A stretch of 64,000 nt of DNA. It comes from an uncultured Actinomycetota bacterium (GTDB lineage: Bacteria > Actinomycetota > Actinomycetes > Propionibacteriales > Nocardioidaceae). Of this stretch, positions 1-64,000 are shown in pieces. How positions within the stretch are numbered: position 1 is the first letter of the stretch; the number at the start of each line of letters is the position of its first letter. The stretch covers positions 4,920-68,919 of the forward strand of contig CAWFRT010000005.1 of the NCBI GenBank assembly GCA_963818365.1. The letters run 5' to 3'. The translations under genes were made by a program, and so were the position numbers. The notes beneath the pieces are model-generated. The model saw nothing but the letters and a program-made list of their open reading frames with translations. It had not been told where the DNA came from and did no database searches.

Positions 1-251
1 ACCCGGCGGACGGGTTTGCCTTCGGCGTAATAGGTCGCCATCGAGGTGTTGTCGATGTCAAAGTTGATGGCCAACATGGTGCCGCCCGCGGCGACCCGGT
101 CGTCGACATAGTGACCAGACCCGGCCATCGCCACGCGGACGTCGTGGCGCCACTCCCGTTTGGAGGGCATCGAGTCACCGGCGTACGCCGAAGGAGTAGC
201 GGCGAAGAAGGTCAGCAGACAGATGGCGACGGTGAGCACTCGACGGGTCAT
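1..251 (-). CDS. Secreted HAD-family (class B-like) acid phosphatase, runs off the window edge
   Basis: Manual translation MTRRVLTVAICLLTFFAATPSAYAG...LAINFDIDNTSMATYY: signal peptide plus DxD motif; not in ORF track because it is partial. Confidence 0.7.
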   Translation of the reverse strand, partial: MTRRVLTVAICLLTFFAATPSAYAGDSMPSKREWRHDVRVAMAGSGHYVDDRVAAGGTMLAINFDIDNTSMATYYAEGKPVRR

Positions 252-398
252 GCCTCGATCCTCCCGTGCCGGTCGTCGAACGCCAAGCGCCAGGCATGGG
301 TCGACGGACCCAGGGCACGAGGTGGCGGGTGCGTTTGACAGGTCAAGTTTCGATCTAGACCTGTCAAACACTCCCGCCGACGTCGTACGACGTGGTGC

Positions 399-839
399 TT
401 AGCTTTCGAGCGCGGCGTCCAGGGTGATCTCGACTCCGGTGAGGGCTTTGCTGATCGGGCACGTTTCCTTGGCGGCCTGGGCGGTGGCGACAAATGTCTC
501 CGCATCCATGCCCTCGACCTCGCCGCGAACGGTGAGGGCGATGCCGGTGAGTCGGAAGCCGCCAGCAGGATCCGCGCCAAGCGAGACATCGGCCTGGACA
601 TCGAGCGAGATGGGAGTGCCTCCGGCCTCGGCGATCAGTGCGGAGAACTGCATCGCGTAGCAAGAGGAGTGAGCCGCGGCCACGAGCTCTTCGGGGCTGG
701 TGGTGCCGTCGGCGTTGTCGGCTGCCCGCTTCGGGAACGACACATCGAAAGTTCCGACACCGGAGCTGCTGAGCTCGACCTGACCGGAACCATCTGCCAG
801 GCCGCCGTTCCAGGCGGTGCGTGAGGTGCGTGTAGGCAT
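399..839 (-). CDS. OsmC/Ohr-family peroxiredoxin
   Basis: MPTRTSRTAWNG start, TSPEELVAAAHSSCYAM and CPISKAL two-Cys motifs. Confidence 0.92.
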   Translation of the reverse strand: MPTRTSRTAWNGGLADGSGQVELSSSGVGTFDVSFPKRAADNADGTTSPEELVAAAHSSCYAMQFSALIAEAGGTPISLDVQADVSLGADPAGGFRLTGIALTVRGEVEGMDAETFVATAQAAKETCPISKALTGVEITLDAALES

Positions 840-893
840 GCGATTGCTCTCTTTCGGTTGGGGTGCGCTGACCCCAGTGAACACCTTAATTAA

Positions 894-905
894 CTTGTGC
901 ACAAG
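894..905. promoter_or_regulatory. Probable MarR/OhrR operator
   Basis: Perfect palindrome CTTGTGCACAAG in the AT-rich gap between divergent osmC and MarR genes. Confidence 0.55.
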
Positions 906-969
906 ATACCTGTCCACAAGTTACACTCGAGGTGTGGAAACACGGTTGCATCGCGCCTGTTGTGAGCCG

Positions 970-1389
970 GTGTTAGCCGACCTGCTCTGCTTTGATCTGT
1001 ACGCCGCGTCGCGGACGTTGACGCAGCGCTATCGCCCACTGCTCGACAAGCACGGGCTGACCTATCCGCAATGGCTAGTGTTGGTCGAACTTTGGAGTGC
1101 CTCGCCCCGAACGGTGAAGGATCTGGGCTCTGACCTGCTGCTCGATCACGGCACTCTCACACCGCTCTTGCGACGAATGGAAGCCAATGGCTTGATTCGG
1201 CGCGAGCGTTCGTTGACTGATGAGCGCTTTGTCGAAGTGTCCCTCACCGCATCGGGGGAAGCCCTGCGTGGAGAGGCGGCCGCCATCCACTGCGAGATCG
1301 GCGAGTCCCTTGGGCTCACCAGCGCCCAGGTGGTCGCGCTGCAGCGCACGCTACGAAAGATCGCTGGCCGCAACCATGTCCGAAGCTGA
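970..1389 (+). CDS. MarR-family regulator, OhrR-like
   Basis: LCFDLYAASR (OhrR-type reactive Cys), GLTYPQWLVL, winged-helix; divergent from osmC. Confidence 0.88.
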   Translation: MLADLLCFDLYAASRTLTQRYRPLLDKHGLTYPQWLVLVELWSASPRTVKDLGSDLLLDHGTLTPLLRRMEANGLIRRERSLTDERFVEVSLTASGEALRGEAAAIHCEIGESLGLTSAQVVALQRTLRKIAGRNHVRS

Positions 1390-1424
1390 CCTTGATGAAG
1401 CCGGATAAGCCGGCGAAGACCGGA

Positions 1425-1497
1425 GGTTTCGAGACGCTCGCTGCGCTCGCTCCTCAACCACCAAGGGAACGCTCGAGACGCCTCGCTCCTCAACCAC
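1425..1497 (+). repeat. REP-like element (GGTTTCGAGACG...CTCCTCAACCA) plus a partial second copy
   Basis: Same head and tail as copies at 3495, 17075, 37056, 40290 and 58000. Confidence 0.8.
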
Positions 1498-1524
1498 CGA
1501 GACGGCGGCCCGTAGGCTGGCGGG

Positions 1525-2262
1525 GTGCGTGAGGACCGTTCTCTGATCCTGAGAGCGCTCGCGCCACGATTCATCGGCATCCACCTCCTAGCGATCGTGC
1601 TGGTGGGTCTGGCGGTGGGCCTGGGCTCGTGGCAATACTCGGCCTACCAAGCAGACCGCAACGCCGCGGCAAGGTCGCTGATCGACGCAAAGCCGGTCCC
1701 GATCGCAGAGGTGTTTGGTCCTGACGACCCCTTTCCGGGCAACGACAACGGCAGACCACTTGAGGTCACCGGCGAGTGGTTGCCTCTGGCCACGCTGATG
1801 GTGGCGAACCGCGAAAAGTCAGTCGAAGACGACACCCTGGGCTATTGGATCGTCACGCCCATCGCGGTGGGAGGGCCCGACGGTGCCGCTTTCCCCGTCG
1901 TCATCGGCTGGGCCGAAGAGCCGACCTTAGAACGCGAGTTGCCGCAAGGAGCGGCTGACGTCGTCGCATGGCTGCAACTCCCCGAAGCCGGCGTGGATCC
2001 GGACGAGGACCCCGCAGACAACGTCGTACCCACCCTCCGCATTGCGGAATTCGTCCAACGGCTCGACCGCGATGCCTATGGCGGGTTTGGCATCGCGACG
2101 ATGCCAGCAGCCGGACTCGAGCCGGTCGACGTGAATCAAGAGACCCAAGCCGACTGGTCCACCGGAGCGCGGAACCTGTTCTATGCCTTCGAGTGGTGGT
2201 TCTTCGGCGGCTTTGCGGTCTTCGCCTGGTGGCGCTACCTGCGTGATGAACTCAGCGAGTAG
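1525..2262 (+). CDS. SURF1-family membrane protein
   Basis: N-terminal TM with LGSWQ, C-terminal RNLFYAFEWWFF. Confidence 0.85.
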   Translation: MREDRSLILRALAPRFIGIHLLAIVLVGLAVGLGSWQYSAYQADRNAAARSLIDAKPVPIAEVFGPDDPFPGNDNGRPLEVTGEWLPLATLMVANREKSVEDDTLGYWIVTPIAVGGPDGAAFPVVIGWAEEPTLERELPQGAADVVAWLQLPEAGVDPDEDPADNVVPTLRIAEFVQRLDRDAYGGFGIATMPAAGLEPVDVNQETQADWSTGARNLFYAFEWWFFGGFAVFAWWRYLRDELSE

Positions 2263-2311
2263 CGTGACGTGGCCGCAGCAGTTGATAGGGCCGGGCCGGT
2301 AGGTTTGGCGC

Positions 2312-2647
2312 GTGCGCAACCTCTACTCCGTCTACCGAATCCTCGCCTGGATTGTCGGTGTCCTACTCACCGTTGGCACGTTTGTCGCCTTGCCGTTGAA
2401 GTACCTGACCCCCGACGGCTCGACCCTGCAACAGTTCGGTGAAGCCCTGTGGCCGCTGTGGATCATTCACGGTTGGGTTTACATGGTCTATCTCGTGGTG
2501 GCGTTCTTTTTGGCCCGCAAAGCGCGGTGGACCCTGCCGTTCACGCTGCTGATGTTGTTGGCCGGGACGGTGCCAATTCTGATCTTTATCGTTGAACGCC
2601 GTGTCGCCACGAAGATGTTGACCGAACACCCCGAGTTCGTGGCCTAA
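2312..2647 (+). CDS. DUF3817-like small membrane protein
   Basis: YRILAWIVG, HGWVYMVYL, LLAGTVP pattern; follows SURF1 as commonly seen in Actinobacteria. Confidence 0.8.
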   Translation: MRNLYSVYRILAWIVGVLLTVGTFVALPLKYLTPDGSTLQQFGEALWPLWIIHGWVYMVYLVVAFFLARKARWTLPFTLLMLLAGTVPILIFIVERRVATKMLTEHPEFVA

Positions 2648-2651
2648 GCCA

Positions 2652-3476
2652 GTGCTGACGACTGCGTTCGTCCTGGGTGGCGGCGGGGTGCTGGGCGCGG
2701 TCGAAGTGGGCATGCTCCGAGCCTTGCTCGAGCGCCAGATCATTCCCGACTTGGTGTTGGGCACGAGCGTCGGCGCCCTGAACGGCGCTTTCGTGGCCAG
2801 TGACCCGACTCTTGCGGTGACTGATCGATTGGTCGAGTTGTGGTCAGAAGCGTCCCAAACCGGTGATGTGTATGGCGACCGCCCACTGAAGACTATGCGA
2901 CGAGCCGTCTCTAGCCGCACCCACATTTACTCGTCAGACGGCCTTCGCACGCGCTTGGCGGAGGCGTTTGGTGATGTTCTTCTCGAGGACCTGCCAGTGC
3001 GCTTCCAGGTCTGCGCGGCCAGCATCGAGCGAGCCGCCGAGCATTGGTTCGAGACCGGCTCGGTCGTAGATGCGGTGTTGGCCAGCGCGGCCGTTCCCGG
3101 CCTCCTTCCGCCCGCCAAGGTTGGCGATGAACATTTCCTTGACGGTGGGATCGTGAACTCGATCCCGCTTGGGCGCGCCGTACAGCTGGGGGCTCAGCGG
3201 ATCTTCGTGCTCCAGGTGGGCCGCATCGATCGCCCGTTGGCAGCCCCCCACAACCCGTTTGAGGTCGCCCGGGTCTCCTTCGAGATCGCGCGCCGACACC
3301 GGTTCAACCGTGAGTTGGCCGAGGTGCCCGAAGGCGTCGAGGTCCATGTGCTGCCCGCGGCCGGCACTTCCAGCAAAGACGACTCCGTGTTTGCCTACCG
3401 TGATTTCTCGGCCGTTCTGAAGAAGATCGATGCCACCGCTCAAGCTTGCCGGTCATACCTCGACGACCTTGGCTGA
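2652..3476 (+). CDS. Patatin-like phospholipase
   Basis: GGGGVLG, GTSVG nucleophile elbow, DGG motif. Confidence 0.93.
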   Translation: MLTTAFVLGGGGVLGAVEVGMLRALLERQIIPDLVLGTSVGALNGAFVASDPTLAVTDRLVELWSEASQTGDVYGDRPLKTMRRAVSSRTHIYSSDGLRTRLAEAFGDVLLEDLPVRFQVCAASIERAAEHWFETGSVVDAVLASAAVPGLLPPAKVGDEHFLDGGIVNSIPLGRAVQLGAQRIFVLQVGRIDRPLAAPHNPFEVARVSFEIARRHRFNRELAEVPEGVEVHVLPAAGTSSKDDSVFAYRDFSAVLKKIDATAQACRSYLDDLG

Positions 3477-3494
3477 GGAGGTCGGTTGAGGCGG

Positions 3495-3531
3495 TTGGTT
3501 GAGGAGGTCGCGCAGCGACCGTCTCGAAACC
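3495..3531 (-). repeat. REP-like element
   Basis: Reverse complement reads GGTTTCGAGACGGTCGCTGCGCGACCTCCTCAACCAA. Confidence 0.85.
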
Positions 3532-3601
3532 TGCTGAGCCAAGAGGCCGCTCGGACCACCTAACCGAGCAAATTGCCAACTTTGGACGCCAAAAGTGGGA
3601 G

Positions 3602-3865
3602 TTAGCTGGCCCGAGTGGCCCCAGCACACGCGAGTGGCGTGCCGTCGCGATAGGTGACTGGGCCGTGGTTTCCGAAGGTGTCGAAGCGGACTTCGGGCGA
3701 ATCTCCGGCGCCATAGCCAAAAGTAAGCACGAGCACGTCGTCGGTGATTTCGCACGAGGCAAAGCGTTGTGGGGCATCACGTGTCAGCGCGAAGTAGCCA
3801 ACCGTCGCGACAAGGAGAAGCGAGCCGGCCAGCCCCGCAAACGCAAGCCTTCGGTATGACGCCAC
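3602..3865 (-). CDS. Small hypothetical exported/membrane protein
   Basis: N-terminal hydrophobic stretch; ORF only. Confidence 0.45.
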   Translation of the reverse strand: MASYRRLAFAGLAGSLLLVATVGYFALTRDAPQRFASCEITDDVLVLTFGYGAGDSPEVRFDTFGNHGPVTYRDGTPLACAGATRAS

Positions 3866-3894
3866 CAGGTGAGTGTAGGCACTAGGTTCAGCCT

Positions 3895-4908
3895 GTGACC
3901 CGAGTCCTCCAGCGAGTGGTGCTGTCGCCGTTGCTGGTGGCCCTCACGGTGTTGCTGTGGGTGACCCTGCCGCTGTGGATGTTGATTGCCGCCGCGTTTT
4001 CGCCTTTGCTGCCCGGCCACTGGCGGGTGTTGCGGGTGGCCTGGCTGGCGGTTCTTTATCTCACCTGCGAGGCGGTCTTGCTGGTGACTCTGTTTGGGCT
4101 CTGGGTGGCTTCCGGCTTCGGCCTGCGGATTCGTACGCCGTACTTCGAAGGCATCCACTATGAGCTGGTGCAGATGGCCATGTGGGTCTTCTTCACCGAG
4201 GCCAGGCGGGTGATCAAACTCGAGATTGAAACCGTCGGCCCGACCCCCAATGCTTTCCCGGGCCGTCCGTTGCTGGTGTGTTGCCGCCACGCCGGGCCGG
4301 GCGATTCGTTCACCTTGATCCACGCGTTGATGAGTTGGTATGGCCGCGAGCCACGCGTCGTACTCAAGGACACGCTGGCGTGGGATCCCGCCATTGGGGT
4401 GATCCTGCATCGCTTGCCGGCCAGGTTCATCTCGCCGAATCCCAAGGCGGGCAACGACGTCGAATCGCAGATCCGGGAACTGGCTCAGGGCCTGGACCAC
4501 AATGATGCGTTCGTGATTTTTCCTGAAGGTGGCAATTTCACACCTGCCCGCCGCGAACGCGGGATCGCGCGACTGCGCAAGCTCGGCTTGGAGAAGATGG
4601 CTGTTCGAGCCGAGAACATGACTAGCGTGCTCGCCCCACGACCGGGCGGGTTTCTGGCGGCCTTGGACGCCGCGCCAGATGCCGACGTAATCATCGTTGC
4701 CCACACCGGCATGGACCACGTACTCACCATCGGTGACATTTGGCAGTCCCTGCCGATGGACAAGAGGATCATCATGCGCTGGTGGCAGGTGCCTCGGGCT
4801 GAGATTCCCGAGGGACGTGACGAGCGAATCGAGTGGCTGTTTGCCTGGTGGGAGCAGGTTGACGATTGGATCCAGGAGCATCGTCCGCAGGATCTTGGGG
4901 ATCGCTAG
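3895..4908 (+). CDS. PlsC-type 1-acyl-sn-glycerol-3-phosphate acyltransferase family
   Basis: RHAGPGDS (HxxxxD), IFPEGG, N-terminal TM helices. Confidence 0.88.
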   Translation: MTRVLQRVVLSPLLVALTVLLWVTLPLWMLIAAAFSPLLPGHWRVLRVAWLAVLYLTCEAVLLVTLFGLWVASGFGLRIRTPYFEGIHYELVQMAMWVFFTEARRVIKLEIETVGPTPNAFPGRPLLVCCRHAGPGDSFTLIHALMSWYGREPRVVLKDTLAWDPAIGVILHRLPARFISPNPKAGNDVESQIRELAQGLDHNDAFVIFPEGGNFTPARRERGIARLRKLGLEKMAVRAENMTSVLAPRPGGFLAALDAAPDADVIIVAHTGMDHVLTIGDIWQSLPMDKRIIMRWWQVPRAEIPEGRDERIEWLFAWWEQVDDWIQEHRPQDLGDR

Positions 4909-4932
4909 CGGCTGGAACTGCCACCTAAGTGT

Positions 4933-5334
4933 CTAGGCGGAAGGCCCTTGGGTGCTCGCTTCGGAGTCGGCTGCCTCGGCAGCAGTGGTGGCCGCGTCAC
5001 TTGAGTCAGTTGGCGTCAGGTCCGGCGTCGGCGGAGTGTATGACGACTCCCAGTTGTCGCTCGCGCTGCCGCTTTGTAGGCGCTTCCAGAGAATCGCGGC
5101 CGCGGCCGCGATGCCACCAAGGAGCAACAATCCCAGCCAAGTGCCGGCGCGCTTACGTCGTGGCTTGGCGGGTTTCGAATCAGTCGCCTCGAGGCTGGGG
5201 TCGACTGCCTGAGCAGCCGGGGTTTCGTCGTCGGATGAGAATGCTGCAGCCAACACCGAATTGACCTGTGGCAGGACGACCTCGGCGATCTCTGCGGCCG
5301 TGTCCATAAAAGATTTGGTCTTGTCGCTAGCCAT
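4933..5334 (-). CDS. Hypothetical single-TM protein
   Basis: GGAGG RBS before ATG; basic patch, then TM, then acidic low-complexity tail. Confidence 0.65.
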   Translation of the reverse strand: MASDKTKSFMDTAAEIAEVVLPQVNSVLAAAFSSDDETPAAQAVDPSLEATDSKPAKPRRKRAGTWLGLLLLGGIAAAAAILWKRLQSGSASDNWESSYTPPTPDLTPTDSSDAATTAAEAADSEASTQGPSA

Positions 5335-5553
5335 TTCGGGCTCCTCCATCACAATGGTGTCAAGCGCTCTTCACTGCTCAAGCGTAGTTGCTGGCAATCT
5401 GGTCGACCCAATCTGCCGGGCCAAGTTTCTAGCCCAAACCTCTGGCCGGGCGCCGCAAGTCTTGGCCAGCATGGCAGGATCGTGGTGCGACGAGCCAGCG
5501 ACCACTCGTTGGACGTCCCCCGAAACAGACCCATACCCACGTGAAAGGCAGTC

Positions 5554-6066
5554 ATGGCTGACCTGCAAGCAACCCTGAAGACTAACCAGGGTGACATCAC
5601 CATCAATCTCCTTCCCAACCACGCACCAGCAACCGTCGAAAACTTCGTCGGTCTGGCCGAGGGAACCAAGGACTACAACTCCGGCAACGGTCGCACCGGC
5701 AAGTTCTATGACGGCCTCGGGTTCCACCGAGTCATTGAGGGTTTCATGATCCAGGGCGGCTGCCCGCTGGGCACCGGCACTGGCGGCCCGGGCTATACGT
5801 TCAAGGACGAACCCCACCCCGAGTTGATCTTCGATCGCCCCTATCTCTTGGCCATGGCCAACGCTGGTCCGGGCACCAATGGTTCGCAGTTCTTTGTCAC
5901 CTTGGCGCCCACCACTTGGTTGAATCGCAAGCACACCATCTTTGGTGAAGTTGCCGACCAGGCCTCTCGCGACGTGGTCGACGCCATCGGTGCGACGCGG
6001 GTCGGCGGCGGCGACAAGCCGGTCGAGCCGGTCATCATCGAAACAGTGGAAATCACCCGATCCTGA
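5554..6066 (+). CDS. ppiA: Cyclophilin-type peptidyl-prolyl isomerase
   Basis: FHRVIEGFMIQGG, AMANAGPGTNGSQFF, HTIFG. Confidence 0.97.
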   Translation: MADLQATLKTNQGDITINLLPNHAPATVENFVGLAEGTKDYNSGNGRTGKFYDGLGFHRVIEGFMIQGGCPLGTGTGGPGYTFKDEPHPELIFDRPYLLAMANAGPGTNGSQFFVTLAPTTWLNRKHTIFGEVADQASRDVVDAIGATRVGGGDKPVEPVIIETVEITRS

Positions 6067-6118
6067 CGGCTCGGATGTCAGCTTGACCTATGAACCGTGA
6101 ACCTATGAGCCGAGATCA

Positions 6119-7045
6119 ATGACCGAGCCGCCCGCCGCTGAGTCGACCTCGCAACCGCCCGTGGGACAGACGTGTTATCGGCATGCTGACCGAGAGACCT
6201 ATATCCGGTGTCAGCGCTGCGATCGCCCAATTTGTCCTGATTGCATGCTGGACGCTTCGGTGGGTTTTCAGTGCCCGAATTGCGTCAACGAGGGTGTGAA
6301 GTCGACGCGGCCGATTCGTACGACGTATGGCGGGGTGCGGCGCGGCAACCCCGCCATCACGTCGTTCGTGCTGATTGGCATCAACGTGTTTGTGTGGGCC
6401 GCGATCATGGCCACCGGTGGCAAAGAGAGTCCATTGGTCAGGTTGTTCGCCATCAAACTGGGTGGCTATTGCGTCGAAGAGCCGCGGGTGCCCGAGCAGA
6501 TCTGCAACATCGGTGGGCTTACGTGGAGCGATGGCGTCGACACCGGTGCCTATTGGCAGGTGATGACGAGCGTCTTCACCCACGAAGATGTGCTCCACAT
6601 CGCGTTCAACATGTTTGCGCTCTATCTCCTCGGACCGCAGTTGGAGGCGCTCATCGGGCGCGCACGTTTTCTCGCGCTCTATCTTCTTTCCGGTCTCGGC
6701 GGTTCCGTCGCGGTGCTGTGGCTTTCGCAACCCTATGGCCAAACCGTGGGTGCGTCCGGAGCGATCTTCGGCCTGATGGCGGGACTCGCTCTGGCCATCT
6801 GGAAGCGGGGAGGCAACCCCCAACCGATCCTGATCTGGATCCTGATCAACGTGATGATCACGTTCACTGGGCGCAACATTTCGTGGCAAGGCCATCTTGG
6901 CGGTTTCCTGACTGGCCTCGCAGTCATTGGCGTGATCACCTACGCCCCCCGCGAAAACCGCTCGCAGTACCAGGTGGCTGGCCTTACCGCGATCGGCGTA
7001 CTCCTTGTGCTGGCCATCTTCGTCCGCACCGCCACCTTCGCCTAG
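6119..7045 (+). CDS. Rhomboid intramembrane serine protease with N-terminal zinc-finger-like region
   Basis: CYRH...CQRCDRPICPDC, HIAFNM, GASGA, GHLGG. Confidence 0.95.
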   Translation: MTEPPAAESTSQPPVGQTCYRHADRETYIRCQRCDRPICPDCMLDASVGFQCPNCVNEGVKSTRPIRTTYGGVRRGNPAITSFVLIGINVFVWAAIMATGGKESPLVRLFAIKLGGYCVEEPRVPEQICNIGGLTWSDGVDTGAYWQVMTSVFTHEDVLHIAFNMFALYLLGPQLEALIGRARFLALYLLSGLGGSVAVLWLSQPYGQTVGASGAIFGLMAGLALAIWKRGGNPQPILIWILINVMITFTGRNISWQGHLGGFLTGLAVIGVITYAPRENRSQYQVAGLTAIGVLLVLAIFVRTATFA

Positions 7046-7086
7046 CCCGCCTGCTCGCGTTTGCGGGCTTCTTGCGGGCCGGTGTC

Positions 7087-7174
7087 GTTTCATCAAGGTA
7101 TGTAGGTGAGCCCTCACTTACCCATGTCTGCAGACCCCGGGAAGTGCAGCTTCGCCTGCATACCTTGATGAAAC
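7087..7174. repeat. 88-bp element with 20-bp inverted ends
   Basis: GTTTCATCAAGGTATGTAGG (7087-7106) vs CCTGCATACCTTGATGAAAC (7155-7174), 19/20 complementary. Confidence 0.75.
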
Positions 7175-7319
7175 TCCAGGGACCAGCCGCAGAGAGGCGC
7201 GGGACCGGCAGCCTAAGCAACGGGTTACACCAGTGTAATTCTCCACAGGTTTCTCCCCAGCTGTGGAAACAGGGGTACGCCGGGTGGAGGAGCCTCGAAA
7301 AGCTGGACTGATGGTGCCT

Positions 7320-7408
7320 GACCCACTCCCAGCGGGCGGCTTACTTCCGAGGGGCGCCCTACTCCCAGCAGGCGCCCTACTCCAGCGGGTGCCTTACTCC
7401 CAGCGGGT
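7320..7408. repeat. Five degenerate ~18-bp tandem units, the last containing the crgA stop codon
   Basis: Units GACCCACTCCCAGCGGGC / GGCTTACTTCCGAGGGGC / GCCCTACTCCCAGCAGGC / GCCCTACTCCAGCGGGT / GCCTTACTCCCAGCGGGT. Confidence 0.7.
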
Positions 7409-7858
7409 GGCGAAAGTGAAGCCCACGGCCATCAGCGCGATGCCGGCCAGGAGGTTCCAATTGCCGAGATCGTTCATAACCGGGATGTCTGAGAGATCGT
7501 TGCTGAAGACGTAGTAGGTGCAGATCCAGAGCAGGCCGATCAGGAAGCAGCCGAGCATCCCGACCACGACCCCACGACCGCGACCTAGCGGCGTCGACGG
7601 GTGAGCGCAGAGCGTGAGCCCGACCATCAAGGCACCCAAGCCGATGGCGTAGTTCCACTTCTTCAGATCGACAATGAACGCTGGACCGTCAGCCTTGACC
7701 CCCACCGCACTCGGGTCAACGCGGACGACGGTGTAGTAGTAGGCAGCCCACGCCAGACCAGCGATGATCAGCAACAGCGCGAGGACAAACCGCACGCTGA
7801 ATAGCCGTCCGCTGCTGGTGGGGTCTGCGAAAGCCTGACTCGCCTTAGGCTTGGACAC
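7394..7858 (-). CDS. crgA: Cell division protein CrgA
   Basis: C-terminal LGNWNLLAGIALMAVGFTFATRWE; canonical position next to DUF881. Confidence 0.9.
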   Translation of the reverse strand: MSKPKASQAFADPTSSGRLFSVRFVLALLLIIAGLAWAAYYYTVVRVDPSAVGVKADGPAFIVDLKKWNYAIGLGALMVGLTLCAHPSTPLGRGRGVVVGMLGCFLIGLLWICTYYVFSNDLSDIPVMNDLGNWNLLAGIALMAVGFTFATRWE

Positions 7859-7914
7859 GTGAGCTCCTCTAGATCGGTTCGGCGGATTACACGCCGCGGG
7901 CTAGCGTAGTCGCC

Positions 7915-8664
7915 ATGAGCAGCAACAGGTGGCGCTGGGGGACACCACTGATCCTTATCCTCTGCGGCGCGCTCTTCCCGATCAGCCGGGCAAACAGTGA
8001 TGGTGATGACTTGCGCCCCGGTCGATACACCGATCTGGCTGCCCTGACGAGCGCCGAGAAACAGTCTGTCGACCTGTTGACCGAACGTGCGGCTGCACTT
8101 AATGACGAGGTTACCAATCTCACGGCCGGTCTCAAGGATGTTCGAGTACGCCGTGAGCAACGCCAGGGTGAGTTGTTGAAGGATCCGGCCGGGTTGACGG
8201 AGCGAAGCGGCCCCGGCATCACCGTCATCCTCTCCGATGCCCCCGAGGAGGTCCGGGCGTCATCGACCAAAGAACCCAACGATCTTGTCGTGCACCAACA
8301 AGACATCCAATCGGTGGTCAACGCGATGTGGCAGGCCGGTGCCACTGCGGTGACCGTCGCCGGTCAGCGGATCGTCAGCACCACCGGCATTTCGTGTGAA
8401 GGCAACGCCGTAGTCATCCAGGACGTGCCCTATCCCCAGCCCTACGTCATCTCCGCAGTGGGTGACCAGGCCGCCATCGTGGCCGCGATTGATGCCCAAG
8501 CCCGCCTATCGGCCTATCGCTTTCAAGCCACCGACCCCGAGATTGCGATTGGCTGGCAACTCATCGAGGAAGCCGAAGTGGTGGCACCCGCGTTCGACGG
8601 CCTCATCGACATCTCGTTTGCCACGCCGATGGAAGTCAGCGACGGCAAAGAAGAATTGAAGTAG
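7915..8664 (+). CDS. DUF881 family protein
   Basis: VVHQQDIQSVVNAMWQAGA and QRIVSTT motifs; divergent from crgA. Confidence 0.9.
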   Translation: MSSNRWRWGTPLILILCGALFPISRANSDGDDLRPGRYTDLAALTSAEKQSVDLLTERAAALNDEVTNLTAGLKDVRVRREQRQGELLKDPAGLTERSGPGITVILSDAPEEVRASSTKEPNDLVVHQQDIQSVVNAMWQAGATAVTVAGQRIVSTTGISCEGNAVVIQDVPYPQPYVISAVGDQAAIVAAIDAQARLSAYRFQATDPEIAIGWQLIEEAEVVAPAFDGLIDISFATPMEVSDGKEELK

Positions 8665-8684
8665 GCCGAGCTTCACGTAGCCCC

Positions 8685-10436
8685 TTATGGCGACGGCGAG
8701 GCAGACGGGTCGGCTGAAGGCGATGGATCGACCGGGGCAGAACTCTCCGGGGGATCAGGCTCCGGGACGAACGTCGACACCACAATCGTGACGGGGGCAT
8801 TGAGCGGGGCGGTCTCTTCGGCGGCGGGTGACTGTTGAATGACAGTGCCTGCCGGCTCTGTCGTATTGCTGGACTCCACAACGTTCACCCGGAAGTTAGC
8901 GGCCTCAAGCTTCTTACGCGCTTCGTCCTCACTGAGCCCGATGACCGAAGGCACGACCTCCGGACCATCAGAGAAGTACGCCGTGATGACGGCGCCTTCT
9001 GCCACGGTCACACCAGCGCTGGGATCGGTTGAGATGACGATGCCTTGGGCGAGGTCGGACTCTTGCTCCTCAAACTTCACCTCAAGTTTTTGGGCCTCGA
9101 GGATGGTGCGGGCTTCCCGTCGGCTGATGCCGATCACTGACGGCACCGCCACCTCGGGCCGGCCGGTGGAGATGACCAAATCGACTGGCTCGTTCGGGTC
9201 GACGTAGAGATCGCGGTCGGGACTCTGACTGATCACGAAGTTGACCGGCACTTCGTCGTCGGGCTGGCGATCGAAGTCACCCACGACCAGCCCGGCCTCG
9301 CCAATCGCGGTGCGGGCTTCGTCTTCTGACAATCCGACCAGCGCGGGCACCTGCACTTGCTTGGACTCTTCCTCCATCAAACCGGGCAAGAATCGCCAGG
9401 CCGCCAACACCATGGCCACGATCAGGATGCCGAGGACCCACAGCCAGATCGCGCGACGGCGCTCATGATCAGGTTCCTCATCTATCGCCGGATCGAACAC
9501 GGCAGGAGACGTGGTGGTCGGAGTCGGCTGGGGTGGATAGTAGGTCGGCTCGACCACCTCCACAGGTGGGGCAGCCACTGGTCGGCCAGCCAAATAGCGC
9601 TCGATGTCGGTGCGCATGGCAGCGGCGCTTTGGTAGCGATCCTCGACCCGCTTCGCGAGCGACTTCATCACGATGGCGTCCAACTCGGCGGGCAGGTCCT
9701 CGTCGTGCATCGACGGTGGCGGGGCGATCTCACGCACATGCTGATAAGCCACCGACACCGGGCTGTCGCCCACAAACGGTGGTCGGCCGGCGAGCAATTC
9801 GTAGAGCAGGCAGCCGGTCGAATAGACGTCCGAACGCGAGTCGACGGTCTCCCCACGCGCCTGCTCCGGGGAGAGATATTGAGCCGTGCCGACAACGGCG
9901 GCGGTCTGCGTCATTCCAGCCGAGGCGTCGGAAATGGCTCGCGCGATGCCGAAGTCCATCACCTTCACGTCACCGGTGGGCGTAAGCATGATGTTGCCTG
10001 GCTTGATGTCGCGGTGGATGATCCCGGCTCGGTGGCTGTAGTCAAGGGCCGACAAGACGCCGCTGGTGATCTCCAAGGCCCGCTCGGGAAGGATCTTGCG
10101 ACCTTCGCGGAGGATCTCCCGCAGCGTTTTCCCGGCGACGTACTCCATCACGATGTAGGGCTGAGCCACGCCGTGCGGATCACTCGACGGCTCATCACCG
10201 GTGTCATAGACGGCAACGATGGAGGGGTGGTTGAGCGAGGCGGAGGCCTGCGCCTCGCGGTGGAACCGAGCCAGGAAGGTGGCGTCGCCGACCAGGTCGG
10301 TGCGCAGTCGCTTGACGGCAACGGCCCGCCCTAAGCGTGCGTCGATGCCCTTGCGCACCTCGGCCATGCCACCACGGCCCAGCAATTCGCCAAGCTCATA
10401 GCGGCCGCCGATGACGACCGGATCAGGGCTGCTCAT
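8685..10436 (-). CDS. pknB: Ser/Thr kinase PknB with PASTA repeats
   Basis: LGRGGMAEV, AVKRL, HRDIKPGN, DFG, one TM, three PASTA-like repeats. Confidence 0.97.
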   Translation of the reverse strand: MSSPDPVVIGGRYELGELLGRGGMAEVRKGIDARLGRAVAVKRLRTDLVGDATFLARFHREAQASASLNHPSIVAVYDTGDEPSSDPHGVAQPYIVMEYVAGKTLREILREGRKILPERALEITSGVLSALDYSHRAGIIHRDIKPGNIMLTPTGDVKVMDFGIARAISDASAGMTQTAAVVGTAQYLSPEQARGETVDSRSDVYSTGCLLYELLAGRPPFVGDSPVSVAYQHVREIAPPPSMHDEDLPAELDAIVMKSLAKRVEDRYQSAAAMRTDIERYLAGRPVAAPPVEVVEPTYYPPQPTPTTTSPAVFDPAIDEEPDHERRRAIWLWVLGILIVAMVLAAWRFLPGLMEEESKQVQVPALVGLSEDEARTAIGEAGLVVGDFDRQPDDEVPVNFVISQSPDRDLYVDPNEPVDLVISTGRPEVAVPSVIGISRREARTILEAQKLEVKFEEQESDLAQGIVISTDPSAGVTVAEGAVITAYFSDGPEVVPSVIGLSEDEARKKLEAANFRVNVVESSNTTEPAGTVIQQSPAAEETAPLNAPVTIVVSTFVPEPDPPESSAPVDPSPSADPSASPSP

Positions 10437-10530
10437 GAATCGATCTCTTCTCTTGGCCAATGGGTGGACCAGGGTTTGTCCATCCTAAGGATCGCCGGTG
10501 TCGACAGGCGCCACGGACTCACGGGCAAAT

Positions 10531-11991
10531 TCATGGGCCGATCACCGCCTCCATGACGGACTTGGCAATGGGTGCCCCGAGGCGCCCACCGGCAATCTCC
10601 TCGCGGGGATAGGAACTGGACTCCACCAACACAGCGACGGCCACCACCGGGTCGTCGGCGGGGGCGAACGAAACAAACCAGGCGTACGGCGGTCGGTCGT
10701 CGCTGGATTGTGCGGTGCCGGTCTTGCCCGCTACGGCGACGCCAGGGATCTGTGCCGCGCTGGCGGTGCCGGACTGAACGGTCGCGACCATCATGTCGGT
10801 GAGTTCGCGAGCGGTGGTTGCTGAGACGGCCCGCTGAAGTACGTCGGCCTCGGTCTTGTCGAGGGTGGTGTAGTCGGGTGCCTGCACTTCCTCGACGAGA
10901 TAAGGCCGGTTGAGTTCGCCGCCGTTGGCAATTCCCGACACCACCATCGCCATCTGCAGCGGCGTCGCCACGACATCGGACTGGCCGATCCCGGACATGG
11001 CCGTCTGGGGGGCGTTGAGGTTGGACGGATAACGCGAGATCCCCTGGGCGGGCAGATCCTCGAAGTAGCGGTCGTTAAACCCAAACGCTTCGGCCTGCTT
11101 GCGCATGGCCTCGGTGCCGAGTTCGTCAGCCAACGACAAGAACGTGACGTTGCAGGAGACGGCCAGTGCCTGAGTCAGGGTGATCTGGTCGCCGCCACAG
11201 TTGCCACCGTCATGGTTGGGGATATTGACCGTTGACTGCGGCAGATCAAACTCAGCCCCGCCGGGCACCAGCGAGTCGGCGTCGTACTTTCCTGATTCGA
11301 TTGCCGCAGCCGCCGTCACGAGCTTGAACGTCGACCCGGGAGGCAGTGCCGTTTGGATACCGCGGTTGAGCAGCGGTTTGGTGGGGTCATCGTTGAGTTG
11401 GTTGTAGGAATCAGTGACCTTGCCGATGTCGTGTGAGGCCAACCGGTTGGGGTCGAAGGTCGGACTCGACACCATGGCGAGCACCCGACCGGTGGAGGGT
11501 TCGAGCGCGACAACCGCTCCTTCGACATTTTCTCCCAAGTTCTTCAGGCCCTCGAACGCCGCATCCTGAGCTGCCTGATTGATCGTGAGTTGGACCCGGC
11601 CGCCCTTCGGGGACGAGTTTTGGATCAGGTCGACAAGACGGGTCACGAACAGTCGAGAATCTTGACCGGAGAGCACGTCGTTCTGGGTCTGCTCGATGCC
11701 CGTCTGGCTGAAGTAGGAGAAGTAGCCGGTGACGTGGGCAAACTTGAAGGGTGTGGGGTAGGTCCGTTGGAACTTGAACTGATCCTCGACGGCCACGCTT
11801 TCAGCGATTGGGTCGCGGCCGACCAGGATCGCGCCACGATCGCGCGAGAAGGCCGCGATCGCCACTCGCCGGTTCTTGGCGTCGCTATTGAGGCTCTCGG
11901 CCTGGACATATTGCAGGTAGGTGGCGTTGAGCATGAGCAGCAGGAACAGAACGAGGCAGAAGGTCGCCATCCTGCGGATCGGCTTGTTCAT
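10531..11991 (-). CDS. pbpA: Class B penicillin-binding protein PbpA
   Basis: STFK, SCN and KTG transpeptidase motifs. Confidence 0.95.
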   Translation of the reverse strand: MNKPIRRMATFCLVLFLLLMLNATYLQYVQAESLNSDAKNRRVAIAAFSRDRGAILVGRDPIAESVAVEDQFKFQRTYPTPFKFAHVTGYFSYFSQTGIEQTQNDVLSGQDSRLFVTRLVDLIQNSSPKGGRVQLTINQAAQDAAFEGLKNLGENVEGAVVALEPSTGRVLAMVSSPTFDPNRLASHDIGKVTDSYNQLNDDPTKPLLNRGIQTALPPGSTFKLVTAAAAIESGKYDADSLVPGGAEFDLPQSTVNIPNHDGGNCGGDQITLTQALAVSCNVTFLSLADELGTEAMRKQAEAFGFNDRYFEDLPAQGISRYPSNLNAPQTAMSGIGQSDVVATPLQMAMVVSGIANGGELNRPYLVEEVQAPDYTTLDKTEADVLQRAVSATTARELTDMMVATVQSGTASAAQIPGVAVAGKTGTAQSSDDRPPYAWFVSFAPADDPVVAVAVLVESSSYPREEIAGGRLGAPIAKSVMEAVIGP

Positions 11992-13415
11992 AGCTTCACC
12001 ACCTGAGTGGTCTCGCTGTCAGGGAGCAGCGTCCCGGTGTCGTTGGACAAGTCGGGCACCGGGCGGCGGGCTTGGTCGGAGATGCGCAGGAGGATGGCGA
12101 TGATCACCCAGTTGGCGACGAGGGAGGAGCCCCCTTGTGACAGGAAGGGCGTGGTGAGGCCGGTCAGCGGGATCAATCGGGTGACGCCGCCGATCACCAC
12201 GAAGACTTGAAGGGCGATCGTCACTGACAATCCGGTCGCGACCAATTTTCCGAAAGCATCACGGCACACCAGCGCGGCCCGGAGGCCGCGCTCAACGACC
12301 AGGACGTAACAGAGGATGACGGCCATCACCGCGGTCAGACCCAACTCCTCACCGATGGCGCCGATGATGAAGTCCGAGTGGGCGAAGGGGATGCGCTCCG
12401 GGCTGCCATTGCCGAAACCGCGCCCAATCAGCCCACCCCACGCCATGCCGAACATCGACTCGACAAGTTGATAACTCGCGCCGCTGTCGTAGGACCCCAT
12501 CGGATCAAGCCAGACGGCGACCCGATTCTGCACGTGAGGGAACAAGCGGTAGGCGACATAGGCACCGGCCACGAAGAGGGTGCCGCCCACCAGGAGCCAC
12601 CCCGGGCGTTCGGTGGCGACGTACAACATCACCAGGAAGAGGCCGAAGAACAACAGTGACGAACCGAGGTCCTTCTGAAAGACGAGGATGGCGAGGCTGA
12701 TCAGCCACATCACCACAATCGGGCCGAGATCGCGACCGCGGGGAAGGTCGACGAACAACACTCGCCGACCTGCCAACGCCAGCGCGTCGCGGTGCACGAC
12801 CAGATAGCCGGCGAACGCAATCACCAGCACGACCTTTGCGACCTCACCGGGCTGAAAACTGAAGCCGGCAATCTGAATCCAGATCCGAGCTCCGCGGATC
12901 TCGTTTCCGATGCCGGGGATCATCGGGAGCAGCAACAACGTGATGGTCAAGAGGAACAGGGTGTAGGTGTAGCGCTGCAGTACGCGGTGGTCGCGAACCA
13001 CGATGAGTGTCCCGATGAAGAGGACCACCCCCAAGGTCATCCAGATCAGTTGGCGCTGAGCAAAGTCATGCTCAGCACGGCCGGCCGCCTCAAAGGCCAG
13101 ATCAAGGCGGTGAATAACGGCTAAGCCCAGGCCGTTGAGCGCCGCCACGACAGGCAACAGCACGGGATCGGCGTACGGCGCAGTGAGTCGTACGACGATG
13201 TGTGCGGCGAGGATCAACGCGGCCAGCCAGCCGCCGTAGCCAAGGATGTCTGCCGGGATCTCACCCTCGACCCCGAGTCCGACCGCGGCATAAGCCCCGA
13301 TCCCGACTCCGAGCGCCAAGATGAGGAGGAAGAGCTCGGCTCCCCGCCGTTGGCGGTGGACGAAACCTAGAAAGCCGGGGGTGGCTTGATGCGCGCCTGG
13401 CGCAGAGGAACTCAT
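11988..13415 (-). CDS. rodA: RodA/FtsW SEDS protein
   Basis: QPGEVAK, DLG, HSDFI, GLTTPFLSQGGSS. Confidence 0.95.
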   Translation of the reverse strand: MSSSAPGAHQATPGFLGFVHRQRRGAELFLLILALGVGIGAYAAVGLGVEGEIPADILGYGGWLAALILAAHIVVRLTAPYADPVLLPVVAALNGLGLAVIHRLDLAFEAAGRAEHDFAQRQLIWMTLGVVLFIGTLIVVRDHRVLQRYTYTLFLLTITLLLLPMIPGIGNEIRGARIWIQIAGFSFQPGEVAKVVLVIAFAGYLVVHRDALALAGRRVLFVDLPRGRDLGPIVVMWLISLAILVFQKDLGSSLLFFGLFLVMLYVATERPGWLLVGGTLFVAGAYVAYRLFPHVQNRVAVWLDPMGSYDSGASYQLVESMFGMAWGGLIGRGFGNGSPERIPFAHSDFIIGAIGEELGLTAVMAVILCYVLVVERGLRAALVCRDAFGKLVATGLSVTIALQVFVVIGGVTRLIPLTGLTTPFLSQGGSSLVANWVIIAILLRISDQARRPVPDLSNDTGTLLPDSETTQVVKL

Positions 13416-14822
13416 GGCGATGCGCTCACGGATGGTGAAGGACTGGCACTGGGGCTCGCACTTGGCTCAGTGGCCTCGTTGATCGTGGGGTCGGCCACCT
13501 GTTGCTCGGCCAGACCATCGACGGTGCGTCGAGCTTCCTCAAGGTCACTGGTGGCGATGCCGCTGCGAACTTGCTCGGCGTCAAAGTCGGCGAGCCGGTC
13601 GATCGGGACGTCGGTCGTCTCGAACGCGCGGGAGAGGGTGATGACAGGGAGGTCAGCCTCGACCCCGCGGAAGATGGTGACGAAGCCGCCTTGCTCACCG
13701 ACGTAGTACTGCTGCTGGGTCCACGACCACGCCGCGGCACCGGCAATCCAGGCCATCCCCAAGACCACGGTGGTGACAAGGAGGCGGCGCAAGACACTAA
13801 AGCGGCGAGGAGGGCGGGGGGCGTAGCGAGCGGCTTCGGGGTCGGTCGAGGTAGTCGGGTGCCAAGGGTGGGACGACTGAGTTGACTGTGTCGTGGCCCT
13901 GCGGCGTGGCGCTGCCCGCTGGATTGGTGCTGGTGCGGGGCATCGAACCGCGCTGCGCTGCCACCCACTGGGCGGCATGGCGGAGTTGGCCTTGGTCGCG
14001 AGGATGTTCGGCGGCGGCTCCGACGACCACTGCGGCCTGCGGGCTGATCGTGTCGGCGGCCACGACGTCGGCGACGACACAAGTGATGTTGTCCGTCGAA
14101 CCCTCGGTCAGGCTCGCCTGAACCAGGGCGTGAGCCGCCTCCTCCGGCTCGCCTTCGGCCAGCAGCACGGTGAGCTGCTGGTCATTGAGTACGCCGGAAG
14201 CCCCGTCGCTGCAGATCAGCAGGCGATCGCCGACGGCGAGGTGGAGCCCGAAGAGATCGGGGTCCGCGTCGTGGACCCCGTCGATGGCTTTGAGGATGAG
14301 GTTTCTGTTGGGGTGGCTTCGGGCGCCCTCTTCGGTGAGCCGACCCTCGTCGATCAGGGACTGCACAAAGGTGTGGTCACGAGTGAGCTGACGGATCTCA
14401 CCGGCGCGCAGGAGATATGCCCGGCTGTCGCCGACGTGCCCGAACGTGAGTTGCTCACCGTCAAAGAGCGCCACCACGGCGGTGGTGCTGGTGCCGTTGA
14501 GAGCCGGCTCGATGTCAACGAGTCGGGCGATCCGGTCGTGGGCTCGGTTGAGCGCGGTCCCTACCTCGATCAGGGGGTCGCCGCTTGGGCGGATATCGAG
14601 GAGCCGGAGCTCATCAATCGCGGTCGCGGAGGCGAGGTCGCCTCGCACTGCGCCGCCCACACCGTCACATACCGCGAGCACCCACGGTCCGGCGTAGCCG
14701 GAGTCCTGATTGTCTTTACGCATTTGGCCGATGTCAGAGACGGCTGCGAAGTGGAGCCGGAAAGGCGCCGGCTGAAACTCTGCCGTCATCTCGTTCGGCG
14801 ACTCTGGGGGTGTCGTCGGCAC
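13412..14822 (-). pseudogene. pstP: PP2C phosphatase PstP, frameshifted (or assembly error): catalytic domain 13797-14822, TM/extracellular part in another frame
   Basis: SDIGQMRKDNQD, CDGVGG, CSDG, DNIT in one frame; DPEAARYAPRPP-TM-YYVG in a second frame; GTCGGTCG at 13841-13848. Confidence 0.8.
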
Positions 14823-14825
14823 TGG

Positions 14826-15290
14826 CTATTTCCTCAATTCGAGGACGGTCTTGCCGATCCGCACCTGGGCTCCGAGGGTGAGCGTAGTGGGTTGGGTGAT
14901 CCGGTTTGAGCCGAGATAAGTGCCGTTGGTCGAGCCCAGGTCTTCAACGAACCATTGGTCTCCGGATGCGGCAATTCGAGCGTGTCGGGTGGAGACGTAG
15001 TCATCCTCGAGCCGAATCGCCGCGTCAGAGCCGCGACCGATCAAGATGGGCGCCGCCGACAACGGAGCAGTAGCGCCAGCATTGCTGCCTTGGACGACGA
15101 AGACATGGGTGGGCGCTCCGCGTCGTGGCTTGGGAGTTTTGGCCGCCTTGACCCGCTTCTTGTTGTCTCGCTCAGTCGGCACGCGAGCCCCAAACATGTC
15201 CGAACGGATCACCGAGATCGCCGATAAGACAAAGATCCACAAAATCGCGAGGTAGGCGAACCGGACGAGGAACAGGGTCAACTCAGACAT
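14826..15290 (-). CDS. fhaB: FHA-domain protein FhaB/FipA
   Basis: N-terminal TM, IGRG, VSTRHA, DLGSTNGT. Confidence 0.93.
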   Translation of the reverse strand: MSELTLFLVRFAYLAILWIFVLSAISVIRSDMFGARVPTERDNKKRVKAAKTPKPRRGAPTHVFVVQGSNAGATAPLSAAPILIGRGSDAAIRLEDDYVSTRHARIAASGDQWFVEDLGSTNGTYLGSNRITQPTTLTLGAQVRIGKTVLELRK

Positions 15291-16020
15291 CCGCGACCTC
15301 ATCGATGCGGATCGTCATGGTGGTGTTGCCCACCTTGATCCAGGTGCCGTCAGTCGCCTCGGCGGTGGCGACCTTTTGGCCGTTGACGAGCATCCCGTTG
15401 GTGGAGCCAAGATCGTTGATCGAGATGGCACCTGAGCCGTCGCGGTTGGTTGAGCCTGCCGAAACCACAATTTCGATGTGTTTGCGACTCACCCCCGGGT
15501 CGTTGATCCGGATGTCGGCCTCAGCGCCACGGCCAATGATGACGCCGGGGGGGTTGAGGTGGTGTTGGGTGCCGTTGACTTCCAGCACGCCGCGCAGCAG
15601 ACGGGGGGCGGCTGCCTGCCGGTTTTGGTCGGCGTACGTCGCTCCAGTGACCTTGGCCTGAGCGCGGCTGCGCACGCGGAAGCGGCCCGTCGTCAGATCG
15701 TCGGCTGCCTCGAAAGCAATCTTCACCGGGCCAGGGAACACATAACTCTGCGCGTCGGCATGGTCGCGCAACTGGCGACTCAGTTCGCTGGCCATCGCGG
15801 AGTCATAGTCCGCCAATCGCTCCAGATCGGTCGCGCTCAGCTCGACCGAGAAGTCGTTGGGCACCAGACGACGGTCGCGGCTCAGGATCTGGGCGTTGTT
15901 GTCGACCTCTCGTTGGAGCGCCGCGGCAATCTCGACGGGTTGTACGGCGCTGCGGAAGGCGCGCGCAAACAATCCGGAGATCATCTGCTCCAGTTTGTTC
16001 TCGAACGCGGCGAAACCCAC
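15283..16020 (-). CDS. fhaA: FhaA (DUF3662 + FHA)
   Basis: FENKLEQMISGLFARAFRSAVQPVEI, GRG, SRKH, DLGSTNG; GGAGGG RBS before GTG. Confidence 0.93.
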   Translation of the reverse strand: MGFAAFENKLEQMISGLFARAFRSAVQPVEIAAALQREVDNNAQILSRDRRLVPNDFSVELSATDLERLADYDSAMASELSRQLRDHADAQSYVFPGPVKIAFEAADDLTTGRFRVRSRAQAKVTGATYADQNRQAAAPRLLRGVLEVNGTQHHLNPPGVIIGRGAEADIRINDPGVSRKHIEIVVSAGSTNRDGSGAISINDLGSTNGMLVNGQKVATAEATDGTWIKVGNTTMTIRIDEVADV

Positions 16021-16148
16021 ATGCCCTCCGTTTCTCCCTTGTGTGAACCCGACCCGACTGATCGTATCGGGGAAGCCCACCTGTCCCGGTGGTTGCGGCG
16101 CGCGTTTGGTCGCGACTCTCACGCTGGGATAACCTGGCTCCGCTTCAC

Positions 16149-16231
16149 GCGCGAGTGGCGGAACGGCAGACGCGCTGGCTTCAGGTGCCAGTGTCCGAAA
16201 GGGCGTGGGGGTTCAAATCCCCCCTCGCGCA
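16149..16231 (+). tRNA. tRNA-Leu(CAG)
   Basis: GCGCGAG/CTCGCGC acceptor stem, CTGGC-TTCAGGT-GCCAG anticodon arm, long variable arm, GGTTCAAATCC T-loop; CCA not encoded. Confidence 0.97.
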
Positions 16232-16236
16232 CACCT

Positions 16237-16278
16237 CACAACTCCCGGCCAGGGTTCCTGGCCGGGAGTTGTGCTTTC
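16237..16278 (+). terminator. Hairpin terminator after the tRNA
   Basis: 17-bp stem CACAACTCCCGGCCAGG/CCTGGCCGGGAGTTGTG, 3-nt loop, followed by CTTTC. Confidence 0.8.
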
Positions 16279-16398
16279 ACTGAAGCAGACCGTTTTGTCA
16301 CTCGGAGAACCGTAAATAGTTGACGATTTTCCTACTCGACAAAAGGCTCAGCGTGTAAAGTTAAGAAAACATCAAATTTTCACTCACATCGGAGTATC

Positions 16399-17067
16399 TT
16401 GACCAGCGTGCCGACAGTTCCAGCGCCCCGCCGCGGGCGCCCTCCCAAACACAGCCGTCCGGTTCTGCTCAATGCTGCCTCTCGAGTCTTGATCGACCGG
16501 GGGTATGGCGGATTGCGGTATCGCGATGTGGCTGAATCCGCTGGCGTGCCTGTGGCCAGCCTGCAACATTACTTTCCTAACCTTGCGGATTTGAGACGCG
16601 AGGCACTGCTCAATCAGGTGCACACCGAGGTGCGCAACTTGTCGGCGGATCTCGACGAGATCCCCGATGCCTGGGCGCGAGTGACCCACATCATTGCGTC
16701 GACGGTCGAGTTGGATGCTGCCAAGCGTAAGTCGGAGTGGACGCTCTGGCTCGAGTATTGGCGCGCTGCCGCGCACGATCCGGCCCTTGCTGAAGACAAT
16801 CTGCGTGAGCACGCCACGATCCAACGTCTTCTCGTCGCCGCGATCGATGACGGCGTTACCGCTGGGTTGTTCGAGCCTTTGGCGGAGACATCGAAGATTG
16901 CCAGCACCCTGTTGGCGATGGTCGACGGGTTTGGTCTTCGATTGGCGATCAACGACACCCAGGGCGTTGCAGAAGCCTCAGTCGAGGAGATAGAGGCTTA
17001 CGCCCGGATGATGCTCAGGGCTAACGCTGACTTGCCGTCGTTCCAGACGGACCACGCGAAGGTCTAA
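16399..17067 (+). CDS. TetR-family regulator (BetI-type C-terminal domain)
   Basis: RGRPP, GLRYRDVAESAGV, LQHYFPN, WLEYW. Confidence 0.92.
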   Translation: MTSVPTVPAPRRGRPPKHSRPVLLNAASRVLIDRGYGGLRYRDVAESAGVPVASLQHYFPNLADLRREALLNQVHTEVRNLSADLDEIPDAWARVTHIIASTVELDAAKRKSEWTLWLEYWRAAAHDPALAEDNLREHATIQRLLVAAIDDGVTAGLFEPLAETSKIASTLLAMVDGFGLRLAINDTQGVAEASVEEIEAYARMMLRANADLPSFQTDHAKV

Positions 17068-17074
17068 ACCTGGT

Positions 17075-17180
17075 GGTTTCGAGACGGTTGCTGCGCAACC
17101 TCCTCAACCAACAAAACGGCGGTTGCTGCGCAACCTCCTCAACCAACAGACGACGGTTGCTGCGCAACCTCCTCAACCAA
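17075..17180 (+). repeat. REP-like element with three tandem hairpin units
   Basis: GGTTGCTGCGCAACCTCCTCAACCAA three times between convergent genes. Confidence 0.88.
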
Positions 17181-17190
17181 CCGGTCTGAG

Positions 17191-17970
17191 TTAGTTTCCC
17201 GCCGTAGTGGCGTAAAGTGCGGCGCCAACGACTCCCGCTGTGTTGCGGAGTTTCGCGGGGATGATCGGGGTGTCGATCTTCACCAAGGGCAAGAACTCGT
17301 CGGCGTTCTTGCTGACTCCGCCGCCCACCACGATGAGCTCAGGGGAGAACAACTTCTCCAACGTGGAGTAGTACCTCGTCAGGCGCACTGCCCAGTCGGC
17401 GTAGGACAACCCTTCGGCGGTGCGCACGCTGCTGGCTGCCCGACTCTCGGCGTTGTAGCCGTCTATCTCGAGGTGGCCGAGCTCGGAATTGGGCACTAGG
17501 ACGCCGTTGTAAATGAGTGCGGAGCCGATGCCGGTGCCCAAGGTCGTCATGATGACCAAGCCCTGCTGGCCCTTCGCGGCGCCGTACCGCACCTCGGCCA
17601 AGCCGGCCGCGTCGGCATCATTGACGACGTGGACGTCGCGCTGAAGCTGCTCGGTGAAGATGGCGTCGGCGTCAGCGCCGATGAAGGACCGGTCGATGTT
17701 GGCGGCCGATCCCACGATGCCATGGCGTACGACGCCAGGGACGGTCACTCCCACTGGCGCGGTCGAACGGGGGAAGTGGCTGAGCAATTCGGCGAAGACC
17801 GCTGCGACGGCCTGCGGCGTGGCCGGCTTGGGTGTGGGGATCCGCACGCGGTCACTCGCGAAGTCGCCGGTGGCCAGGTCAACGGGCGCGCCCTTGATGC
17901 CCGTGCCGCCGAAATCGATACCGAAGGGATGCCCTGTTGTTGTTGCCGTGGGCTCTGCAATCGCAGTCAT
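17191..17970 (-). CDS. ppgK: Polyphosphate glucokinase (ROK family)
   Basis: [37 protein letters not shown]. Confidence 0.93.
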
Positions 17971-18375
17971 GGGCACCATCGAACAAGGCATCTGCCCGCG
18001 TGGCAACTTGACCGCGCCGATCAGTGCCGCGACAGATGGTTGTCAGGCGACTAGACAAACCCGTCGGCCTTGTCAAAGTCGCTAAGGAGACGTACGATTT
18101 TAGCGTTCGGTTGATTCAACCGAAGTCCCCAGACTAGGTGGGGGATCCGCTCCAAATGTGCTCTACGCCTCCCCCAGGCGGAATGCCTGTCTCGGTTGGA
18201 ACAGCTGGCCTGCCCCCCATGTTGCCTCAGTTCCGCGTCCTAGTCAGGTGAGTTTCGGGCTCGGATCCCCCACCCTTCTGCCGTCCGTTCGGCGCTCCTG
18301 TGGACAACGCGTGACACGCGCCGCGGTCTTGGTTGGATTTTCGTATGATGGTCACGATTTCGGTGGTGGGCCGAA

Positions 18376-18990
18376 ATGCTTCTGGGGGAGGCAAAGGATT
18401 TGGGGCATCAACTTCGCGGCGTCATTGTGGCCGCCGCAATGCAACTCAATACGGAGATCGGCTGGTCTGCCTTGACGATGGGCCGGCTTGCCGAACGTGT
18501 GGGGGTGAGTCGGCAAACCGTCTACAACGAAGTGGGCAGCAAGGTGCTGCTCGCCGAGCTGGTCAGGCAACGAGCGGCGCGCCAGCTCGGCTCGGTCATC
18601 GACGAGGCCTTCGCGCGCCATCCGGCTGACGTGGTGTCCGGCCTGAGATCAGCGGCCCAGGATTTCTTGCAAGCAGTCCAGGTCGATCCGACGCTGCAAG
18701 CAATCCTCGCCTCAAGCCAAGGCGTTCCGTCAGCGCAGCTGCCCTCCCCTGGGGTTGAGGCAGCGTTCTTGTTGAGCCAGACTGGCGAGTCCTTTCGTGC
18801 CAACTTGGAAGGATTCGAGGTGAGCTTGACGCCAACGGAGCGAGAGATCTTCATCGAAACAGCGATCCGACTTGTCTTGAGCAACGCCCTCCATCCCTCG
18901 GCGCCTGCGGACCAAGCCGCTGGTGGGATTGCTTGGGTGGTTTCCCGGATCGTCGGACTGCCTGACGCCGCCGTCTCCGCGCCGGGCTAG
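18376..18990 (+). CDS. TetR-family regulator
   Basis: LTMGRLAERVGVSRQTVYNEVGSK helix-turn-helix. Confidence 0.88.
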   Translation: MLLGEAKDLGHQLRGVIVAAAMQLNTEIGWSALTMGRLAERVGVSRQTVYNEVGSKVLLAELVRQRAARQLGSVIDEAFARHPADVVSGLRSAAQDFLQAVQVDPTLQAILASSQGVPSAQLPSPGVEAAFLLSQTGESFRANLEGFEVSLTPTEREIFIETAIRLVLSNALHPSAPADQAAGGIAWVVSRIVGLPDAAVSAPG

Positions 18991-19454
18991 TTGAGGCGCG
19001 CATACGAGGTCGCCAAGGCGGTGGCCACACTCATCCAGCCTGCATAAACCACGAGCCCCAGCCCTAGGCCAGGGGCAATTTGCCAAGCCAGGGCCACGAG
19101 CACCCAGGTCAATATGGCGGCCACCAAGAGACAGCCTGCGGCGGCCACCAGTTGGTGCGGGACATAAAAGAGATAGGCCCAGCCCAGGGCGAACGCCACG
19201 GAGACCACAAACACGCCCAGCATTGTGGTGGCAGTGTCCGGACCCTGGCGCGCTGACCAAACGCCAACGACGGCCAAGGCCAGGAAGTTCAGCGGCCAAA
19301 TCACCCCGAACACCACATCGGGTGGTTGGAACGACGGCTTCGACAAGGCGGCGTACCACCCTGGCTCGCTGGAGACCCACAGCGTCGAAAAGACAGCGTA
19401 GATAACGGTGACAGCAATGAAGCCGATGGCGAGGAGCGTCGAGCGATTCATCAC
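18987..19454 (-). CDS. tspO: TspO/MBR tryptophan-rich sensory protein
   Basis: WYAALSKPSFQPP, FGVIWP, five TM helices. Confidence 0.88.
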   Translation of the reverse strand: MMNRSTLLAIGFIAVTVIYAVFSTLWVSSEPGWYAALSKPSFQPPDVVFGVIWPLNFLALAVVGVWSARQGPDTATTMLGVFVVSVAFALGWAYLFYVPHQLVAAAGCLLVAAILTWVLVALAWQIAPGLGLGLVVYAGWMSVATALATSYARLN

Positions 19455-19498
19455 ACCACTCTGCCGGAGACGAACCAGCGGTCGACACCACGGTCCTA

Positions 19499-19557
19499 TT
19501 CAATCGATTGGTTGACTAAAAGGGAACCCCGTGATTGTATTCAACTCATCAGTTGAA
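19499..19557. promoter_or_regulatory. Two probable ArsR operators
   Basis: TTCAACT-CATC-AGTTGAA (19540-19557) and the related TTCAATCGATTGGTTGAC (19499-19516). Confidence 0.6.
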
Positions 19558-19581
19558 CTCGCGGCTTCAGGAGGCGCACCC

Positions 19582-19956
19582 ATGGGCGATGATTCGCTTT
19601 CGCGGATGTTCTCAGCATTAGCCGACCCGACTCGTCGCGATCTGGTGGCGCGCCTCACCACCGGTGACGCAACGGTCAATGAATTGGCCGCGCCGTACGA
19701 CGTGTCGCTCCAGGCGGTGTCTAAGCACATCAAGGTGCTACAGGAGGCCGGACTCGTGACCCGCAGTCGCGACGCCCAACGTCGACCGGTGCACCTTGAG
19801 GCCGAGGTTCTGGATCTCATGACGGGCTGGATCGAGCGCTATCGCCGTAAGGCGGAGGCCCAATACCAGCGACTTGACGTGGTTCTTGCCGAAATGGCCA
19901 CAACGGAAAACAACGACTTCGACAGCACCACTACCCACCAAGGAGCAGCATCATGA
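19582..19956 (+). CDS. ArsR/SmtB-family regulator
   Basis: FSALADPTRR, SLQAVSKHIKVLQEAGLV. Confidence 0.93.
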   Translation: MGDDSLSRMFSALADPTRRDLVARLTTGDATVNELAAPYDVSLQAVSKHIKVLQEAGLVTRSRDAQRRPVHLEAEVLDLMTGWIERYRRKAEAQYQRLDVVLAEMATTENNDFDSTTTHQGAAS

Positions 19957-20450
19957 ACACCACTGCGAGCACGGCGACCTCACCTCACACTCAAATCATC
20001 GTCAACCCGACGCTGCCGACGGTGGAGATCATCCGGGAATTTGACGCAGCCCCCGAACTGGTCTTCAAGGCCCACCTCGACCCTGAGTTGGTCGTGCAGT
20101 GGATGGGGCCTGATGATCTCACCAACGAAATCGACTATTGGGACGCCCGAGACGGCGGCAGTTGGCGCTACGTCGCGCGCCGCGGCGACGAGGCCTATTG
20201 GTTTCGGGGCTGCTTCCACGAAATCCGACCCAACCAACGGATCGTGCAGACCTTCATGTTTGAGGGCTACCCGGACGGTGTGGCGTTGGAATTCCTCAAC
20301 CTCGAGGCTCTTGAGGGTGGCCGCTGTCGCCTCCGCGCTGTGTCCCTGACCGATAGTTTCGAAGGCCGGGACGCCTTCGTCGCTAGCGGCATGGAATCCG
20401 GCGTTATCGCTGGTTATCTCAAGTTGGACCGGGTGCTCGCGGAGGGCTGA
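19953..20450 (+). CDS. SRPBCC/AHSA1-family ligand-binding protein
   Basis: REFDAAPELVFKAH, WMGP, GGSWRY; typical ArsR partner, 4-bp overlap. Confidence 0.9.
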   Translation: MNTTASTATSPHTQIIVNPTLPTVEIIREFDAAPELVFKAHLDPELVVQWMGPDDLTNEIDYWDARDGGSWRYVARRGDEAYWFRGCFHEIRPNQRIVQTFMFEGYPDGVALEFLNLEALEGGRCRLRAVSLTDSFEGRDAFVASGMESGVIAGYLKLDRVLAEG

Positions 20451-20507
20451 GCGTTACTTAGGGCCTAACCCGGTTGGCCCAAAGTGTAGTGACTTGCTAT
20501 TGTTAGG

Positions 20508-20606
20508 GCCGAGGGGAGTACTTCCCAACTCGTGCTCGGTCACTACGACGTCGCCATCGACGTCTCGGGCACGGACCCGCCAGCGCGGGTGAAGGAGACC
20601 TCAGGC
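20508..20606 (+). ncRNA. yybP-ykoY (Mn2+-sensing) riboswitch
   Basis: GGGGAGTA near the 5' end, GAGACC near the 3' end, closing GCCGAGG/CCTCAGGC pairing; directly upstream of a TerC/Alx gene. Confidence 0.75.
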
Positions 20607-20625
20607 GTCGACCTGAGGAGCCTTC

Positions 20626-21663
20626 ATGCTCTCTGCTGCAACCCCATCTGGCATCGATTCGATCGGCACCCCGTCGCTGTGGGCACTGATTATCGGCGCA
20701 GTTCTCGTGCTGCTCGCCGCAGACTTCGTCATCACGCGCAAACCCCACGAGGTCTCGATGGGCGAGGCCATCGGGTGGTCGGCGTTCTACGTCGCGCTCC
20801 CTCTTGCGTTTGGCGGCTACATCTGGCAGGTCTTCGGGGCCGAACGCGGTGTGGAATACCTCACGGGCTACGTCGTGGAGAAGTCGTTGAGTGTGGACAA
20901 CCTCTTTGTCTTCCTCCTCCTGCTCGGCGCCTTCGCCGTGCCACGTGAGCTGCAACAAAGGGTGCTGCTTTTCGGCATCATCGGTGCACTCGTGCTGAGG
21001 GGCATCTTCATCGCCCTAGGGGCGGCAGCCCTATCGGCGTTCGACTTTGTGTTCTTGATCTTTGGCGCAATCCTGATCGTCACCGGCCTCAAAATCCTCC
21101 GCGATGCGTGGCGGGGTCACGCACACGCCATTGACGTCGATTCGCTTCGCAGCGTCCGGCTGGTACGCCGGCTCATGCCGGTCACGGCTGACTATCGAGG
21201 CACGGCGTTGCTCACCCGCGTGGATGGACGCCGCGCGCTCACACCGCTGGCCTTGGTCGTGGTGGCGGTCCTCGCGACTGATGTTGTCTTCGCGGTGGAC
21301 TCGGTGCCTGCGGTCTATGGCATCACCGGTGATCCGTTCCTGGTTTTCGCCACTAACGCCTTTGCGCTGTTGGGCTTGCGGGCGTTGTACTTCGTGTTGG
21401 AGGGGGCGCTGAGCAAGTTGTCGCATCTCGGCTTTGGGTTGGCCGCGATCCTCGGGTTCATCGGCATCAAGCTGGGATTGCACTGGGGCCACCTGCAGTG
21501 GTCGAGCATCCCCGAGATCCCGACCGTCACCTCACTGTTGGTCATTGTTGGCATCTTGACCGTGACTGTCATGACCAGCCTGGTGGCCGACCGTCGGCGG
21601 ACTCGGCTAGAGGAGCGGGTGGGCGGAGACTTGAGCCCGTCGGAGGACCTCACGGGGCGTTAG
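20626..21663 (+). CDS. TerC/Alx-family membrane protein (Mn homeostasis)
   Basis: EKSLSVDNLF, DVVFAVDSVPA, TNAFALLGLRALYF. Confidence 0.93.
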   Translation: MLSAATPSGIDSIGTPSLWALIIGAVLVLLAADFVITRKPHEVSMGEAIGWSAFYVALPLAFGGYIWQVFGAERGVEYLTGYVVEKSLSVDNLFVFLLLLGAFAVPRELQQRVLLFGIIGALVLRGIFIALGAAALSAFDFVFLIFGAILIVTGLKILRDAWRGHAHAIDVDSLRSVRLVRRLMPVTADYRGTALLTRVDGRRALTPLALVVVAVLATDVVFAVDSVPAVYGITGDPFLVFATNAFALLGLRALYFVLEGALSKLSHLGFGLAAILGFIGIKLGLHWGHLQWSSIPEIPTVTSLLVIVGILTVTVMTSLVADRRRTRLEERVGGDLSPSEDLTGR

Positions 21664-22818
21664 TCCGAGCGCGGCTGCGGCTAGGACGATGTCGTCAAAC
21701 TCGGGCTCGGCGTTGACGACGCGCCCTTGGTGCCAGGCTCGCTTCACCCTGATTGGCTGAGCATCGACGTGGACCGTGACGATGTCTCTTGCGAGCACCG
21801 TCCGGTCGACTTGGTAGGTCCGTAGTCCGATGCTCGTGGTGGATTGAAAAACCAGATCCGTCAAACTGTCGATCCGCTCTGCGGGTGCGAGCACGTGAAG
21901 GGTGTGGGCCGGGCGACCCTTCTTCATCAGAATCGGAGTCAACCAGGCATCGGCTGCACCGGCGTCGAGCAGAGCCTGGATCGTGCCTGGCCAGAGGCGC
22001 GGGTCGAGGTCGTCGACGTTGGTTTCGAGGACGGTCATTGGGGCCAGGACGGTCACTGGCGCCTCGGCGGCCGCAGCGTCCCCAAGCGGTTCGCCGATCA
22101 CGAGTCGGCACACATTGGCGTGGCCCTCCGGGTCGGCACTGCCGGCGCCGATCCCGACGGTCGTGATGTCCATGGCCGGCATCGCGCCGAATCTTTCCGC
22201 CAACGTCACCAGCAGCGCCACGCCGGTGGGGGTGGCCAGCTCGATATCGACAGGCCCACCGCGGGCGGCCGCGCCCGAGGATCGCAATAGTTCGAGCACC
22301 GCCGGGCCAGGCACCCTCAGCAGGCCGTGTTGGGTTTGCACGCTGCCGCCACCGAGGGAGATGGGGCCGCCCACCACGCGGCGTACGCCCAAGTGCTCGA
22401 GTGCCACGAGGGTGCCGACAATGTCGGTCAGGCTGTCGAGGGCGCCGACCTCATGGAAGTGGACTAGGTGGGCGGCGATGCCATGGACTCGGCTCTCGGC
22501 GTCGGCCAGCAGTTGGAAGACCGCGATCGCCTGCGCAGTGACGGTTGTGGACAGGGCGGCGGCTTCGATTAGGTCGATGATCTCGCCCAATCGACGGGGC
22601 CGGCTGGAAGGCTGGGTTTCTACGAGCGCGTGAGTGGCGCGGAACTCGCCGCGGCGTACGTCGTCGGCAGTGACGGAAACCTGATCGCCCAGCCCGACGG
22701 CGTGCAGCGCGTCGATGACAACCGAGATCGGGGCGCCGGCATCGAGGCAGGCCCCAAGCAGCATGTCGCCGCTGACGCCACCGCGGGAGTCGATCCAGGC
22801 GACCAGTCCGTCAGCCAT
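21607..22818 (-). CDS. larC: LarC nickel-insertion protein (nickel-pincer cofactor)
   Basis: GVSGDMLLGA, HFHEVGALDS, ELATPTG, ETNVDD, MKKGRP, TTSIGLR, PEFDD. Confidence 0.93.
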   Translation of the reverse strand: MADGLVAWIDSRGGVSGDMLLGACLDAGAPISVVIDALHAVGLGDQVSVTADDVRRGEFRATHALVETQPSSRPRRLGEIIDLIEAAALSTTVTAQAIAVFQLLADAESRVHGIAAHLVHFHEVGALDSLTDIVGTLVALEHLGVRRVVGGPISLGGGSVQTQHGLLRVPGPAVLELLRSSGAAARGGPVDIELATPTGVALLVTLAERFGAMPAMDITTVGIGAGSADPEGHANVCRLVIGEPLGDAAAAEAPVTVLAPMTVLETNVDDLDPRLWPGTIQALLDAGAADAWLTPILMKKGRPAHTLHVLAPAERIDSLTDLVFQSTTSIGLRTYQVDRTVLARDIVTVHVDAQPIRVKRAWHQGRVVNAEPEFDDIVLAAAALGLTPREVLRRAQVSAHPLL

Positions 22819-23647
22819 GGGCGCGGCTTGCGCTGGCTTGATTCATCGACCCCGAGCGGAAACCCATCGGGTCTACTTCGACCCGATCAAAGCCCAAGAT
22901 GGTCGCGGTGATGGCCGGAAAGGCAGCCAGGGCTGGCACCAGGGCTAGGTCAATCTCGACCTTGGCCACCGCGCCGAGGTCGCGGACGCGGAGGTTGCGC
23001 ACCGGCAAACCTGCCGCCAGACAGGCCTGTCGTAGGTCGTGTTCGGCGCGTTCGACCCGGCCGAGTCGGGCGGGGGTGATGGTTAGGCCATAGGCAATTC
23101 GGCTCGAAAGACAAGCGGCGGCCGGTTTGTCGGCCGTGGTCAGCCCCCAATCCCGGGAGGCCTCGCGGACCTGCGCCTTGGTGAGCCCAGCGTCGCGAAG
23201 TGGCGTGATTGCCCCGCGCTGGGCGGCCGCCCTGATCCCTGGCCGAAATGGATCAACGGCGTCGTCGGCGTTCGTTCCGGTCGCGACTGCGTTGAGATTG
23301 AGCTGGGCGGCGAGCGGAGCGAGGATGTCGAGGAGCTCGGCCTTGCAGTGAAAGCATCGGTCGGGGCCGTTGGCGCGATAGCCCTCGCGTGACATTTCGT
23401 GCGTGGCCGGGGTCAGGTGACGCACACCGAGGCTGGCGGCGTACTTCGTGGCGTCAGCCAGCTCGGTGGCCGGGAGCGAGGAACTGACTGCAGTCGCCGC
23501 GACGACGAGGTCTGGGCCGAGGGCGCGGACGGCGGCGGCCAGGAGAAAGGCAGAATCTGCGCCGCCCGAGAATGCGATCAGGAGTGATCCGGACGCCCGG
23601 AGCCCCACGTCGAGCGTCGCCAACTGGTCGTGCAGAGCGGTCTTCAC
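22811..23647 (-). CDS. larE: LarE ATP-dependent sulfur transferase
   Basis: AFSGGADS PP-loop, RCFHCK, GTNADD, RPG, ACLSSR; GTGA overlap with larB. Confidence 0.92.
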   Translation of the reverse strand: MKTALHDQLATLDVGLRASGSLLIAFSGGADSAFLLAAAVRALGPDLVVAATAVSSSLPATELADATKYAASLGVRHLTPATHEMSREGYRANGPDRCFHCKAELLDILAPLAAQLNLNAVATGTNADDAVDPFRPGIRAAAQRGAITPLRDAGLTKAQVREASRDWGLTTADKPAAACLSSRIAYGLTITPARLGRVERAEHDLRQACLAAGLPVRNLRVRDLGAVAKVEIDLALVPALAAFPAITATILGFDRVEVDPMGFRSGSMNQASASRAHG

Positions 23648-24303
23648 GAAGCGTCCCGAGCATGCTTCAAGATGCGGATGGCCGCACACGCGGCGCCAAA
23701 GCCGTTGTCGATCCCGACCACGGTGATGCCCGGGCTGCAGGACGCGAGCATGCCAAGAAGTGCGGTGATTCCCTCAAGCCCAGAGCCATAACCCGTGCTG
23801 GTCGGGACCGCGATGATGGGCGCGCGGGTGAGGCCGGCAACCACGCTGGCGAGGGCTCCCTCCATGCCAGCCAGCACGATCACTACCTCGGCGGCGTCGA
23901 GGTGTGCTTGATGGGACAAGACTCGGTGGAGGCCTGCCACGCCAACATCAGCGATCAGTTCGGTGGCGAAGCCATAGGCCGCGAGGACGGCTTGAGTCTC
24001 GTGGGCAATCGGCAGATCAGCGGTGCCTGCGGTCAGCAGGGTGACATTGCCAGCTTGGCTGGCGGCTGGTCGCCAAGTCAGTGTCGCGAGCGAGCCGCCG
24101 ATGATGGTCGAGCCAGGGTTGATCGCCTGGGCGGCTTTGGATTGAGGCTCATCGGCCCGGGTGAGGAGGACCGGACCCGTGGTTTGTGCGAGTAACCCGC
24201 TGACCGCGGCGGCGCATTGTTCCGGAGTCTTGCCGGGAGCATAAACCGCCTCGGCAAGGTTCGTTCGTCCCTCGCGGGTCGGATCGAGGTGCAACTCGGG
24301 CAT
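23644..24303 (-). CDS. larB: LarB (PurE-like carboxylase/hydrolase)
   Basis: EAVYAPGKT, TAGTADLP, DVGVAGLHR, AGMEGAL, PTSTGYG, NGFGAA. Confidence 0.93.
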   Translation of the reverse strand: MPELHLDPTREGRTNLAEAVYAPGKTPEQCAAAVSGLLAQTTGPVLLTRADEPQSKAAQAINPGSTIIGGSLATLTWRPAASQAGNVTLLTAGTADLPIAHETQAVLAAYGFATELIADVGVAGLHRVLSHQAHLDAAEVVIVLAGMEGALASVVAGLTRAPIIAVPTSTGYGSGLEGITALLGMLASCSPGITVVGIDNGFGAACAAIRILKHARDAS

Positions 24304-24347
24304 GAGCCCATGGTGCCCTAGATCGATCGGCACGGGCCGGGCGAGCC

Positions 24348-24842
24348 TCACTGATCCGCGTCTAGTCGGACACAGTCGCCACACCGGCGTTCATGTCGCG
24401 CCGTCACCTGACAACACGTCGTACGCCGAAAAGTGGGGCCGAGCTCGCCAGTCCACGCGTCTGCCAAAGGTCTGCTCAGGAGCGCGTTGGTCGCGACGGC
24501 GAAGATGCGCGCGGTGTGTTCTGGGACTTCTTGGGCGAGGATCCCAGCACTCGAGGCGATCACCGAGGCCAGGTTTCCCCACAGAATTGGCTGCGTTAGG
24601 GTCCCGCGACTGGCTGTGGTCACGAGGTCGGTGAGCGGCCCGGAGACAGCCTTTTCGAGGGCCAGCGGATCTCCTGTTATGGCCGCTCGCAGAGCAGGCA
24701 GCACGATGGTGCCGGCTGCTTGGAGCGTGACGAGTGATTCGGCTGCCCCCTGTTTGATGTCGTCCACCGGCGTGTCGGTGAGCTGAGCGAGGGCGATGCG
24801 CTTGCGCGCGGCGCTGGCCAGGAAGGTCGCCAGATCGCTCAA
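24348..24842 (-). CDS. FhuF-like (2Fe-2S)-binding protein
   Basis: C-terminal RRTTCC-x10-CGDC motif. Confidence 0.72.
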   Translation of the reverse strand: MSDLATFLASAARKRIALAQLTDTPVDDIKQGAAESLVTLQAAGTIVLPALRAAITGDPLALEKAVSGPLTDLVTTASRGTLTQPILWGNLASVIASSAGILAQEVPEHTARIFAVATNALLSRPLADAWTGELGPTFRRTTCCQVTARHERRCGDCVRLDADQ

Positions 24843-25675
24843 GCCAGGATGTCCTGGAGATTGTGGGGAGTTTCTGCGCGGGCGAACGCGCGGCGGACAA
24901 GTTCACCGAAGACCAGCCCGAGGATCAGCCAGGTGATCAGGTGCAGTCCCAGCGAATACAGGCGGAAGTCGTAAAGGAGATCTGCCGGGAACCCGGGAAA
25001 GACGATGGTGCCCGCGTCGTCGGTCAGCGGAAGCGGGGTCTCGGTGGTTCTTGTGAGGCCGCTCATTGAGCCCGTGGTGGGGAAGAGGACCAACATTGCC
25101 GTCGCGCCTGCGAACCAAGTGGCCGCGCCGGCGAGGAGGCCGTTCGGCGTGGTGGATCGCTGCATCATTCGTCGGGCCACCCACACTGCGACCACCATCA
25201 GGGCCACCGAGGCAATGACGAGCAGCAAGTAGTAGCCACCTCGTGGTCGTGCGGTTTCGTCGAGCGAGACCGCTGGCGGATTGGCTGGGTATTTCAAGAA
25301 CGGCAGCAGATTTATCGCCACGAAGCCGGCGAGGGCAAGCAGGAACGCCAGGGCTTGGGGCGACACCTTCTCGAAGCGGCCAAGGCAGCCGGCATACACC
25401 ACTGAGAAGACTGCCCCCAGCGCGACGGCGTACCCAATGACGCCGACGGCGAGTCCCCAACCCGCTTGAGTGGCGCGACTGACGACAGCTTCTTCGCCGT
25501 GGGAATGGCCAGACTCTTGGGCGTGGGCCAGGGCGCTTTCGGCCGCAGCCCGGCCGGACTCAAAGTTGATGGCCTGGCCGATCAGTGGCTCGCCAACGAA
25601 GCGGGCATAACCGAAAGCAATCAGGCCAGCGACGAGGCCGGCCGCGAGACCATTGAGGACGAGGCGGCGTTCCAT
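24839..25675 (-). CDS. cbtA: CbtA putative cobalt transporter subunit
   Basis: GEPLIGQAINFE, HSH, LKYPANPPAV, DLLYDFRLYS. Confidence 0.9.
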   Translation of the reverse strand: MERRLVLNGLAAGLVAGLIAFGYARFVGEPLIGQAINFESGRAAAESALAHAQESGHSHGEEAVVSRATQAGWGLAVGVIGYAVALGAVFSVVYAGCLGRFEKVSPQALAFLLALAGFVAINLLPFLKYPANPPAVSLDETARPRGGYYLLLVIASVALMVVAVWVARRMMQRSTTPNGLLAGAATWFAGATAMLVLFPTTGSMSGLTRTTETPLPLTDDAGTIVFPGFPADLLYDFRLYSLGLHLITWLILGLVFGELVRRAFARAETPHNLQDILA

Positions 25676-25699
25676 TGGGCTATCCCCAGTGGTGGATGC

Positions 25700-25936
25700 T
25701 CAGTGACACGGGAAACCGAGGCTGTGGCGAGCGTCATGGAAGAGTTCGTGCAGCAGCAGCCCGTCACCGGTCACCGAGACGGAGCCCTGGTCGATACCAA
25801 GGAAGTAGATCGCGGCGATGCCCATCAAGAGCGCTCCCATGAACCACAGGCCGGTGATGGTGAGTGAGATCGGGCGGGCGCCGGCCCTGACGTTGAGTGG
25901 GCTGCTGGCTGCGGCTGACGGAGAGCTGGGGGGCAC
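25700..25936 (-). CDS. cbtB: CbtB putative cobalt transporter subunit
   Basis: One TM followed by HELFHDARHSLGFPCH. Confidence 0.92.
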   Translation of the reverse strand: MPPSSPSAAASSPLNVRAGARPISLTITGLWFMGALLMGIAAIYFLGIDQGSVSVTGDGLLLHELFHDARHSLGFPCH

Positions 25937-25976
25937 GTTTCACTCCTTCGAGGCGTAAGTATTATGAGAAACGTAC

Positions 25977-25992
25977 CTCTCCTATAGTAGAT
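25977..25992. promoter_or_regulatory. Candidate operator, copy 1 (cbtB/osmC-like divergence)
   Basis: CTCTCCTATAGTAGAT, 11/16 to GTTTACTATAGTAAAC. Confidence 0.45.
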
Positions 25993-26016
25993 TCGTCCAG
26001 AGCGGAGGAGGGGCTT

Positions 26017-26421
26017 GTGTCCGAACGAGTTGTCAGTGCGACGTGGTCGCCGGGACCGCTGAACACCACCGTGGAATTCGACACGCGGCAGACGATGCTT
26101 GTTGACGAGCCAGTCTCTGTGGGTGGGACGGGAATGGGCCCGCAGCCAACGGATCTCTTCATCGCATCGGTGGCGTCGTGCTTCACGTTGGCCTTGGTGT
26201 ACGCCGCGGGGAAGGCAGGCTTGTCGCTGACCTCAGTGGAGGTCGTGGTGACCGGCACCTATGCCGGACCACGTTTCTCCGAGATTGCCATCCATGCCGA
26301 GCTGGGCGGCGTACCCACTAGCGAGCGGGACGCCTTGGTCGCCTCCGCCGAGCGCTATTGCTATGTGACCAACACCCTCCGTCGCCCCCCAACGGTCACC
26401 ACCACCTCCACCTCCCGCTGA
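26017..26421 (+). CDS. OsmC-like family protein
   Basis: VDEPVSVGGTGMGPQPTDLFIASVASCF, ERYCYVTNTL. Confidence 0.85.
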   Translation: MSERVVSATWSPGPLNTTVEFDTRQTMLVDEPVSVGGTGMGPQPTDLFIASVASCFTLALVYAAGKAGLSLTSVEVVVTGTYAGPRFSEIAIHAELGGVPTSERDALVASAERYCYVTNTLRRPPTVTTTSTSR

Positions 26422-26513
26422 GGAGTCACGCAGATCCGGCGAGGCGTCACGTAAACCCGGCGAGGAGTCACGCAGATCCGGCGAGGCGTCACGTAAACCC
26501 GGCGAGCCGTCAC
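26420..26513 (+). repeat. 21-bp periodic array (ABAB plus half unit)
   Basis: GAGGAGTCACGCAGATCCGGC alternating with GAGGCGTCACGTAAACCCGGC. Confidence 0.9.
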
Positions 26514-26727
26514 CGTCGGATCGGCCGGCATGCCTGAACTGCTCAATGTCTGCTGATGTCGGGCCGCCAGACTTCCTTTAGCGCGAGCCAATCAACTGAC
26601 ATGGGCCATCCGCTGGTAGTCCGGATCGGGGTTTGTTGCAGGGAGGCCGGCTCGGCTGCAACAAGTCTGCAACGGCGCCGAGTTGGATGAATTCATCTCG
26701 GCTCCCCATCCCCCATGGAGGCGCACC

Positions 26728-27179
26728 ATGAGCAAAGTCGTTGTTGATACCGCAATTAGTGACGCCTCGTTGGGTTTACGTGACTCCTCGCCGGGTCTGC
26801 GTGAGCCTCGGCGGGTTTGCGTGACGCCTCGCCGGATCTGCGTGACGCCTCGCCGGGTGAGGCGTTGGCGAGCGTGCACTACTTGGCGGAGCGGCCATGC
26901 CGCTGTCGGTTCGCGCGGGATACGCAGGTGCACCACGATCAGTTGCTGCGCATCGCCAGCGATGGCGACGCCTTCTTCGAGTTGATGGAGTTGGCGGTCA
27001 CCTGGGGCGAGTTGGACTACTCCGAAATGCCGGTGATTCCGCCCAATCGGTGGCTTGAGTTCGTCGACTCCCACATGTGGGCCGATGGCGAGAAGGCCGA
27101 ACGAATGCTCGCCCTTGCCACCGATGTCGCGCTGGGTTCGGCACGCGCAACGGCTCGCCTGGAGCGGTCCGGCAGCTGA
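26728..27179 (+). CDS. Hypothetical protein with the repeat array in its 5' region; probably frameshifted, or starting near 26928
   Basis: GGAGG RBS and ATG at 26728; protein-like C-terminus (VHYLAERPCRC...LAVTWGELDYS) is in the -1 frame. Confidence 0.5.
26759..26856 (-). repeat. 21-bp periodic array, inverted relative to 26420-26513
   Basis: Five GTGAC(T/G)CCTC-type cores at 21-bp spacing; one unit (GTGAGCCTC) is 1 bp short. Confidence 0.88.
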
Positions 27180-27195
27180 CGTCGTACGCCGAAAC

Positions 27196-28179
27196 TCAAA
27201 CTAAGCCGGTGACCGTCTCCCGGTTGAGATCCAGCACCTCAACGCAATGACCCGCCGAAGCAAGGCCGATCAATCCCGAATCATCAACAACGCCGATCAC
27301 CTCGGCAGTGAGGTCACGCTGGTGGAACGCCTCGCGACAAGCGTCAACCTGTTCAACCGGGGTCGTCAGCAAGAACGCGTAGTTGGGGAAACAGGTCAGC
27401 CAGCGCGTCAACTCGACCCCATCCGGCACCGGCAAGGCGTCGAGGTCGACCCGGCAGCCATAGCGCCCGTGCTCCAAGAGCATCGCCAGGGAGCCCACGA
27501 GGCCGGCCATGCTGACGTCTTTGGCCGCCACCGCGGACCCCGACTCGGCGACCTCGGCCAACAATCGGATATCACCCGCGGCCTGCTCGGCGCGCTGGCG
27601 GAACCCCGCAAAGAACGGAAAGTCCGGCCGCATTTCGCCGACCAGCGAGCACGCCAAGATGACCGCGTGACCGGGCCGAACGTGAGTCATCGACAAGACC
27701 GCCTCCGCCCGGCCGAGCCCAAAGGCAGACAACGCAGGTGGACCGTCGGAGCGAGTCAGGTGCCCGCCGAGCAGCGGCACGTCATACAACTCGCAGCCGT
27801 AGCGAATTCCCCGCAAGATCTCACGGGCAGTCGTCTCGTTAGCCACGATGGTGTTCACGATGCCGGTCGGCCGCGCGCCCATCGCGGCCAGGTCGTTGAC
27901 GTTGGTCAGCACGGCCGCGATGCCGGCCCCGAACGGGTCGTGGGCGACAAAAGACGGCAACAGGGCCTCCCCGCAGGCCACCACAAACGAGTCATCAAAA
28001 GCAATTGCGGCACCGTCATCGCCGGGTCCGGTCAGCCAGTCGGATTTGTCGAAAACCTCCGAGACCAGGCCGATCGCCTGCTTGTCGCGGAGGCCGGCGT
28101 ACGCCGTCACGGTGGCAACTAGTTCGGTCAGTTGTGCGGCGCTGAGCCCGGGCCTCGAGGTGGTTCGGTCGCGTTGCAT
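27196..28179 (-). CDS. AIR synthase/selenophosphate synthetase-like protein (Sll0787/MSMEG_0567/NitF type); start uncertain
   Basis: GDDGAAI, TNVNDLAAMG, GGHL, KDVSMAG. Confidence 0.85.
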   Translation of the reverse strand: MQRDRTTSRPGLSAAQLTELVATVTAYAGLRDKQAIGLVSEVFDKSDWLTGPGDDGAAIAFDDSFVVACGEALLPSFVAHDPFGAGIAAVLTNVNDLAAMGARPTGIVNTIVANETTAREILRGIRYGCELYDVPLLGGHLTRSDGPPALSAFGLGRAEAVLSMTHVRPGHAVILACSLVGEMRPDFPFFAGFRQRAEQAAGDIRLLAEVAESGSAVAAKDVSMAGLVGSLAMLLEHGRYGCRVDLDALPVPDGVELTRWLTCFPNYAFLLTTPVEQVDACREAFHQRDLTAEVIGVVDDSGLIGLASAGHCVEVLDLNRETVTGLV

Positions 28180-28188
28180 ATAGGAAAC
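28173..28188. promoter_or_regulatory. Candidate operator, copy 2 (AIR synthase-like/comA divergence)
   Basis: GTTGCATATAGGAAAC, 12/16 to consensus. Confidence 0.5.
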
Positions 28189-28209
28189 GATAGATTTAGG
28201 ATCCGACAC

Positions 28210-28998
28210 ATGACAAGGCCAGGCTTCCTGTCACTCCCTGAGCGCGCTGAGAAGCCGCGTACGTCGGGTCTGACGCACGTCCTTGACAAGGGGCTCTCCG
28301 TCTCTGCCACCAGCGAATTGCTCCGGTCAGCGGGCAACTTTATTGACGTCTGGAAGTGGGGCTGGGGCACGGCTTACCTCGACCCCGACGTCCCTGTGAA
28401 ACTCAAGATGCTCGAAGGGGCGGGCATCAGCGCCTGCCTCGGCGGCACCATGCTGGAGATCTCGTGGCTGCAAGGCAAACACAAAGAGTGCCTGGACTGG
28501 GCGGCCGAGCTGGGTTTCCCGATGATCGAGGTGTCACGCGGAGTTGCGCCGATGACACTGGTGGAGAAGCGCGAACTGATTGAGTACGCCGTCTCGCACT
28601 TCACGGTGTTCAGCGAGGTCGGCAGCAAGGATCCGGCTTTCGACGTGGACCCGCAGGCATGGCGTGCGGAAGTCGTGTCTGACCTGGCAGCCGGCGCCTC
28701 GATGGTGGTCGCCGAGGGCCGCGAGAGTGGCACGGTGGGGCTGTATGACCCCGCGGGTGCGATTCGGCCGGACGTGGTGGAGGCAATCGCCGCGGTCGCG
28801 GGTCCGGATCGGATCTTCTTCGAGGCTCCGAAGAAGGACCAGCAGGCATGGTTCATTCGACACTTTGGGCCGAGCGTCAACCTGGCCAACATCGCCGCTG
28901 GCGAAGTGATGGGGCTGGAAGCCCTGCGCCTCGGCTTGCGTGCCGACACGGTCGCCCTAACCGGGGAAGGCGGGGCGCCAGGAGTTGGGGTGACATGA
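28210..28998 (+). CDS. comA: Phosphosulfolactate synthase (ComA family)
   Basis: GLTHVLDKG, DVWKWGWGT, LGGTMLE, IEVSRG, SEVGSKD, EGRESG, FEAP, LEALRLGLRADT. Confidence 0.93.
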   Translation: MTRPGFLSLPERAEKPRTSGLTHVLDKGLSVSATSELLRSAGNFIDVWKWGWGTAYLDPDVPVKLKMLEGAGISACLGGTMLEISWLQGKHKECLDWAAELGFPMIEVSRGVAPMTLVEKRELIEYAVSHFTVFSEVGSKDPAFDVDPQAWRAEVVSDLAAGASMVVAEGRESGTVGLYDPAGAIRPDVVEAIAAVAGPDRIFFEAPKKDQQAWFIRHFGPSVNLANIAAGEVMGLEALRLGLRADTVALTGEGGAPGVGVT

Positions 28999-29990
28999 GT
29001 GTGAACATCTATCCCGACAAATACCGCGGGGTTTCAGTGACCACTGTGGGCGGGGCCCTCGATCTTGAGTCCTTGCGGGCGTACTTCGTGGGAAAGCAGG
29101 CCTACTTCAAGACGAGGTACGCCGTCGTCAGCGGCACGGAAGGCGGTGTGCCTGCCACCGCCATCGTCCGCATTCACACCGCGGCGACCCCTTCAACTGG
29201 CGCCGTTCGGGGCGGACTATCTGGGGAGGGGGAGGGAGAAGGGGAGCTGTTTCTCCCGATCCTCGACGTCACCATGCTGGCTACCGCCGACGAAACGGTG
29301 GTCGTGGACGACCCCGAGATTGACACCGGTGTGCCCTCGGAGTTGGCCAGAGCCGCCCGTGAGCGAGCGCCGGGCTCTCGCGCGGTCGTCGTACACGGGC
29401 GCTATGAACACATCAGTTTCATCATCGACGCTCAACCCCTTCAAGTGCTCGTGCGCGAGGTGATTCCACCCGAACCCGCGAAACTCGTCGATCAGGCGGC
29501 CCGGGTCTTGGCCGTGCGCGAGGACTTGCCACCGATAGAGCTGATCCCCGATGTGGTGGATCTCCGCGAGGTGGCCGCGGCCCATCCAGCAGCGCACTAC
29601 CTCCTGCCTTGTCGAGGGTCGGGTTTCGTTCCTCAACAGTCCGAGCAGGGTGCCGCAGGCAACATCAAGATTGAATTCTTGGATGAACACCCAGCAGAAG
29701 GCGACTGGCTGATGCTGGGCTGCACGCGCTCGCAGCAGATCCACGGCGCGTTCTATGACCGCGATGCCCCCCAAGTGAGTTTCTGCCCCCTTGAACGGCC
29801 AGCCTCCCCCCTGTTGACGCTCACCAAATGTTGCCTCCAAGACGACGACATCGTGCGGGGAGACCACTCCGTGTCGGTGCCCTGGGGATCGTCGCTCGAG
29901 CGGGTGAGCGAGGCGCTCGAGGCGTTGGTGGCGCTGGCCAAAGATCAAGCCAGCACCGACCAACGGGTTCGCGCAGCGGAGGCGCTCTAG
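28995..29990 (+). CDS. Hypothetical Cys-containing protein translationally coupled to comA
   Basis: ATGA overlap; LLPCRGSG, LGCTRSQQIH, FCP, TKCCL. Confidence 0.75.
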   Translation: MSVNIYPDKYRGVSVTTVGGALDLESLRAYFVGKQAYFKTRYAVVSGTEGGVPATAIVRIHTAATPSTGAVRGGLSGEGEGEGELFLPILDVTMLATADETVVVDDPEIDTGVPSELARAARERAPGSRAVVVHGRYEHISFIIDAQPLQVLVREVIPPEPAKLVDQAARVLAVREDLPPIELIPDVVDLREVAAAHPAAHYLLPCRGSGFVPQQSEQGAAGNIKIEFLDEHPAEGDWLMLGCTRSQQIHGAFYDRDAPQVSFCPLERPASPLLTLTKCCLQDDDIVRGDHSVSVPWGSSLERVSEALEALVALAKDQASTDQRVRAAEAL

Positions 29991-31321
29991 TGGCGACCCG
30001 GATCAGCGACTCGGAGATGTATGCCCACCTCTGGACCGCCCCACAGTTGGACGGGTTGTTCGATGAGCGCGGTCGCCTGACTGTGTGGCTCACCATCTTG
30101 CGGGCGCTGGCCAAGGCGCAGGGCGAACTTGGGATCATCCCGACGCTGGCCGCCGGCGACATCGCCAAACTGACCGCCGCAGACCTCGACCTTGCGCTCG
30201 TCGCCGAGCACACCCGGCGTACGTCGCACTCGACGCTAGGTCTGATCCACGGGCTGCAAGCTGCGCTCCCAGAGGACGTGGCGCAGTATGCCTACTACGG
30301 CGCGACTGTCCAAGACGTCTCAGACACCTGGTTTGGCCTGGTGATGAGGGAGGTCGGTAGGCAGGCCAAGCTTGGGCTCGAGGAACTGCAACGGGGGCTG
30401 GTGTCGCTGAGCCAACAGCACCGCGACACGGTGATGCTGGGCCGCACCCATGGGCAGCCGGGCTCACCCATCACCTTCGGTTTCAAAGTGGCTTCGTGGG
30501 CTGATGAAGTGGGCCGCCATCTCGACCGGCTGGCTGAGGGACGCCCGCGCTGGGAGGTCGGCCAACTCGCTGGCGCGGTCGGTGTACTCGGCTTCTTTGG
30601 CGCACAAGGAACCGAGTTGCGGGCGCGGTTTTGTGCCGAGTTGGCACTCAACGATCCGGGCATTTCCTGGACGTCAAGCCGCGATCGGGTGGCTGAGTTT
30701 GGCGGCGTGCTAGCGATGATCTGCGCCACCTTGGCCCGAATGGGCAATGAGGTCTATGAACTCCAGCGCCCCGAGATCGGCGAATTGTCCGAGCCCCCCA
30801 TCGAGGGCGGCGTCGGCAGCATCACCATGCCGCATAAGCGCAATCCGGAGCGCAGTGAGCATCTGGCGACCCTGTCGAGGCTGGCTCGGGCGCAAGCCGG
30901 CGTCTTGCTGGAAGGCATGGAACATCAGCACGAGCGGGACGGCCGAGCCTGGAAGGCGGAGTGGATCGCGCTGCCGGAATTGTGTGAGTTAACGGTTGTC
31001 GCCGTGGGTCTGGCACAGCAACTGTTCCTTGACCTTGGCGTCCACCCCGATCGAATGGCCGCGAATCTCGCCGCCTCTGGGGTTGGGCCGCGGTCTGAGC
31101 AGTTGCTGGCGGCGCTGTCTGCGCGGATCGGGAAGCATCGCGCCCAAGCCTTGTTGCAGGAAGCCCTGGCCCAGGGTGCCGTCGAGGCCGACCTCGAGGA
31201 ACTGCTGATGAAGCACGGGGTAGCCGGCGAAGAGGTAGGCCAGTTGATGGCGACCTATCAGACCGGCGTCGCCGGGCAGATGGTCGACACCGTCCGCAGC
31301 AAGGGGCGCCGCAGTGATTGA
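29990..31321 (+). CDS. Adenylosuccinate-lyase-like protein (XcbD-like), non-canonical signature
   Basis: GATVQD, MLGRTHGQ, GSITMPHKRNP, HERD. Confidence 0.85.
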   Translation: MATRISDSEMYAHLWTAPQLDGLFDERGRLTVWLTILRALAKAQGELGIIPTLAAGDIAKLTAADLDLALVAEHTRRTSHSTLGLIHGLQAALPEDVAQYAYYGATVQDVSDTWFGLVMREVGRQAKLGLEELQRGLVSLSQQHRDTVMLGRTHGQPGSPITFGFKVASWADEVGRHLDRLAEGRPRWEVGQLAGAVGVLGFFGAQGTELRARFCAELALNDPGISWTSSRDRVAEFGGVLAMICATLARMGNEVYELQRPEIGELSEPPIEGGVGSITMPHKRNPERSEHLATLSRLARAQAGVLLEGMEHQHERDGRAWKAEWIALPELCELTVVAVGLAQQLFLDLGVHPDRMAANLAASGVGPRSEQLLAALSARIGKHRAQALLQEALAQGAVEADLEELLMKHGVAGEEVGQLMATYQTGVAGQMVDTVRSKGRRSD

Positions 31322-32339
31322 CGCGACCGACAAGGTGGCCAGCGCGAGATTGGCGCGGTTCGAGTTGCTCGCCGGGCCGACACCGCTCCAACGGTTGACC
31401 GCGATCGAGGCGTTGTGTGGGACCGGTCCACTCCTCGTCAAGCGCGACGATCTCACCGGGTTTGGAGTCGCGGGCAACAAGGCTAGGACGCTGGAATATC
31501 TCATCGGTGATGCCCTGGCTGGTGGCGCCGACGTGGTCGTCACCGGTGGTCGACCCGGCTCCAACTTCTGCTCGGCGACCGCGGCCGCCTGTGCCAAAGC
31601 TGGGCTTGAAGCCCACCTGGTGATGGCGCTGTCGCCCGGCGCCGTGCCGAGTTCGAACGTGAACTTGTCGGTCGCTTTCGGCGCGCAGATTGCCCCGGTT
31701 TCACCGACTTGTGACCTAGACGAAGCCATCGCGTCGTACGCCGACAGGCTGAGGTCGGCGGGCCGAAAGGTGTACGCCGTGCCGAGAGGCGGGGCCACGC
31801 CCATCGGTGCCTTGGGTTATGCCGACGCAGCCCACGAGTTGGCCGAGCAACTGTTCGGTGAGCCGGATCAGCCGATGCAGGTCGTGGTCGCAGTGGGGAC
31901 CGGCGGGACGGTCGCTGGGCTGCTGACTGGCCGCGGAGAATTGGGCGCGTCATGGGCGCTGGCCGGGGTTTGCGTGAGTTCGCCGGCGGCTGAAATGGCC
32001 GGGCGGATCACCCGAATAGCGGCGGGCTGCGCGGCGCTACGCGGCGCCCGTCCAGGGGTTGGTCTGACCCTGACCGATGCGCCTGGGGAGCACGGCGTAC
32101 TCACCAACGCGCAGCGTGATCTCGCCGACCTGGCGCTGCGCCACGAGGGGTTGTTGCTCGACAGCACCTACACGGCTAAGTCGTTTGAGCGCGCGGTCGA
32201 ACTGGCTCAGCGGACCACCCGGCCGACGGTTTTCTGGCACACGGGCGGCCTGCTGGGAGCGTTGGCACGCATCTCGACAGGCTCGACCAACCCCGAGGGA
32301 TCCAACCTCGGCGACTCGACCAACCTGGAGGACCGATGA
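31314..32339 (+). CDS. PLP enzyme of the D-cysteine desulfhydrase/ACC deaminase family (XcbE-like)
   Basis: TPLQ, KRDDLTG, GNKARTLEY, SN, GTGGT, LDSTYTAK, FWHTGG. Confidence 0.9.
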   Translation: MIDATDKVASARLARFELLAGPTPLQRLTAIEALCGTGPLLVKRDDLTGFGVAGNKARTLEYLIGDALAGGADVVVTGGRPGSNFCSATAAACAKAGLEAHLVMALSPGAVPSSNVNLSVAFGAQIAPVSPTCDLDEAIASYADRLRSAGRKVYAVPRGGATPIGALGYADAAHELAEQLFGEPDQPMQVVVAVGTGGTVAGLLTGRGELGASWALAGVCVSSPAAEMAGRITRIAAGCAALRGARPGVGLTLTDAPGEHGVLTNAQRDLADLALRHEGLLLDSTYTAKSFERAVELAQRTTRPTVFWHTGGLLGALARISTGSTNPEGSNLGDSTNLEDR

Positions 32340-33856
32340 CTAAGCGCGTGCGGGTGGCGGGGTCGGTGACCTCCAAGGCGGCACCGGAGTTGATCGCGTC
32401 AGGTTTTCAGATGGAGAACGACGACGCGCCCTACCTCCACGATGGCCTTAACCTGGCCGACATCGCGCACGTTTTGGACCTGTCACGCCGAGGGCTTTTG
32501 CCGGCGGACGCCGAACGGTCGTTGCTTGAGATCCTGCTGGAGGTCTGCGAGATCGACGCGGAGGACTTCCCTTACGATCCCCACCTGGGGGAGCCTTACA
32601 ACTCACGAGAGCACTACTTCGTGGAGGCGCTCGGGGATGCTGCTGGTTGGCTCCATGCGGGTCGCCCACGTCGGGAGGCGGCCAGGATTGCCCTGCGCCT
32701 GCGGCTTCGACGGCAACTCGTTGACCTAGTCCTCGACGTCGTCGCCTTTGGCACTCAGGTGTGTGACCTAGCGACCGAACATGCCGACACCCTGATGGCC
32801 GATCAGACGTATCTTCAACAGGCTCAGCCCTCCACCTTTGGGCACTATTTGCTCACTTTTGCCCACCCGGCCCTGCGCGACGCCGAGCGGCTCCTGGACG
32901 AGCTGAAACAGATCAATGCCAGTCCTGGCGGGGCTGGGTGCGTCAATGGCACACGTCTCCAAGACGATCGCGGCTACCTCGCAAACCTGCTCGGCTTTGA
33001 CTCCGTGATCACCCACACTCGCGATGCGATGTGGCGGGTCGATGACCTGATCGCCTTGCTTGCGACCACCACCTCGGTGGTTTCTAATCTCAGCAAGTTG
33101 GCCGAAGACTTGGAGATCTTTTCCAGCGCCGAGTTTGACTTCGTCGATCTCGACGACTCGTTCAGCCGCTCAAGTGTGCTGATGCCCAACAAGCGAAACC
33201 CCTATGCGTTGTCGATCGTTCGCGGCGCCTCCGGCGTGTTGATCGGCCGGCTCTCCGGCTTTCTGGCGGTCACGAAGAGTCCGTCGGCGCGTTCGGACAA
33301 CTTCATTTATGCGTACGGCGAGGTGCCCCGCGCGCTGGACTTAGCCGAGCGGGTGACAGCGCTGATGGCCGGTGTGGTGCGGACCCTGGTGGTGCATCCA
33401 GACCGAATGTTGGCGGAATTGGACCGCGGCTATGCCCAATCGACAGATCTTGCAGAGTTCTTCACGGTGAAACGCGGCGTGGACTATCGCACGGCCTATT
33501 ACGTCGTCGGAGACGCCGTACGACAAGCGAGTCGGGAGGGGATTCCCGGACGTTTGATCGGCGCCGAGATCATCAACCGGGCGGCGGCGGCTCGCACGGG
33601 AACACCGTGGGATGTCACCGACGAAGAACTGGCCGAGGTGTTGAAGCCGGAGTCGATCGTTGCCTCGCGAACCGCCGAGGGTGGCGCGGCCAAAGCTGTC
33701 GTGCTGGCCGGGGTCGAAGCCACCCGTGCTCGACTCAGCCTGATCGCGGAGCAGGCCGACCAGCGGTTGCGTGACTTCGACGCTGTCGAAGTTTCATTGC
33801 TGGCGCAGGCCCGCAGCGTTGTTGCTACCCCGTCAGTGAAATCAGAGGAGAAGTGA
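32336..33856 (+). CDS. Argininosuccinate-lyase-like protein (XcbC-like), non-canonical catalytic motifs
   Basis: TYLQQAQP (Tyr where THxQ has His), SSVLMPNKRNP, TDLAE. Confidence 0.85.
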   Translation: MTKRVRVAGSVTSKAAPELIASGFQMENDDAPYLHDGLNLADIAHVLDLSRRGLLPADAERSLLEILLEVCEIDAEDFPYDPHLGEPYNSREHYFVEALGDAAGWLHAGRPRREAARIALRLRLRRQLVDLVLDVVAFGTQVCDLATEHADTLMADQTYLQQAQPSTFGHYLLTFAHPALRDAERLLDELKQINASPGGAGCVNGTRLQDDRGYLANLLGFDSVITHTRDAMWRVDDLIALLATTTSVVSNLSKLAEDLEIFSSAEFDFVDLDDSFSRSSVLMPNKRNPYALSIVRGASGVLIGRLSGFLAVTKSPSARSDNFIYAYGEVPRALDLAERVTALMAGVVRTLVVHPDRMLAELDRGYAQSTDLAEFFTVKRGVDYRTAYYVVGDAVRQASREGIPGRLIGAEIINRAAAARTGTPWDVTDEELAEVLKPESIVASRTAEGGAAKAVVLAGVEATRARLSLIAEQADQRLRDFDAVEVSLLAQARSVVATPSVKSEEK

Positions 33857-35277
33857 TGTCGAGTCCTGTCGTCGAACTGCCCACCGAAGTGGAAGTTGTC
33901 AACATTGGGTTGCCCCTGTTTGGGGAGGCGGTGGCTGCCCAGGGTCGGCCCGTGGTGCAGGTGGATTGGCGGCCGCCAGCGGATGGAAACCTTGAGGTGG
34001 TGCGTGCGCTGACCCGCACGTTTGGCGTGCACGAGGGCGTCATCGAAGCAGCAAACGCGGAAGTGTTTCGTCGCCTCGACACCGGGGTCGCGATGCTGAC
34101 CGGGGTGGCGACGGCAGCCGATGTGGTGCCTGACATCGAGGGTCAAACGATTCTGCACTGCGGTCCCGCCATCGAATGGGTGGACGTGTGCGATCCGCTG
34201 CGTCGGTCGATGCGGGCCGCGGTGGTGGCTGAAGGTTGGGCTGCTGAAGTGTCCGACGCTGATCGGTTGTTGGCCGCTGGGGACGTCCGGCTGGAGCCGG
34301 CAAATCTGCATCAGATGTGTGTGCCGATGGCCACCGCGATCGGGCCTTCCTCGCCAGTCTGGGTGGTGGAAAACCGAGACGGCAACACAGTCGCCTTCTC
34401 GCCGATCAATCAAGGGCCGGGCGAGGTGCCCTGGTTTGGTCGGGAGACTCCGGAAGCGATTGAGCGGCTGCGGTTTCTACGCGACGTGGCCGGGCCGTTG
34501 CTGGGTCGAGTGGTCACGGGGACCGGTCCGATCGACCTGTTTGCGTTGGCCACGCAGGGCATTGCCATGGGCGACGACATCCACATGCGCACCCAGGCGA
34601 CCACCAATCTGCTGATCCGCAACCTCTTGCCGGGCATCGTCGAGCACGGGGGTGCGCGGGGCGTTGAGTTCGCGTCGTACCTCTCTGGGAACCACCTGTT
34701 CTTCCTCAATCTGGCGATGGCAGCGGCCAAGTCGCTGACCCTGTGGGCAGAGGAGGTGCCTCATTCGAGCATCGTCACGACCATGTCGCGCAACGGAACG
34801 GGTTTCGGGATCCGGTTGGCGGGCAACGACGAGTGGTTCCTCACCGAGGCACCGCCGGTGAGCGATGCGCTTTACTACTCCGGCCAGTCCGCTGAGACAG
34901 CAGCCAAGGACATCGGCGACAGTGCTGTTTTGGAGTTGGTGGGCTTGGGTGGTCCAGCTGCGGCCGGCTCACCCGCCGTCGCGGCGTTCCTTGGCGGGAC
35001 AATGGCAGATGCGAGAGCGGCCACGGAATCCATGATCGAGATCTGCCGCGGGCCGAGTTCGCGCTTCAAACTGCCGATCATGGACTTTCGGGGTACGCCG
35101 GTGGGAGTCGACGTACGTTATGTCGCTGAAACTGGCATCACCCCCAAGGTCAACACTGGCGTGCTCCACATCTCCGATGGGTCTGGCCAGATCGGTGCCG
35201 GTGTGGCTACGGCGCCGGTCAGTTGTTTTGTCGAAGCCCTCCTCGACCTCGACCGCCGACTCACCGCCGAGAAGTAG
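33853..35277 (+). CDS. DUF1116 (YlbE/AllG-like) protein with an N-terminal FdrA-tail-like segment
   Basis: ILHCGP, MGDDIHMR, NHLFFLN, MSRNG, DIGDSA, INT-like VNTG; N-terminal VNIGL...VDWRPPADG. Confidence 0.88.
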   Translation: MMSSPVVELPTEVEVVNIGLPLFGEAVAAQGRPVVQVDWRPPADGNLEVVRALTRTFGVHEGVIEAANAEVFRRLDTGVAMLTGVATAADVVPDIEGQTILHCGPAIEWVDVCDPLRRSMRAAVVAEGWAAEVSDADRLLAAGDVRLEPANLHQMCVPMATAIGPSSPVWVVENRDGNTVAFSPINQGPGEVPWFGRETPEAIERLRFLRDVAGPLLGRVVTGTGPIDLFALATQGIAMGDDIHMRTQATTNLLIRNLLPGIVEHGGARGVEFASYLSGNHLFFLNLAMAAAKSLTLWAEEVPHSSIVTTMSRNGTGFGIRLAGNDEWFLTEAPPVSDALYYSGQSAETAAKDIGDSAVLELVGLGGPAAAGSPAVAAFLGGTMADARAATESMIEICRGPSSRFKLPIMDFRGTPVGVDVRYVAETGITPKVNTGVLHISDGSGQIGAGVATAPVSCFVEALLDLDRRLTAEK

Positions 35278-35283
35278 AACAAG

Positions 35284-35322
35284 GTGGAGGAAATAGCGCA
35301 CCTGGTGCGCCAATTCCTCCAC
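35284..35322. repeat. ~40-bp palindrome, family P
   Basis: GTGGAGGAAATAGCGCAC-CTG-GTGCGCCAATTCCTCCAC. Confidence 0.85.
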
Positions 35323-35343
35323 TTAGCGAGCCCGAACTAGCCT

Positions 35344-36033
35344 GTGGCGGTGAACACGTCCTTCCGGTCCGGGGTGAGGACGGGGGCACCGTTCGGAATT
35401 GTCTCCTTCGTCCTCTCCGCCTCCTTCGGAGTGTTGGCTGTGCAGGCTGGGTTCTCGTGGTTCCAGGTGCTCGTGATGTCGGCCCTGGTGTTCGCAGGTT
35501 CGGCACAGTTCGCCATGCTTTCGATCCTCGCGGGCGGCGGCAGTGGAGGGGCGGCCGTCGGGGCCTCAGGGTTGATGAACAGCCGATTCCTGGCGATGGG
35601 GATCGCCTTGGCACCCTCGCTCCCGGGTCGGTGGTGGTCGCGGGCCGCACAGGGCCAGGCGGTGGTGGACGCCTCGTGGGCGATCGCCAACCGCGGCGAT
35701 GGCACCTTCGACCGCTGGCTGCTCTTCGGCACCACGCTCCCGCAGTACGTCGGGTGGGTGGTCGGCGGGACACTCGGCGCGCTGCTCGGGGATGGGCTCG
35801 GCGACACGGATCGGCTTGGTTTTGACGCCATCTATCCCACCTTCTTTCTGGCTCTGCTGATTGCCGAACTCCGGGATGCGCGGTCGAGAGGGGTCGCCCT
35901 GGCCGGTGCCGCCATCGCGTTGGCGCTGGTGCCATTCACACCACCCGGCATACCGATCCTCGCCGCGAGCGTGGCGGCTATCGTCGGCCTCTGGTCCCCG
36001 CCCGCGACAGTGCCCGAGATTGGGGAGGCGTAG
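35344..36033 (+). CDS. AzlC-family membrane protein
   Basis: MSALVFAGSAQFA, MNSRF, VVDASWA. Confidence 0.9.
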   Translation: MAVNTSFRSGVRTGAPFGIVSFVLSASFGVLAVQAGFSWFQVLVMSALVFAGSAQFAMLSILAGGGSGGAAVGASGLMNSRFLAMGIALAPSLPGRWWSRAAQGQAVVDASWAIANRGDGTFDRWLLFGTTLPQYVGWVVGGTLGALLGDGLGDTDRLGFDAIYPTFFLALLIAELRDARSRGVALAGAAIALALVPFTPPGIPILAASVAAIVGLWSPPATVPEIGEA

Positions 36034-36035
36034 CC

Positions 36036-36356
36036 GTGATGTGGGGTCCTGCCCACCTCTGGTGGCCAATCTTGGGTTGCATCGTGCTGACCGCGCTGAT
36101 TAAGGCCGCGGGCCCGATTGCCCTGGGAGGTCGGGAGTTGCCACGGGCGCTCACAGGTGTGGTTAGCCTGATGGCCCCCGCATTGATTGCCGCCTTGGTT
36201 GTTACTGCCGCTTTTGCCGATGGACAACGGCTGGGCCTGGGCGCACACACTGTGGGGCTCGCGGTTGCCGCAGTGTTCCTCTGGCGTGGCAAGTCTGTTG
36301 TGCTGGCCGTTTTCGTGGCGGTTGCCGTCACCGCTGCCTTGCGCGCCGCCTTGTGA
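36036..36356 (+). CDS. AzlD-family membrane protein
   Basis: LIKAAGP, APALIAALV; follows AzlC. Confidence 0.85.
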   Translation: MMWGPAHLWWPILGCIVLTALIKAAGPIALGGRELPRALTGVVSLMAPALIAALVVTAAFADGQRLGLGAHTVGLAVAAVFLWRGKSVVLAVFVAVAVTAALRAAL

Positions 36357-36991
36357 AGGCGCGAGTGTTCGCCGTGTTCGGCCGGGCGATCTATGTCGCG
36401 AACGGCGACTCAGTTCGAGTGCTCGTCGACCACCGCTCGCCGCGTGGACCGCTACATCTACGAGTGCGGAAACTGCCATCGCTCCAGGTTGAGGACGAGG
36501 TTCTCCTCACCGCCGGGCTGGCGGAATTCCCGGGTGGGTGCGTGAGGATCGAGGATCCATGGGTGGGTGAGCAGCCCTTGCGGGGGCTCGCCAGGCTCGA
36601 CCCACGGCAGTCAGACATCGCCGAACTGGCTGTGCGCGTCGGCGGGCGAGGGCCCGGACTGACTCCGCAGGGGGACGACGTTTTGGCCGGCGTACTTCTT
36701 GCCCGTTGGGGCGTCTGCGACGACACCGAACGGCGCGAGCTCCTGGCCATCGCGCTGAGCGTGGACACCAACCGGATTTCTCGCGCCTTCCTGGCGGCGG
36801 CGGCCGGGGGCCAATGCATCGAGCCAGCCCACGACTTGTTGGTTGCGCTGTTGGTCGGCGATGAACCAGCGGCCGGCAGGGCCCAGGCCGAGCTCACGTC
36901 GTACGGCGCGACCTCCGGTGTCGCGCTGGCGCGGGGGATTCGCGCCGAGGTTGCCAACGATGGGTTGCACTTCTTGACGGTGCTCGGGTGA
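36353..36991 (+). CDS. DUF2877 (YlbF/AllH-like) protein
   Basis: GRGPGLTPQGDDVLAG, TNRIS, GATSG. Confidence 0.85.
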   Translation: MKARVFAVFGRAIYVANGDSVRVLVDHRSPRGPLHLRVRKLPSLQVEDEVLLTAGLAEFPGGCVRIEDPWVGEQPLRGLARLDPRQSDIAELAVRVGGRGPGLTPQGDDVLAGVLLARWGVCDDTERRELLAIALSVDTNRISRAFLAAAAGGQCIEPAHDLLVALLVGDEPAAGRAQAELTSYGATSGVALARGIRAEVANDGLHFLTVLG

Positions 36992-37055
36992 AGCGGGAGT
37001 CCATTGCCGCGGCAGCGGCGACGGGCTGCGTGCGTTGGGCGTTCCGCGCTCATCA

Positions 37056-37227
37056 GGTTTCGAGACGGCGCTAGCGCGCCTCCTCAACCAACAAGCACAC
37101 GGGGCTAGCGCGCTTGCTCAACCAACAAGCACACGGGGCTAGCGCGCTTGCTCAACCAACAAGCACACGGGGCTAGCGCGCTTGCTCAACCAACAAGCAC
37201 ACGGGGCTAGCGCGCCTCCTCAACCAA
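37056..37227 (+). repeat. REP-like element followed by four 34-bp tandem copies
   Basis: CAAGCACACGGGGCTAGCGCGCTTGCTCAACCAA at 37092, 37126 and 37160, variant at 37194. Confidence 0.9.
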
Positions 37228-37241
37228 CTACCGGACCGGCG

Positions 37242-37868
37242 CTAGCTGAGGCTGATGTGGACGAGCTCGGCCACTGCGCGCCCGGAATTGGTCCAGGTGG
37301 CGGAGTGATCAGTGAGGAAATGCAGTGAATCGCCACGCTTAAGAGCGAAGTCACGGCCGCCGATTGTGGCGTGCACCGCTCCGGCAACCACGTGCACCAA
37401 CGACTCACCACCACGTGCGGGCGCATCCTCCAACACGGCGCCAGCGGGCAACTTGATCGTCGTACCTCTGGCGCGGAACCGAGCCGGTGGTCCGGAGATG
37501 AGTACGACGTCGGCGCCGCCACGATCCACCGGCTCGCCGGTGCCAGACGCCACATGCCAGACGTCATGGGGATCCTCGGGCTCTTCGCCAATGAGGTGGC
37601 TGATCGGACGCTTGAAGACGGTGGCCAGTTTGAGCAGAGTCGTGATCGTCGGCACCATGTCGCCGCGCTCGATCTTGTGGATCGAAGCGGCGCTCACTTC
37701 GGCAATCGCACTCATCTGTTGGAGCGACAACCCCAAGCCGGCCCGCATGTCGGCCAGCCGCGGACCAATCCCGGCTACGACCTCCTCAACGCTCAGGGCG
37801 CCCGTGTCAGTCGCGTTTTCCGGCGTGACTGAAGTGCTGGCGGCGTTTGCAGCACTGCCTCTAGGCAT
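37242..37868 (-). CDS. XRE-family HTH regulator with C-terminal cupin domain
   Basis: LSLQQMSAIAEVSAASIHKIERG...PTITTL; GGESLVHVVAG, GDSLHF. Confidence 0.92.
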   Translation of the reverse strand: MPRGSAANAASTSVTPENATDTGALSVEEVVAGIGPRLADMRAGLGLSLQQMSAIAEVSAASIHKIERGDMVPTITTLLKLATVFKRPISHLIGEEPEDPHDVWHVASGTGEPVDRGGADVVLISGPPARFRARGTTIKLPAGAVLEDAPARGGESLVHVVAGAVHATIGGRDFALKRGDSLHFLTDHSATWTNSGRAVAELVHISLS

Positions 37869-37882
37869 TTGCCTGTCCTCTC

Positions 37883-37914
37883 TTGACGTCCCACTCGCGT
37901 TTACTATGATAGAC
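37883..37914 (+). promoter_or_regulatory. Promoter (TTGACG-16-TATGAT) overlapped by candidate operator copy 3
   Basis: GTTTACTATGATAGAC at 37899-37914, 13/16 to consensus. Confidence 0.6.
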
Positions 37915-37984
37915 GACAACCTCACATAATGGACACGCCATCGCTGACGTGTTCGCCGGTCTCGTCAGGAGTGTCCATCAAGTT

Positions 37985-39319
37985 ATGAAGACAGTAGTCA
38001 TCGGTGGCGGTTCGGCAGGCACGGGCGCAGCCGGAGGGGTGAAAGCGGCCAATCCCGAAAACGAAGTCGTTGTTTACACCGACTTCCAGGACATCGCCTA
38101 CAGCCCTTGCGGCATCCCATTTGTGCACGGCAAGGAGATCGAGAGTTTCTCCAAGCTCTTCTTGGCCACCAAAGAGGACTACGTCAAAGCCGGCATCGAC
38201 ATCCACTACAACACCACCGTCACCAGCATTGATGTGAAGGCAAAGACCATCGAGGTCGAGGGCGAAGGAACGGTCTCGTGGGATCGGCTGGTCATCGCGA
38301 GCGGCTTCAAGTACGCCAACCCCGGCGTTCCGGGCGGGGATCTCGACGGTCTCTACTACATGAAGAACATCCGCGAAGCCGAGATCTGGGACAAGCGCCT
38401 CGACACGGTCAAGAAGGCCGTCGTGATCGAGGCCGGACCGCTGGGTGCGGAGATGGTGAGCGCCCTTGCCCACCGCGGGATCGAGACTCATGTGGTCGAC
38501 CCTCACCCGTGGGCGTTGAGTGAGATCGCCGACCCCGACATCGTGGCTCCCGTCGAACAGGCCTGGCGAGACCAGGGCGTGCACCTGCACTTCAACACCA
38601 AACTCGAGGCTTTCCTCGGCAGCGGAACCGTGACCGGGGTGCGTACGTCGGAGGGTGATATCGACTGCGACATGGTTGTCGTGGCGACCCACAAGACCCC
38701 TGACACCAAGTTGGCGACGGCGGCCGGACTCAAGATCGGCTCGACCGGTGGGATCATCGTCGGCAACGACATGTCCACGTCTGCACCCGGGGTGTGGGCA
38801 GCCGGCGACTGCATCGAAGTGGTCCTGGGGCAGACCAAGATTCCGATCCAGGGGCTCACGGGCTCGCATGCCTATTCGCAGGGGAAGGTCGCTGGCTTCA
38901 ATGCTGGCGGTGGGGCTGGCGGGAAGGTCTATTCGCCGGTCTACGTCCCCTGGGGAATGCTCGCGGCCAACCAGATGGTGGGTGGGGTTGCCCTCGGCGA
39001 AACGCTGGCCGCCAGTCTCGGCATCCCACACATTGTGGGCAGTGCCCAGGGGATCTCGCGGGCTCGCTACTACCCCGGCGTACAACCGGTGAAGATCAAA
39101 CTCCTCGCCGACCCGGCAACTCACAAGTTGATCGGGGCCCAGATGGTCGGCGGCGAAGGCATCAAGGAGCGAGCAGACTTCCTGGCGATGTGTGTGCGCA
39201 AGGGCATCACCCTCGAGGACCTAGCGACGATGGAGAACGTCTATTCGCCGGCGATCGGCGCCCTTAACGAACCCATCTCCGTGGCCGCGCAAAACACTCT
39301 CGCGGCGTTGAAGAAGTGA
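37985..39319 (+). CDS. FAD-dependent pyridine nucleotide-disulfide oxidoreductase, CoA-disulfide reductase/NADH oxidase type
   Basis: IGGGSAG, AYSPCGIPF single redox Cys, WAAGDC, GAQMVG, YSP dimerization tail. Confidence 0.88.
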   Translation: MKTVVIGGGSAGTGAAGGVKAANPENEVVVYTDFQDIAYSPCGIPFVHGKEIESFSKLFLATKEDYVKAGIDIHYNTTVTSIDVKAKTIEVEGEGTVSWDRLVIASGFKYANPGVPGGDLDGLYYMKNIREAEIWDKRLDTVKKAVVIEAGPLGAEMVSALAHRGIETHVVDPHPWALSEIADPDIVAPVEQAWRDQGVHLHFNTKLEAFLGSGTVTGVRTSEGDIDCDMVVVATHKTPDTKLATAAGLKIGSTGGIIVGNDMSTSAPGVWAAGDCIEVVLGQTKIPIQGLTGSHAYSQGKVAGFNAGGGAGGKVYSPVYVPWGMLAANQMVGGVALGETLAASLGIPHIVGSAQGISRARYYPGVQPVKIKLLADPATHKLIGAQMVGGEGIKERADFLAMCVRKGITLEDLATMENVYSPAIGALNEPISVAAQNTLAALKK

Positions 39320-39326
39320 TCCGCCG

Positions 39327-39584
39327 GTGAGTTTCTCAACGTGGTTGCGATCCAACTCGCAGCATTATCTAGTGGCGGCCTCGCAAGAGGAGATCGCTAA
39401 GCGTCACGGCGTACCCGGCCCAAAGCGGTACGGCGGCTTCTCGGAGTTCTTTTGGCTCAGCATCTTTGCTCCTCTCTATCGAATCCTCCCCTGGAAGTTG
39501 CGCCATGCAGTCATGCGCGGAATGCCTGGGAGTCACCGTCGGCATTGGGACTACCCCACCGACACCACAGGACCGGCGATATGA
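39327..39584 (+). CDS. Small hypothetical protein in the operon
   Basis: Protein-like composition (FWLSIFAPLYRILPW, MPGSHRRHW); 7 bp after the oxidoreductase stop. Confidence 0.7.
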   Translation: MSFSTWLRSNSQHYLVAASQEEIAKRHGVPGPKRYGGFSEFFWLSIFAPLYRILPWKLRHAVMRGMPGSHRRHWDYPTDTTGPAI

Positions 39585-39739
39585 CGCGCCGAGCCTGCCC
39601 CAGAACGGCGCTAAGCCGAACCCGCGCAGCCACGCGCATGCAGTTGCACCAGCTCGGCCCTAAGAAGAACGAACCCAAGAAGAATCAGCCCGAGAAGAAT
39701 CAGCCCGAGAAAATCAGCGCAGTGAGAGGAATCTGAAAC

Positions 39740-40225
39740 ATGCCAAAGACAGTCAACTGGGGACCCCCAGCGGTCGGTGAGTCCCTTTTCAACGACGAGA
39801 AGTTGTTTGAGGACATCAAGGCCAACGAAGGCGAAAAGGCCTTCATCTTCATTCACACGGTGCCTTACGAGGGCTCGGTCGCCCTGGTGAACCTGCTGAC
39901 CTCGACGCGACTTCGTCGCAAGGGTTTCGAAGTCAACATCATCCTTTATGGCCCTGGCGTGCTCCTTGCTTCGGGCACCCGCGGCTTCCCGACCATTGGC
40001 GCCGAGGCGTTCCCAGGTCACATGGCGATCAACAAGCAACTGGGTGTGCTGATGGACGAAGGCGCAACGATCTATGCCTGCCGTTTCGCCATGGGTGCTC
40101 TCTACGGCATGGGTGAGGATCAATTGATCCCCGGGGTGAAGGCATTCCACCCGCTCGACGTACTCGACTCGGCGCTCACCGCCTGGCGTGCCGGCGCCTT
40201 CCAGATGAACACCTGGACGGTCTGA
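39740..40225 (+). CDS. MSMEG_0572/Sll0783 (NitB, DsrE-like) family protein
   Basis: FIHTVPYEGSVALVNLLT, LYGPGV, AFPGH, IYACRFAMGALYG. Confidence 0.88.
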   Translation: MPKTVNWGPPAVGESLFNDEKLFEDIKANEGEKAFIFIHTVPYEGSVALVNLLTSTRLRRKGFEVNIILYGPGVLLASGTRGFPTIGAEAFPGHMAINKQLGVLMDEGATIYACRFAMGALYGMGEDQLIPGVKAFHPLDVLDSALTAWRAGAFQMNTWTV

Positions 40226-40243
40226 TCTAGATACCCTCCCGCG

Positions 40244-40283
40244 GACGTCATACGAAGTGGTGCGAACCATTTCGTATGACGTC
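40244..40283. repeat. 40-bp palindrome (18-bp arms, 4-nt loop)
   Basis: GACGTCATACGAAGTGGT-GCGA-ACCATTTCGTATGACGTC, one mismatch. Confidence 0.8.
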
Positions 40284-40289
40284 TTGCGG

Positions 40290-40360
40290 GGTTTCGAGAC
40301 GGCGCTAACGCGCCTCCTCAACCACCGGACGGGACGGCGCTAACGCGCCTCCTCAACCAA
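40290..40360 (+). repeat. REP-like element, two units
   Basis: GGTTTCGAGAC-GGCGCTAACGCGCC-TCCTCAACCA, then a second hairpin and tail. Confidence 0.85.
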
Positions 40361-40414
40361 CATGCAGGACGGCGCGCAGGCGCCGGCTCAACCGCCAACC
40401 ACGAAGGAGGAGCC

Positions 40415-41083
40415 ATGGACGGCATTGCTGACATGGGAGGAAAACCCGGTTGGGGGGCGGCCAAGCCGCCGGCCGCCGACGAACCTGTCTTTGCCGAGGA
40501 GTGGGAGGGTCGAGCCTTCGCGTTGGCGCTGTTGTCGATGCGCACGGCGGGCACCAACCTCGACTCGTTCCGTCACGCGTTGGATCGCCAACCACGCGAG
40601 AAATACATCGACGACGGCTATTACGGACGGTGGCTGCACGCTGCCGAACTGATGCTCGTCGAGTCCTCGATCCTGGCCCCGGATGCGGTTGAGGCCCGCG
40701 CCCGCAATCTGCGCGGCGAAGGTATCCCCGAGCCCGGCATCCCCGAGCCCAACAAGCCCGACTATGCCCCAACCGCGGCGGGTTCACTGCGACCGATCGA
40801 CGACGTGCCCGTCTTTGCCATCGGAGACCGTGTACGCGCAAAGGACATTAGCCCCGCCAAGCACACCCGACTAGTCGGCTATGTGCGTGGCCGCGAGGGT
40901 GTGGTGTCGCGGATCGAACCGTCAGCGCTGTTGCCCGACACTCACGCCACTTTCGAGGGCGAAAACCCGCAAAACGTCTATTGCGTCAGTTTTGACTCCC
41001 ACGAATTGTGGGGCGCCGACGCGGAGTCATTCACCTTGAACATTGATCTTTGGGAAAGCTATTTGGAGGCTGCGTCATCATGA
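40415..41083 (+). CDS. nthB: Nitrile hydratase beta subunit
   Basis: [50 protein letters not shown]. Confidence 0.95.
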
Positions 41084-41661
41084 GCGAGGAACATCTGCCG
41101 ATCCAACTTCGAACCGAGGCGCTGGAGCAACTGCTTGTTGAGCGGGGACTGGTCGATCCGTCGATCATGGACCGCTTCATCAGCACCTACGCCAACGACG
41201 TTGGTCCGCTCAACGGCGCCAAGGTCGTCGCGAAGGCCTGGACCGATCCGGACTACAAAGCCCGCTTGCTTGAGGAGGGCACCGCCGCGATCGGCGAGCT
41301 CGGCTTCAAGGGGCCGCAGGGCGAGCACATGGTGGTCGTGGAGAACACTGACGACACCCACAACGTGGTCGTGTGCACGCTCTGCTCGTGTTATCCGTGG
41401 CCGGTGTTGGGATTGCCGCCGAGTTGGTACAAAGACCCGGCGTATCGCTCGCGGGTCGTCCGCGAGCCTCGCGCTGTGTTGTCCGAGATGGGCCTCAACG
41501 TGCCCGCTGAGAAGGACATCAAGGTCTGGGACTCCTCCTCTGAGGTGCGTTTCTTCGTGTTGCCACAGCGCCCGGCTGGGACCGAGTCCTTGTCGGAAGA
41601 GGAACTGGCGGCCCTAGTCACCCGGGACGCAATGGTCGGCGTTGCCGAGGTGTCCGTATGA
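41080..41661 (+). CDS. nthA: Nitrile hydratase alpha subunit, cobalt type
   Basis: [21 protein letters not shown]; CTLCSC is the Co-type motif (Fe-type has CSLCSC). Confidence 0.97.
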
Positions 41662-42047
41662 CGTCCGCCTCCGGCGTACTCGACATCGAAGGGGTGGCCG
41701 CTCCTCCGCGCTCTAATGGCGAGTTGGTCTTTGGCGCCCCCTGGGAGAGCCGAACCTTCGGGATGGCGATGGCGCTGTATGACGCCGGCGCCTTCGCGTG
41801 GGATGACTTTCGCGATGCGTTGATCGCGCGGATCTCGGCCTGGGAGGCGGACCCGCCCGAGGGCGAGTGCTACTCCTACTACCAATGCTGGCAGGGTGCC
41901 CTCGAAGATGTGCTCGCGGCCAAGGGTCTCGTCACCCCCGACACGTTGGCCACCCGCGGTGCCGAACTGGCGGCTCGTCCCGCAGGCTATGACCACGGTC
42001 ACGATCATGGCGACGGGGACCACGACCACGGAGACCACCACCACTAG
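41658..42047 (+). CDS. Nitrile hydratase accessory/activator protein with His-rich tail
   Basis: [23 protein letters not shown], tail [17 protein letters not shown]. Confidence 0.9.
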
Positions 42048-42054
42048 ACGAACA

Positions 42055-42097
42055 GAGTGGAGGAAATAGCGCACCTGGTGCGCTATTTCCTCCACTC
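42055..42097. repeat. Perfect 43-bp palindrome, family P
   Basis: 20-bp arms GAGTGGAGGAAATAGCGCAC / GTGCGCTATTTCCTCCACTC, CTG loop. Confidence 0.92.
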
Positions 42098-42104
42098 TAA
42101 TCCG

Positions 42105-43067
42105 CTACCCCACCCGGCCGAGGGCGATAACGCAGCCCTGTCCGCACGGGTGGAGGGTTCCCTCCCAGCCACCGGCTTCCAGGAGTTGTCCGATGCGCTG
42201 CGCGGTGTGACAGCCGCGGTTGTGGACCTGACCCCAACCCAGCCGCACGGTTTGTCGCCCGTCGACTAGGGCATCCAGATCTCGGTCGAGGTCGCGGTCT
42301 CGTTGGTGCGACGAAGCATGGAAGAGGCGGCCATCGAGTTCAACGGTCAGCCCGAAAGGCTCGAAAGTGAGGTCGTCATAGAGCTTGCCAACGGTGCCAA
42401 CCCACGAGACCTGATGTAACGCCGGAGGCAATCCGTGAGGTCGTTGGACAAGGCGAACGAAGTCGTTTTCCAACACCGAGTGGGTCCCCATCGCAACGTC
42501 ATTGAGGATGCCGATCAGCCAGTCGCGTCGCCGCAACCGCGGACGTTGGTGTAGCGCGGCCAGCAACCGCTCGGGCGTCGTACGCCGTGAGCGGCAGGCG
42601 TCCGCAACCACCTCAAGGGCGTCCATCTCGAAGGGCTGCTCGGCGGCAACATCGAGAACCGCCTCTTCAATCCGCACCCGAGGAGGGCTGCCCTCTCGGA
42701 CGCGGTCGTCAAAGTCGCCCTGTCGGCAGATGACATAGCCGGTTCGCGATTTGACCCGTCTCCCTTGCGAGACCGTGATCGTGATCGGGTCGGCGTCACG
42801 TTCGGGGTGCCAGCCCGGACCGTTGGCGACCCGCAGGGCAGATGTCTTGCCGAGCGCGGCCGGGGCATAGAACAACGTGCCTGCCCACGCCCGTTGTATC
42901 CAGGTCGGCTGACCTGTGTGGTTGATGAAGACCCCGGGCATCAGCCGCACCAGTTGGCGCCTCCGGAGCATTCGATCGAGCGCAGGCTTGGTTACACCGA
43001 TCGCCACCAGCTGTCGGCGAGACACCACACCGTTTTGGTCTGCGAAGAGTTGTCCGAGGGCATTCAT
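42105..43067 (-). CDS. AbiEi-antitoxin-like N-terminal domain plus DUF559/Vsr-like nuclease-fold protein
   Basis: QNGVVSRRQL, LVRLMPGVF, HSVLE, VELDGRLFH, DRDLDRD, TVRLGW. Confidence 0.8.
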   Translation of the reverse strand: MNALGQLFADQNGVVSRRQLVAIGVTKPALDRMLRRRQLVRLMPGVFINHTGQPTWIQRAWAGTLFYAPAALGKTSALRVANGPGWHPERDADPITITVSQGRRVKSRTGYVICRQGDFDDRVREGSPPRVRIEEAVLDVAAEQPFEMDALEVVADACRSRRTTPERLLAALHQRPRLRRRDWLIGILNDVAMGTHSVLENDFVRLVQRPHGLPPALHQVSWVGTVGKLYDDLTFEPFGLTVELDGRLFHASSHQRDRDLDRDLDALVDGRQTVRLGWGQVHNRGCHTAQRIGQLLEAGGWEGTLHPCGQGCVIALGRVG

Positions 43068-43118
43068 CGGTCCAGTGTGTGCGAATCGGCCGACCCAAGG
43101 CGCACGAGCCCCGCTGCC

Positions 43119-43143
43119 TGTGGATGAACCCGCGTGTGGATAA
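43119..43143. promoter_or_regulatory. Two DnaA-box-like 9-mers upstream of the AbiEi/DUF559-like gene
   Basis: TGTGGATAA (43135-43143, reverse complement of TTATCCACA) and TGTGGATGA (43119-43127). Confidence 0.5.
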
Positions 43144-43148
43144 CTAAC

Positions 43149-43185
43149 TGGAGGAAATGGCGCATCTGGTGCGCTATTTCCTCCA
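43149..43185. repeat. Palindrome, family P
   Basis: TGGAGGAAATGGCGCA-TCTGG-TGCGCTATTTCCTCCA. Confidence 0.88.
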
Positions 43186-43369
43186 ACTTAGTCGCCGGAA
43201 AGTTGAGGCTCGCTGATTTAGCGCGTGAATGTGGTCATGGCGACCGTCCAGCTGCGCAACTATGACGCCGCGGCCCATGGCGCTCCGCGGCAGCGAGGTG
43301 CCGATTCGACCCATGCCACGCCTGGCGCGCACCCAGGCGTCGAGTGCGTCGTCGACGTCACGGGCTGAA

Positions 43370-43696
43370 ATGGATGGTTTGATCGCCACCGCAATGGGGC
43401 TCTTCAAGATTGCGGCCGTCGTCGCCGCGACTCTCGCCTCGTCGTGGGCTCTCTTTATGTTCGGCTACTCGAACCCCGAACTGGCTGCGCAGTGGCTGCC
43501 GCGCTTCGATGTTGTCACCAGACACCTTTGGGGGCTGGGCGTCTTGCTCGCCCTATTGGGGCTGAGCATCGGTGCATCGACGAGTCTCATTGCGCGACGG
43601 ATAGGCCAGTCAGCGTGGGCCTTGGTGCCGGGCCTCTGGGTGGTGGCTTGCTTCGCCGTCCTTCTGCTCGGTCCGCATTCCTCGTCGGGTTCCTGA
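43370..43696 (+). CDS. Small hypothetical membrane protein (about three TM helices)
   Basis: Hydrophobic ORF lying between two family-P palindromes. Confidence 0.55.
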   Translation: MDGLIATAMGLFKIAAVVAATLASSWALFMFGYSNPELAAQWLPRFDVVTRHLWGLGVLLALLGLSIGASTSLIARRIGQSAWALVPGLWVVACFAVLLLGPHSSSGS

Positions 43697-43717
43697 CTCT
43701 GGTGGATAACAACTAAC

Positions 43718-43754
43718 TGGAGGAAATGGCGCACCAGGTGCGCTATTTCCTCCA
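43718..43754. repeat. Palindrome, family P
   Basis: TGGAGGAAATGGCGCAC-CAG-GTGCGCTATTTCCTCCA. Confidence 0.88.
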
Positions 43755-43774
43755 CTTAAGTGTCGACCGCCTCC

Positions 43775-44956
43775 TCAGCCGGCGGAAGGGTCGCCGTACA
43801 ACTCAAGGTGGCGGAGGGCGCTGCCGGTCCAGGAATACTTCTCGGCGACGGGTCGCCCGCCCTCGACCAGCCGCGCGCGCAACTCACCGTCGATCGCGAC
43901 TCGCTCCAACGCATCGGCCAGCGCCAGATGATCGGCCACAGCAGGCATCAACGCAGACACCCCGTCGACCAAATATTCGCCGAACACATCAATGTCAGAG
44001 GTCACCGCGGGCCGCCCAGCCGCCAACGCTTCCAGCACCGCGAGACCCCAGCCTTCGTTTGTCGACGGATAGGCGAGCGCGTCGCAGGCGTGATACCAAC
44101 CCACCAACTCTGACTCCGGCACAGTGCCGAGGATGATCACGTCTTTGTCCAACGCCAAACCCAACTCGTCGATCTCGCGCAGGCAATTGTCGCGATAGGC
44201 CGCATAGTCCTGAAACGAGTGACCACCCAACACAGCGACAGCTGGCGGCGAAGGCATCCGCGACTTCAACTCCGCGAGCGCCCGCACGAGATGGATCGCC
44301 CCTTTGCGTGGCTCGAGGCCGCCGACGGCAAGGAACAAGAAGCGATCAGGGGGGATGCCGGTGCGCGCCCGCAACTTTGCAACCAAGTCATCGTCAGCGG
44401 CCGCAAACCGCGGCAGATCCACTCCGTTCCACACCACTGATGCCTCAACCCCATAGTCCGCCAGCAACAATTGGCGCCAATGATCGCTGACCACGAAGAC
44501 CTGATCGGGTTCGTGGATCGCGGCGATCTGGCAATCGATGAGGGCCTGCGTGGTGAAGTCGTCGACGTGATGAACGGTGCGTACGACGCGCACGGGAGTG
44601 TCGCCGTGAGCGATCTGGGCCTCCCTCACCCGCACCGCCGCCCGCGCAGAAATGCAGTCCTGGGTGTGCAGGATGTCGAATCCTCCGACGGCCCGTTGCA
44701 ACCCGACCTCCAGGGCATCAATGCTGGCGAAGACCTTCTCTTCCAAGGTGCCTACATCGCCGGGAGCGGGGAACACCAGCGTCGGAGCAGCGACCTCCCG
44801 ATAGAAGCCCACCTCCGGATCGCCGAGCGTGATGATCGTGACATCCGCACCCGCGGCGTACATCGCCTCGCCCAACGCGAGAGTGTGCACCACCCCTCCG
44901 CGAGGTTTGGTGGAGTAGGTGATTAGCGCTATCCGCGGGCCAGATCTCTCGGGCAC
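43775..44956 (-). CDS. MSMEG_0565-family GT4 glycosyltransferase
   Basis: IALITYSTKPRGGVVHTLAL, LHTQDCIS, TVHHVDDFT, GGLEPRKG, EGWGLAVLEALA. Confidence 0.92.
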   Translation of the reverse strand: MPERSGPRIALITYSTKPRGGVVHTLALGEAMYAAGADVTIITLGDPEVGFYREVAAPTLVFPAPGDVGTLEEKVFASIDALEVGLQRAVGGFDILHTQDCISARAAVRVREAQIAHGDTPVRVVRTVHHVDDFTTQALIDCQIAAIHEPDQVFVVSDHWRQLLLADYGVEASVVWNGVDLPRFAAADDDLVAKLRARTGIPPDRFLFLAVGGLEPRKGAIHLVRALAELKSRMPSPPAVAVLGGHSFQDYAAYRDNCLREIDELGLALDKDVIILGTVPESELVGWYHACDALAYPSTNEGWGLAVLEALAAGRPAVTSDIDVFGEYLVDGVSALMPAVADHLALADALERVAIDGELRARLVEGGRPVAEKYSWTGSALRHLELYGDPSAG

Positions 44957-46512
44957 TACAGGACCTTCTTCACCAGAGCGGGGTCGCGGGTCGCAATAGC
45001 GCCCGCTGCCAACGCCGCCCGGGCGGCCGTCTCGGTGACGATGCAGCCAGCGGCTTCCAGGGTGGACCGTTGGGCGGCGAAACCCTGCGGATCCTGGTCG
45101 GTGCCGAGGACGTACGCCACGACTTGAGCGCCCCCGGCATCGTGAATCTCACGACAAGCCGGGGCAAGCTGTCCGGCGGGATCATCGTGGGACCCATAAC
45201 CGATCACCACGTCGAGCAGGATCGCTGCCAGGTCGGACTCTTGACCGGCCTCGCGTAGCAGCTCCAATCGAGCCTCCGGGTCGATCATCGGGTGTGGCCG
45301 ACCTTGGGTGTATTCCTCCTCGCCAAGATCCAAACAGATGTGCGAGCCTGCCGGGGCCGGGACATGGAGGGACTTGTCGAGCGGGGTGTTTGACCAGACC
45401 TTGCCAAGAATCGGCCCCAGGATGGTTAGTGCTTCGTAGCACAGTGTGCCGCCCGAATAGAGGCCCCGCACCAGCGTCTGCTCTTCGCGAAGTCTTCCCA
45501 GGGAGTGGGTGATGGAGCTTTCGAGTGAACCCACCACATCAGGCACTTCGTCGCCGAGCAACCGCAGCGTTTCGAGCACGCCTGCCTCAAGCGTCGCGGC
45601 CACGCGAGCCGTGGACGGTAGCTCAAAGGAGGCTGTCGTGCCGACGTACGCCGCCACAAAAGGCATGTCGCCAGCCTCGGCGATCACTGCCCTGGCTACG
45701 TCGTCGGCGGGGGGCTTCGACACAAAGAGGATGGCTTCGACGTCATCGCGGGCTCGCAGCGACGCCACCGCCAGCCGGGCCATCCGGCCGTCGACTTCGG
45801 CGTTGAGGTCGCGCCCACCCAGCCCGATCACGGCGATCACACCCTCGCCAAATCGGTCGAGCAAACTCATCGCTTCCTGGGCGCCCGTGCCGGCGGCCGC
45901 GATCACGCCGATCCGGCCAGGCTTCACCACGTTGGCAAAGCCAAGCCCGGTCTCGCCCAACATCGCGGTGCCCGCGCCCGGACCCATCACCAGCCGCCCA
46001 AGCGCACGGGCCCGGTCCTTGAGTTCGATTTCAGCATCGACCGGGATGTTGTCGCTAAAGAGCAACACGTCGAGCCCAGCCGACAGCGCCTTGTGGGCCT
46101 CAAGCGGGGCATAGTCGCCGGGCACAGAGATGACGGCGACATTGCTGCCGGGTTGGGCTTCGATGGCGGCCCGCAGAGAGCGAGGGCTGGCCACCGGGCC
46201 GGACGCAGCCGATTCACGCGTGCTGAAAACGGCGGTTTCGGCAGCGTCCAGGGCCGCCGCGACAACTTCATCTGAAGCAGAGCGCACCGCAAAGAAGAGA
46301 TCGTTTCCGCCGGCCGGCTCGATCGACGCCGTGTCGAAACCTTCGGCTCGCAATTCCTCTAGATTGGCGGACGTCGCCATCGCGACCGCCGTCCATTCGA
46401 CTCCGGCAACGGCATACATTGCCCGCGTTCCCGAGAGTTGCACCACCGAGTCGACGTAGGTGTCGCGGAACACCTTGAGGGCCCGATTGCTTGCTGCGCT
46501 TTCCCGGCTCAT
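44956..46512 (-). CDS. fdrA: FdrA-family acyl-CoA synthetase-like protein (AllF-like)
   Basis: YVDSVVQL, ISVPGDYA, FSDN, MGPGAGT, GLYSGGTLCYE, DLGEEEYTQGRPHPMIDP. Confidence 0.9.
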   Translation of the reverse strand: MSRESAASNRALKVFRDTYVDSVVQLSGTRAMYAVAGVEWTAVAMATSANLEELRAEGFDTASIEPAGGNDLFFAVRSASDEVVAAALDAAETAVFSTRESAASGPVASPRSLRAAIEAQPGSNVAVISVPGDYAPLEAHKALSAGLDVLLFSDNIPVDAEIELKDRARALGRLVMGPGAGTAMLGETGLGFANVVKPGRIGVIAAAGTGAQEAMSLLDRFGEGVIAVIGLGGRDLNAEVDGRMARLAVASLRARDDVEAILFVSKPPADDVARAVIAEAGDMPFVAAYVGTTASFELPSTARVAATLEAGVLETLRLLGDEVPDVVGSLESSITHSLGRLREEQTLVRGLYSGGTLCYEALTILGPILGKVWSNTPLDKSLHVPAPAGSHICLDLGEEEYTQGRPHPMIDPEARLELLREAGQESDLAAILLDVVIGYGSHDDPAGQLAPACREIHDAGGAQVVAYVLGTDQDPQGFAAQRSTLEAAGCIVTETAARAALAAGAIATRDPALVKKVL

Positions 46513-47480
46513 CGGCTGCTCGCAAGAGAGTCGGCCAGCACGATGGTGGTCCCGACGCCGCGCGAATCGTCAGCAGTGGAGTCCAAGGCGTCCGCCACCA
46601 GTTCGGGCGAAGTGATGATCGCTCGCCTGCCGCCGTTGCGGACAAAGCTGATCGCCGCGCGCACTTTGGGGCCCATCGAGCCCTCCGGGAACTGGCCTTC
46701 GTCGAGGTAGCGCTCGGCTTCCACACTGGTGATGACGTCCAGATATCTGACTGTCGGCTTGCCGAAGTCGATCGCCACCTTCTCCACACCCGTGACCAAC
46801 ACCAAGGTATCAGCGCCGATGGAGGAGGCAACCTGCTCGGCGGCGTAGTCCTTGTCAACGACGGCGTCCACGCCGACGTAGCCATCCACGCGAGAAACCA
46901 CCGGGATCCCGCCGCCGCCAGCGGCAATCACGACCGCGCCAGAGTTCACCAGGGTGCGGATCGCGGCGCTTTCGACGATCGAGATCGGTCTCGGGGAGGG
47001 TACGACGCGACGCCAGCCGCGACCCGAATCCTCAACCATCGTCCAACCACGATCGGTTGTGAGCGTCTTCACCTGATCCTCGCTGAAGAACGGTCCAATT
47101 GGCTTAGTTGGCCGGGTGAAAGCAGGATCATCGGCGGCAACCACGGTGTGGGTGACCACTGCCACCGCCTCGACTTGGCCGTGCGAGGCGCGGCGCAAAG
47201 AGAGGGCAATCATGCTGCCAAGGTAGGCCTCGGTCATGGCGCCAAGGGTGAAGAGCGGCTGAGCCGGGACCAAGTCAGCACCCTCTTCCTGCTGAATCGC
47301 CAACGAGCCGACCTGTGGTCCGTTTCCATGCACGACCGCAACATTCCAGCCTGACTGGATGAGGTGGTTGATGCCGTGGGCCATGGCGAGGGAGTTGATC
47401 TCCTGCTCGTCGTACGTCCCGCGTTGACCCTCCTTGGTGAAGGCGTTGCCGCCCAGGGCGACCACCACAGAACGACGCAT
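46509..47480 (-). CDS. Carbamate kinase
   Basis: VVALGGNA, HGNGPQVG, PTKPIGPF, RRVVPSP, GGGGIP, DAVVDKD, GSMGPK. Confidence 0.95.
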   Translation of the reverse strand: MRRSVVVALGGNAFTKEGQRGTYDEQEINSLAMAHGINHLIQSGWNVAVVHGNGPQVGSLAIQQEEGADLVPAQPLFTLGAMTEAYLGSMIALSLRRASHGQVEAVAVVTHTVVAADDPAFTRPTKPIGPFFSEDQVKTLTTDRGWTMVEDSGRGWRRVVPSPRPISIVESAAIRTLVNSGAVVIAAGGGGIPVVSRVDGYVGVDAVVDKDYAAEQVASSIGADTLVLVTGVEKVAIDFGKPTVRYLDVITSVEAERYLDEGQFPEGSMGPKVRAAISFVRNGGRRAIITSPELVADALDSTADDSRGVGTTIVLADSLASSR

Positions 47481-47552
47481 TTGCGGGCCTTTCAGTTCAC
47501 TTGGCCGACGGGATTCGGCTGGCTAAACGCCGCATCTCAGGGATCGAAAGTG

Positions 47553-47588
47553 TTGGACAATACGACGTTGACGTTTACTATAGTAAAC
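47553..47588 (+). promoter_or_regulatory. Promoter (TTGGAC-17-TACTAT) with perfect 16-bp operator palindrome, copy 4; probably a leaderless mRNA
   Basis: GTTTACTATAGTAAAC at 47573-47588, immediately before ATG 47589. Confidence 0.7.
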
Positions 47589-47966
47589 ATGACGGAAGAA
47601 GCGGTGCAAGCAACAGACGCCCCCGCACCCATCGATCCACGTCGTATCGCCGAGACGCTCAAAGTGGCGCGTTGGCGCGAAGCCGAGGACCGGGTCTACC
47701 CCCTGGTGATGGTGGATCCCGCGCTTTATCAGGCGGCGGTGGCAGCCGTCGCAAAAATTTGTGAAGTGGTTCGAGAACGAGGTCTTTCGCGCGCTGAGTT
47801 GCTGGCACTGAACAGCCACGAAGTTGCCGCCAGCGTCTTAGTTGACCCCGAGCTCTATCAGCAGGTGACCGGGCTCAACGGCTCGGCTGGTTTGTCTGCT
47901 GCCACCCTCGTCGAGGCTGCCCTCGCCCAAGTCGCGTCCTTCACACCCTCAGGAGATACCCCATGA
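47589..47966 (+). CDS. Hypothetical protein heading the radical SAM operon
   Basis: RWREAEDRVYPLVMVDPALY; ATGA overlap with the radical SAM gene. Confidence 0.7.
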   Translation: MTEEAVQATDAPAPIDPRRIAETLKVARWREAEDRVYPLVMVDPALYQAAVAAVAKICEVVRERGLSRAELLALNSHEVAASVLVDPELYQQVTGLNGSAGLSAATLVEAALAQVASFTPSGDTP

Positions 47967-49108
47967 GCCAGCAGGTCTCTGACGTCATTCCCACCACGCT
48001 GGGCGAGTTGATCGCCGACCTGCAAGCAGTGGGCATGCGGACTCGGAGTGAGGTCGAGCGTCGAGTTGGTGGGGCCGGACCTACTGATGTCGGGATGTTT
48101 TGGGTCGAGGGGATTGGCGTCACGATTCCCACCACGAGCAACGAGGCCAAGCACTCGCCGTACTCCTTGGAGGTCGAAGACGAGGGTACGGCGATCTATC
48201 GCGACGGTGTTCGGCTGGCCTCGGCGCACGGCGAGCGGCGGCCCAAGTTTTATGACCTGGAAACTGCCGACGGGGTTCCCTACTGGCAGATCGCACTCCT
48301 CCATCTCGACTCGTTGGCCAGCACCGTCGTCCAGCACTGTTCCTACTGGGGGAACGCCGATCAGTGCGGCTTCTGCGGGATCGGCCTGTCGCTGGATTCG
48401 GGGCGGACGATCGTCAAGAAGTCGCCAGCTCAGTTGGCCGAGGTTGCGGTCGCCGCGCGTGACCTGGATGGTGCCGTGGATGCGACGCTCACGACCGGGT
48501 CATCGAATGGCCGCGATCGTGGGGCGTTGTACGTCGCGAAGTGTGGGCAGGCGGTCAAGGAGGCCGCTGGTTTGCCGGTCGAGGTGCAGTTTGAGCCGCC
48601 GTTCGACCTCGACGTGATTAACCAGGTCGGCGGCATGGGGATCGACTCGGTCGGCATCCACATCGAAACTTTTGATCCTGCGGTGTTGGCGCGGGTGGCT
48701 CCTGGGAAGTTCCGGACCGGCATGGAGCGCTACTTCGAGGCGTGGGAGCGGGCGGTGTCAGTCTTCGGCTCGGGCCAGGTGTCGACGTACGTCATTCTGG
48801 GGATGGGTGAGGACCCTGAACTCACTATCGAAGGCTGCAAGCGAGCCGTCGACATCGGCGTCTATCCCTTCATCGTGCCGATCCGGCCGGTGGTCGGGAG
48901 CCTGCTCGAAGACATCGTCCCGCCGACCTCGGACTACACCGAACCGATCTATCGCAAGGTCGCGACCTACATGGCTGAGCGCGGCATGGACGCTTCGCAG
49001 GTCTCGGCTGGGTGCGCGCGTTGCCAGGCGTGTTCGGCGATCAACTCGATGAAGACGGACACGCCTTTGGTGTTGCTTGGCCCAACCCGGACGGCTGAGA
49101 GCGCCTGA
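47963..49108 (+). CDS. MSMEG_0568-family (NitD-type) radical SAM protein
   Basis: IALLHLDSLASTV, CSYWGNADQCGFC (Cx8Cx2C), TLTTG, GIHIE, STYVILGMGE, C-terminal GCARCQACS. Confidence 0.92.
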   Translation: MSQQVSDVIPTTLGELIADLQAVGMRTRSEVERRVGGAGPTDVGMFWVEGIGVTIPTTSNEAKHSPYSLEVEDEGTAIYRDGVRLASAHGERRPKFYDLETADGVPYWQIALLHLDSLASTVVQHCSYWGNADQCGFCGIGLSLDSGRTIVKKSPAQLAEVAVAARDLDGAVDATLTTGSSNGRDRGALYVAKCGQAVKEAAGLPVEVQFEPPFDLDVINQVGGMGIDSVGIHIETFDPAVLARVAPGKFRTGMERYFEAWERAVSVFGSGQVSTYVILGMGEDPELTIEGCKRAVDIGVYPFIVPIRPVVGSLLEDIVPPTSDYTEPIYRKVATYMAERGMDASQVSAGCARCQACSAINSMKTDTPLVLLGPTRTAESA

Positions 49109-49581
49109 TGAATGCGTCGAGTTCGGCAGCGGCGGCACCCGAGGTGTCGTGTCGAGCAGCGTCGACCTTGGCTGAACTCCAGGCGCATCGGGCGGTTCGC
49201 CATGCCGTGTTTGTCGTCGAGCAAGAGATCTTTGCAGGCGACGACATCGACGAACACGACGATGATCCACGCACGGTGCACGTCGTCGGCATGATTGGCG
49301 ACCAACCTGGCGGCGCAGTGCGGCTCTATCCCCTCGATGACGAGGGCGCACGTTGGCAGGGCGACCGACTCGCCGTACTCCCTGAGTTTCGGGCAGCTGG
49401 CCTCGGTGGACCACTGGTGAAGTACGCCGTTGCGACGGCGGCTGCTGCCGGTGGGACTCACATGGTTGCCCACATCCAGACCCCCAACGTGCGGTTCTTC
49501 GAATACCTCGGCTGGGAGGCCGACGGGGAGCAGGAAATCTACGTCGGTCGAACCCATCAGCCGATGATCATCCGCTGGTAG
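49108..49581 (+). CDS. MSMEG_0567/Sll0786-type (NitE) GNAT acetyltransferase
   Basis: RHAVFVVEQ, GAVRLYP, WQGDRLAV, AHIQTPNVRFFEYLGW. Confidence 0.9.
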   Translation: MNASSSAAAAPEVSCRAASTLAELQAHRAVRHAVFVVEQEIFAGDDIDEHDDDPRTVHVVGMIGDQPGGAVRLYPLDDEGARWQGDRLAVLPEFRAAGLGGPLVKYAVATAAAAGGTHMVAHIQTPNVRFFEYLGWEADGEQEIYVGRTHQPMIIRW

Positions 49582-49593
49582 ACCCCCCCGCGC

Positions 49594-49677
49594 GAGGAGT
49601 CACGAAATCCCGCCGAGAAGTCGCGCGGACTGGCCGAGGAGTCACGAAATCTGGCCCAAGAGTCACGAGGTCTAGGC
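49594..49677 (+). repeat. 21-bp periodic array, four units
   Basis: GAGGAGTCAC-type cores at 49594, 49615, 49636 and 49657. Confidence 0.85.
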
Positions 49678-49749
49678 GATGACGACACACTCGATCCCGG
49701 CGCTCAACCTGGTCGGTGCGTCGGCGAAGCTGCGGCTCGCTGCGGTTGC

Positions 49750-49860
49750 GCCCAATCCACGTGACTCCTCGCGCGGATTTCGTGACTCCTCACCCAATCC
49801 ACGTGACTCCTCGACGCAACTACGTGACTCGTCGGCCGAATTACGTGACTCCTCACCCGA
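49750..49860 (-). repeat. 21-bp periodic array, five units, inverted
   Basis: GTGACTC(C/G)TC at 49761, 49782, 49803, 49824 and 49845. Confidence 0.88.
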
Positions 49861-52800
49861 TGCGGCCAGTGCGGGTGCGCCAAAGCGCGGGAAGCCGGCC
49901 ATCGGCGAGGAACTTGGCGCGGCGTTCGACTGGCAACGCATCAGCCAGACGCAAGATCGCCGCCCAAGACTCAGCCTCGCCGCCCAGTTGAGCGACTAAT
50001 TGATCCGAGCCCAATTCACCGGCCTTGACGGCCGCCTCTTCAGTGCTGCCGAGGTGGGATAGTGCGAGCGCTTCATACTTCCTCGAGGAGTTCGCTCGCG
50101 CCAGCACCAATAGTTCTTCCGCTCGCGGCGGCTCGAATCGGGCCTGCATCTCCAGCAACCGCATGTGTGCCCGAGCCCGGAAGGGCAGCGGTACCTCCAA
50201 GAACGCAAATGCCCGCTCGACCCGAGACCCAGCGCTATCGAAATCGCCAACGACGAGTTCACACTCCGCCAACGCCAGCACGGCGTGCAAGCCCTGCTCC
50301 AATTCCAGCGCGCCACCGCCGCGTTCGGCCGAGGCAACCGCCCGCTCAGCCACCATCTGGGCCTGCGCATGCTCGCCCAACTCGCGCCACAACCACGACG
50401 TCGTCGTGTCGATCCCAGCGCTGTAGTAGTCGGTGCCGTGGTCATCAATCAGCTTCCGGGCACGCTGGAGACTGCGCAACGCCCCCTCAAAGTCACCCGT
50501 GTCACCCAGTGAAAGTGCCGTAAAGAACAGTGATTGCAGCAGGGAACGGAAGAGCCCGTTGGAGCGACACAGAACGATCGCCTGTGCGAGAGTACGACGG
50601 GCCTCGTCGAAGCGGTCGACGTGTTGCAACACCGCGCCCCGAAAGGTCAGCGCCTGCGCGGCAATCTCATCATCGGGCCGTTCGGAAATCACCTGCTCGT
50701 AGGCCTCGGCCGCCCCCCGATAATCGCCATCCCAGTGACGCACTCGACCCAGCAGCAGGGCAGCCGAGCGAGGTGCGCCCGGCGCAGCCGCGGCTGCCTC
50801 GGCCAGCCGGGTCGCTCGGTCGGCCAGGTCAGCAGCAGTCATGGCATCACGAGCAAATAGCGCCGTCCATCCCAACTGCTCCAAAGCGCGGGCTTCTAAC
50901 ACGTCGTCATACAGCGATCGGGCAATCTCCAGCGCGCGCTCCTGGTCGTCGTGCGCATCCTGATAGCGACCCAACTCGCTGCGGATCTGGCCTCGACGGA
51001 GCAGCGTGTCGGCCAGCGCGGGCGGATCTTCGACGTGCTCGGCTGCGTGGAGCGCCAAACCCAGCAGCCGCTCGGCCTCGACATTCGACAACGCTTGATG
51101 CGCGAGCTCACCGGCCGAGCGCCAGGCTCGAGCCGCTTCGGGCCAGGCCTCCGCGGCTGCCCAATGGCGAGCTGCGGCCTCAGGCTGGCCGCTCATCACC
51201 AACGCGGCGCGGCGATGGCGGTTGATCCGGGTCGGCTCGGGAATTTGTCGATAGAGGACTTCGCGCAAGATCGTGTTGGAGAAGCCAAAACTTGTGCGAT
51301 GAGTGATCAGCAATTGCGCACGCAGCGCAGCCTTCAGCAGCGAGGCGCAATCCTCCACCCGCATCTGGCCCAACCCAGAGACCTCGTCGAGAGTGAACTT
51401 GTTGCCAAATACTGCGCCCAGTTGGAGCACTTCAATCACGTCCGGCGGTACGACGCCCAGCCGTGCTGTGATCGCGGCCCGCAGCGAGTCGGGCAGAGGC
51501 ACCGAATCGGCGTCCTGATTGAGCGTCTGCCCATGCCTGACCAACTCGGCCAAGTAGAGCGGGGAACCGTTGGTGAGCGCCAACATTCGCGCCGGATCCT
51601 GACTGGAGTTATGCAGGCGTAGGTAGGCCGACACCCCCGCCAGATCGAACTCCCGAGGCTCGACGATGCGCGCCGTACCCCCCAAGATCCCAACGATCCG
51701 ATCCCCGTCGGAGGCCAGCGCCGAGCCCACAATCAACAGCCGATGTCCCTCGGCGCGTTGCGCCAAGAAGGCCAGCGCCTCCAGGGTGGCGTCGCTTGCG
51801 TTGTGTAGCGATTCGACCACGAGCAGGAGGGGTTCTTGCCGCGCCAACCCAAGGAGTACGCCGGCCAATGACTCGAGCACGCGCCGGTGATGTGTCTCCG
51901 GGAGATAGTGGTCGTAGTCGACCGGACCGAGAATCGCCGTGATGTCGGGGATCAGGTCGGTCAGCGGAGCTGCCCACTCGCGGAGCAACTCCCGCACCTC
52001 TGCCGGTGGACGCCCGAGCAGGACCGGACGCATGACATCCACCAGGGGCTGAAGAAAGAGCGATCGTTCGGACTCGCGGCACGTCGTACGCAACACCTGA
52101 GCACCCGACGCCTGCGCCCGCGCCACCACGTGATCGACCAGCACGCGCTTGCCCACCCCGACCGTGCCCAACACCAAACTCAGTCCTCCGTGGCCGGACA
52201 CGGTTGCTGACCAATGACCGATCAGCGCCTCAATCTCGGCCTCACGGCTCACCAGCGTTGAGTCGCTGCCGCTGCGCCGGGCCCGCGCGGTGACAGGGGT
52301 AGGCGGAAGGTCGGTGTGCAAGATCGCGAGGTAGAGCGACTGAGTTGTGCCGGCAGGATCGATGCCAAGCGAGTCAGCCAACGTCGTGCGCAGGCGCTCA
52401 TAGACCTGCAGCGCGGCGGCGGGCCGATCCGACTGTGCGTAGGCCGTCATTAGCGCACGGCAGGCATCCTCATCGAGAGGGTCATCATCGAGCGCGGCGG
52501 CCGCGCTGGCCTCGGCGGCGGGGAAGTCTGCGCAGGCCAAAGCCGCCGTCCAACGCAACGACCGGGCCCGGCGCAACAGCCGCCCACCGACCGCTCGGGT
52601 TTGGGTCACCCACTCGCTGTCAGCCTCGTCTGCCAAGACTGGGCCCGCCTGCAGAATCGTTTCGGCGGTGCCGGCGGCGTGCTCGGCCAGTCCGTACGAC
52701 GACGCGGCCAACTCCTCCTCGGCCACCGCGCAGCGAGCCTCGGCTTCAGCCAGATCGACCCGCAGCGCCTCGGAAGTGACCAGCGTGTAGCCGCTGGCGT

Positions 52801-53059
52801 CCCCCCTGATGGCCTCTGCTCCCAGCAACTTTCGGAGTCGGCTCACCAGGGCGGCAACGTTTCGCTCGGCCCGCGCCGGCGCGGCGGCCGGCCACACCGC
52901 TTCAATCAGGCTTGACATGGTGACGTTCTGGTCGTGACTGGTCGCTAGCCGTTTGAGCAAACGGGCTTCTTGGCCCCCAGGGGAGGGTCGAGTGAGACCC
53001 TCGATGGCGAACGCGCCAACAAGACGCAGGGTGTGCGCGGTGGGATGCGGAGTGGTCAC
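49853..53059 (-). CDS. Large BTAD/SARP-type regulator with AAA ATPase and TPR-like repeats
   Basis: N-terminal wHTH, DPLDEDACRALM (BTAD), LVSREAE, degenerate P-loop GTVGVGK, TNGSPLYLAE. Confidence 0.88.
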   Translation of the reverse strand: MTTPHPTAHTLRLVGAFAIEGLTRPSPGGQEARLLKRLATSHDQNVTMSSLIEAVWPAAAPARAERNVAALVSRLRKLLGAEAIRGDASGYTLVTSEALRVDLAEAEARCAVAEEELAASSYGLAEHAAGTAETILQAGPVLADEADSEWVTQTRAVGGRLLRRARSLRWTAALACADFPAAEASAAAALDDDPLDEDACRALMTAYAQSDRPAAALQVYERLRTTLADSLGIDPAGTTQSLYLAILHTDLPPTPVTARARRSGSDSTLVSREAEIEALIGHWSATVSGHGGLSLVLGTVGVGKRVLVDHVVARAQASGAQVLRTTCRESERSLFLQPLVDVMRPVLLGRPPAEVRELLREWAAPLTDLIPDITAILGPVDYDHYLPETHHRRVLESLAGVLLGLARQEPLLLVVESLHNASDATLEALAFLAQRAEGHRLLIVGSALASDGDRIVGILGGTARIVEPREFDLAGVSAYLRLHNSSQDPARMLALTNGSPLYLAELVRHGQTLNQDADSVPLPDSLRAAITARLGVVPPDVIEVLQLGAVFGNKFTLDEVSGLGQMRVEDCASLLKAALRAQLLITHRTSFGFSNTILREVLYRQIPEPTRINRHRRAALVMSGQPEAAARHWAAAEAWPEAARAWRSAGELAHQALSNVEAERLLGLALHAAEHVEDPPALADTLLRRGQIRSELGRYQDAHDDQERALEIARSLYDDVLEARALEQLGWTALFARDAMTAADLADRATRLAEAAAAAPGAPRSAALLLGRVRHWDGDYRGAAEAYEQVISERPDDEIAAQALTFRGAVLQHVDRFDEARRTLAQAIVLCRSNGLFRSLLQSLFFTALSLGDTGDFEGALRSLQRARKLIDDHGTDYYSAGIDTTTSWLWRELGEHAQAQMVAERAVASAERGGGALELEQGLHAVLALAECELVVGDFDSAGSRVERAFAFLEVPLPFRARAHMRLLEMQARFEPPRAEELLVLARANSSRKYEALALSHLGSTEEAAVKAGELGSDQLVAQLGGEAESWAAILRLADALPVERRAKFLADGRLPALWRTRTGRIG

Positions 53060-53164
53060 GAGCCGTCCTGAAACTACGAGATCACGATGTCGAGAGAATC
53101 TTCAGTATTGCTGGGCTTTCAATTGCTGTCACCGACTGGTCGATCCTGCCGGCGAGGTTTACGG

Positions 53165-53578
53165 CTAGGGCGCGACACCCAGTGTGGACAGCACAGCCCG
53201 GAGATAGGCCAGTTCGGCGCTGGTCTCGACATGGCGGGAGCTATCTGTCAGCGTCACGGCATACCCCTCCGCCGGAGGCGGCAAGGATTCCAAACTCACA
53301 AACTGCGCGCCAAGGAGTTCGCGCAGTTGGTGCTCCCAGGGCAACCAGACGACCTCGTCGGCATCGATCGAGTCCAGCGCCCACTCGGTCGTGCCGTTGA
53401 AACGGATCAGCCGACCGGTGGGAAGTTGTTGTACCTCGATGGTCATGTCGGCGATGACGAAGACCTGATCCAGGTCGCGTCCGGGGATGGAGAAGCGATC
53501 ACCGGGGGTGGGCTCCCAGCCTTGTCCGGCGGTCCGCAGCAGATGGGCGAGTTGGGTGGCCTGTTCGACAGCGATCAC
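53165..53578 (-). CDS. Conserved actinobacterial hypothetical protein
   Basis: WEPTPGDRF, FNGTTEWALDS, LPWEHQLRELLG; this family is often mislabelled CpaE. Confidence 0.7.
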   Translation of the reverse strand: MIAVEQATQLAHLLRTAGQGWEPTPGDRFSIPGRDLDQVFVIADMTIEVQQLPTGRLIRFNGTTEWALDSIDADEVVWLPWEHQLRELLGAQFVSLESLPPPAEGYAVTLTDSSRHVETSAELAYLRAVLSTLGVAP

Positions 53579-53712
53579 GGACTCATTGTGTCGTGCCGAT
53601 AAAGCCTCGAATTGCTTGTGCACCCAGAGCGTCAGGCTTACCCTTAGCGAGTGCGTATAACGAAACTCGAAGCATAATGCGCAACACAGGCGCCGAGACA
53701 TCGAAGGAGACG

Positions 53713-54528
53713 ATGCGCCGTCTCCTCGAGCATGCTCGCTATGAAGTGTTGCCGACCAAGACCATCGAGCAGAAGTTGCTGGACGGGGTGCCCACCGCTG
53801 TCCAGATCACCGTGACCGCCTCCCCGTCGGCTGGCCTTGAGACGACGCTTGCGATGACCGAGACACTCTCCGGCCACGGGTACGACGTCGTACCCCACCT
53901 CGCGGCGCGGATGGTGACCGGCCGCACTGAACTAGAAGAAATCGTCGCGCGCCTGCAAGCCGCTGGCGTCACGAGCATCTTCGTGCCAGGCGGCGATGCT
54001 CAGGCTGCGGGCGACTATGCCGACGCGCTCGCGTTGCTCGAGGATCTGACCGCGCTCGGATCGCCTTTCAAACACGTCGGCGTGACTGGCTATCCCGAAT
54101 CACACCCCACCATCAGCGATGACCTGACGGTGCAGTCGATGTGGGACAAGCGCAAACACGCGACACATGTCGTGAGCAACCTGACCTTTGATCCGGCGAT
54201 GATTCGCAACTGGCTTCATCGCCTGCGCACCCGTGGGGTGACGATGCCCCTGCTCCTCGGCCTACCCGGCCCCATCGATCGCGCCAAGTTGCTCTCGATG
54301 GCCACCAAAATCGGCATTGGCGAATCCACCAAATTCTTGGTCAAGCAGAAGGGCATCATGGCTCGGCTGGCCGCCCCGGGCGGCTTTACTGGTGAGAAAT
54401 TCCTGGAGAAGTGCGCGCCCGTGTTGGGGGAGCCGGGCGCTCTAGTCGAGGGCCTCCACCTTTACACCTTCAATCAGGTTGCCGAAACCGAGGTCTGGCG
54501 CCAAGACCTCCTCAACCGCCTCTCCTGA
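53713..54528 (+). CDS. metF: Methylenetetrahydrofolate reductase family
   Basis: YEVLP, TVTASP, VPHLAAR, GGD, GYPESHP, GLHLYTFNQ; AAGGAG RBS. Confidence 0.88.
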   Translation: MRRLLEHARYEVLPTKTIEQKLLDGVPTAVQITVTASPSAGLETTLAMTETLSGHGYDVVPHLAARMVTGRTELEEIVARLQAAGVTSIFVPGGDAQAAGDYADALALLEDLTALGSPFKHVGVTGYPESHPTISDDLTVQSMWDKRKHATHVVSNLTFDPAMIRNWLHRLRTRGVTMPLLLGLPGPIDRAKLLSMATKIGIGESTKFLVKQKGIMARLAAPGGFTGEKFLEKCAPVLGEPGALVEGLHLYTFNQVAETEVWRQDLLNRLS

Positions 54529-54544
54529 CCTGATTCCAAAGAGC

Positions 54545-54584
54545 GGGGAGTCCTTGGTTCACCTGGTGCGCCACAGACTCCCCC
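54545..54584. repeat. Degenerate palindrome sharing the family-P centre
   Basis: GGGGAGTC...CACCTGGTGCGC...GACTCCCC. Confidence 0.45.
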
Positions 54585-54603
54585 ATCTTTCGGGATTTCG
54601 CGG

Positions 54604-55113
54604 CTAACCCTGTCGGCGGGCGTAGGCAAACGTCATCTTCGCTCCCCGGCAGGTCTGCAGGGTGAGGTCGCCATGGATCAGGCCGTCGCTGCTTCCGCTC
54701 TTGCGGTTAATAACGTCGCGCGCATAGACCCGATACTTCAGGACCTTGCCCTTGGGTGTCGTGACGGTGATCTTCGAGCCGATCGGCAGCCACTTGTCCC
54801 ACCGCCAAAATCCGCAGCGATCGTGTCCGGCCAGCCAGGCGGGTTGGTCCGAATTTCCTGGCAATGAACCCCAGAACAAGGTGGCCTTGCAGCGGTTGAT
54901 CGTCGCTTGGCCGCCGCGGCTAATCGGCTTTGACCATCCCCGAACTTTCACCTGCCAGCGCTGTCTTCCCGCTCGGCTGGCGACCGGCTCCGTGGAGTCG
55001 AGCGGGAGCTGTACGACGGCAGGTGCAGTTGGCACGCCTGTGGTCTCCGCAGGCGCCACCGAGACGAGAAATCCACCGACGAGGACCGTGGCCACAATGA
55101 GGATTCGACGCAT
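54604..55113 (-). CDS. Exported sortase-fold protein (class F-like)
   Basis: Signal peptide, WLAGHD and LTLQTC catalytic-type motifs. Confidence 0.65.
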   Translation of the reverse strand: MRRILIVATVLVGGFLVSVAPAETTGVPTAPAVVQLPLDSTEPVASRAGRQRWQVKVRGWSKPISRGGQATINRCKATLFWGSLPGNSDQPAWLAGHDRCGFWRWDKWLPIGSKITVTTPKGKVLKYRVYARDVINRKSGSSDGLIHGDLTLQTCRGAKMTFAYARRQG

Positions 55114-55388
55114 GGCGCAGTACCTCTCACGACGAGGCGAACGTCGCGGCTCACGCATCCCCCCACTGTGCTGAGACCCCGAAGGTCGCCAGTGGGCAAT
55201 CACTAGGAAAGGTAGCCGAGCCAGCCGCCCAACACAGCCGAATGGGAAAACTGGGCCGATCGAGGCGAAATCCCATGCCGTGGCCTAATTCAGTCGCCGC
55301 GCGTAGATAAACGTCGTTTGCGATCCGCGGAACATGCGGAAACGGCCATCTGGGCACGAGCATATGGTGGAAGAGCGGAGGGGTTTCT

Positions 55389-55973
55389 CTACCCTTTCTC
55401 CTCCACGAGTTCAACGAGCGCTCTTTCGAGCCCGGCATGCCCGGTGTCGACGATTGTCAATGGCAGACCGATCCGCTCAGCCGCTTCGTGGGCCAGTCTG
55501 GTCAATTCCTCATCAGGCTCTTGGGCCAGCCAGACCACGCGCGTATAGGACTTGAAATAGTCGTCGCGAAGCTCGGGATAGCGATCGAGACCCAACTCGC
55601 GGATCACGGTTCGGTGAAAGGACTTCACCAAGAAGTCGGTGAACACATAGGTGCCCGGCTGATCCTCGAAGAACTTCGCCAACCTTTCCGGGCCGGTGTA
55701 CACGTCATAGCAGTGCAATCCCGGCAACCGCTCGACCCCCAACTCGCCACACAACTCGTCGAGGGCGCCATACGTGCCGCAGTCGGCATACCCAATCAGG
55801 ACACGTTGGTGCGAGGCCAACAAGGGTGCCGCCACCTCTCGCACAGCGTCGGCAATGAGGTGCGGTTGGTTGTGGAGCAACGGCGGCAAGGGGTGTACGT
55901 CGAGTGCCCACCCCCGCCGTTCGGCGATCGTGGCGGCCGGCTGGGCCAGCGCCCCACACGCGATCAGAGCCAC
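55389..55973 (-). CDS. DUF1638-family protein
   Basis: LIACGAL, LHN, GYADCGT, HCY, TDFL, YTRVVWLAQ; start approximate. Confidence 0.8.
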   Translation of the reverse strand: MALIACGALAQPAATIAERRGWALDVHPLPPLLHNQPHLIADAVREVAAPLLASHQRVLIGYADCGTYGALDELCGELGVERLPGLHCYDVYTGPERLAKFFEDQPGTYVFTDFLVKSFHRTVIRELGLDRYPELRDDYFKSYTRVVWLAQEPDEELTRLAHEAAERIGLPLTIVDTGHAGLERALVELVEEKG

Positions 55974-56001
55974 CCCACCAGCCCCACGCCCAGATAGTCC
56001 G

Positions 56002-56046
56002 CCGAGAAAATCATGGTTTTCGAGTCCAAAACCATGATTTTCTCGG
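56002..56046. repeat. Perfect 45-bp palindrome (19-bp arms)
   Basis: CCGAGAAAATCATGGTTTT-CGAGTCC-AAAACCATGATTTTCTCGG. Confidence 0.88.
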
Positions 56047-56067
56047 TGGACTATCTGAGGGTGGGGG

Positions 56068-57996
56068 TTAGAAGGAGAGTTGGTCGACGAACTTGTCGTT
56101 GAAGTCTGCGCGATCGGAGAGTTCGACATACTTCACCTCCTCTAACAACGCCTCGGCGCCCGCGCGTTCGCGCAGGGACAGCAGGGCCATCTTCGCCCCC
56201 TCGCCGGCCACGTTGCCAGCCGAGACGATCCGCAGCACTGGCAGCTTGGGGACGAGGCCGATCCGGATCGCGGAGGCGGCGGAGAGATAGGAGCCAAACG
56301 AGCCAGCTAGCAGCACCTGTTGTACGTCGGAGTGCTCGAGACCAAGCTCTTCCAGCAGCAGTGTCCAGCCTGTCGAGATCGCCGCCTTCGCAAACTGCAA
56401 CTCGCGGACATCGCGCTGGGAGAGGTAGACACAGTCCTCAATAGGCGCGTCGGAAGTGGGGCGATGGAGGATGAAGACTCGTTCCTCACCGATCTTGGTG
56501 AAACGATCGGCCAGACCTGGGACAGCCTCGACGGCCGCGTCCTCGGTGATGAAACGGCCAGTGCTATCGAGCAAGCCCACCTTGACCAACTCAGCCACTG
56601 CATCCACGAGCCCTGAGCCGCACAGACCGCGCGGCTCGACATCGCCGATCACACCGAGCGTCACCGAATCGGGACCAATCTTGATGACCTCGATCGCGCC
56701 GTCAGCGGCCCGCATTCCACATCGGATGGCACCGCCCTCGAAGGCCGGACCGGCAGGGGCCGCTGTCGACAACAGGGTGTCGCCATTGCTTAGCACGATC
56801 TCGCAGTTGGTGCCGACGTCGATGAACAATCGGCAGCGCTTATCGCGGTCCATGCCGCTGGCCAGGATGCCAGCCACGATGTCGCCACCGACATAAGCGC
56901 CGAGCGAGGGAAAGAGCGCCACGCGTGCGCGCGGATGAATGGCTAACCCAATGTCGGTCGCCAGCAGGGTCGGGAAGGTGGCCGTGGTCATGATGAACGG
57001 CGCCACCCCTAGCGGCTCCGGGTCGATGCCGAGCAGCAGGGCGGTCATGGTGGCGTTGCCAGCGATCGCCACCTCGTAAACATGGGCCGGGTCGACGGAG
57101 CCTTCGACGCACACCTCGCTTGCCAACTCGGCAAGGGTGGCTGAGGCGGCCTCCTGGAGTGCCGGCAGCGCAGCCGGATCCATCATCGTCGCGCTGATCC
57201 GGGTGATGACGTCCCCGCCGAACGGCTGCTGCTTGTTGAGCATCGACGACACCGCCACCGGCGTGCCGGTCTCGAGATCGAGCAGAGTGGCGACCACAGT
57301 GGTGGTGCCGAGGTCGAAGGCGATGCCGTAGCGGATTGAGGAAGTGTCGCCGGGTTCGACATCGATCAGCTCTTCGTCGACGATCACTGCCGTGATCTTG
57401 AAGTCACCTTCGCGGAGTACGCCGGGGAGCCGCCGCAACACGTGGAGGTCAGCGGTCAACTCAAGGTCATCGATTGCCGCCAGGACGCGGGCCAAGTCGG
57501 TCCGTTGGTCAGCAAGCGACGGATCAGCCAACTCGACGTACCGCTTCTGGACTGCCGGTCGCAGGATCACCTGGCGACCAACACCGACTGTGGCGGCCTT
57601 CGGTCGCGTCATCAGCGGGGGAACTTCGACGGTGAGATTCTCGGTAGCTTTGACGAGGCACGCCAACCGCCAACCCTCGCCGAGCTCGGCTTCGGAGAAG
57701 GTACGCCGGTCGTGGGTGGTGATGGGGGTCGGAGTGTCGACCCGGATCTTGCACTTGCGGCAGGTGCCATGTCCGCCGCACGTGGAGTCGATGGCGATGC
57801 CGTTCCACGAGGCAGAGTCGAAGACCGTGACCCCTGGTGGCACCCGGATCGTCTTGGGGGTGACGTTGCCGGAGGTGTCGCGAACGCTGAAAGCCAACTC
57901 GACGCGACCCGTGCCGTCATGGGAAGTCACGGGTGGCGCGGTGGGGGCGATTAAGCCCTCACGGCGTACGTCTTGAAGTGGGTCGTTGTCACGCAC
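56068..57996 (-). CDS. ASKHA-domain reductive activator of corrinoid proteins (RACo/RamA-like) with N-terminal 2Fe-2S domain
   Basis: CGGHGTCRKC...RLAC, FDLGTTT, GGDVITRI, DVGTNCE, GPAFEG, GLCGSG, LAGSFG. Confidence 0.93.
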   Translation of the reverse strand: MRDNDPLQDVRREGLIAPTAPPVTSHDGTGRVELAFSVRDTSGNVTPKTIRVPPGVTVFDSASWNGIAIDSTCGGHGTCRKCKIRVDTPTPITTHDRRTFSEAELGEGWRLACLVKATENLTVEVPPLMTRPKAATVGVGRQVILRPAVQKRYVELADPSLADQRTDLARVLAAIDDLELTADLHVLRRLPGVLREGDFKITAVIVDEELIDVEPGDTSSIRYGIAFDLGTTTVVATLLDLETGTPVAVSSMLNKQQPFGGDVITRISATMMDPAALPALQEAASATLAELASEVCVEGSVDPAHVYEVAIAGNATMTALLLGIDPEPLGVAPFIMTTATFPTLLATDIGLAIHPRARVALFPSLGAYVGGDIVAGILASGMDRDKRCRLFIDVGTNCEIVLSNGDTLLSTAAPAGPAFEGGAIRCGMRAADGAIEVIKIGPDSVTLGVIGDVEPRGLCGSGLVDAVAELVKVGLLDSTGRFITEDAAVEAVPGLADRFTKIGEERVFILHRPTSDAPIEDCVYLSQRDVRELQFAKAAISTGWTLLLEELGLEHSDVQQVLLAGSFGSYLSAASAIRIGLVPKLPVLRIVSAGNVAGEGAKMALLSLRERAGAEALLEEVKYVELSDRADFNDKFVDQLSF

Positions 57997-57999
57997 GGT

Positions 58000-58036
58000 G
58001 GTTTCGAGACGCTCGCTGCGCTCGCTCCTCAACCAA
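58000..58036 (+). repeat. REP-like element
   Basis: Same sequence as the 1425-1460 copy. Confidence 0.85.
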
Positions 58037-58942
58037 CATTCGCGGCGGCTGCCTCGGCGGCGGCCTTCTCGGCAGCGGCCTTGGCCACCCGAGATCGGGC
58101 GATCCAGGAGGAGCCCCACTCGTCGTGCTGCAAGAACAGATCAGCAGCCTTGACCGCGTCGATGACCGATGTGGTGCGGGCATCCATGATGGCGCTAGTG
58201 AGCCCGGCCATCATCGCCATCGCCAAGAAGGTGCCGTTGAGTGCGTGCCGGTTGGGCATTCCAAAGCTCACGTTGGAGGCGCCACAAGTCATGTTGAAAC
58301 CATAGAGATCGCGGATCTGACGCATCGTTTCGAAGCCAGCAATACCCGACTCAGGAGCTGCGCCGATCGGCATAGCCAACGGATCGACCACGATGTCGGA
58401 CATCGCGATGCCATATTCGGCGGTGGCGATCTCCACGAACCGGGCTAGGTGGAACATCCGGCCCTCGGGCTCCATCGGGATCTCTTCTGGCCCATGGGGC
58501 AACACGATGACGGCGGCATCATGCTTCTTCACCAGCGGCAGGATGATCTCCATCCGGTCGTCTTCGACGGTGATGGAGTTGACCAGTGCGCGACCTTTGT
58601 AGGCCGCCAACCCAGCCTCCAGTGCCTCGACCACGGAGGAGTCGATGCAGATCGGTAGATCGGTGAGGCTCTGCACCATGGTGATCGCCTTGGCGAGGAC
58701 TTCGGGCTCGTCAAGCAGCGGCACGCCCATGTTGACGTCGAGGATGTCGGCGCCGGCCTCGACCTGCGACTTCACATCACGCTCGATCGCCGACATGTCA
58801 CCGGCACGCAACTGCTCCTGGAAAATCCGACGACCGGTCGGGTTGATCCGCTCCCCGATCAGGCAGAACGGGCGGCCGTGGCCAATGACAACTTCGCGGG
58901 TTGCTGACCGGATGACGGTCTCTTGCAACTCAGCCGTCCCCA

Positions 58943-58946
<4 letters not shown>
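58029..58946 (-). CDS. Pterin-binding methyltransferase (MeTr/methionine synthase folate domain)
   Basis: IGERINPTG, DVNMG, CIDSS, VNSI, DPL, GASNVSFG. Confidence 0.92.
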
Positions 58947-59631
<685 letters not shown>

Positions 59632-59635
<4 letters not shown>

Positions 59636-60459
59636 GCGGCACCCTCCTTGCTAGTGCGAACCTTTGATGTGGGGCGCGCGAGCAGCGCGGTCAGCCGCTC
59701 GGCTTGCTCGACCAGATAGCGGCCGAACGTCTCTTGGCCATCGCCCAATCTTCCGTCACCCAGACGGCCGTCGCCGAGACGGGTGGTGGGACCCGAGATG
59801 CCGAGGGCGGCGATGGTTTCGCCTCGGCTGTTGCGGACCGGGGCCGCGATGCCCGTCAGTCCGACTTCTAGTTCGTTGACAGTGATGGCAAATCCTTGAC
59901 GGCGTACGACGCCCAGTTGGCTCAGCAGTTCGCGACTGGTGGCGACGGTGAATTCGGTCAGCTGCTCCAGTTTGCCGGTGGGCATCGGGAGCACGTCGTA
60001 GGCGTAGAGCACCTTGCCGAGCGAGGAGGTGTGAGCCGGGACTTCGAGCTGGGTCCAGTCGCGGGTGCCGAGGAGATAACGCGCATCCACCTGAGCGACG
60101 TGGATGACGCGTTCGCCGCGGGCGACACCGAGGTTGACGGTTTCGCCGGTTTTGTCACCGATCGCTTCCAGAATGGGCAGAGCCAGCCGGGCCAACTCTT
60201 CCCACGGGTCGTGGCGAGCGGCGTACTGCCAAAAAAGTGGGCCGGCGACATAGCCGCCGTCATCGGTGCGTTCGACGAGCTCGGTGCGCTCCAGTGCGGT
60301 CAACAATCGGGAGGTCGTGGACTTGGGCAGCCCGCACTCATCGGCCAATTCGGCAAAAGCAACAGGGTCATCGGAACGAACGACGGTCGCGATCAGCATG
60401 GCAGCGCGATCAACGGCCTGGGTGCCTGTCCCCTGCCCAGCGAGTCCGTGCTCTGTCAT
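59632..60459 (-). CDS. IclR-family regulator
   Basis: QAVDRA, GLPKSTTSRLL, GETVNL, SSLGK, ALGISGP. Confidence 0.93.
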
Positions 60460-60478
60460 ACGACAATTCCACCACAAA

Positions 60479-60516
60479 GTTCCACAATATGGAACTTGTA
60501 TTCCACATCATGGTTC
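60479..60516. promoter_or_regulatory. Probable IclR operator(s)
   Basis: GTTCCA-CAATA-TGGAAC (60479-60495) and weaker ATTCCACATCATGGTTC (60500-60516) between divergent genes. Confidence 0.6.
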
Positions 60517-60555
60517 TGGCGGGCCACCGCCTGGGTCAGTGCTCGGGCTGGCACG

Positions 60556-61647
60556 ATGAGCAATGTGACCAGCGACCAAAGCCAGATCGTGCCGGTGCCG
60601 ACCAGCGATGCCATGCGTGCCGCCGCCCAGGCTTTCGTCGAGTGCCTCACTCGCGAGCAGCGCGCCATCGCCTGCCAACCTTTTGCCGATCACGTCGGGC
60701 GGATGGATTGGTCCTATTACCCGCGCCGATTTCCGGGGGTTTCGCTCGCCGACTTGAACCACCGCCAGCGCAAGGCCGCCCAGGTGTTGTTGCGCTCGGG
60801 CCTTAGCGCGTCGGCGTACGCCCGAGCCCGCCAGGTGATGGCGGCCGAGGACATTCTGGATGATCTGGAGGGGCGCAGCGCGACCGCGCATCGGGACGCT
60901 GACCTTTACTCCGTGACGGTTTTCATCAGCGGCGACCTGTTCTTTGAGCCGATCCGTGGTTGGCGGATTGAGGGTCACCACTTGTCGGTGAACTACACCT
61001 TCGATGATGCCGAGGCAGCTAGCACCGGGATCGCGGCCGCCACCCCGCTCTTCATGGGCAGCAATCCAGCCCGGATCACCCACGATGGCTTTGACATCTA
61101 TCGACCGTTTGGTGATGCCGAGGACTTGGGGCGCGACCTGCTGGAGTCACTCAGTCCGGCTGCGCGCGAGGTGGCCGTCATTCGTGCGGAGGCACCGGCC
61201 GACGTCGTACTCGCAAATTTGCCCCTGGTGGGAGATTCTCTGCCAGCGCTCGAGCTGCCGATCTTGCGGTGGTCTCTCGCCAATGGAGCCGACCGAGCAG
61301 CCTTCGAGGAGGTTCGCTTCACCAAGGAGCGACCACTTGGGATTGCCTACGCCGACCTCGAAAGCTCGGCGCGGCGCAAGATCGCCAAGTTGGTGGGTCA
61401 CTACGTCGGTCGTTTTCCGCCCGAGGCCCAATGGCCGGGCATGGGTTATCTGGAGGACCTGTGGTTCGCGTGGGCAGGGTCGCCTCAGGTGGGCGCGCCG
61501 CACTATTACCGTCTGCAAAGCCCAACACTGGTGGTGGAGTTCGACAACGTCCAGAACGGCGCTAATCACGTCCACACCGTCGTACGCCATCCCGACAACG
61601 ACTTTGCTGTCGCCACGCTTGGTCTGCATCACCTGCAACAGCACTGA
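60556..61647 (+). CDS. DUF3500-family protein
   Basis: WSYYP, RIEGHHLSVN, TPLFMG, HYYRLQSP, EFDN, NHVHTVVR. Confidence 0.85.
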   Translation: MSNVTSDQSQIVPVPTSDAMRAAAQAFVECLTREQRAIACQPFADHVGRMDWSYYPRRFPGVSLADLNHRQRKAAQVLLRSGLSASAYARARQVMAAEDILDDLEGRSATAHRDADLYSVTVFISGDLFFEPIRGWRIEGHHLSVNYTFDDAEAASTGIAAATPLFMGSNPARITHDGFDIYRPFGDAEDLGRDLLESLSPAAREVAVIRAEAPADVVLANLPLVGDSLPALELPILRWSLANGADRAAFEEVRFTKERPLGIAYADLESSARRKIAKLVGHYVGRFPPEAQWPGMGYLEDLWFAWAGSPQVGAPHYYRLQSPTLVVEFDNVQNGANHVHTVVRHPDNDFAVATLGLHHLQQH

Positions 61648-61934
61648 CCTCCCTCTCAACCGAACCCTGCGCCCGGCGTGTTGCGTATCCATTCGGAGGG
61701 AGGCCCAACTCGTCGAAATCCGGGGACACCAGGTCGATTGTTATCGGTGCAGCCAACCTGGCTGAAGTGATCGGCAAGCTCACCGATCAGGGAGTCGACC
61801 CGACGCTGGCCGGAGCCTTGCCCTCCATCGAGGGGGCCTGATGCCTCCGACAGCTTGCGAACCGATCGGCCGAGTCGCGCCGTACCCCTCATAAGAGCAC
61901 TCGATAAGCGGGTGTCGACGAGGGGAAAAGCATC

Positions 61935-63851
61935 ATGAAGTTTCAACACAGTACGACGGCGCTGGGAGTGGCCGCCTTGTTTGCAAGCGGGCTCGTGGTC
62001 GGCATGCCGACCGCAAGCCACGCGCTAGTTCCCACCACCGTGATCAACACCAACGACTCAGGGGTGGGGTCGTTTCGCCAGGCAATCCTGGACGCGAACA
62101 ACCCAGCACTGGCTTTCGACGAGATCTTTTTCGACATTCCCGGCGGCGGGCGTCAGGTCATCGCTCCGCTGACCGATCTGCCTGACATTACGGCGCCGGT
62201 CACGATCGATGGCTACACCCAGCCCGACGCCAGTCCCGCCACCAACCAGAACGACGCCGCGATCATGCTCGTGCTGGACGCGGCCTTGATGAGTGAAGGT
62301 CTGCAGATCACCACCGATGACACAACCGTGCGTGGGCTGGCCATTCGAGATGCCGTCAACGGCCTCTCGGGCGCCGGTGACGGGATCAAGATTGATGGTG
62401 ACAACAACACCATTGTTGGCAACTACCTCGGCATCCAAGCGGTCGGCGTAAACCCTGCAGGAAACGAAGGCCGAGGCGTCTTCGTCGAGGGTGACGGCAA
62501 TGCTATTGGGGGTACGACGCCAGCAGATCGCAACGTGATCTCCGCCAATGGTGAAGAGGGTGTGACGCTGCTGGGCGACGCCAACACGGTGTCTGGCAAC
62601 TACATCGGCACCGACGATTTGGGTGCCCTGGACGTCGGCAATGACGGCGACGGCGTCGACGTCGTCGGCCTGGACAACGTGGTGGGTGGGCCGACGGCGG
62701 GGGCCGGCAACGTCATCTCTGGCAACGCGCAAAACGGTGTCCGAGTTGACTCCGATAGCACTGGCACCGCGGTCCGACGCAACTCCATCGGCGTGGACGC
62801 AAGCGGCACTTTTGCGGTCGGCAACACTCTGGACGGGGTGGAAGCCGATGGCGCTGACACGGTGGTGGTGCACAACGTCATCTCGGCCAACCGAATCGGC
62901 GTTGTGGGCAATGCCAATGACGTGCGGGTGCTTGAGAATCAGATCGGCACCGATGCTGCTGGTGTGGTTGCGCTGGGGAACACCGCTGGAGGGGTCGACC
63001 TTGGTGGCGAAGATGTCGTGGTCGGCAGCCCGGGTCAGGGCAACCTTGTGTCCGGCAATCTTGGAGCCGGCATTGAACTCGGTGGCGCGGATCGAGCCGT
63101 GGTTCAGGGCAACCTGGTCGGGACTGACATTTCGGGATTGCTGCCACTCGGCAACGGTGCCGAAGGTATCGACCTCAGCGGCGCGGACGCGCTCGTCGGT
63201 GGGTCAGCAGCCGGCGCCGGCAACGTGGTGGGCGGCAACGGTGGTCCAGGGATCGCTTCCGGAAGCCCCAACGCCGTGATCCGCAAGAACGTCGTTGGTG
63301 GGGTTGGCATCGGCAATGCGGGGACCGGGATCATCGTCACGGATGGTCCGTCGCTGACCGTCAACAACACGGTGACCCGCAACGGCCAGGGTGGCATCCA
63401 CGTCCTCGGTCAGGATGAGCAGACGTTGTCCCGCAACCAGGTCTTCCTCAACGCTGGCCTAGGCATTGACCTGGAGGGTGACGGCTTGGTCGAGGTCAAC
63501 GACGCCGGCGACGTCGACAACGGTGCCAACGACCTGATGAACTTCCCGATCGTCAACACAGCGACCGTGGTGGCTGGCGGTACGTCTGTGACCTGGCAGA
63601 TGGTTGCCGGCTTGCCGAACACCGCCTTCACCGTGGAGTTCTTCGCCAGCACTGCCTGCAACCCGGGAGCGCCCAATGGCGAAGGCCAGCGGTTCTTGGG
63701 GTCACTGGTGGCCAACACCAACGGGGCAGGAAATGGTTCAGGCGCCGGGGTTGTGGGTGCGGCTGCGGTCGGGGAGGTCGTCACCGCGACGGCGACCGAT
63801 GTCGTCGACGGCTCGACATCGGAGTTCTCGGTCTGTACGCCGGTGGTGTAG
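61935..63851 (+). CDS. Secreted right-handed parallel beta-helix protein
   Basis: Signal peptide, NTNDSGVGSFRQAI, repeated GNYIGTD/NVISGN, NDAGDVDNGAN, TSEFS. Confidence 0.88.
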   Translation: MKFQHSTTALGVAALFASGLVVGMPTASHALVPTTVINTNDSGVGSFRQAILDANNPALAFDEIFFDIPGGGRQVIAPLTDLPDITAPVTIDGYTQPDASPATNQNDAAIMLVLDAALMSEGLQITTDDTTVRGLAIRDAVNGLSGAGDGIKIDGDNNTIVGNYLGIQAVGVNPAGNEGRGVFVEGDGNAIGGTTPADRNVISANGEEGVTLLGDANTVSGNYIGTDDLGALDVGNDGDGVDVVGLDNVVGGPTAGAGNVISGNAQNGVRVDSDSTGTAVRRNSIGVDASGTFAVGNTLDGVEADGADTVVVHNVISANRIGVVGNANDVRVLENQIGTDAAGVVALGNTAGGVDLGGEDVVVGSPGQGNLVSGNLGAGIELGGADRAVVQGNLVGTDISGLLPLGNGAEGIDLSGADALVGGSAAGAGNVVGGNGGPGIASGSPNAVIRKNVVGGVGIGNAGTGIIVTDGPSLTVNNTVTRNGQGGIHVLGQDEQTLSRNQVFLNAGLGIDLEGDGLVEVNDAGDVDNGANDLMNFPIVNTATVVAGGTSVTWQMVAGLPNTAFTVEFFASTACNPGAPNGEGQRFLGSLVANTNGAGNGSGAGVVGAAAVGEVVTATATDVVDGSTSEFSVCTPVV

Positions 63852-64000
63852 CCAGCCTGCTAAGGGTGGGTGGGCCGGACCGCTGTGGTGTGAGCGTGAA
63901 AAACGCGTTGCACCGTGGCGGTCCGGTCGCCATGCTGGTTGGATCGGCCGTTGCCAGCCAGCGCCGTTCGTCAGCAGATTGCCACCCAAGACAGGGGCTG

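Follow-up and report, generated by a model that had tools for sequence, protein, structure and literature searches.

An actinobacterial gene block that appears to join carbamoyl-phosphate and Nit1C nitrogen-starvation modules to a coenzyme-M-type pathway

Homologues of the Nit1C cluster (nitBCDEFGH of Pseudomonas, sll0783-0787 of Synechocystis and the MSMEG_0565-0572 'gpr' cluster of M. smegmatis) are induced by nitrogen starvation. In M. smegmatis this induction, by GlnR, reaches about 100-fold, deletion of MSMEG_0565-0572 leads to peroxide sensitivity and to poorer biofilm growth in low-nitrogen medium, and the cluster confers peroxide resistance and a higher NADPH/NADP (PMC6039565). Coenzyme M (CoM) synthesis by the xcbA-E operon of Xanthobacter autotrophicus Py2 requires all five Xcb activities, XcbA being a [2Fe-2S] sulfoethanethioaldehyde reductase (PMC9457059). 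Other close known systems are allFGH (fdrA-ylbE-ylbF) of E. coli, the oxamate carbamoyltransferase, with AllK, and the cobalt-type nitrile hydratase operons of Rhodococcus and Pseudonocardia. To our knowledge, oxalurate and oxamate are the only substrates known for AllFGH. Finally, LarBCE make the nickel-pincer nucleotide, whose clients known besides LarA are NphT, which is of the AKR type, and an ornithine cyclodeaminase that depends on NPAD (PMC13524815).

We analysed a stretch of 64,000 nucleotides (the window) from an uncultured actinobacterium, in which a first-pass annotation had placed four modules between 21607 and 49581. Pfam and NCBIfam scans recovered all four at their positions, and the ORF coordinates agree with the proposed four divergent promoter regions (cbtB|osmC, AIRS|comA, regulator|CoADR and CK|orf125) and start/stop-coupled operons, most neighbours within an operon overlapping by 1-8 nt. 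The content of that range stands, but two further conserved features went unlisted, a SARP-like regulator (49853-53059) and an 85-aa ORF (39327-39584). Judged from their sequences, the roughly 30 genes appear to form a real, co-regulated block that brings a carbamoyl-phosphate module and Nit1C nitrogen-starvation genes together with what would be a complete coenzyme-M-type pathway; our literature search found no description of this combination. The block follows a tRNA-Leu gene, within a variable region that is an island relative to the same-genus genome compared, where the block is missing. Counts out of 80 below refer to the best 80 XcbA-family loci, and G001, G002 and G003 denote three related genomes.

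As in Xanthobacter, five xcb homologues share a single operon (operon 2, 28210-36991, + strand, encoding ComA, XcbA, XcbD-, XcbE- and XcbC-like proteins, AllG, AzlC, AzlD and AllH), and an Xcb model is the top NCBIfam match of each protein; here, the operon runs on into allG/allH. The phosphosulfolactate synthase gene comA (xcbB; 28210..28998, +; PF02679, 267.9 bits; TIGR03849, 236 bits, under the 280 cut-off) was called as an ORF from 28132, while the alignment favours the ATG at 28210. It is followed by xcbA (DUF7714; 28995..29990, +; NF052538, 254.6 bits, cut-off 150; PF24830), in whose family alignment five cysteines are invariant, and these are conserved here. In contrast to Xanthobacter, the other three score under the curated cut-offs: the xcbD-like gene for a PurB-type lyase-family enzyme (29828..31321, +; NF052536 as best match, 563.6 bits against 600), the xcbE-like gene for a PLP enzyme (31314..32339, +; NF052537, 197.4 bits, which ties with 196.6 for CuyA, cysteate sulfo-lyase, both far under cut-off) and the xcbC-like gene for an ArgH-type lyase-family enzyme (32336..33856, +; NF052535 as best match, 413.7 bits against 575). 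Because these three and ComA fall below the NCBIfam curated cut-offs, and because of the XcbE/CuyA tie, the product may be a compound other than CoM. No soluble di-iron monooxygenase is encoded in this genome, so that no classical use of CoM is apparent; unlike in Xanthobacter, there is neither an alkene monooxygenase in the genome nor an epoxide-carboxylation context.

All four protein families of the E. coli AllFGH/AllK system are present, but their genes are divided between two operons. AllG (DUF1116; 33853..35277, +; PF06545, 221.9 bits) and AllH (DUF2877; 36353..36991, +; PF11392, 68.3 bits) belong to the Xcb operon, whereas operon 4 (43775-47480, −) encodes the MSMEG_0565 glycosyltransferase, FdrA (AllF-like; 44956..46512, −; PRK06091, 385 bits, under the 433 cut-off; PF00549) and carbamate kinase (46509..47480, −; NF009007, 321.2 bits, cut-off 266; TIGR00746, 346.7 bits). 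Furthermore, the C-terminal tail of FdrA is here joined to AllG, residues 8-54 of which match PRK06091 positions 506-552. Unlike in E. coli, no allantoin-pathway genes lie near the locus, and the substrate is therefore presumably a different one.

The genes of the Nit1C-type proteins are spread over the locus. As in the known clusters, four of them exceed their NCBIfam cut-offs: the DsrE-like NitB (MSMEG_0572/Sll0783 family; 39740..40225, +; TIGR04044, 197.8 bits, cut-off 109.85), the GT4 glycosyltransferase (MSMEG_0565 family; 43775..44956, −; TIGR04047, 343.7 bits, cut-off 259.85), which has distant similarity to MshA and BshA, the radical SAM protein (NitD, MSMEG_0568 family; 47963..49108, +; TIGR04043, 382.9 bits, cut-off 303.7) and the GNAT protein (NitE, MSMEG_0567/Sll0786-type, matching the N-terminal part of 0567; 49108..49581, +; TIGR04045, 96.6 bits, cut-off 68.45). 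The AIR-synthase-like protein (AIRS-like, PurM superfamily; 27196..28209, −, with a likely start at 28179; PF00586, PF02769) is of the same sll0787/MSMEG_0567 C-terminal type (TIGR04049, 251.7 bits, under the 321.3 cut-off) and has only distant relatives in the PDB (ThiL, PurL, SelD, HypE). The last two genes of operon 5 (47589-49581, +) encode the radical SAM and GNAT proteins; its first is a 125-aa ORF (47589..47966, +) conserved in loci L010, L011 and L012, with no Pfam or NCBIfam family match. Unlike in the known clusters, no Nit1C nitrilase is encoded in the window or the genome, and no MSMEG_0569-type flavoprotein is present; the slot after NitB holds nitrile hydratase, and additions are the Xcb operon, OsmC, and AllFGH with carbamate kinase. 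The radical SAM proteins of the present system score 383-419 bits, against 448-524 bits in the highest-scoring Xcb-less clusters.

In a further departure from Nit1C, a CoADR/Nox-family flavoprotein (37985..39319, +; TIGR03385, 255.8 bits, under cut-off) heads operon 3 (37949-42047, +), which also encodes the MSMEG_0572-family protein and the nitrile hydratase beta, alpha and accessory proteins. The flavoprotein has one redox cysteine (SPCG), and its second dinucleotide motif, aligned to PDB 6ruz, reads EAGPLG instead of GxGxxG, an alteration kept in nearly all cluster-linked copies apart from a few divergent exceptions. The 85-aa ORF that follows (+ strand) has a hydrophobic segment and no Pfam match, and is conserved in tblastx comparisons (54-84% identity in loci L001, L003, L072, L080, L090 and L100). 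The OsmC/Ohr-like thiol peroxidase (25897..26421, +; PF02566, 67.5 bits) matches its model from residue 77, and its true start is probably downstream of 25990. Between it and the AIRS-like gene, an ORF at 26592-27074 coincides with tandem repeats and looks spurious.

The alpha-subunit motif VCTLCSCY supports the earlier assignment of a cobalt-type nitrile hydratase. Its beta, alpha and His-rich accessory genes (40415..42047, +; TIGR03888, 173 bits; TIGR01323, 306.6 bits; TIGR03889, 69 bits; all above cut-off) show the beta-alpha-activator order, the motif and the His-rich activator of the Rhodococcus and Pseudonocardia operons, but the amidase partner is absent and the enzyme is part of a clade of its own that travels with the supercluster. 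In our tree all 21 cluster-linked alpha subunits (21/21) fall in one clade, and paralogues from those genomes lie outside it, bar one long-branch sequence.

Operon 1 (21607-25936, −) encodes LarC, LarE, LarB, a Cys-motif protein, CbtA and CbtB. LarB, LarE and LarC exceed their equivalog cut-offs, as in described LarBCE systems: larC, the nickel insertion cyclometallase with both LarC1 and LarC2 domains (21607..22818, −; PF01969, 400.7 bits; TIGR00299, 185 bits, cut-off 90; NF052512, 139.6 bits, cut-off 50), larE, the ATP-dependent sulfur transferase with a CxxC motif and a third cysteine (22811..23689, −; TIGR00268, 264 bits, cut-off 150), and larB, the NaAD carboxylase/hydrolase (23644..24384, −; NF033503, 230 bits, cut-off 175). 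In contrast to those systems, LarA is absent from this genome and from G001-G003, and neither an NphT-type nor an ornithine-cyclodeaminase-type client is encoded within the locus. The 164-aa protein (24348..24842, −), with no Pfam or NCBIfam match and 44-49% identity in loci L001 and L003, ends in C-C-x10-C-x2-C, which we take to be an FhuF-type [2Fe-2S] motif. The putative cobalt transporter subunit cbtA (24839..25675, −; PF09490, 218.7 bits) and the small subunit cbtB (25700..25936, −; PF09489, 44.5 bits, cut-off 27) complete the operon; cbtB is absent from the ORF list, with its 90-aa minimum, and overlaps the 5′ end of the mis-called osmC ORF.

Two elements are strain-specific insertions, missing in the closest related loci. 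The azlC-azlD pair (35344..36356, +; PF03591, PF05437) is preceded by a REP-like palindrome (35286-35320) and occurs in none of the 80 loci. The second insertion (42059..43753), an AbiEi-like gene (42105-43067, −) with the gene of a 155-aa membrane protein (43229-43696, +), is flanked by a 35-bp palindrome present in three copies and is absent from G001 and G003, where at most about 200 bp separate the nitrile hydratase accessory gene from the glycosyltransferase gene. The palindromic repeat that brackets the insertions occurs genome-wide.

Genome comparison indicates that the block is common to many soil actinobacteria, and the locus appears to be the version, equipped with nitrile hydratase and Lar genes, of a supercluster that occurs widely in Actinomycetota. 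Each of the 80 loci, from Pseudonocardia, Actinomycetospora, Nocardioides, Streptomyces chiangmaiensis, Planosporangium, Lapillicoccus and Acidimicrobiia, carries, whole or in part, a recurring set: comA-xcbA-xcbD-xcbE-xcbC, allG/allH, fdrA and carbamate kinase; a nitrilase-less Nit1C/gpr group (MSMEG_0565, 0567 GNAT, 0567 AIRS-like, 0568 radical SAM and 0572); and the CoADR-like flavoprotein, OsmC-like peroxidase and XRE-cupin regulator. The trio comA-xcbA-xcbD is found in 80/80 and xcbE/C in most, OsmC-like in 63/80 and CoADR-like in 48/80. Gene order varies among lineages, and the linkage survives many rearrangements: the entire layout is conserved in G001 and G003, SARP-like regulator included, and partly in a Mycolicibacterium MAG; two further families of our phylum sample have the same gene set in other orders. 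The modules co-occur, interleaved and in varied orders, in dozens of genomes that span several families of actinobacteria. The four-gene combination suggested earlier as a query (ComA, NthA, the MSMEG_0568 radical SAM protein and FdrA) fits into a span of about 30 kb in six genomes or more (the window's own, G001, G003, Lapillicoccus L120, Streptomyces chiangmaiensis L085 and Acidimicrobiia L070). Nitrile hydratase (17/80) and larBEC/cbtAB (lar 21/80 and cbtA 1/80, within 10 kb) are accessory members and not core, so that 'nitrile' is not the system's defining substrate. The 15 genomes tallied with larC in the cluster all have a nitrile hydratase on the contig of the cluster and lack LarA.

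A 14-bp palindrome, TTTACTATAGTAAA, marks promoters across the locus. With up to three mismatches it has three matches in the window (0.07 expected), all in divergent promoters: TCTCCTATAGTAGA (25978..25991) between cbtB and osmC, TTTACTATGATAGA (37900..37913) 16 nt 3′ of a TTGACG −35 box, an arrangement repeated in loci L001 and L003, and an exact copy (47574..47587) ending one base 5′ of the next gene's ATG. The exact copy is the sole site in the 3.4-Mb genome with up to two mismatches, and recurs unchanged at the equivalent position in G001, G002 and G003. The shared operator proposed earlier extends to other lineages, whose cluster promoters hold 10 sites against 0.03 expected from shuffles. 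Its likely binder is the XRE-HTH and cupin regulator (PuuR-like; 37242..37925, −; PF01381, PF07883), found in 34/80 loci and divergent from the CoADR-like gene in every case. The AfsR/SARP-like regulator (1068 aa, − strand) adjoins the GNAT gene, is adjacent and 60-79% identical in G001, G002 and G003, and occurs in 13/80 loci.

Since the modules co-occur elsewhere and share the palindrome, the central claim of the first-pass annotation, a single system, stands for the linked core, though not for nitrile hydratase and larBEC/cbtAB as defining parts. We give about an even chance to one co-regulated, co-inherited multi-operon system working by a carbamoyl-thiol mechanism. When nitrogen is limiting or oxidative stress sets in, the Xcb enzymes would convert PEP, sulfite and cysteine into coenzyme M or a closely similar sulfonate thiol. 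On this thiol a C-N unit of one carbon would be carried as an S-cyano adduct or an S-/N-carbamoyl adduct. The CoADR-like enzyme and the DsrE-like NitB may handle the disulfide or persulfide of the thiol, and construction or tailoring of the carrier or substrate may fall to the GT4, GNAT, radical SAM and AIRS-like proteins. In this lineage, a dedicated cobalt nitrile hydratase would hydrate the cyano adduct to the carbamoyl one. In other lineages its slot is taken by an Amidohydro_2 enzyme or is empty, and 13/50 supercluster genomes have no nitrile hydratase, so the hydration step would not be general. FdrA/AllG/AllH would then pass the carbamoyl group to phosphate, and carbamate kinase would turn carbamoyl phosphate into ATP, NH3 and CO2, although it could equally run in the synthetic direction. 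CbtAB would probably supply cobalt and/or nickel, and LarBEC a nickel-pincer cofactor for a non-LarA client.

The constancy of the OsmC-like and CoADR-like proteins, which are among the most constant members, also suits low-molecular-weight-thiol redox defence as the main role, a reading we consider unlikely but deserving of weight. An Xcb-made sulfonate thiol would be elaborated by the GT4 protein, whose resemblance to MshA and BshA fits, and by the GNAT, AIRS-like and radical SAM proteins; the OsmC-like peroxidase would spend it on peroxides and the CoADR-like flavoprotein recycle its disulfide, with the carbamoyl module and nitrile hydratase as side activities. The peroxide resistance and raised NADPH/NADP given by the M. 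smegmatis cluster point the same way, but canonical gpr/Nit1C clusters show the peroxide phenotype without Xcb genes. Moreover, the CoADR-like protein lacks the first glycine of the NAD(P)H motif, and FdrA/AllG/AllH and carbamate kinase, recurrent across rearranged orders, would be left without a role.

We regard as rather improbable a SARP-controlled specialised-metabolite cluster, which would export a sulfonated, glycosylated small molecule, possibly carbamoylated or nitrile-bearing, with nitrile hydratase as a tailoring or self-protection enzyme. The adjoining SARP-like regulator, the typical tailoring enzymes (radical SAM, GNAT, GT4, PLP and lyase-family), a carbamate kinase that could furnish carbamoyl phosphate and the position in the variable region would agree with it, yet the conserved core has neither a scaffold synthase nor a dedicated exporter, few loci carry the SARP gene, and Nit1C/gpr homologues answer nitrogen starvation and not secondary-metabolism cues. 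Independent operons that simply sit next to one another in a variable region are scarcely credible: every module is known separately, the region is an island and larC is common in the phylum anyway (277/401 genomes), but this reading is contradicted by the specific shared palindrome and by linkage through many gene orders and distant lineages, and the genes interleave, with allG/allH inside the xcb operon, fdrA and carbamate kinase beside the GT4 gene and the AIRS-like gene divergent from comA.

Returning to the carbamoyl-thiol reading, we infer nitrogen recovery on a thiol/sulfonate carrier. Our best guess is that the block encodes a nitrogen-starvation pathway in which a CoM-type thiol would be used and NH3 and ATP would be released via carbamoyl phosphate.

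The genes of the locus form a single conserved set, inherited together and sharing a promoter motif. As the region is about 64% G+C, overlapping ORFs were chosen by third-position G+C, and their products were scanned against Pfam and NCBIfam. All the elements named in the first-pass annotation, which had described a single ~28-kb locus (21607-49581) made of four modules, were found in the window by these scans. On the minus strand, from 25936 down to 21607, the first operon carries cbtB-cbtA, the gene of a 164-aa protein with a C-terminal C-C-x10-C-x2-C pattern, and larB-larE-larC, and is divergent from an OsmC-like gene; cbtB is clear by PF09489, although missing from the 90-aa ORF list. The AIR-synthase-like (AIRS-like) gene (27196-28209, minus strand) is divergent from comA, the first gene of the plus-strand operon comA-xcbA-xcbD-xcbE-xcbC-allG-(azlC-azlD)-allH (28210-36991). 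The genes for a CoADR-like flavoprotein, an 85-aa ORF, NitB (MSMEG_0572 family) and the beta, alpha and accessory proteins of a nitrile hydratase follow on the plus strand (37985-42047), divergent from a gene for an XRE-cupin regulator. Finally, carbamate kinase, fdrA and an MSMEG_0565-family glycosyltransferase gene (GT4; minus strand, 47480 down to 43775) are divergent from a 125-aa ORF, which forms a plus-strand operon with the MSMEG_0568 radical SAM and MSMEG_0567 GNAT genes (47589-49581). Within operons, neighbours overlap by 1-8 nt in most cases.

Some details of this layout deserve mention. An AIRS-like start at 28179 would leave 30 nt (28180-28209) to the comA ATG at 28210, and both start codons have a -10-like hexamer 7 nt upstream; if 28179 is the start, this would suggest back-to-back leaderless transcripts. 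The 85-aa ORF (39327-39584), located between the CoADR-like gene and nitB, contains a hydrophobic stretch. Its identity is 54-84% across the loci of Nocardioides-type and Pseudonocardia-type clusters, and a search for a family match to it found none. The ORF at 26592-27074, which overlaps a tandem array, is probably not a gene.

The first-pass annotation had asked whether these modules occur together in other genomes, and they do so very widely. With XcbA as query we obtained four related loci. The two Actinomycetota MAGs with the closest layout, G001 and G003, keep the whole arrangement from larC through an AfsR/SARP-like regulator (SARP) located beyond the GNAT gene, at 50-99% protein identity, and a Mycolicibacterium MAG holds pieces of the cluster as far as its short contigs permit. 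In a sample of the phylum, DUF7714, the XcbA family, was present in 11 of 401 genomes. Two other families of this sample have the same set clustered, in other gene orders and without nitrile hydratase or lar genes: Xcb genes, allG/allH, fdrA, carbamate kinase, GT4, regulator, CoADR-like, nitB, radical SAM, GNAT, AIRS-like and OsmC. A profile search extended the XcbA relatives to at least 540. Among the best 80 of these loci, comA-xcbA-xcbD is found in all 80, usually with xcbE and xcbC, and each locus adds part or all of the recurring set. Their carriers include cultured Pseudonocardia, Actinomycetospora, Nocardioides, Streptomyces chiangmaiensis and Planosporangium, and MAGs of Lapillicoccus, Propionibacteriaceae, Jiangellaceae and Acidimicrobiia. 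Within 10 kb of xcbA in these 80 loci we counted, as lower bounds since many loci end at contig edges, OsmC in 63, CoADR-like in 48, AIRS-like in 46, nitB in 44, allG in 43, GNAT in 39, carbamate kinase in 26, fdrA in 25, radical SAM in 24, GT4 in 23, larB/E/C in 19-21, nitrile hydratase beta in 17, SARP in 13, Amidohydro_2 in 8, cbtA in 1 and azlCD in none. The persistence of the same gene set through so many rearrangements is strong evidence that the modules are functionally linked. A literature search for this gene combination found no description of it.

The shared operator put forward in the first-pass annotation is real, and corresponds to the palindrome TTTACTATAGTAAA, which joins the operons of the lar/cbt, xcb, nitrile hydratase and carbamoyl/radical-SAM genes. 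It is exact at 47574, where a single base separates its end from the ATG of the ORF that precedes the radical SAM gene, and is found with three mismatches at 37900 (between the regulator and CoADR-like genes) and at 25978 (between cbtB and osmC), that is 3 sites in the window versus 0.07 expected. The window's own genome has only one site at two mismatches or fewer, and the locus holds three of the six sites at three or fewer. An exact copy occupies the same position between the carbamate kinase and radical SAM operons in G001, G003 and the Mycolicibacterium MAG, while near-exact copies in other lineages lie between the AIRS-like gene and comA, upstream of the CoADR-like gene or between the carbamate kinase gene and osmC (10 sites in 1.61 Mb versus 0.03 in shuffles). 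As it overlaps a TATAGT -10 box preceded by a TTGAC -35 box, TTTACTATAGTAAA is probably an operator overlying the promoter, and the XRE-cupin regulator would most plausibly be its binder.

Two other repeats were considered as shared operators and rejected: the 24-nt unit GGCGCTAGCGCGCCTCCTCAACCA, in tandem at 37067-37226 and 40301-40359, and the GAGGAGTCACG arrays at 26420-26510 and 49590-49860. Because of their many genome-wide copies (54 and 76, respectively) and their 3' or intergenic location, these are REP-like elements and not operators. Tandem arrays of both, with units of 21 to 35 nt, fill 3' and intergenic spaces. A further repeat, GGAGGAAATAGCGCACCTGGTGCGCTATTTCCTCC, is a 35-bp near-perfect palindrome with copies at 35286-35320, 42059-42093, 43150-43184 and 43719-43753. 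These four copies bracket exactly azlCD, an AbiEi-like gene and a membrane protein gene, all of which are absent from G001 and G003. With about 16 sites in the genome, a quarter of them within less than 1% of it, GGAGGAAATAGCGCACCTGGTGCGCTATTTCCTCC could be an element of the REP/MITE kind that marks where insertions took place.

Synteny with genomes of the same genus (G343) and of the same family (G332), from both of which XcbA and LarC are absent, ends at tRNA-Leu(CAG) (16149-16232). No integrase was found beside this tRNA gene, which is flanked by genes for TetR regulators and a ROK protein. In G001 the flanks are together and the cluster lies about 200 kb away. From these comparisons, the cluster block behaves as a relocatable island. 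Its right flank (53593-59000) carries what resembles a corrinoid methyltransferase system, with genes for a RACo-type corrinoid reductive activator, a pterin-binding methyltransferase, an MTHFR-like protein and DUF1638. This flank adjoins the cluster in G003; it is probably unrelated to it, because in G001 the two are separated, the corrinoid-type genes staying with the flank.

By its family assignments, the comA operon appears to encode a complete Xcb set, and hence a pathway of the coenzyme M (CoM) type, CoM itself being unproven as the product. The Cys-rich protein encoded after comA belongs to the XcbA family (NF052538, 254.6 bits, cut-off 150). ComA/XcbB matches PF02679 (267.9 bits) and, below its cut-off of 280, the archaeal equivalog model (236 bits); the Xcb models are the clear best matches of the XcbD-like (563.6 bits, under the cut-off of 600) and XcbC-like (413.7 bits, under 575) proteins, and the XcbE-like protein (197.4 bits, cut-off 450) scores level with the cysteate sulfo-lyase CuyA. 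To our knowledge, CoM is known solely from methanogenesis and methanotrophy and from bacterial alkene and epoxide metabolism. No soluble di-iron monooxygenase (PF02332) was found in the window genome, in G001 and G003, or in two further genomes (G325 and G437). Therefore the classical alkene-oxidiser context is missing and, unlike bacterial Xcb systems for CoM biosynthesis, the window genome has no link to alkene or epoxide oxidation. Among the control genomes, the XcbA family model also matched Methanosarcina acetivorans, and this methanogen counterpart of the enzyme for the last step of bacterial CoM synthesis may merit a look. In Xanthobacter, XcbA-E jointly turn PEP, sulfite and cysteine into CoM, XcbA being the [2Fe-2S] protein that reduces sulfoethanethioaldehyde to CoM (Wu et al., PMC9457059).

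The nitrile hydratase is assigned through its alpha (TIGR01323, 306.6 bits), beta (TIGR03888, 173.1 bits) and accessory (TIGR03889, 69.2 bits) proteins; the alpha subunit has a cobalt-type metal site (VCTLCSCY) and the C-terminal tail of the accessory protein is rich in His. Among 50 supercluster genomes, in which Xcb, Nit1C/gpr and allG/allH/fdrA/carbamate kinase genes co-occur, 37 have a nitrile hydratase at the genome level. As the other 13 do not, nitrile hydration is a lineage-specific entry step and not the defining reaction of the system. A maximum-likelihood tree groups the 21 cluster-linked alpha subunits, without exception, into a single clade (support 83/81), and the same-genome paralogues lie outside it, except for one long-branch sequence. 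Identity to the window's alpha subunit is 68-83% for cluster copies and 48-64% for paralogues. Since the cluster-linked subunits form their own clade, the tree argues that the enzyme is a dedicated component of the clusters that carry it. Hydration of thiocyanate by enzymes of the nitrile hydratase family provides a precedent for the hydration step proposed below.

LarB, LarE and LarC are all above their equivalog cut-offs, but, in contrast with the lactate-racemase system, no LarA client (Lar_N, PF09861) was matched in the window genome (99% complete), nor in G001, G003 or the Mycolicibacterium MAG. LarE (22811-23689) has a CxxC pair (CFHCK) and a third Cys (AAACLSS), a pattern that we take to resemble the [4Fe-4S]-type non-sacrificial LarE and not the single-Cys sacrificial type. 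Because larC is common in the phylum (277 of the 401 sampled genomes, compared with 42 of the 50 supercluster genomes), its presence alone is uninformative; the embedding pattern is informative. We tallied 15 genomes that have larC inside the cluster: all of them lack LarA, and in each a nitrile hydratase alpha gene shares the contig with larC, about 3-20 kb away. Streptomyces chiangmaiensis has the same linkage, with a weak LarA-family match on another contig. Among the supercluster genomes tallied, lar genes never adjoin the cluster where nitrile hydratase is absent. A requirement of the nitrile hydratase for Lar is ruled out by Planosporangium (G439) and Lapillicoccus (G453), whose clusters have the enzyme in genomes without larC. 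The orientation and outer neighbours of the lar genes differ between the window lineage and Pseudonocardia, and the search for a conserved extra gene beside larE as client met only variable neighbours (luciferase-like monooxygenase, DoxX protein, LytR protein). Known nickel-pincer users other than LarA are the AKR-type NphT and an ornithine cyclodeaminase (OCD) (PMC13524815); neither family is represented in the locus. CbtA and CbtB both match their Pfam families. An Rfam scan of the window, in which only a tRNA matched, found no cobalamin riboswitch for cbtAB; the shared palindrome lies upstream of them.

The Nit1C/gpr genes have for some two decades been associated with the assimilation of cyanide, the accumulation of polyhydroxybutyrate and resistance to peroxide, but we know of no chemistry for them. 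Published work on Pseudomonas ties Nit1C to cyanide assimilation. NitB (MSMEG_0572/Sll0783 family; TIGR04044, 197.8 bits, cut-off 109.85), the radical SAM protein (TIGR04043, 382.9 bits, cut-off 303.7) and the GNAT (TIGR04045, 96.6 bits, cut-off 68.45) are clear members, and the sll0787-type AIRS-like protein scores 251.7 bits with TIGR04049 (under the cut-off of 321.3) and 187.8 bits with methanogenesis marker 2. PDB sequence searches with NitB and the radical SAM protein gave no matches, and G332, which lacks Xcb, has an MSMEG_0568 radical SAM protein of higher score. The locus differs from a Nit1C/gpr cluster by the lack of the nitrilase and of the NitH-type flavoprotein: the scans found no nitrile_sll0784 nitrilase in the window, the best match in its genome (204 bits, cut-off 502.6) lies on another contig, and no locus protein matches the MSMEG_0569 model, the only flavoprotein being the CoADR-like one. 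Nor does the slot after nitB hold a nitrilase in other lineages; it contains an Amidohydro_2 enzyme plus an unknown protein, or is empty. The CoADR-like protein (37985-39319) retains the redox Cys (SPCG), and its second dinucleotide-binding motif is [EDHQN]-A-[GST]-P-L-G in place of GxGxxG. As the altered motif is present in nearly all cluster-linked copies, with or without lar genes, it does not support this enzyme as the nickel-pincer client; its reductant may be other than NAD(P)H.

The carbamoyl module comprises AllG (DUF1116; PF06545, 221.9 bits), AllH (DUF2877; PF11392, 68.3 bits), FdrA (385 bits, under the subfamily cut-off of 433) and carbamate kinase (NF009007, 321 bits, cut-off 266). 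All the counterparts of the AllFGH oxamate carbamoyltransferase and AllK are thus present, and no allantoin-pathway families were seen among the locus proteins. In M. smegmatis, GlnR induces the homologous MSMEG_0565-0572 genes ~100-fold under nitrogen starvation, and a mutant deleted for them is sensitive to peroxide and grows less well as a biofilm when the medium is low in nitrogen (PMC6039565). The main rival to a carbamoyl-transfer scheme is a thiol-peroxidase defence centred on OsmC and the CoADR-like enzyme. It accounts for this gpr phenotype but leaves the carbamoyl module unexplained. The constant presence of that module fits carbamoyl transfer.

Our hypothesis for this carbamoyl-transfer scheme is that the Xcb enzymes would make a CoM-type thiol, whose oxidised or persulfide forms would be managed by the CoADR-like enzyme and the DsrE-like NitB, and that a C1-N unit would be carried as its cyano or carbamoyl adduct. 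Nitrile hydratase, in the window's lineage, would give the carbamoyl form, FdrA/AllG/AllH would transfer this group onto phosphate, and the final products, formed by carbamate kinase, would be ATP, NH3 and CO2. A more specific version, which we offer as speculative and rather unlikely to hold in full, is that in non-methanogenic, non-alkene-oxidising Actinobacteria CoM or a near analogue serves as the covalent carrier of a thiol-based C1-N assimilation cycle, with a new nickel-pincer client in the Lar versions. A cyanide, thiocyanate or cyanamide-type unit would be fixed on the thiol sulfur and hydrated to an S-carbamoyl form, here by the dedicated cobalt nitrile hydratase; phosphorolytic cleavage by the AllFGH-type enzyme would release carbamoyl phosphate, from which carbamate kinase would produce NH3 and ATP. 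The user of the nickel-pincer cofactor in the Lar-bearing versions would be an enzyme of the cluster that belongs to none of the LarA, AKR and OCD families.

In conclusion, the conserved palindrome, the separate nitrile hydratase clade, the conserved 85-aa ORF, the island setting and the association of embedded lar genes with cluster nitrile hydratase where LarA is absent are new here. Hundreds of soil actinobacteria that lack alkene monooxygenases have an Xcb-type operon fixed within a nitrogen-starvation cluster, which points to a third use of CoM. The tie of Nit1C/gpr to a sulfonate-thiol pathway and a carbamoyl-phosphate module suggests concrete, testable substrates, and, with larBEC embedded in genomes that lack LarA, a few proteins become candidates for a nickel-pincer enzyme of a new kind. 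As several carriers are cultured type strains, experiments are feasible. If true, the C1-N cycle would give the Nit1C genes their first biochemical meaning, CoM a third physiological role, and the nickel-pincer enzymes a new class.

Follow-up and report, generated by a model that had tools for sequence, protein, structure and literature searches.

[quoted passage not shown] The reading favoured here, to which we give a probability of about 0.6, is that in this soil actinobacterium a CbtAB importer, normally B12-switched and cobalt-related, was recruited to larBEC, and that the client of the cofactor is not a recognised enzyme and is perhaps encoded in the adjacent supercluster.

The original prediction of a same-strand run cbtB-cbtA-FeS-larB-larE-larC was confirmed in gene content and order by family models and coordinates (Table 1; the gene for the Fe-S protein is here called X). 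The six genes occupy 25936-21607 on the minus strand and overlap or sit tightly packed, with no terminator or promoter found inside the run. X starts with TTG and shares 4 nt with the end of cbtA, larB and larE overlap in GTGA, and larE and larC share 8 nt, the larC ATG being inside the end of larE; relatives show the same overlaps. The cbtB gene begins with GTG at 25936, preceded by the Shine-Dalgarno sequence GAAGGAG, and its product ends in HELFHDARHSLGFPCH. The true start of larB is probably 24333 or 24303, and that of larE the GTG at 23647, within the overlap with the larB stop. A whole-genome profile search found the lar and cbt genes of this locus to be the sole copies, and comparison with relatives gave dN/dS values of 0.14-0.47 across all six genes (0.14-0.40 for cbtA).

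Table 1. Features of the operon and its surroundings (positions in the window).
Feature	Position	Strand	Evidence and remarks
larC	21607..22818	-	PF01969, 400.7 bits; predicted CTP-dependent nickel insertase, LarC1 and LarC2 fused
larE	22811..23689	-	TIGR00268, 264 bits (cut-off 150); predicted ATP-dependent sulfur insertase
larB	23644..24384	-	NF033503 equivalog, 230 bits (cut-off 175); predicted NaAD carboxylase/hydrolase
X	24348..24842	-	164 aa, truncated FhuF-like, predicted [2Fe-2S]; profile homology via intermediates
cbtA	24839..25675	-	PF09490, 218.7 bits; membrane subunit of CbtAB importer
cbtB	25700..25936	-	PF09489, 44.5 bits; small subunit of CbtAB-type Ni/Co importer
OsmC-like gene	25897..26421	+	PF02566, 67.5 bits; divergent from cbtB
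38-nt conserved block	25963..26000		CTGGACGAATCTACTATAGGAGAGGTACGTTTCTCATA (minus-strand reading); between divergent cbtB and OsmC
Conserved protein of ~100-110 aa	26817..27179	+	HYL..RPCRCRF..HHD..LMELAVTWGELDYSE..NRWLEFV; four orthologues aligned
sll0787-family AIR-synthase-like gene	27196..28209	-	TIGR04049, 251.7 bits, under cut-off (321)
Second palindrome copy	47574..47587		TTTACTATAGTAAA; divergent region between a carbamate-kinase gene and a hypothetical/radical-SAM/GNAT operon

By family and residue criteria, larB, larE and larC form a complete NPN biosynthesis set, and their products look active. LarB, by family a PurE-like carboxylase/hydrolase, reaches its equivalog cut-off. In an alignment with LarE of Lactiplantibacillus plantarum (5UDQ), the PP-loop motif SGGADS is present, CFHC replaces WYYA and a third cysteine falls one residue after the position of Cys176; because this cysteine pattern matches the CXXC-C pattern described for LarE of T. 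maritima (PMC9283937), LarE is assigned from its sequence to the [4Fe-4S] CXXC-C class. LarC aligns over its full length with Moorella LarC (12BI, 231.8 bits), the LarC1 and LarC2 models both score above cut-off, and the equivalents of Moorella E104, H108, H116, H118 and H160, without which activity is lowered or lost, are all kept. The remark that LarC lacks a His-rich stretch was correct as far as a poly-His run is concerned, but the functionally essential histidines are retained. In the proposed pathway LarB would carboxylate and cleave NaAD, LarE of the [4Fe-4S] type would insert two sulfurs catalytically, and LarC would insert nickel with CTP.

That the lar genes are instead a decaying remnant without current function, or that LarC inserts cobalt and so makes a cobalt pincer, is very improbable. 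Such a view could draw on the replacement of Moorella H70 and H72 by P and R, on the cobalt ancestry of the transporter and on the LarC of a relative (the MAG G201), which is spread over three frames. Yet the G201 breaks look like assembly indels, since neighbouring genes are broken too, and the lar reading frames are intact in the source genome and in L037, L038, L039 and L059, with dN/dS of 0.16-0.34. The retained residues listed above also speak against it, no sequence feature speaks for cobalt insertion, and the suggestion that the pincer carries a different metal found no support.

The lar operon of L. plantarum (larA, larB, larC1/C2, larD and larE, with larQO/MN) combines the same three cofactor-building enzymes with a dedicated importer, larQO/MN being the lar-associated nickel transporter. 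The present operon differs in having no larA, a CbtAB-family importer where L. plantarum has an ECF transporter, a LarE that is predicted to be catalytic ([4Fe-4S], CXXC-C) rather than a sacrificial single-Cys enzyme, and a LarC that is a single fused protein with no poly-His region.

The origin of the importer can be traced by comparison. The family models recognise both CbtB and CbtA (Table 1); the two proteins score far under the cut-offs of the stricter models TIGR02458 and TIGR02459. CbtA groups closely with 12 other sequence clusters (64-78% identity), beyond which no match exceeds 54%; it is 43-49% identical to CbtA of sister loci in other Actinobacteria. In the nearest outgroup loci (four loci, in Dactylosporangium, Kribbella, Actinacidiphila and Jatrophihabitans) a cobalamin/AdoCbl riboswitch lies directly upstream of cbtB, followed by cbtB-cbtA and then usually a full-length FhuF-like gene. 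No such riboswitch was found in six loci of the cbtBA-X-larBEC clade (the window and five relatives). In the 64-kb window a scan at gathering thresholds returned only a tRNA and a permissive scan of 25500-26700, ahead of cbtB, nothing relevant, as originally predicted, while the same method detects the single B12 riboswitch of the genome elsewhere (C3:978403-978551), preceding an ECF-type transporter operon. The family models are those of the B12-riboswitch-controlled cbtAB, a cobalt transporter according to comparative genomics (Rodionov/Zhang; PMC2667541); here there is no riboswitch, no corrin-pathway marker (CbiC/CobH was not found in the genome), and the operon runs on into larBEC. The claim that CbtAB has been repurposed therefore holds as regards its removal from the usual B12 context.

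Comparison of clade and outgroup loci shows a loss of the riboswitch, a usual shortening of X and the gain of larBEC. The ancestors of this CbtAB are B12-regulated, which points to cobalt. By this comparison the operon descends from the cobalt-uptake unit of Actinobacteria, in which a B12 riboswitch precedes cbtB and cbtA and a gene for a FhuF-like [2Fe-2S] protein usually comes third. In the clade the riboswitch was lost and a conserved promoter/operator block acquired, the FhuF-like protein usually lost its N-terminal half, and the cbtBA-X unit was joined to larB-larE-larC. In its present form CbtAB would import Ni(II) and, very probably, Co(II) as before.

The third gene, X, carries the motifs WGNxAS and, C-terminally, FRRTTCCQ-x7-CGDC (CC-x9-C-x2-C), and its four cysteines are invariant in 10 aligned sequences. 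It has no Pfam match of its own even at E=5 and no NCBIfam match, and only 3 matches to X were found among 5.8 billion proteins. A profile search reaches proteins of 220-310 aa with PF11575 (FhuF_C) and weak PF06276, and in Kribbella, Actinacidiphila, Jatrophihabitans and L039 the gene after cbtA encodes a full-length homologue. X thus resembles the FhuF ferric-siderophore reductase family (PF06276, PF11575) in its C-terminal CC-xn-C-x2-C, but it is half the length (164 aa against about 230-260), has a 9-residue spacer, matches no Pfam model alone and stands in a context of Ni/Co uptake, not siderophore use. AF2 predicts a bundle of five helices for X (pLDDT 87), and no matching fold was found in the PDB. 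X probably binds a [2Fe-2S] cluster, and would act as a redox or Fe-S accessory of CbtAB. The 2Fe-2S protein of the original prediction is accordingly present as a Cys-rich third gene, but it is not lar-specific: by comparison of gene order it is an ancestral third gene of the cbtBA operons of Actinobacteria, with translational coupling. To our knowledge CbtAB systems have not previously been reported to include a FhuF-like third gene.

In place of the riboswitch, the region between cbtB and the OsmC-like gene, which likely starts at a GTG near 26021-26024 after GGAGGAGG, holds a 38-nt block that hardly varies among six loci, although protein identity between these loci is no more than 55-80%. 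Inside it, at 25978-25991, is the palindrome TCTCCTATAGTAGA, which contains overlapping TACTAT and TATAGT, both -10-like hexamers, and may be nothing more than two -10 elements that overlap. A shared form, TACTATAG(G/T)A, marks the cbtB promoter and one other promoter of the same supercluster, where TTTACTATAGTAAA lies 1 nt upstream of an ATG; this second site is kept at the homologous position in G201. TACTATAG occurs in only 4 places in the genome, the other two being in identical repeated sequence on C3. The shared palindrome claimed ahead of cbtB is therefore real and has one other copy, but it is short; that it is a copy of the long palindromes of 42-63 nt in the window was ruled out by comparison.

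At least 8 contigs or genomes carry the block cbtBA-X-larBEC (L001, L002, L033/G201, L037, L038, L039 and L058/59; LarC 58-63% identical), and cbtB orthologues with 62-75% identity take the same position in L001, L033, L037, L038, L039 and L058/59. It always adjoins the OsmC-like gene, the ~110-aa protein, the AIR-synthase-like gene and a bacterial coenzyme-M operon. The AIR-synthase-like gene joins the block throughout to this operon, which starts at 28132 and continues with ComA, XcbA-family, Lyase_1, PALP, ASL and AllG; this flank is constant across loci, while the opposite one differs in L039. The ~110-aa protein, with no Pfam or NCBIfam match and a poor AF2 model (pLDDT 55), accompanies cbtBA-X-larBEC in every locus where it was seen, with no homologue in ten lar-less supercluster loci, in which the OsmC-like gene ends the coenzyme-M operon instead. 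Among 400 other Nocardioidaceae genomes, 13 have the supercluster without an adjacent lar operon; 11 of these have lar genes elsewhere, and in the remaining two (G032, 86% complete; G018, 69% complete) neither LarB nor LarC was found. As the background frequency of LarB is 62%, the association of supercluster and lar genes is no significant enrichment, and the link is suggestive only.

The supercluster also bears on which metal is imported. The genome encodes urease and Ni-SOD, and the organism thus uses nickel, while no NiCoT-family (NicO) transporter was found in it. Because a nitrile hydratase (NHase) of the cobalt type shares the supercluster here and in G201, cobalt supply for this enzyme has to be considered beside nickel supply for LarC. 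In its full form, a possible though less probable alternative, CbtAB-X would still be a cobalt importer for NHase, the lar genes would merely share its transcript, nickel would come from another source and the cofactor client would lie elsewhere in the genome. The motif VCTLCSCY in the alpha subunit of the NHase is of the Co type; the NHase lies inside the cluster in the source genome and G201, was not found in three genomes lacking lar and cbt, and is far from the cluster in a fourth; and sister cbtBA operons are under B12-riboswitch control, a cobalt signature (PMC2667541). A client elsewhere is possible because the nearest lar operons beyond the clade (L041) serve LarA-like enzymes. Against this, the transporter is translationally chained to larBEC, whereas the NHase operon is 14 kb away, and the genome shows no other lar-linked nickel importer. 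A lar-linked nickel transporter also has a precedent in larQO/MN, and the nickel and cobalt readings are compatible with each other. Recruitment of CbtAB to larBEC is retained as the preferred reading.

As to the client, a LarA-family racemase is absent from the window, as had been noted, and the genome-wide search then proposed likewise found none (PF09861, or NF033504 at E<=1); PF09861 has no match in G201 either, and no DUF362 relatives of LarA were found in the genome. A full larB-larE-larC set without LarA in the genome is likewise seen in clusters of an NPAD-dependent ornithine cyclodeaminase (OCD), reportedly described by Desguin in 2025 as a non-LarA client. The same holds for clusters of NphT (AKR fold, PDB 9YEB; PMC13524815). 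Sets of this kind were the material mined in both studies. In contrast to both, neither an AKR nor an OCD gene stands within 20 genes of larC here, the paralogues elsewhere look canonical, and no candidate client was found.

A client of known type could still have been missed, in the unassembled 1% of the genome, through divergence too great for the HMMs, or as an AKR or OCD paralogue using NPMN or NPAD. The 6-contig assembly, the presence of seven AKR and two OCD-family genes, and the existence of NPAD-dependent OCDs and NPMN-dependent AKRs (PMC13524815) leave some room for this, but it is unlikely. Lar_N is absent from two clade genomes (the source and G201), as noted for DUF362 in the source. 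The seven AKR genes are all on contigs other than that of the lar operon, and by inspection, at positions inferred from the description in the paper and not from an alignment to 9YEB, none is NphT-like: in place of His144 and Lys200 of NphT they carry S-N/E/S and (Y/W/F)-S/T/F-P/A-L, and the dinucleotide-binding segment at the C-terminus is retained in every one. The two OCD-family genes are unlinked to lar, and OCD1 matches the NAD-bound P. putida enzyme (1X7D) at 8e-124 and neighbours a LysR regulator and a putA-like gene. With no LarA, no DUF362-type relative and no NphT-like AKR, the cofactor would therefore have to serve an unrecognised apo-enzyme.

The original prediction placed this enzyme in the locus itself. 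Conserved synteny and the shared promoter palindrome point that way and suggest a client in the adjacent supercluster, while supercluster versions without an adjacent lar operon, and the two incomplete genomes without any lar genes, point against it. LarA-less larBCE sets are common, as 75 of the 124 LarB-positive Nocardioidaceae are without Lar_N, and already constitute a published open problem; in the organism studied here, an unrecognised apo-enzyme of the supercluster (coenzyme-M synthesis, Nit1C-like genes, cobalt nitrile hydratase) may be the client, and is put forward as a lead.

The six-gene run from cbtB to larC put forward in the original prediction is borne out on the minus strand by the ORF listing and by HMM scans. 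The stop of cbtA and the TTG start of the third gene (X, a truncated FhuF-like Cys protein) overlap by 4 nt, the larB stop and the likely larE start coincide in GTGA, and larE overlaps larC by 8 nt at the larC ATG. As these junctions (X/cbtA, larE/larB, larC/larE) overlap, they indicate that cbtB-cbtA-X-larB-larE-larC would be read as one operon. Neither terminator-like nor promoter-like sites were found inside the run, a GAAGGAG Shine-Dalgarno sequence precedes the GTG of cbtB, and all six genes are single-copy in the genome.

Genes of the cbt-lar operon, with positions in the window and the family models that they match
Gene	Position	Strand	Family match or description
cbtB	25936..25700	minus	PF09489
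cbtA	25675..24839	minus	PF09490, 218.7 bits
X	24842..24348	minus	164 aa, no family match of its own
larB	24384..23644	minus	NF033503, 230 bits (cut-off 175)
larE	23689..22811	minus	TIGR00268, 264 bits (cut-off 150)
larC	22818..21607	minus	PF01969, 400.7 bits; LarC1 and LarC2 models both match

When aligned to L. plantarum LarE (5UDQ), the window LarE keeps the SGGADS PP-loop, CFHC replaces the WYYA of the Lactiplantibacillus enzyme and a third cysteine lies one residue past the Cys176 position. It shares this CXXC-C pattern, the one-residue shift included, with Thermotoga LarE, a catalytic enzyme that depends on a [4Fe-4S] cluster (PMC9283937). LarC and the cryo-EM chain of Moorella LarC (12BI) align along their whole length at an offset of 18 residues, and the window protein retains the equivalents of E104, H108, H116, H118 and H160, which are catalytic or nearly indispensable (PMC13510736), with P and R in place of Moorella H70 and H72. 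The original prediction correctly described LarC as being without a His-rich stretch, which is no argument against its function, as the His cluster of the Moorella protein is also small. Pairwise Nei-Gojobori dN/dS among four orthologous operons is 0.14-0.47 for all six genes, X being the least constrained, although these ratios are rough because dS is ~1-1.7.

The absence of a LarA-family racemase, predicted for the window, extends to the whole assembly (3.4 Mb in six contigs, 98.98% complete, with the window on contig 5). The genome-wide HMM check found no homologue with PF09861 or with NF033504 at E<=1, controls responding in both searches; DUF362, a distant LarA-like fold, was not found in the genome, nor was LarA found in G201, the genome that carries the related locus L033. 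The predicted lack of a cobalamin riboswitch ahead of cbtB likewise held in Rfam scans at gathering and permissive settings, which return only a tRNA for the window and nothing relevant for the cbtB leader. As both the LarA and the riboswitch scans came back empty, these absences are real as far as the searches reach. The sole cobalamin riboswitch of the genome sits elsewhere, ahead of an ECF-type transporter operon (C3:972442-978551, on another contig), where it is followed by genes for two large secreted or surface proteins, an EcfT-like protein, duplicated ATPases and an S-like membrane component; this operon probably serves corrinoid uptake in a genome that lacks CbiC.

A LarA-less larBCE set is in itself not unusual. 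Prokaryotes that make the cofactor but have no LarA number in the hundreds (PMC13524815), and in the 201 Nocardioidaceae genomes sampled LarB is above cut-off in 124, Lar_N in 55 and LarB without LarA in 75. The LarB-positive genomes without Lar_N (75 of 124) belong to the family sample G001-G200. The lar locus typical of the family (loci L013-L032) consists of larB-larC, a gene for a 200-aa UPF0016/GDT1-like membrane protein and an arginine-deiminase-like gene, beside pheA and serS, with no cbtA and with larE not adjacent; its arginine-deiminase-like neighbour recalls the ornithine cyclodeaminase client. What is new here is the fusion of larBEC to a CbtAB unit stripped of its riboswitch, the recognition of the third gene as FhuF-like, and the operon's association with a supercluster of coenzyme-M (CoM) synthesis, Nit1C-like and nitrile hydratase (NHase) genes.

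The nearest homologues of LarC and CbtA occur in the same arrangement, in the compared loci L001, L002, L033, L037, L038, L039 and L058/L059 (called with a simple GC3-based caller and checked by tblastn), whose genomes are kin and whose counts are not independent. The gene order of this clade is a coenzyme-M operon, an AIR-synthase-like gene of the sll0787 family (AIRS-like), an unknown gene of ~110 aa, an OsmC-like gene and, divergently, cbtB-cbtA-X-larB-larE-larC; in L039 the flank past larC differs and the AIRS/CoM side is unchanged. LarC identity within the clade is only 58-63%, and the arrangement has therefore outlasted considerable divergence. CbtA identity drops abruptly, from 64-78% in the clade to 54% or less in a sister clade, where cbtB-cbtA stand alone in Dactylosporangium and precede a full-length homologue of X in Kribbella, Actinacidiphila and Jatrophihabitans, with translational coupling in Kribbella and Actinacidiphila. 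All four sister loci carry a cobalamin/AdoCbl riboswitch immediately upstream of cbtB, three above the gathering score and the fourth at 43.7 bits (E=6e-7). The ancestral unit would thus have comprised a B12 riboswitch, cbtB, cbtA and usually an FhuF-like gene, from which the window clade may have arisen by loss of the riboswitch, shortening of X in most members and gain of larBEC downstream. The X homologue of L039 is still 246 aa long. Outside the clade, the most closely related lar operons also run larB-larE-larC, and there a LarA-like gene is their neighbour in an operon of lipid type (L041).

A word search of 5.8 billion proteins retrieves only two other relatives of X, and X used as an anchor in species genomes only one true relative. 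Against 1.84 billion representatives, a profile search finds 252 matches, the closest few short and the remainder of 220-310 aa; several of these longer homologues match PF11575, the 2Fe-2S domain at the C-terminus of FhuF, and have a weak match to PF06276 as well. All aligned homologues share a WGNxAS motif and four cysteines (CC...CxxC). The AlphaFold model of X (pLDDT 87) shows five bundled helices and a disordered Cys tail, and a fold search of this model against the PDB gave nothing significant. Given the remote homology to FhuF_C-bearing proteins, it is a reasonable inference that X is a 2Fe-2S protein, as a distant relative and not a demonstrated member of the family. A full-length FhuF-like CC...CxxC gene stands third after cbtB-cbtA in L034 (Jatrophihabitans), L055 (Kribbella), L056 (Actinacidiphila) and also L039; its overlap with cbtA is 4 nt in L055 and L056, and in L056 a NicO (NiCoT) gene comes after it. 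This suggests that the FhuF-like protein is an iron-sulfur component of actinobacterial CbtAB cobalt uptake, a third component of CbtAB systems that, to our knowledge, has not been described.

The original prediction had CbtAB repurposed to supply cobalt to NHase and/or nickel to LarC. Repurposing agrees with the loss of the riboswitch relative to the sister loci and with the corrin marker CbiC/CobH, which was not found in the genome, so that B12 synthesis is not what cobalt would serve; as to the metal, nickel and cobalt each keep support. LarC lies on the predicted CbtAB transcript, urease and Ni-SOD are encoded elsewhere in the genome, and no NiCoT gene was found there. On the cobalt side, the NHase 14 kb away carries the Co-type VCTLCSCY motif and lies inside the cluster both here and in G201, whereas in cluster genomes without lar and cbt NHase was not found in three and is far from the cluster in the fourth. 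As NHase sits in the cluster together with cbt and not in the cbt-less versions examined, comparison genuinely backs the cobalt reading. By its structure the operon speaks for nickel as the presumptive substrate of CbtAB, and the most economical view is that CbtAB serves both metals. Beyond TerC, at 19531-20450 of the window, lie paired genes for an ArsR/SmtB-type metalloregulator (19531-19956; NF033788, 73 bits) and an AHSA1/SRPBCC protein, a pair that adjoins the lar operon in L033, L037, L038 and L058/59 and not in L039; the regulator is a possible candidate for the metal sensor of the cbt-lar operon. The window also encodes an HTH-cupin regulator, at 37925..37242.

A 38-nt block between cbtB and the OsmC-like gene is almost invariant in six loci and holds the palindrome TCTCCTATAGTAGA. 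Outside a repeated element, the genome has further TACTATAG-type sites only in the divergent promoter of the carbamate-kinase/radical-SAM operons of the same supercluster, and this second site is also kept in G201. The long palindromes of the window have no copy ahead of cbtB. A hairpin sequestering the Shine-Dalgarno sequence (10-bp stem, 25932-25941/25968-25977) was rejected as a riboregulator, its 3' arm not being conserved in five orthologous leaders. At 47574-47591 the perfect palindrome TTTACTATAGTAAA, with a -10-like TATAGT, ends 1 nt before the first ATG of the hyp/radical-SAM/GNAT operon, which suggests a leaderless transcript. Between the OsmC-like gene and the ~110-aa gene, a 21-nt tandem repeat (unit GAGGCGTCACGCAAACCCGGC) forms two arrays of ~4.5 copies each (26420-26513 and 26759-26858), inverted around a 245-nt spacer. 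The second array overlaps with the N-terminus annotated for the ~110-aa ORF, and in the L001 orthologue of this ORF the repeat recurs at the peptide level; a small mobile element or a set of iteron-like binding sites could account for the arrays.

Who uses the nickel-pincer cofactor in the many LarA-less makers was partly answered in 2025-2026 by AKR and OCD clients. NPMN-dependent AKRs with a His144/Lys200 motif were established by the NphT study of 2026 (PMC13524815), which also cites NPAD-dependent ornithine cyclodeaminases. The genome encodes seven AKR and two OCD-family proteins, all on contigs other than that of the window. On inspection, none of the AKRs departs from the canonical S-N/E/S and aromatic-S/T/F-P/A-L segments, and all have the C-terminal dinucleotide-binding segment, the NphT positions being mapped by inference from the published description and not by alignment. 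The first OCD matches the NAD-containing Pseudomonas putida enzyme (8e-124) and lies beside a LysR regulator and a putA-like gene, and the second resembles pyrroline-2-carboxylate reductase and alanine dehydrogenase types.

The further proposal that the client is encoded in this locus is met by mixed evidence. The neighbourhood is constant across the clade, the promoter palindrome is common to the operon and the supercluster, and the ~110-aa protein (its AF2 model too poor to use) is encountered only where the cbt-lar operon is present. However, of 400 other Nocardioidaceae genomes, 13 carry the AIRS-like/CoM supercluster (54-58% identity), lar is adjacent to it in none of the ten loci examined there, and LarB or LarC is found elsewhere in 11 of the 13, with neither in G032 (86% complete) or G018 (69% complete). 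Since the LarB background of the family is already 62%, from which 11 of 13 is indistinguishable, this phylogenetic profile demonstrates no dependence between supercluster and lar genes. We put the chance that the client belongs to the supercluster at roughly one in three. Candidate proteins there are the ~110-aa, OsmC-like and AIRS-like proteins, XcbA-E, a CoADR-like and an Sll0783-like protein, and the AllG/H/FdrA set. Among individual candidates, the DUF7714 protein (28848-29990), considered as an unknown Cys-rich client, belongs to the XcbA family (NCBIfam NF052538, 254.6 bits against a cut-off of 150), the known [2Fe-2S] sulfoethanethioaldehyde reductase of bacterial CoM synthesis. A 160-aa ORF (27074..26592) is an antisense artefact of a conserved gene on the plus strand. 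The lar operon does not replace the radical-SAM/GNAT genes of lar-less clusters, which are present in the window at 47963-49581.

Our boldest reading, to which we give about one chance in five, is that the operon would feed nickel and the pincer cofactor to a supercluster enzyme that is not a LarA, AKR or OCD, and that the riboswitch-less unit of CbtAB and the FhuF-like protein would be the first member dedicated to nickel in a family whose members have until now been taken for cobalt transporters. If this is true, nickel-pincer chemistry would gain one more protein scaffold in this client. The locus presents a case, shared by at least eight related lineages, that appears to fit no known client family of the three, and it records clearly how, in evolution, a cobalt-uptake unit under B12 control was rewired and fused to nickel-cofactor synthesis. 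It also narrows the search space for a client to one conserved supercluster, that which holds the bacterial coenzyme-M pathway.

Follow-up and report, generated by a model that had tools for sequence, protein, structure and literature searches.

Four divergent promoters of a Nocardioidaceae gene cluster share a palindromic element that is probably the operator of a local XRE-cupin regulator

A 16-bp AT-rich element recurs at four divergent promoter junctions of a gene cluster in the DNA analysed here (the window, 64,000 nucleotides). This element is probably the operator of the XRE-cupin regulator that the cluster itself encodes, a reading to which we give a probability of roughly 0.6. The element is non-random, overlaps promoters, is conserved and co-occurs with the regulator; we infer which protein binds it, whether regulation is negative or positive, what the ligand is and where leaderless transcription starts. 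An earlier sequence-only reading had proposed a single regulon under XRE-cupin control, and the present analysis lends support to that proposal. The elements and the proposed binder are as follows.

47573-47588: candidate operator copy GTTTACTATAGTAAAC, a perfect 16-bp palindrome and the strongest copy
37899-37914: candidate operator copy GTTTACTATGATAGAC, 13/16
28173-28188: candidate operator copy GTTGCATATAGGAAAC, 12/16
25977-25992: candidate operator copy CTCTCCTATAGTAGAT, 11/16, the weakest-looking copy
28194-28209, minus strand: auxiliary second 16-mer GTGTCGGATCCTAAAT, 9.7 bits with the ortholog-derived matrix
37242-37868, minus strand: XRE-cupin transcription factor of 208 aa, proposed binder and autoregulator

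The coordinates and match counts previously given for the four AT-rich 16-mers were reproduced, and the consensus of the element within the window is GTYTACTATAGTARAC. The four divergent junctions at which they had been placed are real. The copy at 47573-47588 lies between the carbamate kinase gene (minus strand) and the small ORF/radical SAM operon (plus strand), and its last base directly precedes the ATG at 47589. The copy at 37899-37914 is located between the XRE-cupin gene (minus strand) and the CoADR-like flavoprotein operon (plus strand), while that at 28173-28188 is located between the AIR-synthase-like gene (minus strand) and comA (plus strand), with the likely start codon of the AIR-synthase-like gene (CAT at 28177-28179) inside the copy. 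The second 16-mer at 28194-28209 follows 5 nt further on and abuts the comA ATG at 28210, so that this intergenic gap is wholly filled. The copy at 25977-25992 sits between cbtB (minus strand, start 25936) and osmC (plus strand, start at about 26017), about 25 nt upstream of the osmC start codon and ahead of the RBS GGAGGAGG. A fifth divergent junction, between the AbiEi-like gene and orf155 (43068-43228), carries no copy, and a search for larger hairpins around the four sites found none. Two other 16-mers, ACCTCACATAATGGAC at 37919-37934 and CGTCGGCCAAGTGAAC on the minus strand at 47495-47510 (14 nt before the carbamate kinase ATG), resembled the second 16-mers of relatives. Both scored about 0 bits and were dropped as further second sites; the former also overlaps an RNA hairpin arm.

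The transcription units that flank the four junctions, and that would be the putative targets of the regulator besides its own gene, are listed below.

21607-25936, minus strand: cbtB-cbtA-orf-larB-larE-larC (Pfam CbtB, CbtA, AIRC, Ni_insertion), divergent from the 25977 site; predicted target
26017-26421, plus strand: osmC-like gene (Pfam OsmC); putative target
26592-28179, minus strand: sll0787-type AIR-synthase-like gene (27196-28179; NCBIfam TIGR04049, below cut-off) and a downstream ORF; predicted target
28210-36991, plus strand: comA-xcbA-lyase-PLP enzyme-ASL-like-allG-azlC-azlD-allH; putative target
37985-42047, plus strand: CoADR-like flavoprotein, orf85, DsrE-like, nitrile hydratase beta and alpha, activator-like; predicted target
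43775-47480, minus strand: carbamate kinase-like, FdrA-like, MSMEG_0565-type glycosyltransferase; putative target
47589-49581, plus strand: small ORF (125 aa), MSMEG_0568 radical SAM, MSMEG_0567-type GNAT; putative target

The element is strongly enriched over the promoter and AT-rich background of the genome, as seen from the ranks given by an ortholog-derived matrix and from shuffled-matrix controls. No match with three or fewer mismatches was obtained in any of 100 shuffles of the window, and the whole 3.4-Mb genome contains five sites with four or fewer mismatches, three of which are in this 20-kb locus. Sites with five mismatches number 63 genome-wide and include the 11/16 copy at 25977, which is therefore weak by mismatch count alone. 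The matrix was built by Gibbs sampling on 48 promoter regions, all taken from other genomes and belonging to 13 orthologous clusters. Among about 6.8 million genome positions, it placed the 47573 copy at ranks 1 and 2, the 25977 copy at rank 4, the 37899 copy at rank 6 and the 28173 copy at rank 14, and none of 40 column-shuffled matrices had top-14 matches in the four regions. Within the 64-kb window, 8 of the 10 matches above 8.5 bits fall inside the four intergenic regions. Several of the high-scoring matches off the cluster look like ordinary promoters, e.g. those upstream of the principal sigma factor gene and of kdpD.

The element is also conserved at the same junctions in orthologous loci of several genera. 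Orthologs were gathered by a genome search with the radical SAM protein; a scan for related loci with the regulator as query gave two useful loci only. The cluster is present, with rearranged gene order, in genomes G062, G061, G030 and G004 and in 10 further family members, and about 14 related Nocardioidaceae/Actinomycetota clusters carry the element at the same gene junctions, the conserved ones being regulator|flavoprotein, ComA|AIR-synthase-like and carbamate kinase|radical SAM. It was found at the regulator|flavoprotein junction in G062, G061, G080, G242, G107, G165 and G072, while at the ComA|AIR-synthase-like junction a related 16-mer occurs in at least 10 orthologs, mostly abutting the comA start codon directly; because the sites of one junction class share ancestry, such counts exaggerate their independence. 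In G061, the counterpart of the 47573 site is ATCTACTATAGTAGAC followed by ATG. It lies in a conserved island common to G000 and G061 and differs by two symmetric changes, T>C and A>G, so that the palindrome is preserved.

Relatives mostly do not carry a clean palindrome. They show a strong core, ATAGTRAAC, with a weaker inverted left arm, and the family-wide core is c-R-T-N5-ATAGTRAAC. Since only one arm is strongly conserved in most relatives, dimer symmetry is weak outside the G000/G061 lineage. The left arms have T at position 2 in 31 of 34 unselected cases and, given an intergenic AGTRAAC arm, an inverted partner is enriched at the exact palindromic offset (3.4 of 7 matches versus about 1.9) and again at 22-23 nt. 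Paired 16-mers with a 20-21 bp spacing are frequent in relatives, and the tandem layout of a 16-mer, 5 nt and a 16-mer is found in orthologs such as that of G338 (CTGTCGGAAAGTGAAC gaaat GTTTAGCATAGGCAAC, then GTG) and also in G061. Second copies such as GTGTCGCGAAGTAAAC in the radical SAM 5'UTR, as well as others upstream of the comA copy, do not contain TANNNT and are conserved across genera. These tandem pairs, and the copies that are not -10 boxes, speak more for a protein operator than for a simple promoter signature.

The overlap of two copies with -10 elements, noted in the sequence-only reading, was confirmed. At the 37899 copy, TATGAT (37905-37910) follows 16 nt after TTGACG (37883-37888) in the plus-strand promoter, and the same copy covers TATCAT, a minus-strand -10 candidate for the regulator gene. 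At the 47573 copy, TACTAT (47576-47581) follows 17 nt after TTGGAC (47553-47558) and lies 7 nt before the ATG at 47589, at which the small ORF of 125 aa probably has a leaderless start. The AT-rich centre of the element, TACTATAGTA, also provides the -10 hexamer (for both strands where the copy is palindromic), and part of its conservation is thus promoter constraint. In relatives the element overlaps a -10 box or abuts leaderless start codons, and the hexamer occupies element positions 4-9 at leaderless starts versus positions 7-12 where a TTGACG -35 is present.

This overlap could also mean that no dedicated regulator is involved and that the element is a shared core-promoter signature, made of a strong -10 (TATAGT/TACTAT) and a preferred discriminator; the palindrome would then result from the close back-to-back packing of two divergent promoters, in part leaderless. 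Such a signature would agree with the TANNNT hexamer overlapped by every strong copy, with the better conservation of the gene-proximal arm, with the 16-mer end that is always at -1 at leaderless genes, with the arms that several genomes split into two outward-facing -10-like units about 36 bp apart, and with the mostly intergenic position of off-cluster matrix matches. We nevertheless consider it rather improbable, given the conserved copies that lack TANNNT, the conservation outside the hexamer of the outer G1, T2, A15 and C16 and of the AGT..AAC arm, the 3-nt shift in register to the -35 and the start codon between promoter classes, the symmetric compensatory change between G000 and G061, and the fact that, in each genome with this cluster, close matches are nearly limited to it. 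It is very improbable that the 28173 and 25977 copies are chance AT-rich promoter sequence and that only the perfect and 13/16 copies are functional. Both rank within the top 14 genome positions under a matrix blind to this genome, and the 28173 copy has its homologous sites in orthologs as well as a tandem partner. The 25977 copy, one of the 63 five-mismatch sites, has no orthologous counterpart, none being found at the osmC|larB junction of G061, and its genome-wide rank is the sole support for it; it does, however, match the G061 sm125|CK site GTCTACTATAGTAGAT at 14 of 16 bases. In the other genera, osmC is part of an operon, after allG.

It is unlikely that the element, although a real operator, is bound by another protein, whether the SARP-type activator (49853-53059) or a regulator whose gene lies elsewhere in the genome. 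In M. smegmatis, the global regulator GlnR drives the homologous Nit1C/gpr cluster (PMC3662644, PMC6039565), and the GT..AC arms and the tandem layout of about 21 bp are superficially like GlnR boxes. In this genome, however, canonical boxes (GTTACGGGCAGGAAAC and GAAACAAGATCGAAAC) lie upstream of amtB, where the element matrix gives at most 4.1 bits (up to 7.1 in the second region tested), and the consensus forms GTnAC-n6-GnAAC and Gn2AC-n6-GnAAC, with their AC-n9-AC spacing (PMC3662644), have 0 matches in all four cluster regions. Moreover, the most conserved element bases, A10, G11 and T12, are absent from the GlnR consensus, its half-site length is one base different, and the best off-cluster matches adjoin unrelated genes, not nitrogen genes. 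With boxes at amtB, none in the cluster and a matrix silent at amtB, GlnR was rejected as the binder. As for the SARP, its gene lies next to the locus in G000 and G061, the sole genomes with a homolog; in the fetched regions, at least 12 clusters keep the motif without it, and the SARP and AbiEi-like genes are both missing from most clusters that retain the motif. SARPs bind direct heptad repeats near the -35, whereas the element is a palindrome on the -10. SARP control of the element is unlikely, and the SARP and AbiEi-like proteins were rejected as binders because they are not conserved with the motif.

Among transcription factors, only the XRE-cupin protein is conserved across the orthologous clusters; in G079 its gene is on another contig. 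It has an N-terminal XRE-type HTH (Pfam HTH_3, E=3.7e-9; HTH_31, E=3.1e-8), which is also covered by PDB matches to 1Y9Q and DdrOC. Its C-terminus is a cupin, as indicated by Cupin_2 (24.0 bits, below the 27.2 cut-off), by an AF2 model that is all-beta over residues 100-208 (pLDDT 75-88) and by cupin fold matches. The best Foldseek matches are 1Y9Q (an XRE-cupin regulator, 186 columns) and 6B8W (cupin domain from an XRE regulator), and behind these come many cupins, with a low whole-model TM-score of about 0.35; the model comes from a 3-sequence alignment (pLDDT 60) and is usable for the cupin part and of low confidence for the HTH. The HTH segment LSLQQ..AEVSAA[SA]IHKIER..MVPTITTLLK is nearly invariant at an overall identity of 37-50%. 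XRE-cupin factors are local repressors whose palindromic sites lie in the intergenic DNA beside the regulator gene itself (PMC7901475), and the predicted site at 37899-37914 is 31 nt upstream of the regulator start codon. Five genomes have the regulator gene after that of the glycosyltransferase; a motif upstream of the regulator gene is clear only in G030 and unconvincing in the other four (G094, G338, G205 and G284). In G001, a near-identical palindrome, GACTACTATAGGAGAC, fills the gap between a paralogous XRE-cupin gene and its divergent neighbour.

If the XRE-cupin protein is the binder, a dimer would, in every promoter pair, cover the -10 box and the start of transcription, two dimers would cooperate where 16-mers are 20-21 bp apart, and RNA polymerase would be blocked. 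A small molecule held in the cupin domain would then release the repressor. Through the four divergent junctions, a single protein could in this way control as many as eight transcription units: cbtB-lar with osmC; the AIR-synthase-like gene with the comA...allH operon; the regulator's own gene, by autoregulation, and the flavoprotein-DsrE-nitrile hydratase operon; and the carbamate kinase-fdrA-glycosyltransferase and small ORF-radical SAM-GNAT operons. The mechanism is most likely an ordinary one, in which a local XRE-cupin repressor acts through palindromic operators at the promoters of neighbouring genes. If so, an actinobacterial subfamily and its motif would be added to the XRE-cupin regulators, hitherto characterised mainly in Pseudomonas.

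A shared conserved element on divergent promoters is the best available sequence argument for co-expression of the modules and for one pathway. More tentatively, one ligand-sensing XRE-cupin repressor might couple five modules into a single pathway across soil Actinomycetota, which we regard as somewhat doubtful. These modules, not previously known to work together, are CoM-type sulfonate synthesis (comA/xcbA-E-like), Nit1C/gpr, cobalt nitrile hydratase, AllFGH/carbamate kinase, and cobalt uptake with Lar. The cupin ligand would in that case be a substrate or product of the pathway and would help to find out what is made or degraded by Nit1C/gpr clusters. On this reading the palindrome would, in addition, be a -10 used in both directions by back-to-back promoters, some of them leaderless, and the same 16 bp would be operator and promoter. 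The repressor-operator pair would offer two routes to Nit1C/gpr function, namely the inducer, via the cupin domain, or derepression of the whole cluster by loss of one gene.

Several known systems can be compared with this cluster. E. coli PuuR is an XRE-cupin repressor with several operators within one catabolic cluster (puu) and release by a small molecule. It gives the best full-length NCBIfam alignment of the regulator (residues 33-203), although motif and pathway differ, and a score of 43.7 bits against the cut-off of 211 for the PuuR equivalog (NF007408) means that the regulator is not a PuuR ortholog. The M. smegmatis gpr cluster (MSMEG_0565-0572, Nit1C-type) has a homologous radical SAM protein (MSMEG_0568), GNAT, glycosyltransferase (MSMEG_0565) and DsrE-like protein and is regulated as a unit, as is predicted here. 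There, GlnR is a global OmpR-type activator on Gn2AC-n6-GnAAC upstream of a single operon (PMC3662644), whereas this cluster has no GlnR box and its sites are on the -10 boxes of four divergent junctions. The XRE-cupin inhibitors of Pseudomonas (among them PauR, PsdR, ErfA and PA0535; Trouillon et al. 2021, PMC7901475) share the XRE HTH plus cupin architecture, a palindrome beside their own gene, metabolic neighbours, a position compatible with promoter occlusion, and the movement of regulator and targets together as a local unit. They are distant in sequence, with no significant match beyond the HTH, and have another motif, and the host here is actinobacterial. Unlike them, this cluster has tandem site pairs 20-21 bp apart and a putative operator whose centre would also be the -10 of leaderless promoters. 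Its regulon is predicted to be larger, with four junctions and up to eight units as compared with one or two targets for most Pseudomonas members.

The window (contig C5:4920-68919) belongs to a 3.4-Mb genome with 62% G+C, a close relative of which carries the label Nocardioides sp. Its genes and its copies of an AT-rich 16-bp palindrome, here called the element, are listed below.

Mapped genes and element copies (window coordinates)
21607-25936, minus strand: cbtB-cbtA-orf-larB-larE-larC
about 26017-26421, plus strand: osmC-like
27196-28179, minus strand: sll0787-type AIR-synthase-like gene
28210-36991, plus strand: comA-xcbA-lyase-PLP enzyme-ASL-like-allG-azlCD-allH
37242-37868, minus strand: XRE-cupin regulator
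37985-42047, plus strand: CoADR-like flavoprotein-orf85-DsrE-like-nitrile hydratase beta/alpha-activator-like
42105-43696: AbiEi-like insertion
43775-47480, minus strand: MSMEG_0565 glycosyltransferase-fdrA-carbamate kinase
47589-49581, plus strand: small ORF-MSMEG_0568 radical SAM-MSMEG_0567 GNAT
49853-53059, minus strand: SARP
25977-25992: element copy, 11/16 bases matching
28173-28188: element copy, 12/16 bases matching
37899-37914: element copy, 13/16 bases matching
47573-47588: element copy, perfect palindrome GTTTACTATAGTAAAC

The four sites occupy all four true divergent junctions of the mapped gene set, and their positions and match counts in the sequence-only reading were exactly reproduced on the window sequence. 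Both -10 elements that it had placed within copies are present, TATGAT at 37905-37910 with TTGACG 16 nt before it, and TACTAT at 47576-47581 with TTGGAC 17 nt before it and the ATG (47589) 7 nt after it. From this short distance we infer that the gene at 47589 is probably leaderless; leaderless starts are predicted at 28210 and 28179 as well.

In shuffles of the window, no match to the palindrome with three or fewer mismatches was obtained. At four or fewer mismatches just five sites were found genome-wide, three of them in this locus. Five-mismatch sites numbered 63 in the genome, with the site at 25977 among them, so that mismatch count alone lends this site no support. We ran our own Gibbs sampler on 48 promoter regions from orthologous clusters, leaving out the source genome and its near-twin G062, and obtained a matrix. 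Over 6.8 million genome positions, the two strands of 47573 took ranks 1 and 2 with this matrix, followed by 25977 (rank 4), 37899 (rank 6) and 28173 (rank 14), while none of 40 column-shuffled matrices ever gave a top-14 match in the four regions. Inside the window, 8 of the 10 matches above 8.5 bits fell in the four junctions. The ranks and shuffle controls indicate strong enrichment against the AT-rich promoter background of this genome, which was a check named in the sequence-only reading, and its observation of one palindrome shared by four divergent promoters is confirmed, far above background. Elsewhere in the genome there is just one further close match, CTCGACTATAGGAGAC (contig C4:848060-848100, outside the window). 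It forms the middle of a longer inverted repeat (ggcagta...tactgcc), 8 nt ahead of an ATG; no XRE-cupin gene adjoins it, the nearest paralog being 22 kb off.

The gene set was found in G062, G061, G030, G004 and ten more genomes from at least 8 genera of the family. It includes the radical SAM, GNAT, AIR-synthase-like, comA, xcbA, two lyase, PLP enzyme, allG and osmC genes, together with those for the flavoprotein, orf85, DsrE-like protein, glycosyltransferase, fdrA, carbamate kinase and XRE-cupin regulator. Operon order varies, yet the element keeps to the same junctions in clusters of several genera, as expected under the second check proposed for it, these sites being related by descent and not independent observations. 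Between regulator and flavoprotein it reads ATGCAATATAGTAAAC in five genera and GTTAAGTATAGTAGAC in G061. Between comA and the AIR-synthase-like gene it reads GTTTAGCATAGGCAAC and variants, and in nine genomes it runs right up to the comA GTG/ATG. It is also kept at the carbamate kinase/small ORF junction and at the radical SAM promoter. A counterpart of the 25977 site was sought in G061 and none was found, so the support for this site is its genome-wide rank.

The hybrid cluster (21607-49581) combines CoM-type comA/xcbA-E-like genes, Nit1C/gpr-type genes, the CoADR-like-orf85-DsrE-like trio and AllG/FdrA/carbamate kinase, and is conserved, with shuffled operon order, in at least 15 genomes of the family. 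Nitrile hydratase is confined to the lineage of the source genome, G062 and G061; Lar genes were seen in the source genome and G061 only, and cbtAB in the source genome only. The AbiEi-like gene and orf155 (42105-43696) sit between two convergent operons and split the cluster. Neither was found in any of the orthologous clusters compared, and their divergent junction, scanned with the matrix, bears no motif copy, which is consistent with a later insertion. The small ORF (47589-47966; 125 aa) has no match in Pfam or NCBIfam. In most relatives it is a far longer protein (roughly 500-800 nt coding) with its own promoter, and a second promoter lies immediately ahead of the radical SAM gene. The flavoprotein 5'UTR bears an inverted repeat, ACATAATGGACACGCC (37924-37939) and GGAGTGTCCATCAAGT (37968-37983), 81% complementary; in G061 and G062 the first arm is conserved in part. 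The second arm spans the RBS and extends as far as the start codon, so the repeat may act as a translational hairpin.

Across relatives, the strongly conserved portion of the element is a single arm, ATAGTRAAC. Among left arms taken without selection, R1, T2 (31/34) and A/C5 are the only positions to stand out. At the palindromic offset from an intergenic AGTRAAC, its inverted partner is enriched (mean 3.4/7 matches vs about 1.9), and it is so again at a distance of 22-23 nt. At many promoters two 16-mers occur 20-21 bp apart, centre to centre, as in GTTTGCTATAGGAAAC-aaatc-GTGTCGCCAAGTCAAC (radical SAM promoter) and CTGTCGGAAAGTGAAC-gaaat-GTTTAGCATAGGCAAC-GTG (comA). In the window, the gap between comA and the AIR-synthase-like gene shows this layout, being entirely occupied, start codon to start codon, by copies at 28173-28188 and 28194-28209. 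Upstream of the regulator in G080, G242, G107, G165, G072 and G030, the operator is followed by another conserved block, AGTAAAC-gaa-AGTCAACCATGGTG, which contains the near-palindrome AACCATGGTG; this block is missing from the window's lineage.

The element could be an ordinary promoter signature, conserved through promoter constraint. This explains part of the conservation, since the element has a -10 hexamer at its centre and several of the matrix matches outside the cluster resemble ordinary promoters. However, second copies without TANNNT are still conserved across genera, and conserved bases also lie outside the hexamer. The register of the hexamer shifts, from positions 4-9 at leaderless starts to 7-12 with a TTGACG -35. 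The change in the site before ATG between the source genome (GTTTACTATAGTAAAC+ATG) and G061 (ATCTACTATAGTAGAC+ATG) is symmetric and compensatory, with T>C in one arm matched by A>G in its partner. Close matches are also nearly restricted to the cluster in every genome carrying it. These five observations argue for a protein that would bind the element.

As to this protein, GlnR drives the homologous gpr cluster in M. smegmatis (PMC3662644, PMC6039565), and the source genome has canonical GlnR-type boxes, GAAACAAGATCGAAAC and GTTACGGGCAGGAAAC, upstream of amtB, the first of two ammonium transporter genes (contig C3, about 36,400, outside the window). GlnR was rejected as binder: the matrix scores at most 4.1 bits at these boxes, a GlnR box occurs in none of the four junction regions, and the best off-cluster matrix matches adjoin unrelated genes. 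The amtB boxes point to a normal GlnR-type nitrogen regulon, separate from the control of this cluster. The SARP and AbiEi-like proteins were also rejected, their genes not being conserved together with the motif.

The XRE-cupin gene is the sole regulator kept across orthologous clusters, on a different contig in G079, and no ortholog of it was found in genomes whose radical SAM clusters are all distant ones. Although overall identity is just 37-50%, the HTH region hardly varies across all 14 orthologs, a parallel to the constant DNA arm. Support for the XRE plus cupin architecture comes from domain searches and from a modest AF2 model; the best fold matches are 1Y9Q and 6B8W. In G001, an 18-nt gap filled by GACTACTATAGGAGAC separates an XRE-cupin paralog from a divergent, apparently leaderless acetyltransferase (GNAT) gene (L019 1497-1519; G001:C10:124863-124878). 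A single palindromic -10/operator would then serve both genes, and both would be leaderless.

The conserved junction sites and the sole conserved regulator support the single regulon under the XRE-cupin protein that the sequence-only reading had put forward. The element would be the operator bound by this protein, which would act as a repressor. The finding is chiefly useful as evidence that the hybrid cluster's modules form one regulon, and the regulator-operator pair gives a handle for finding the inducer. In Pseudomonas, every XRE-cupin factor studied is a local inhibitor, and these factors bind palindromes in the intergenic region adjoining their own gene (PMC7901475). The kind of system, a local XRE-cupin inhibitor with palindromic sites, is already known, and the data support the present case as a probable further member.
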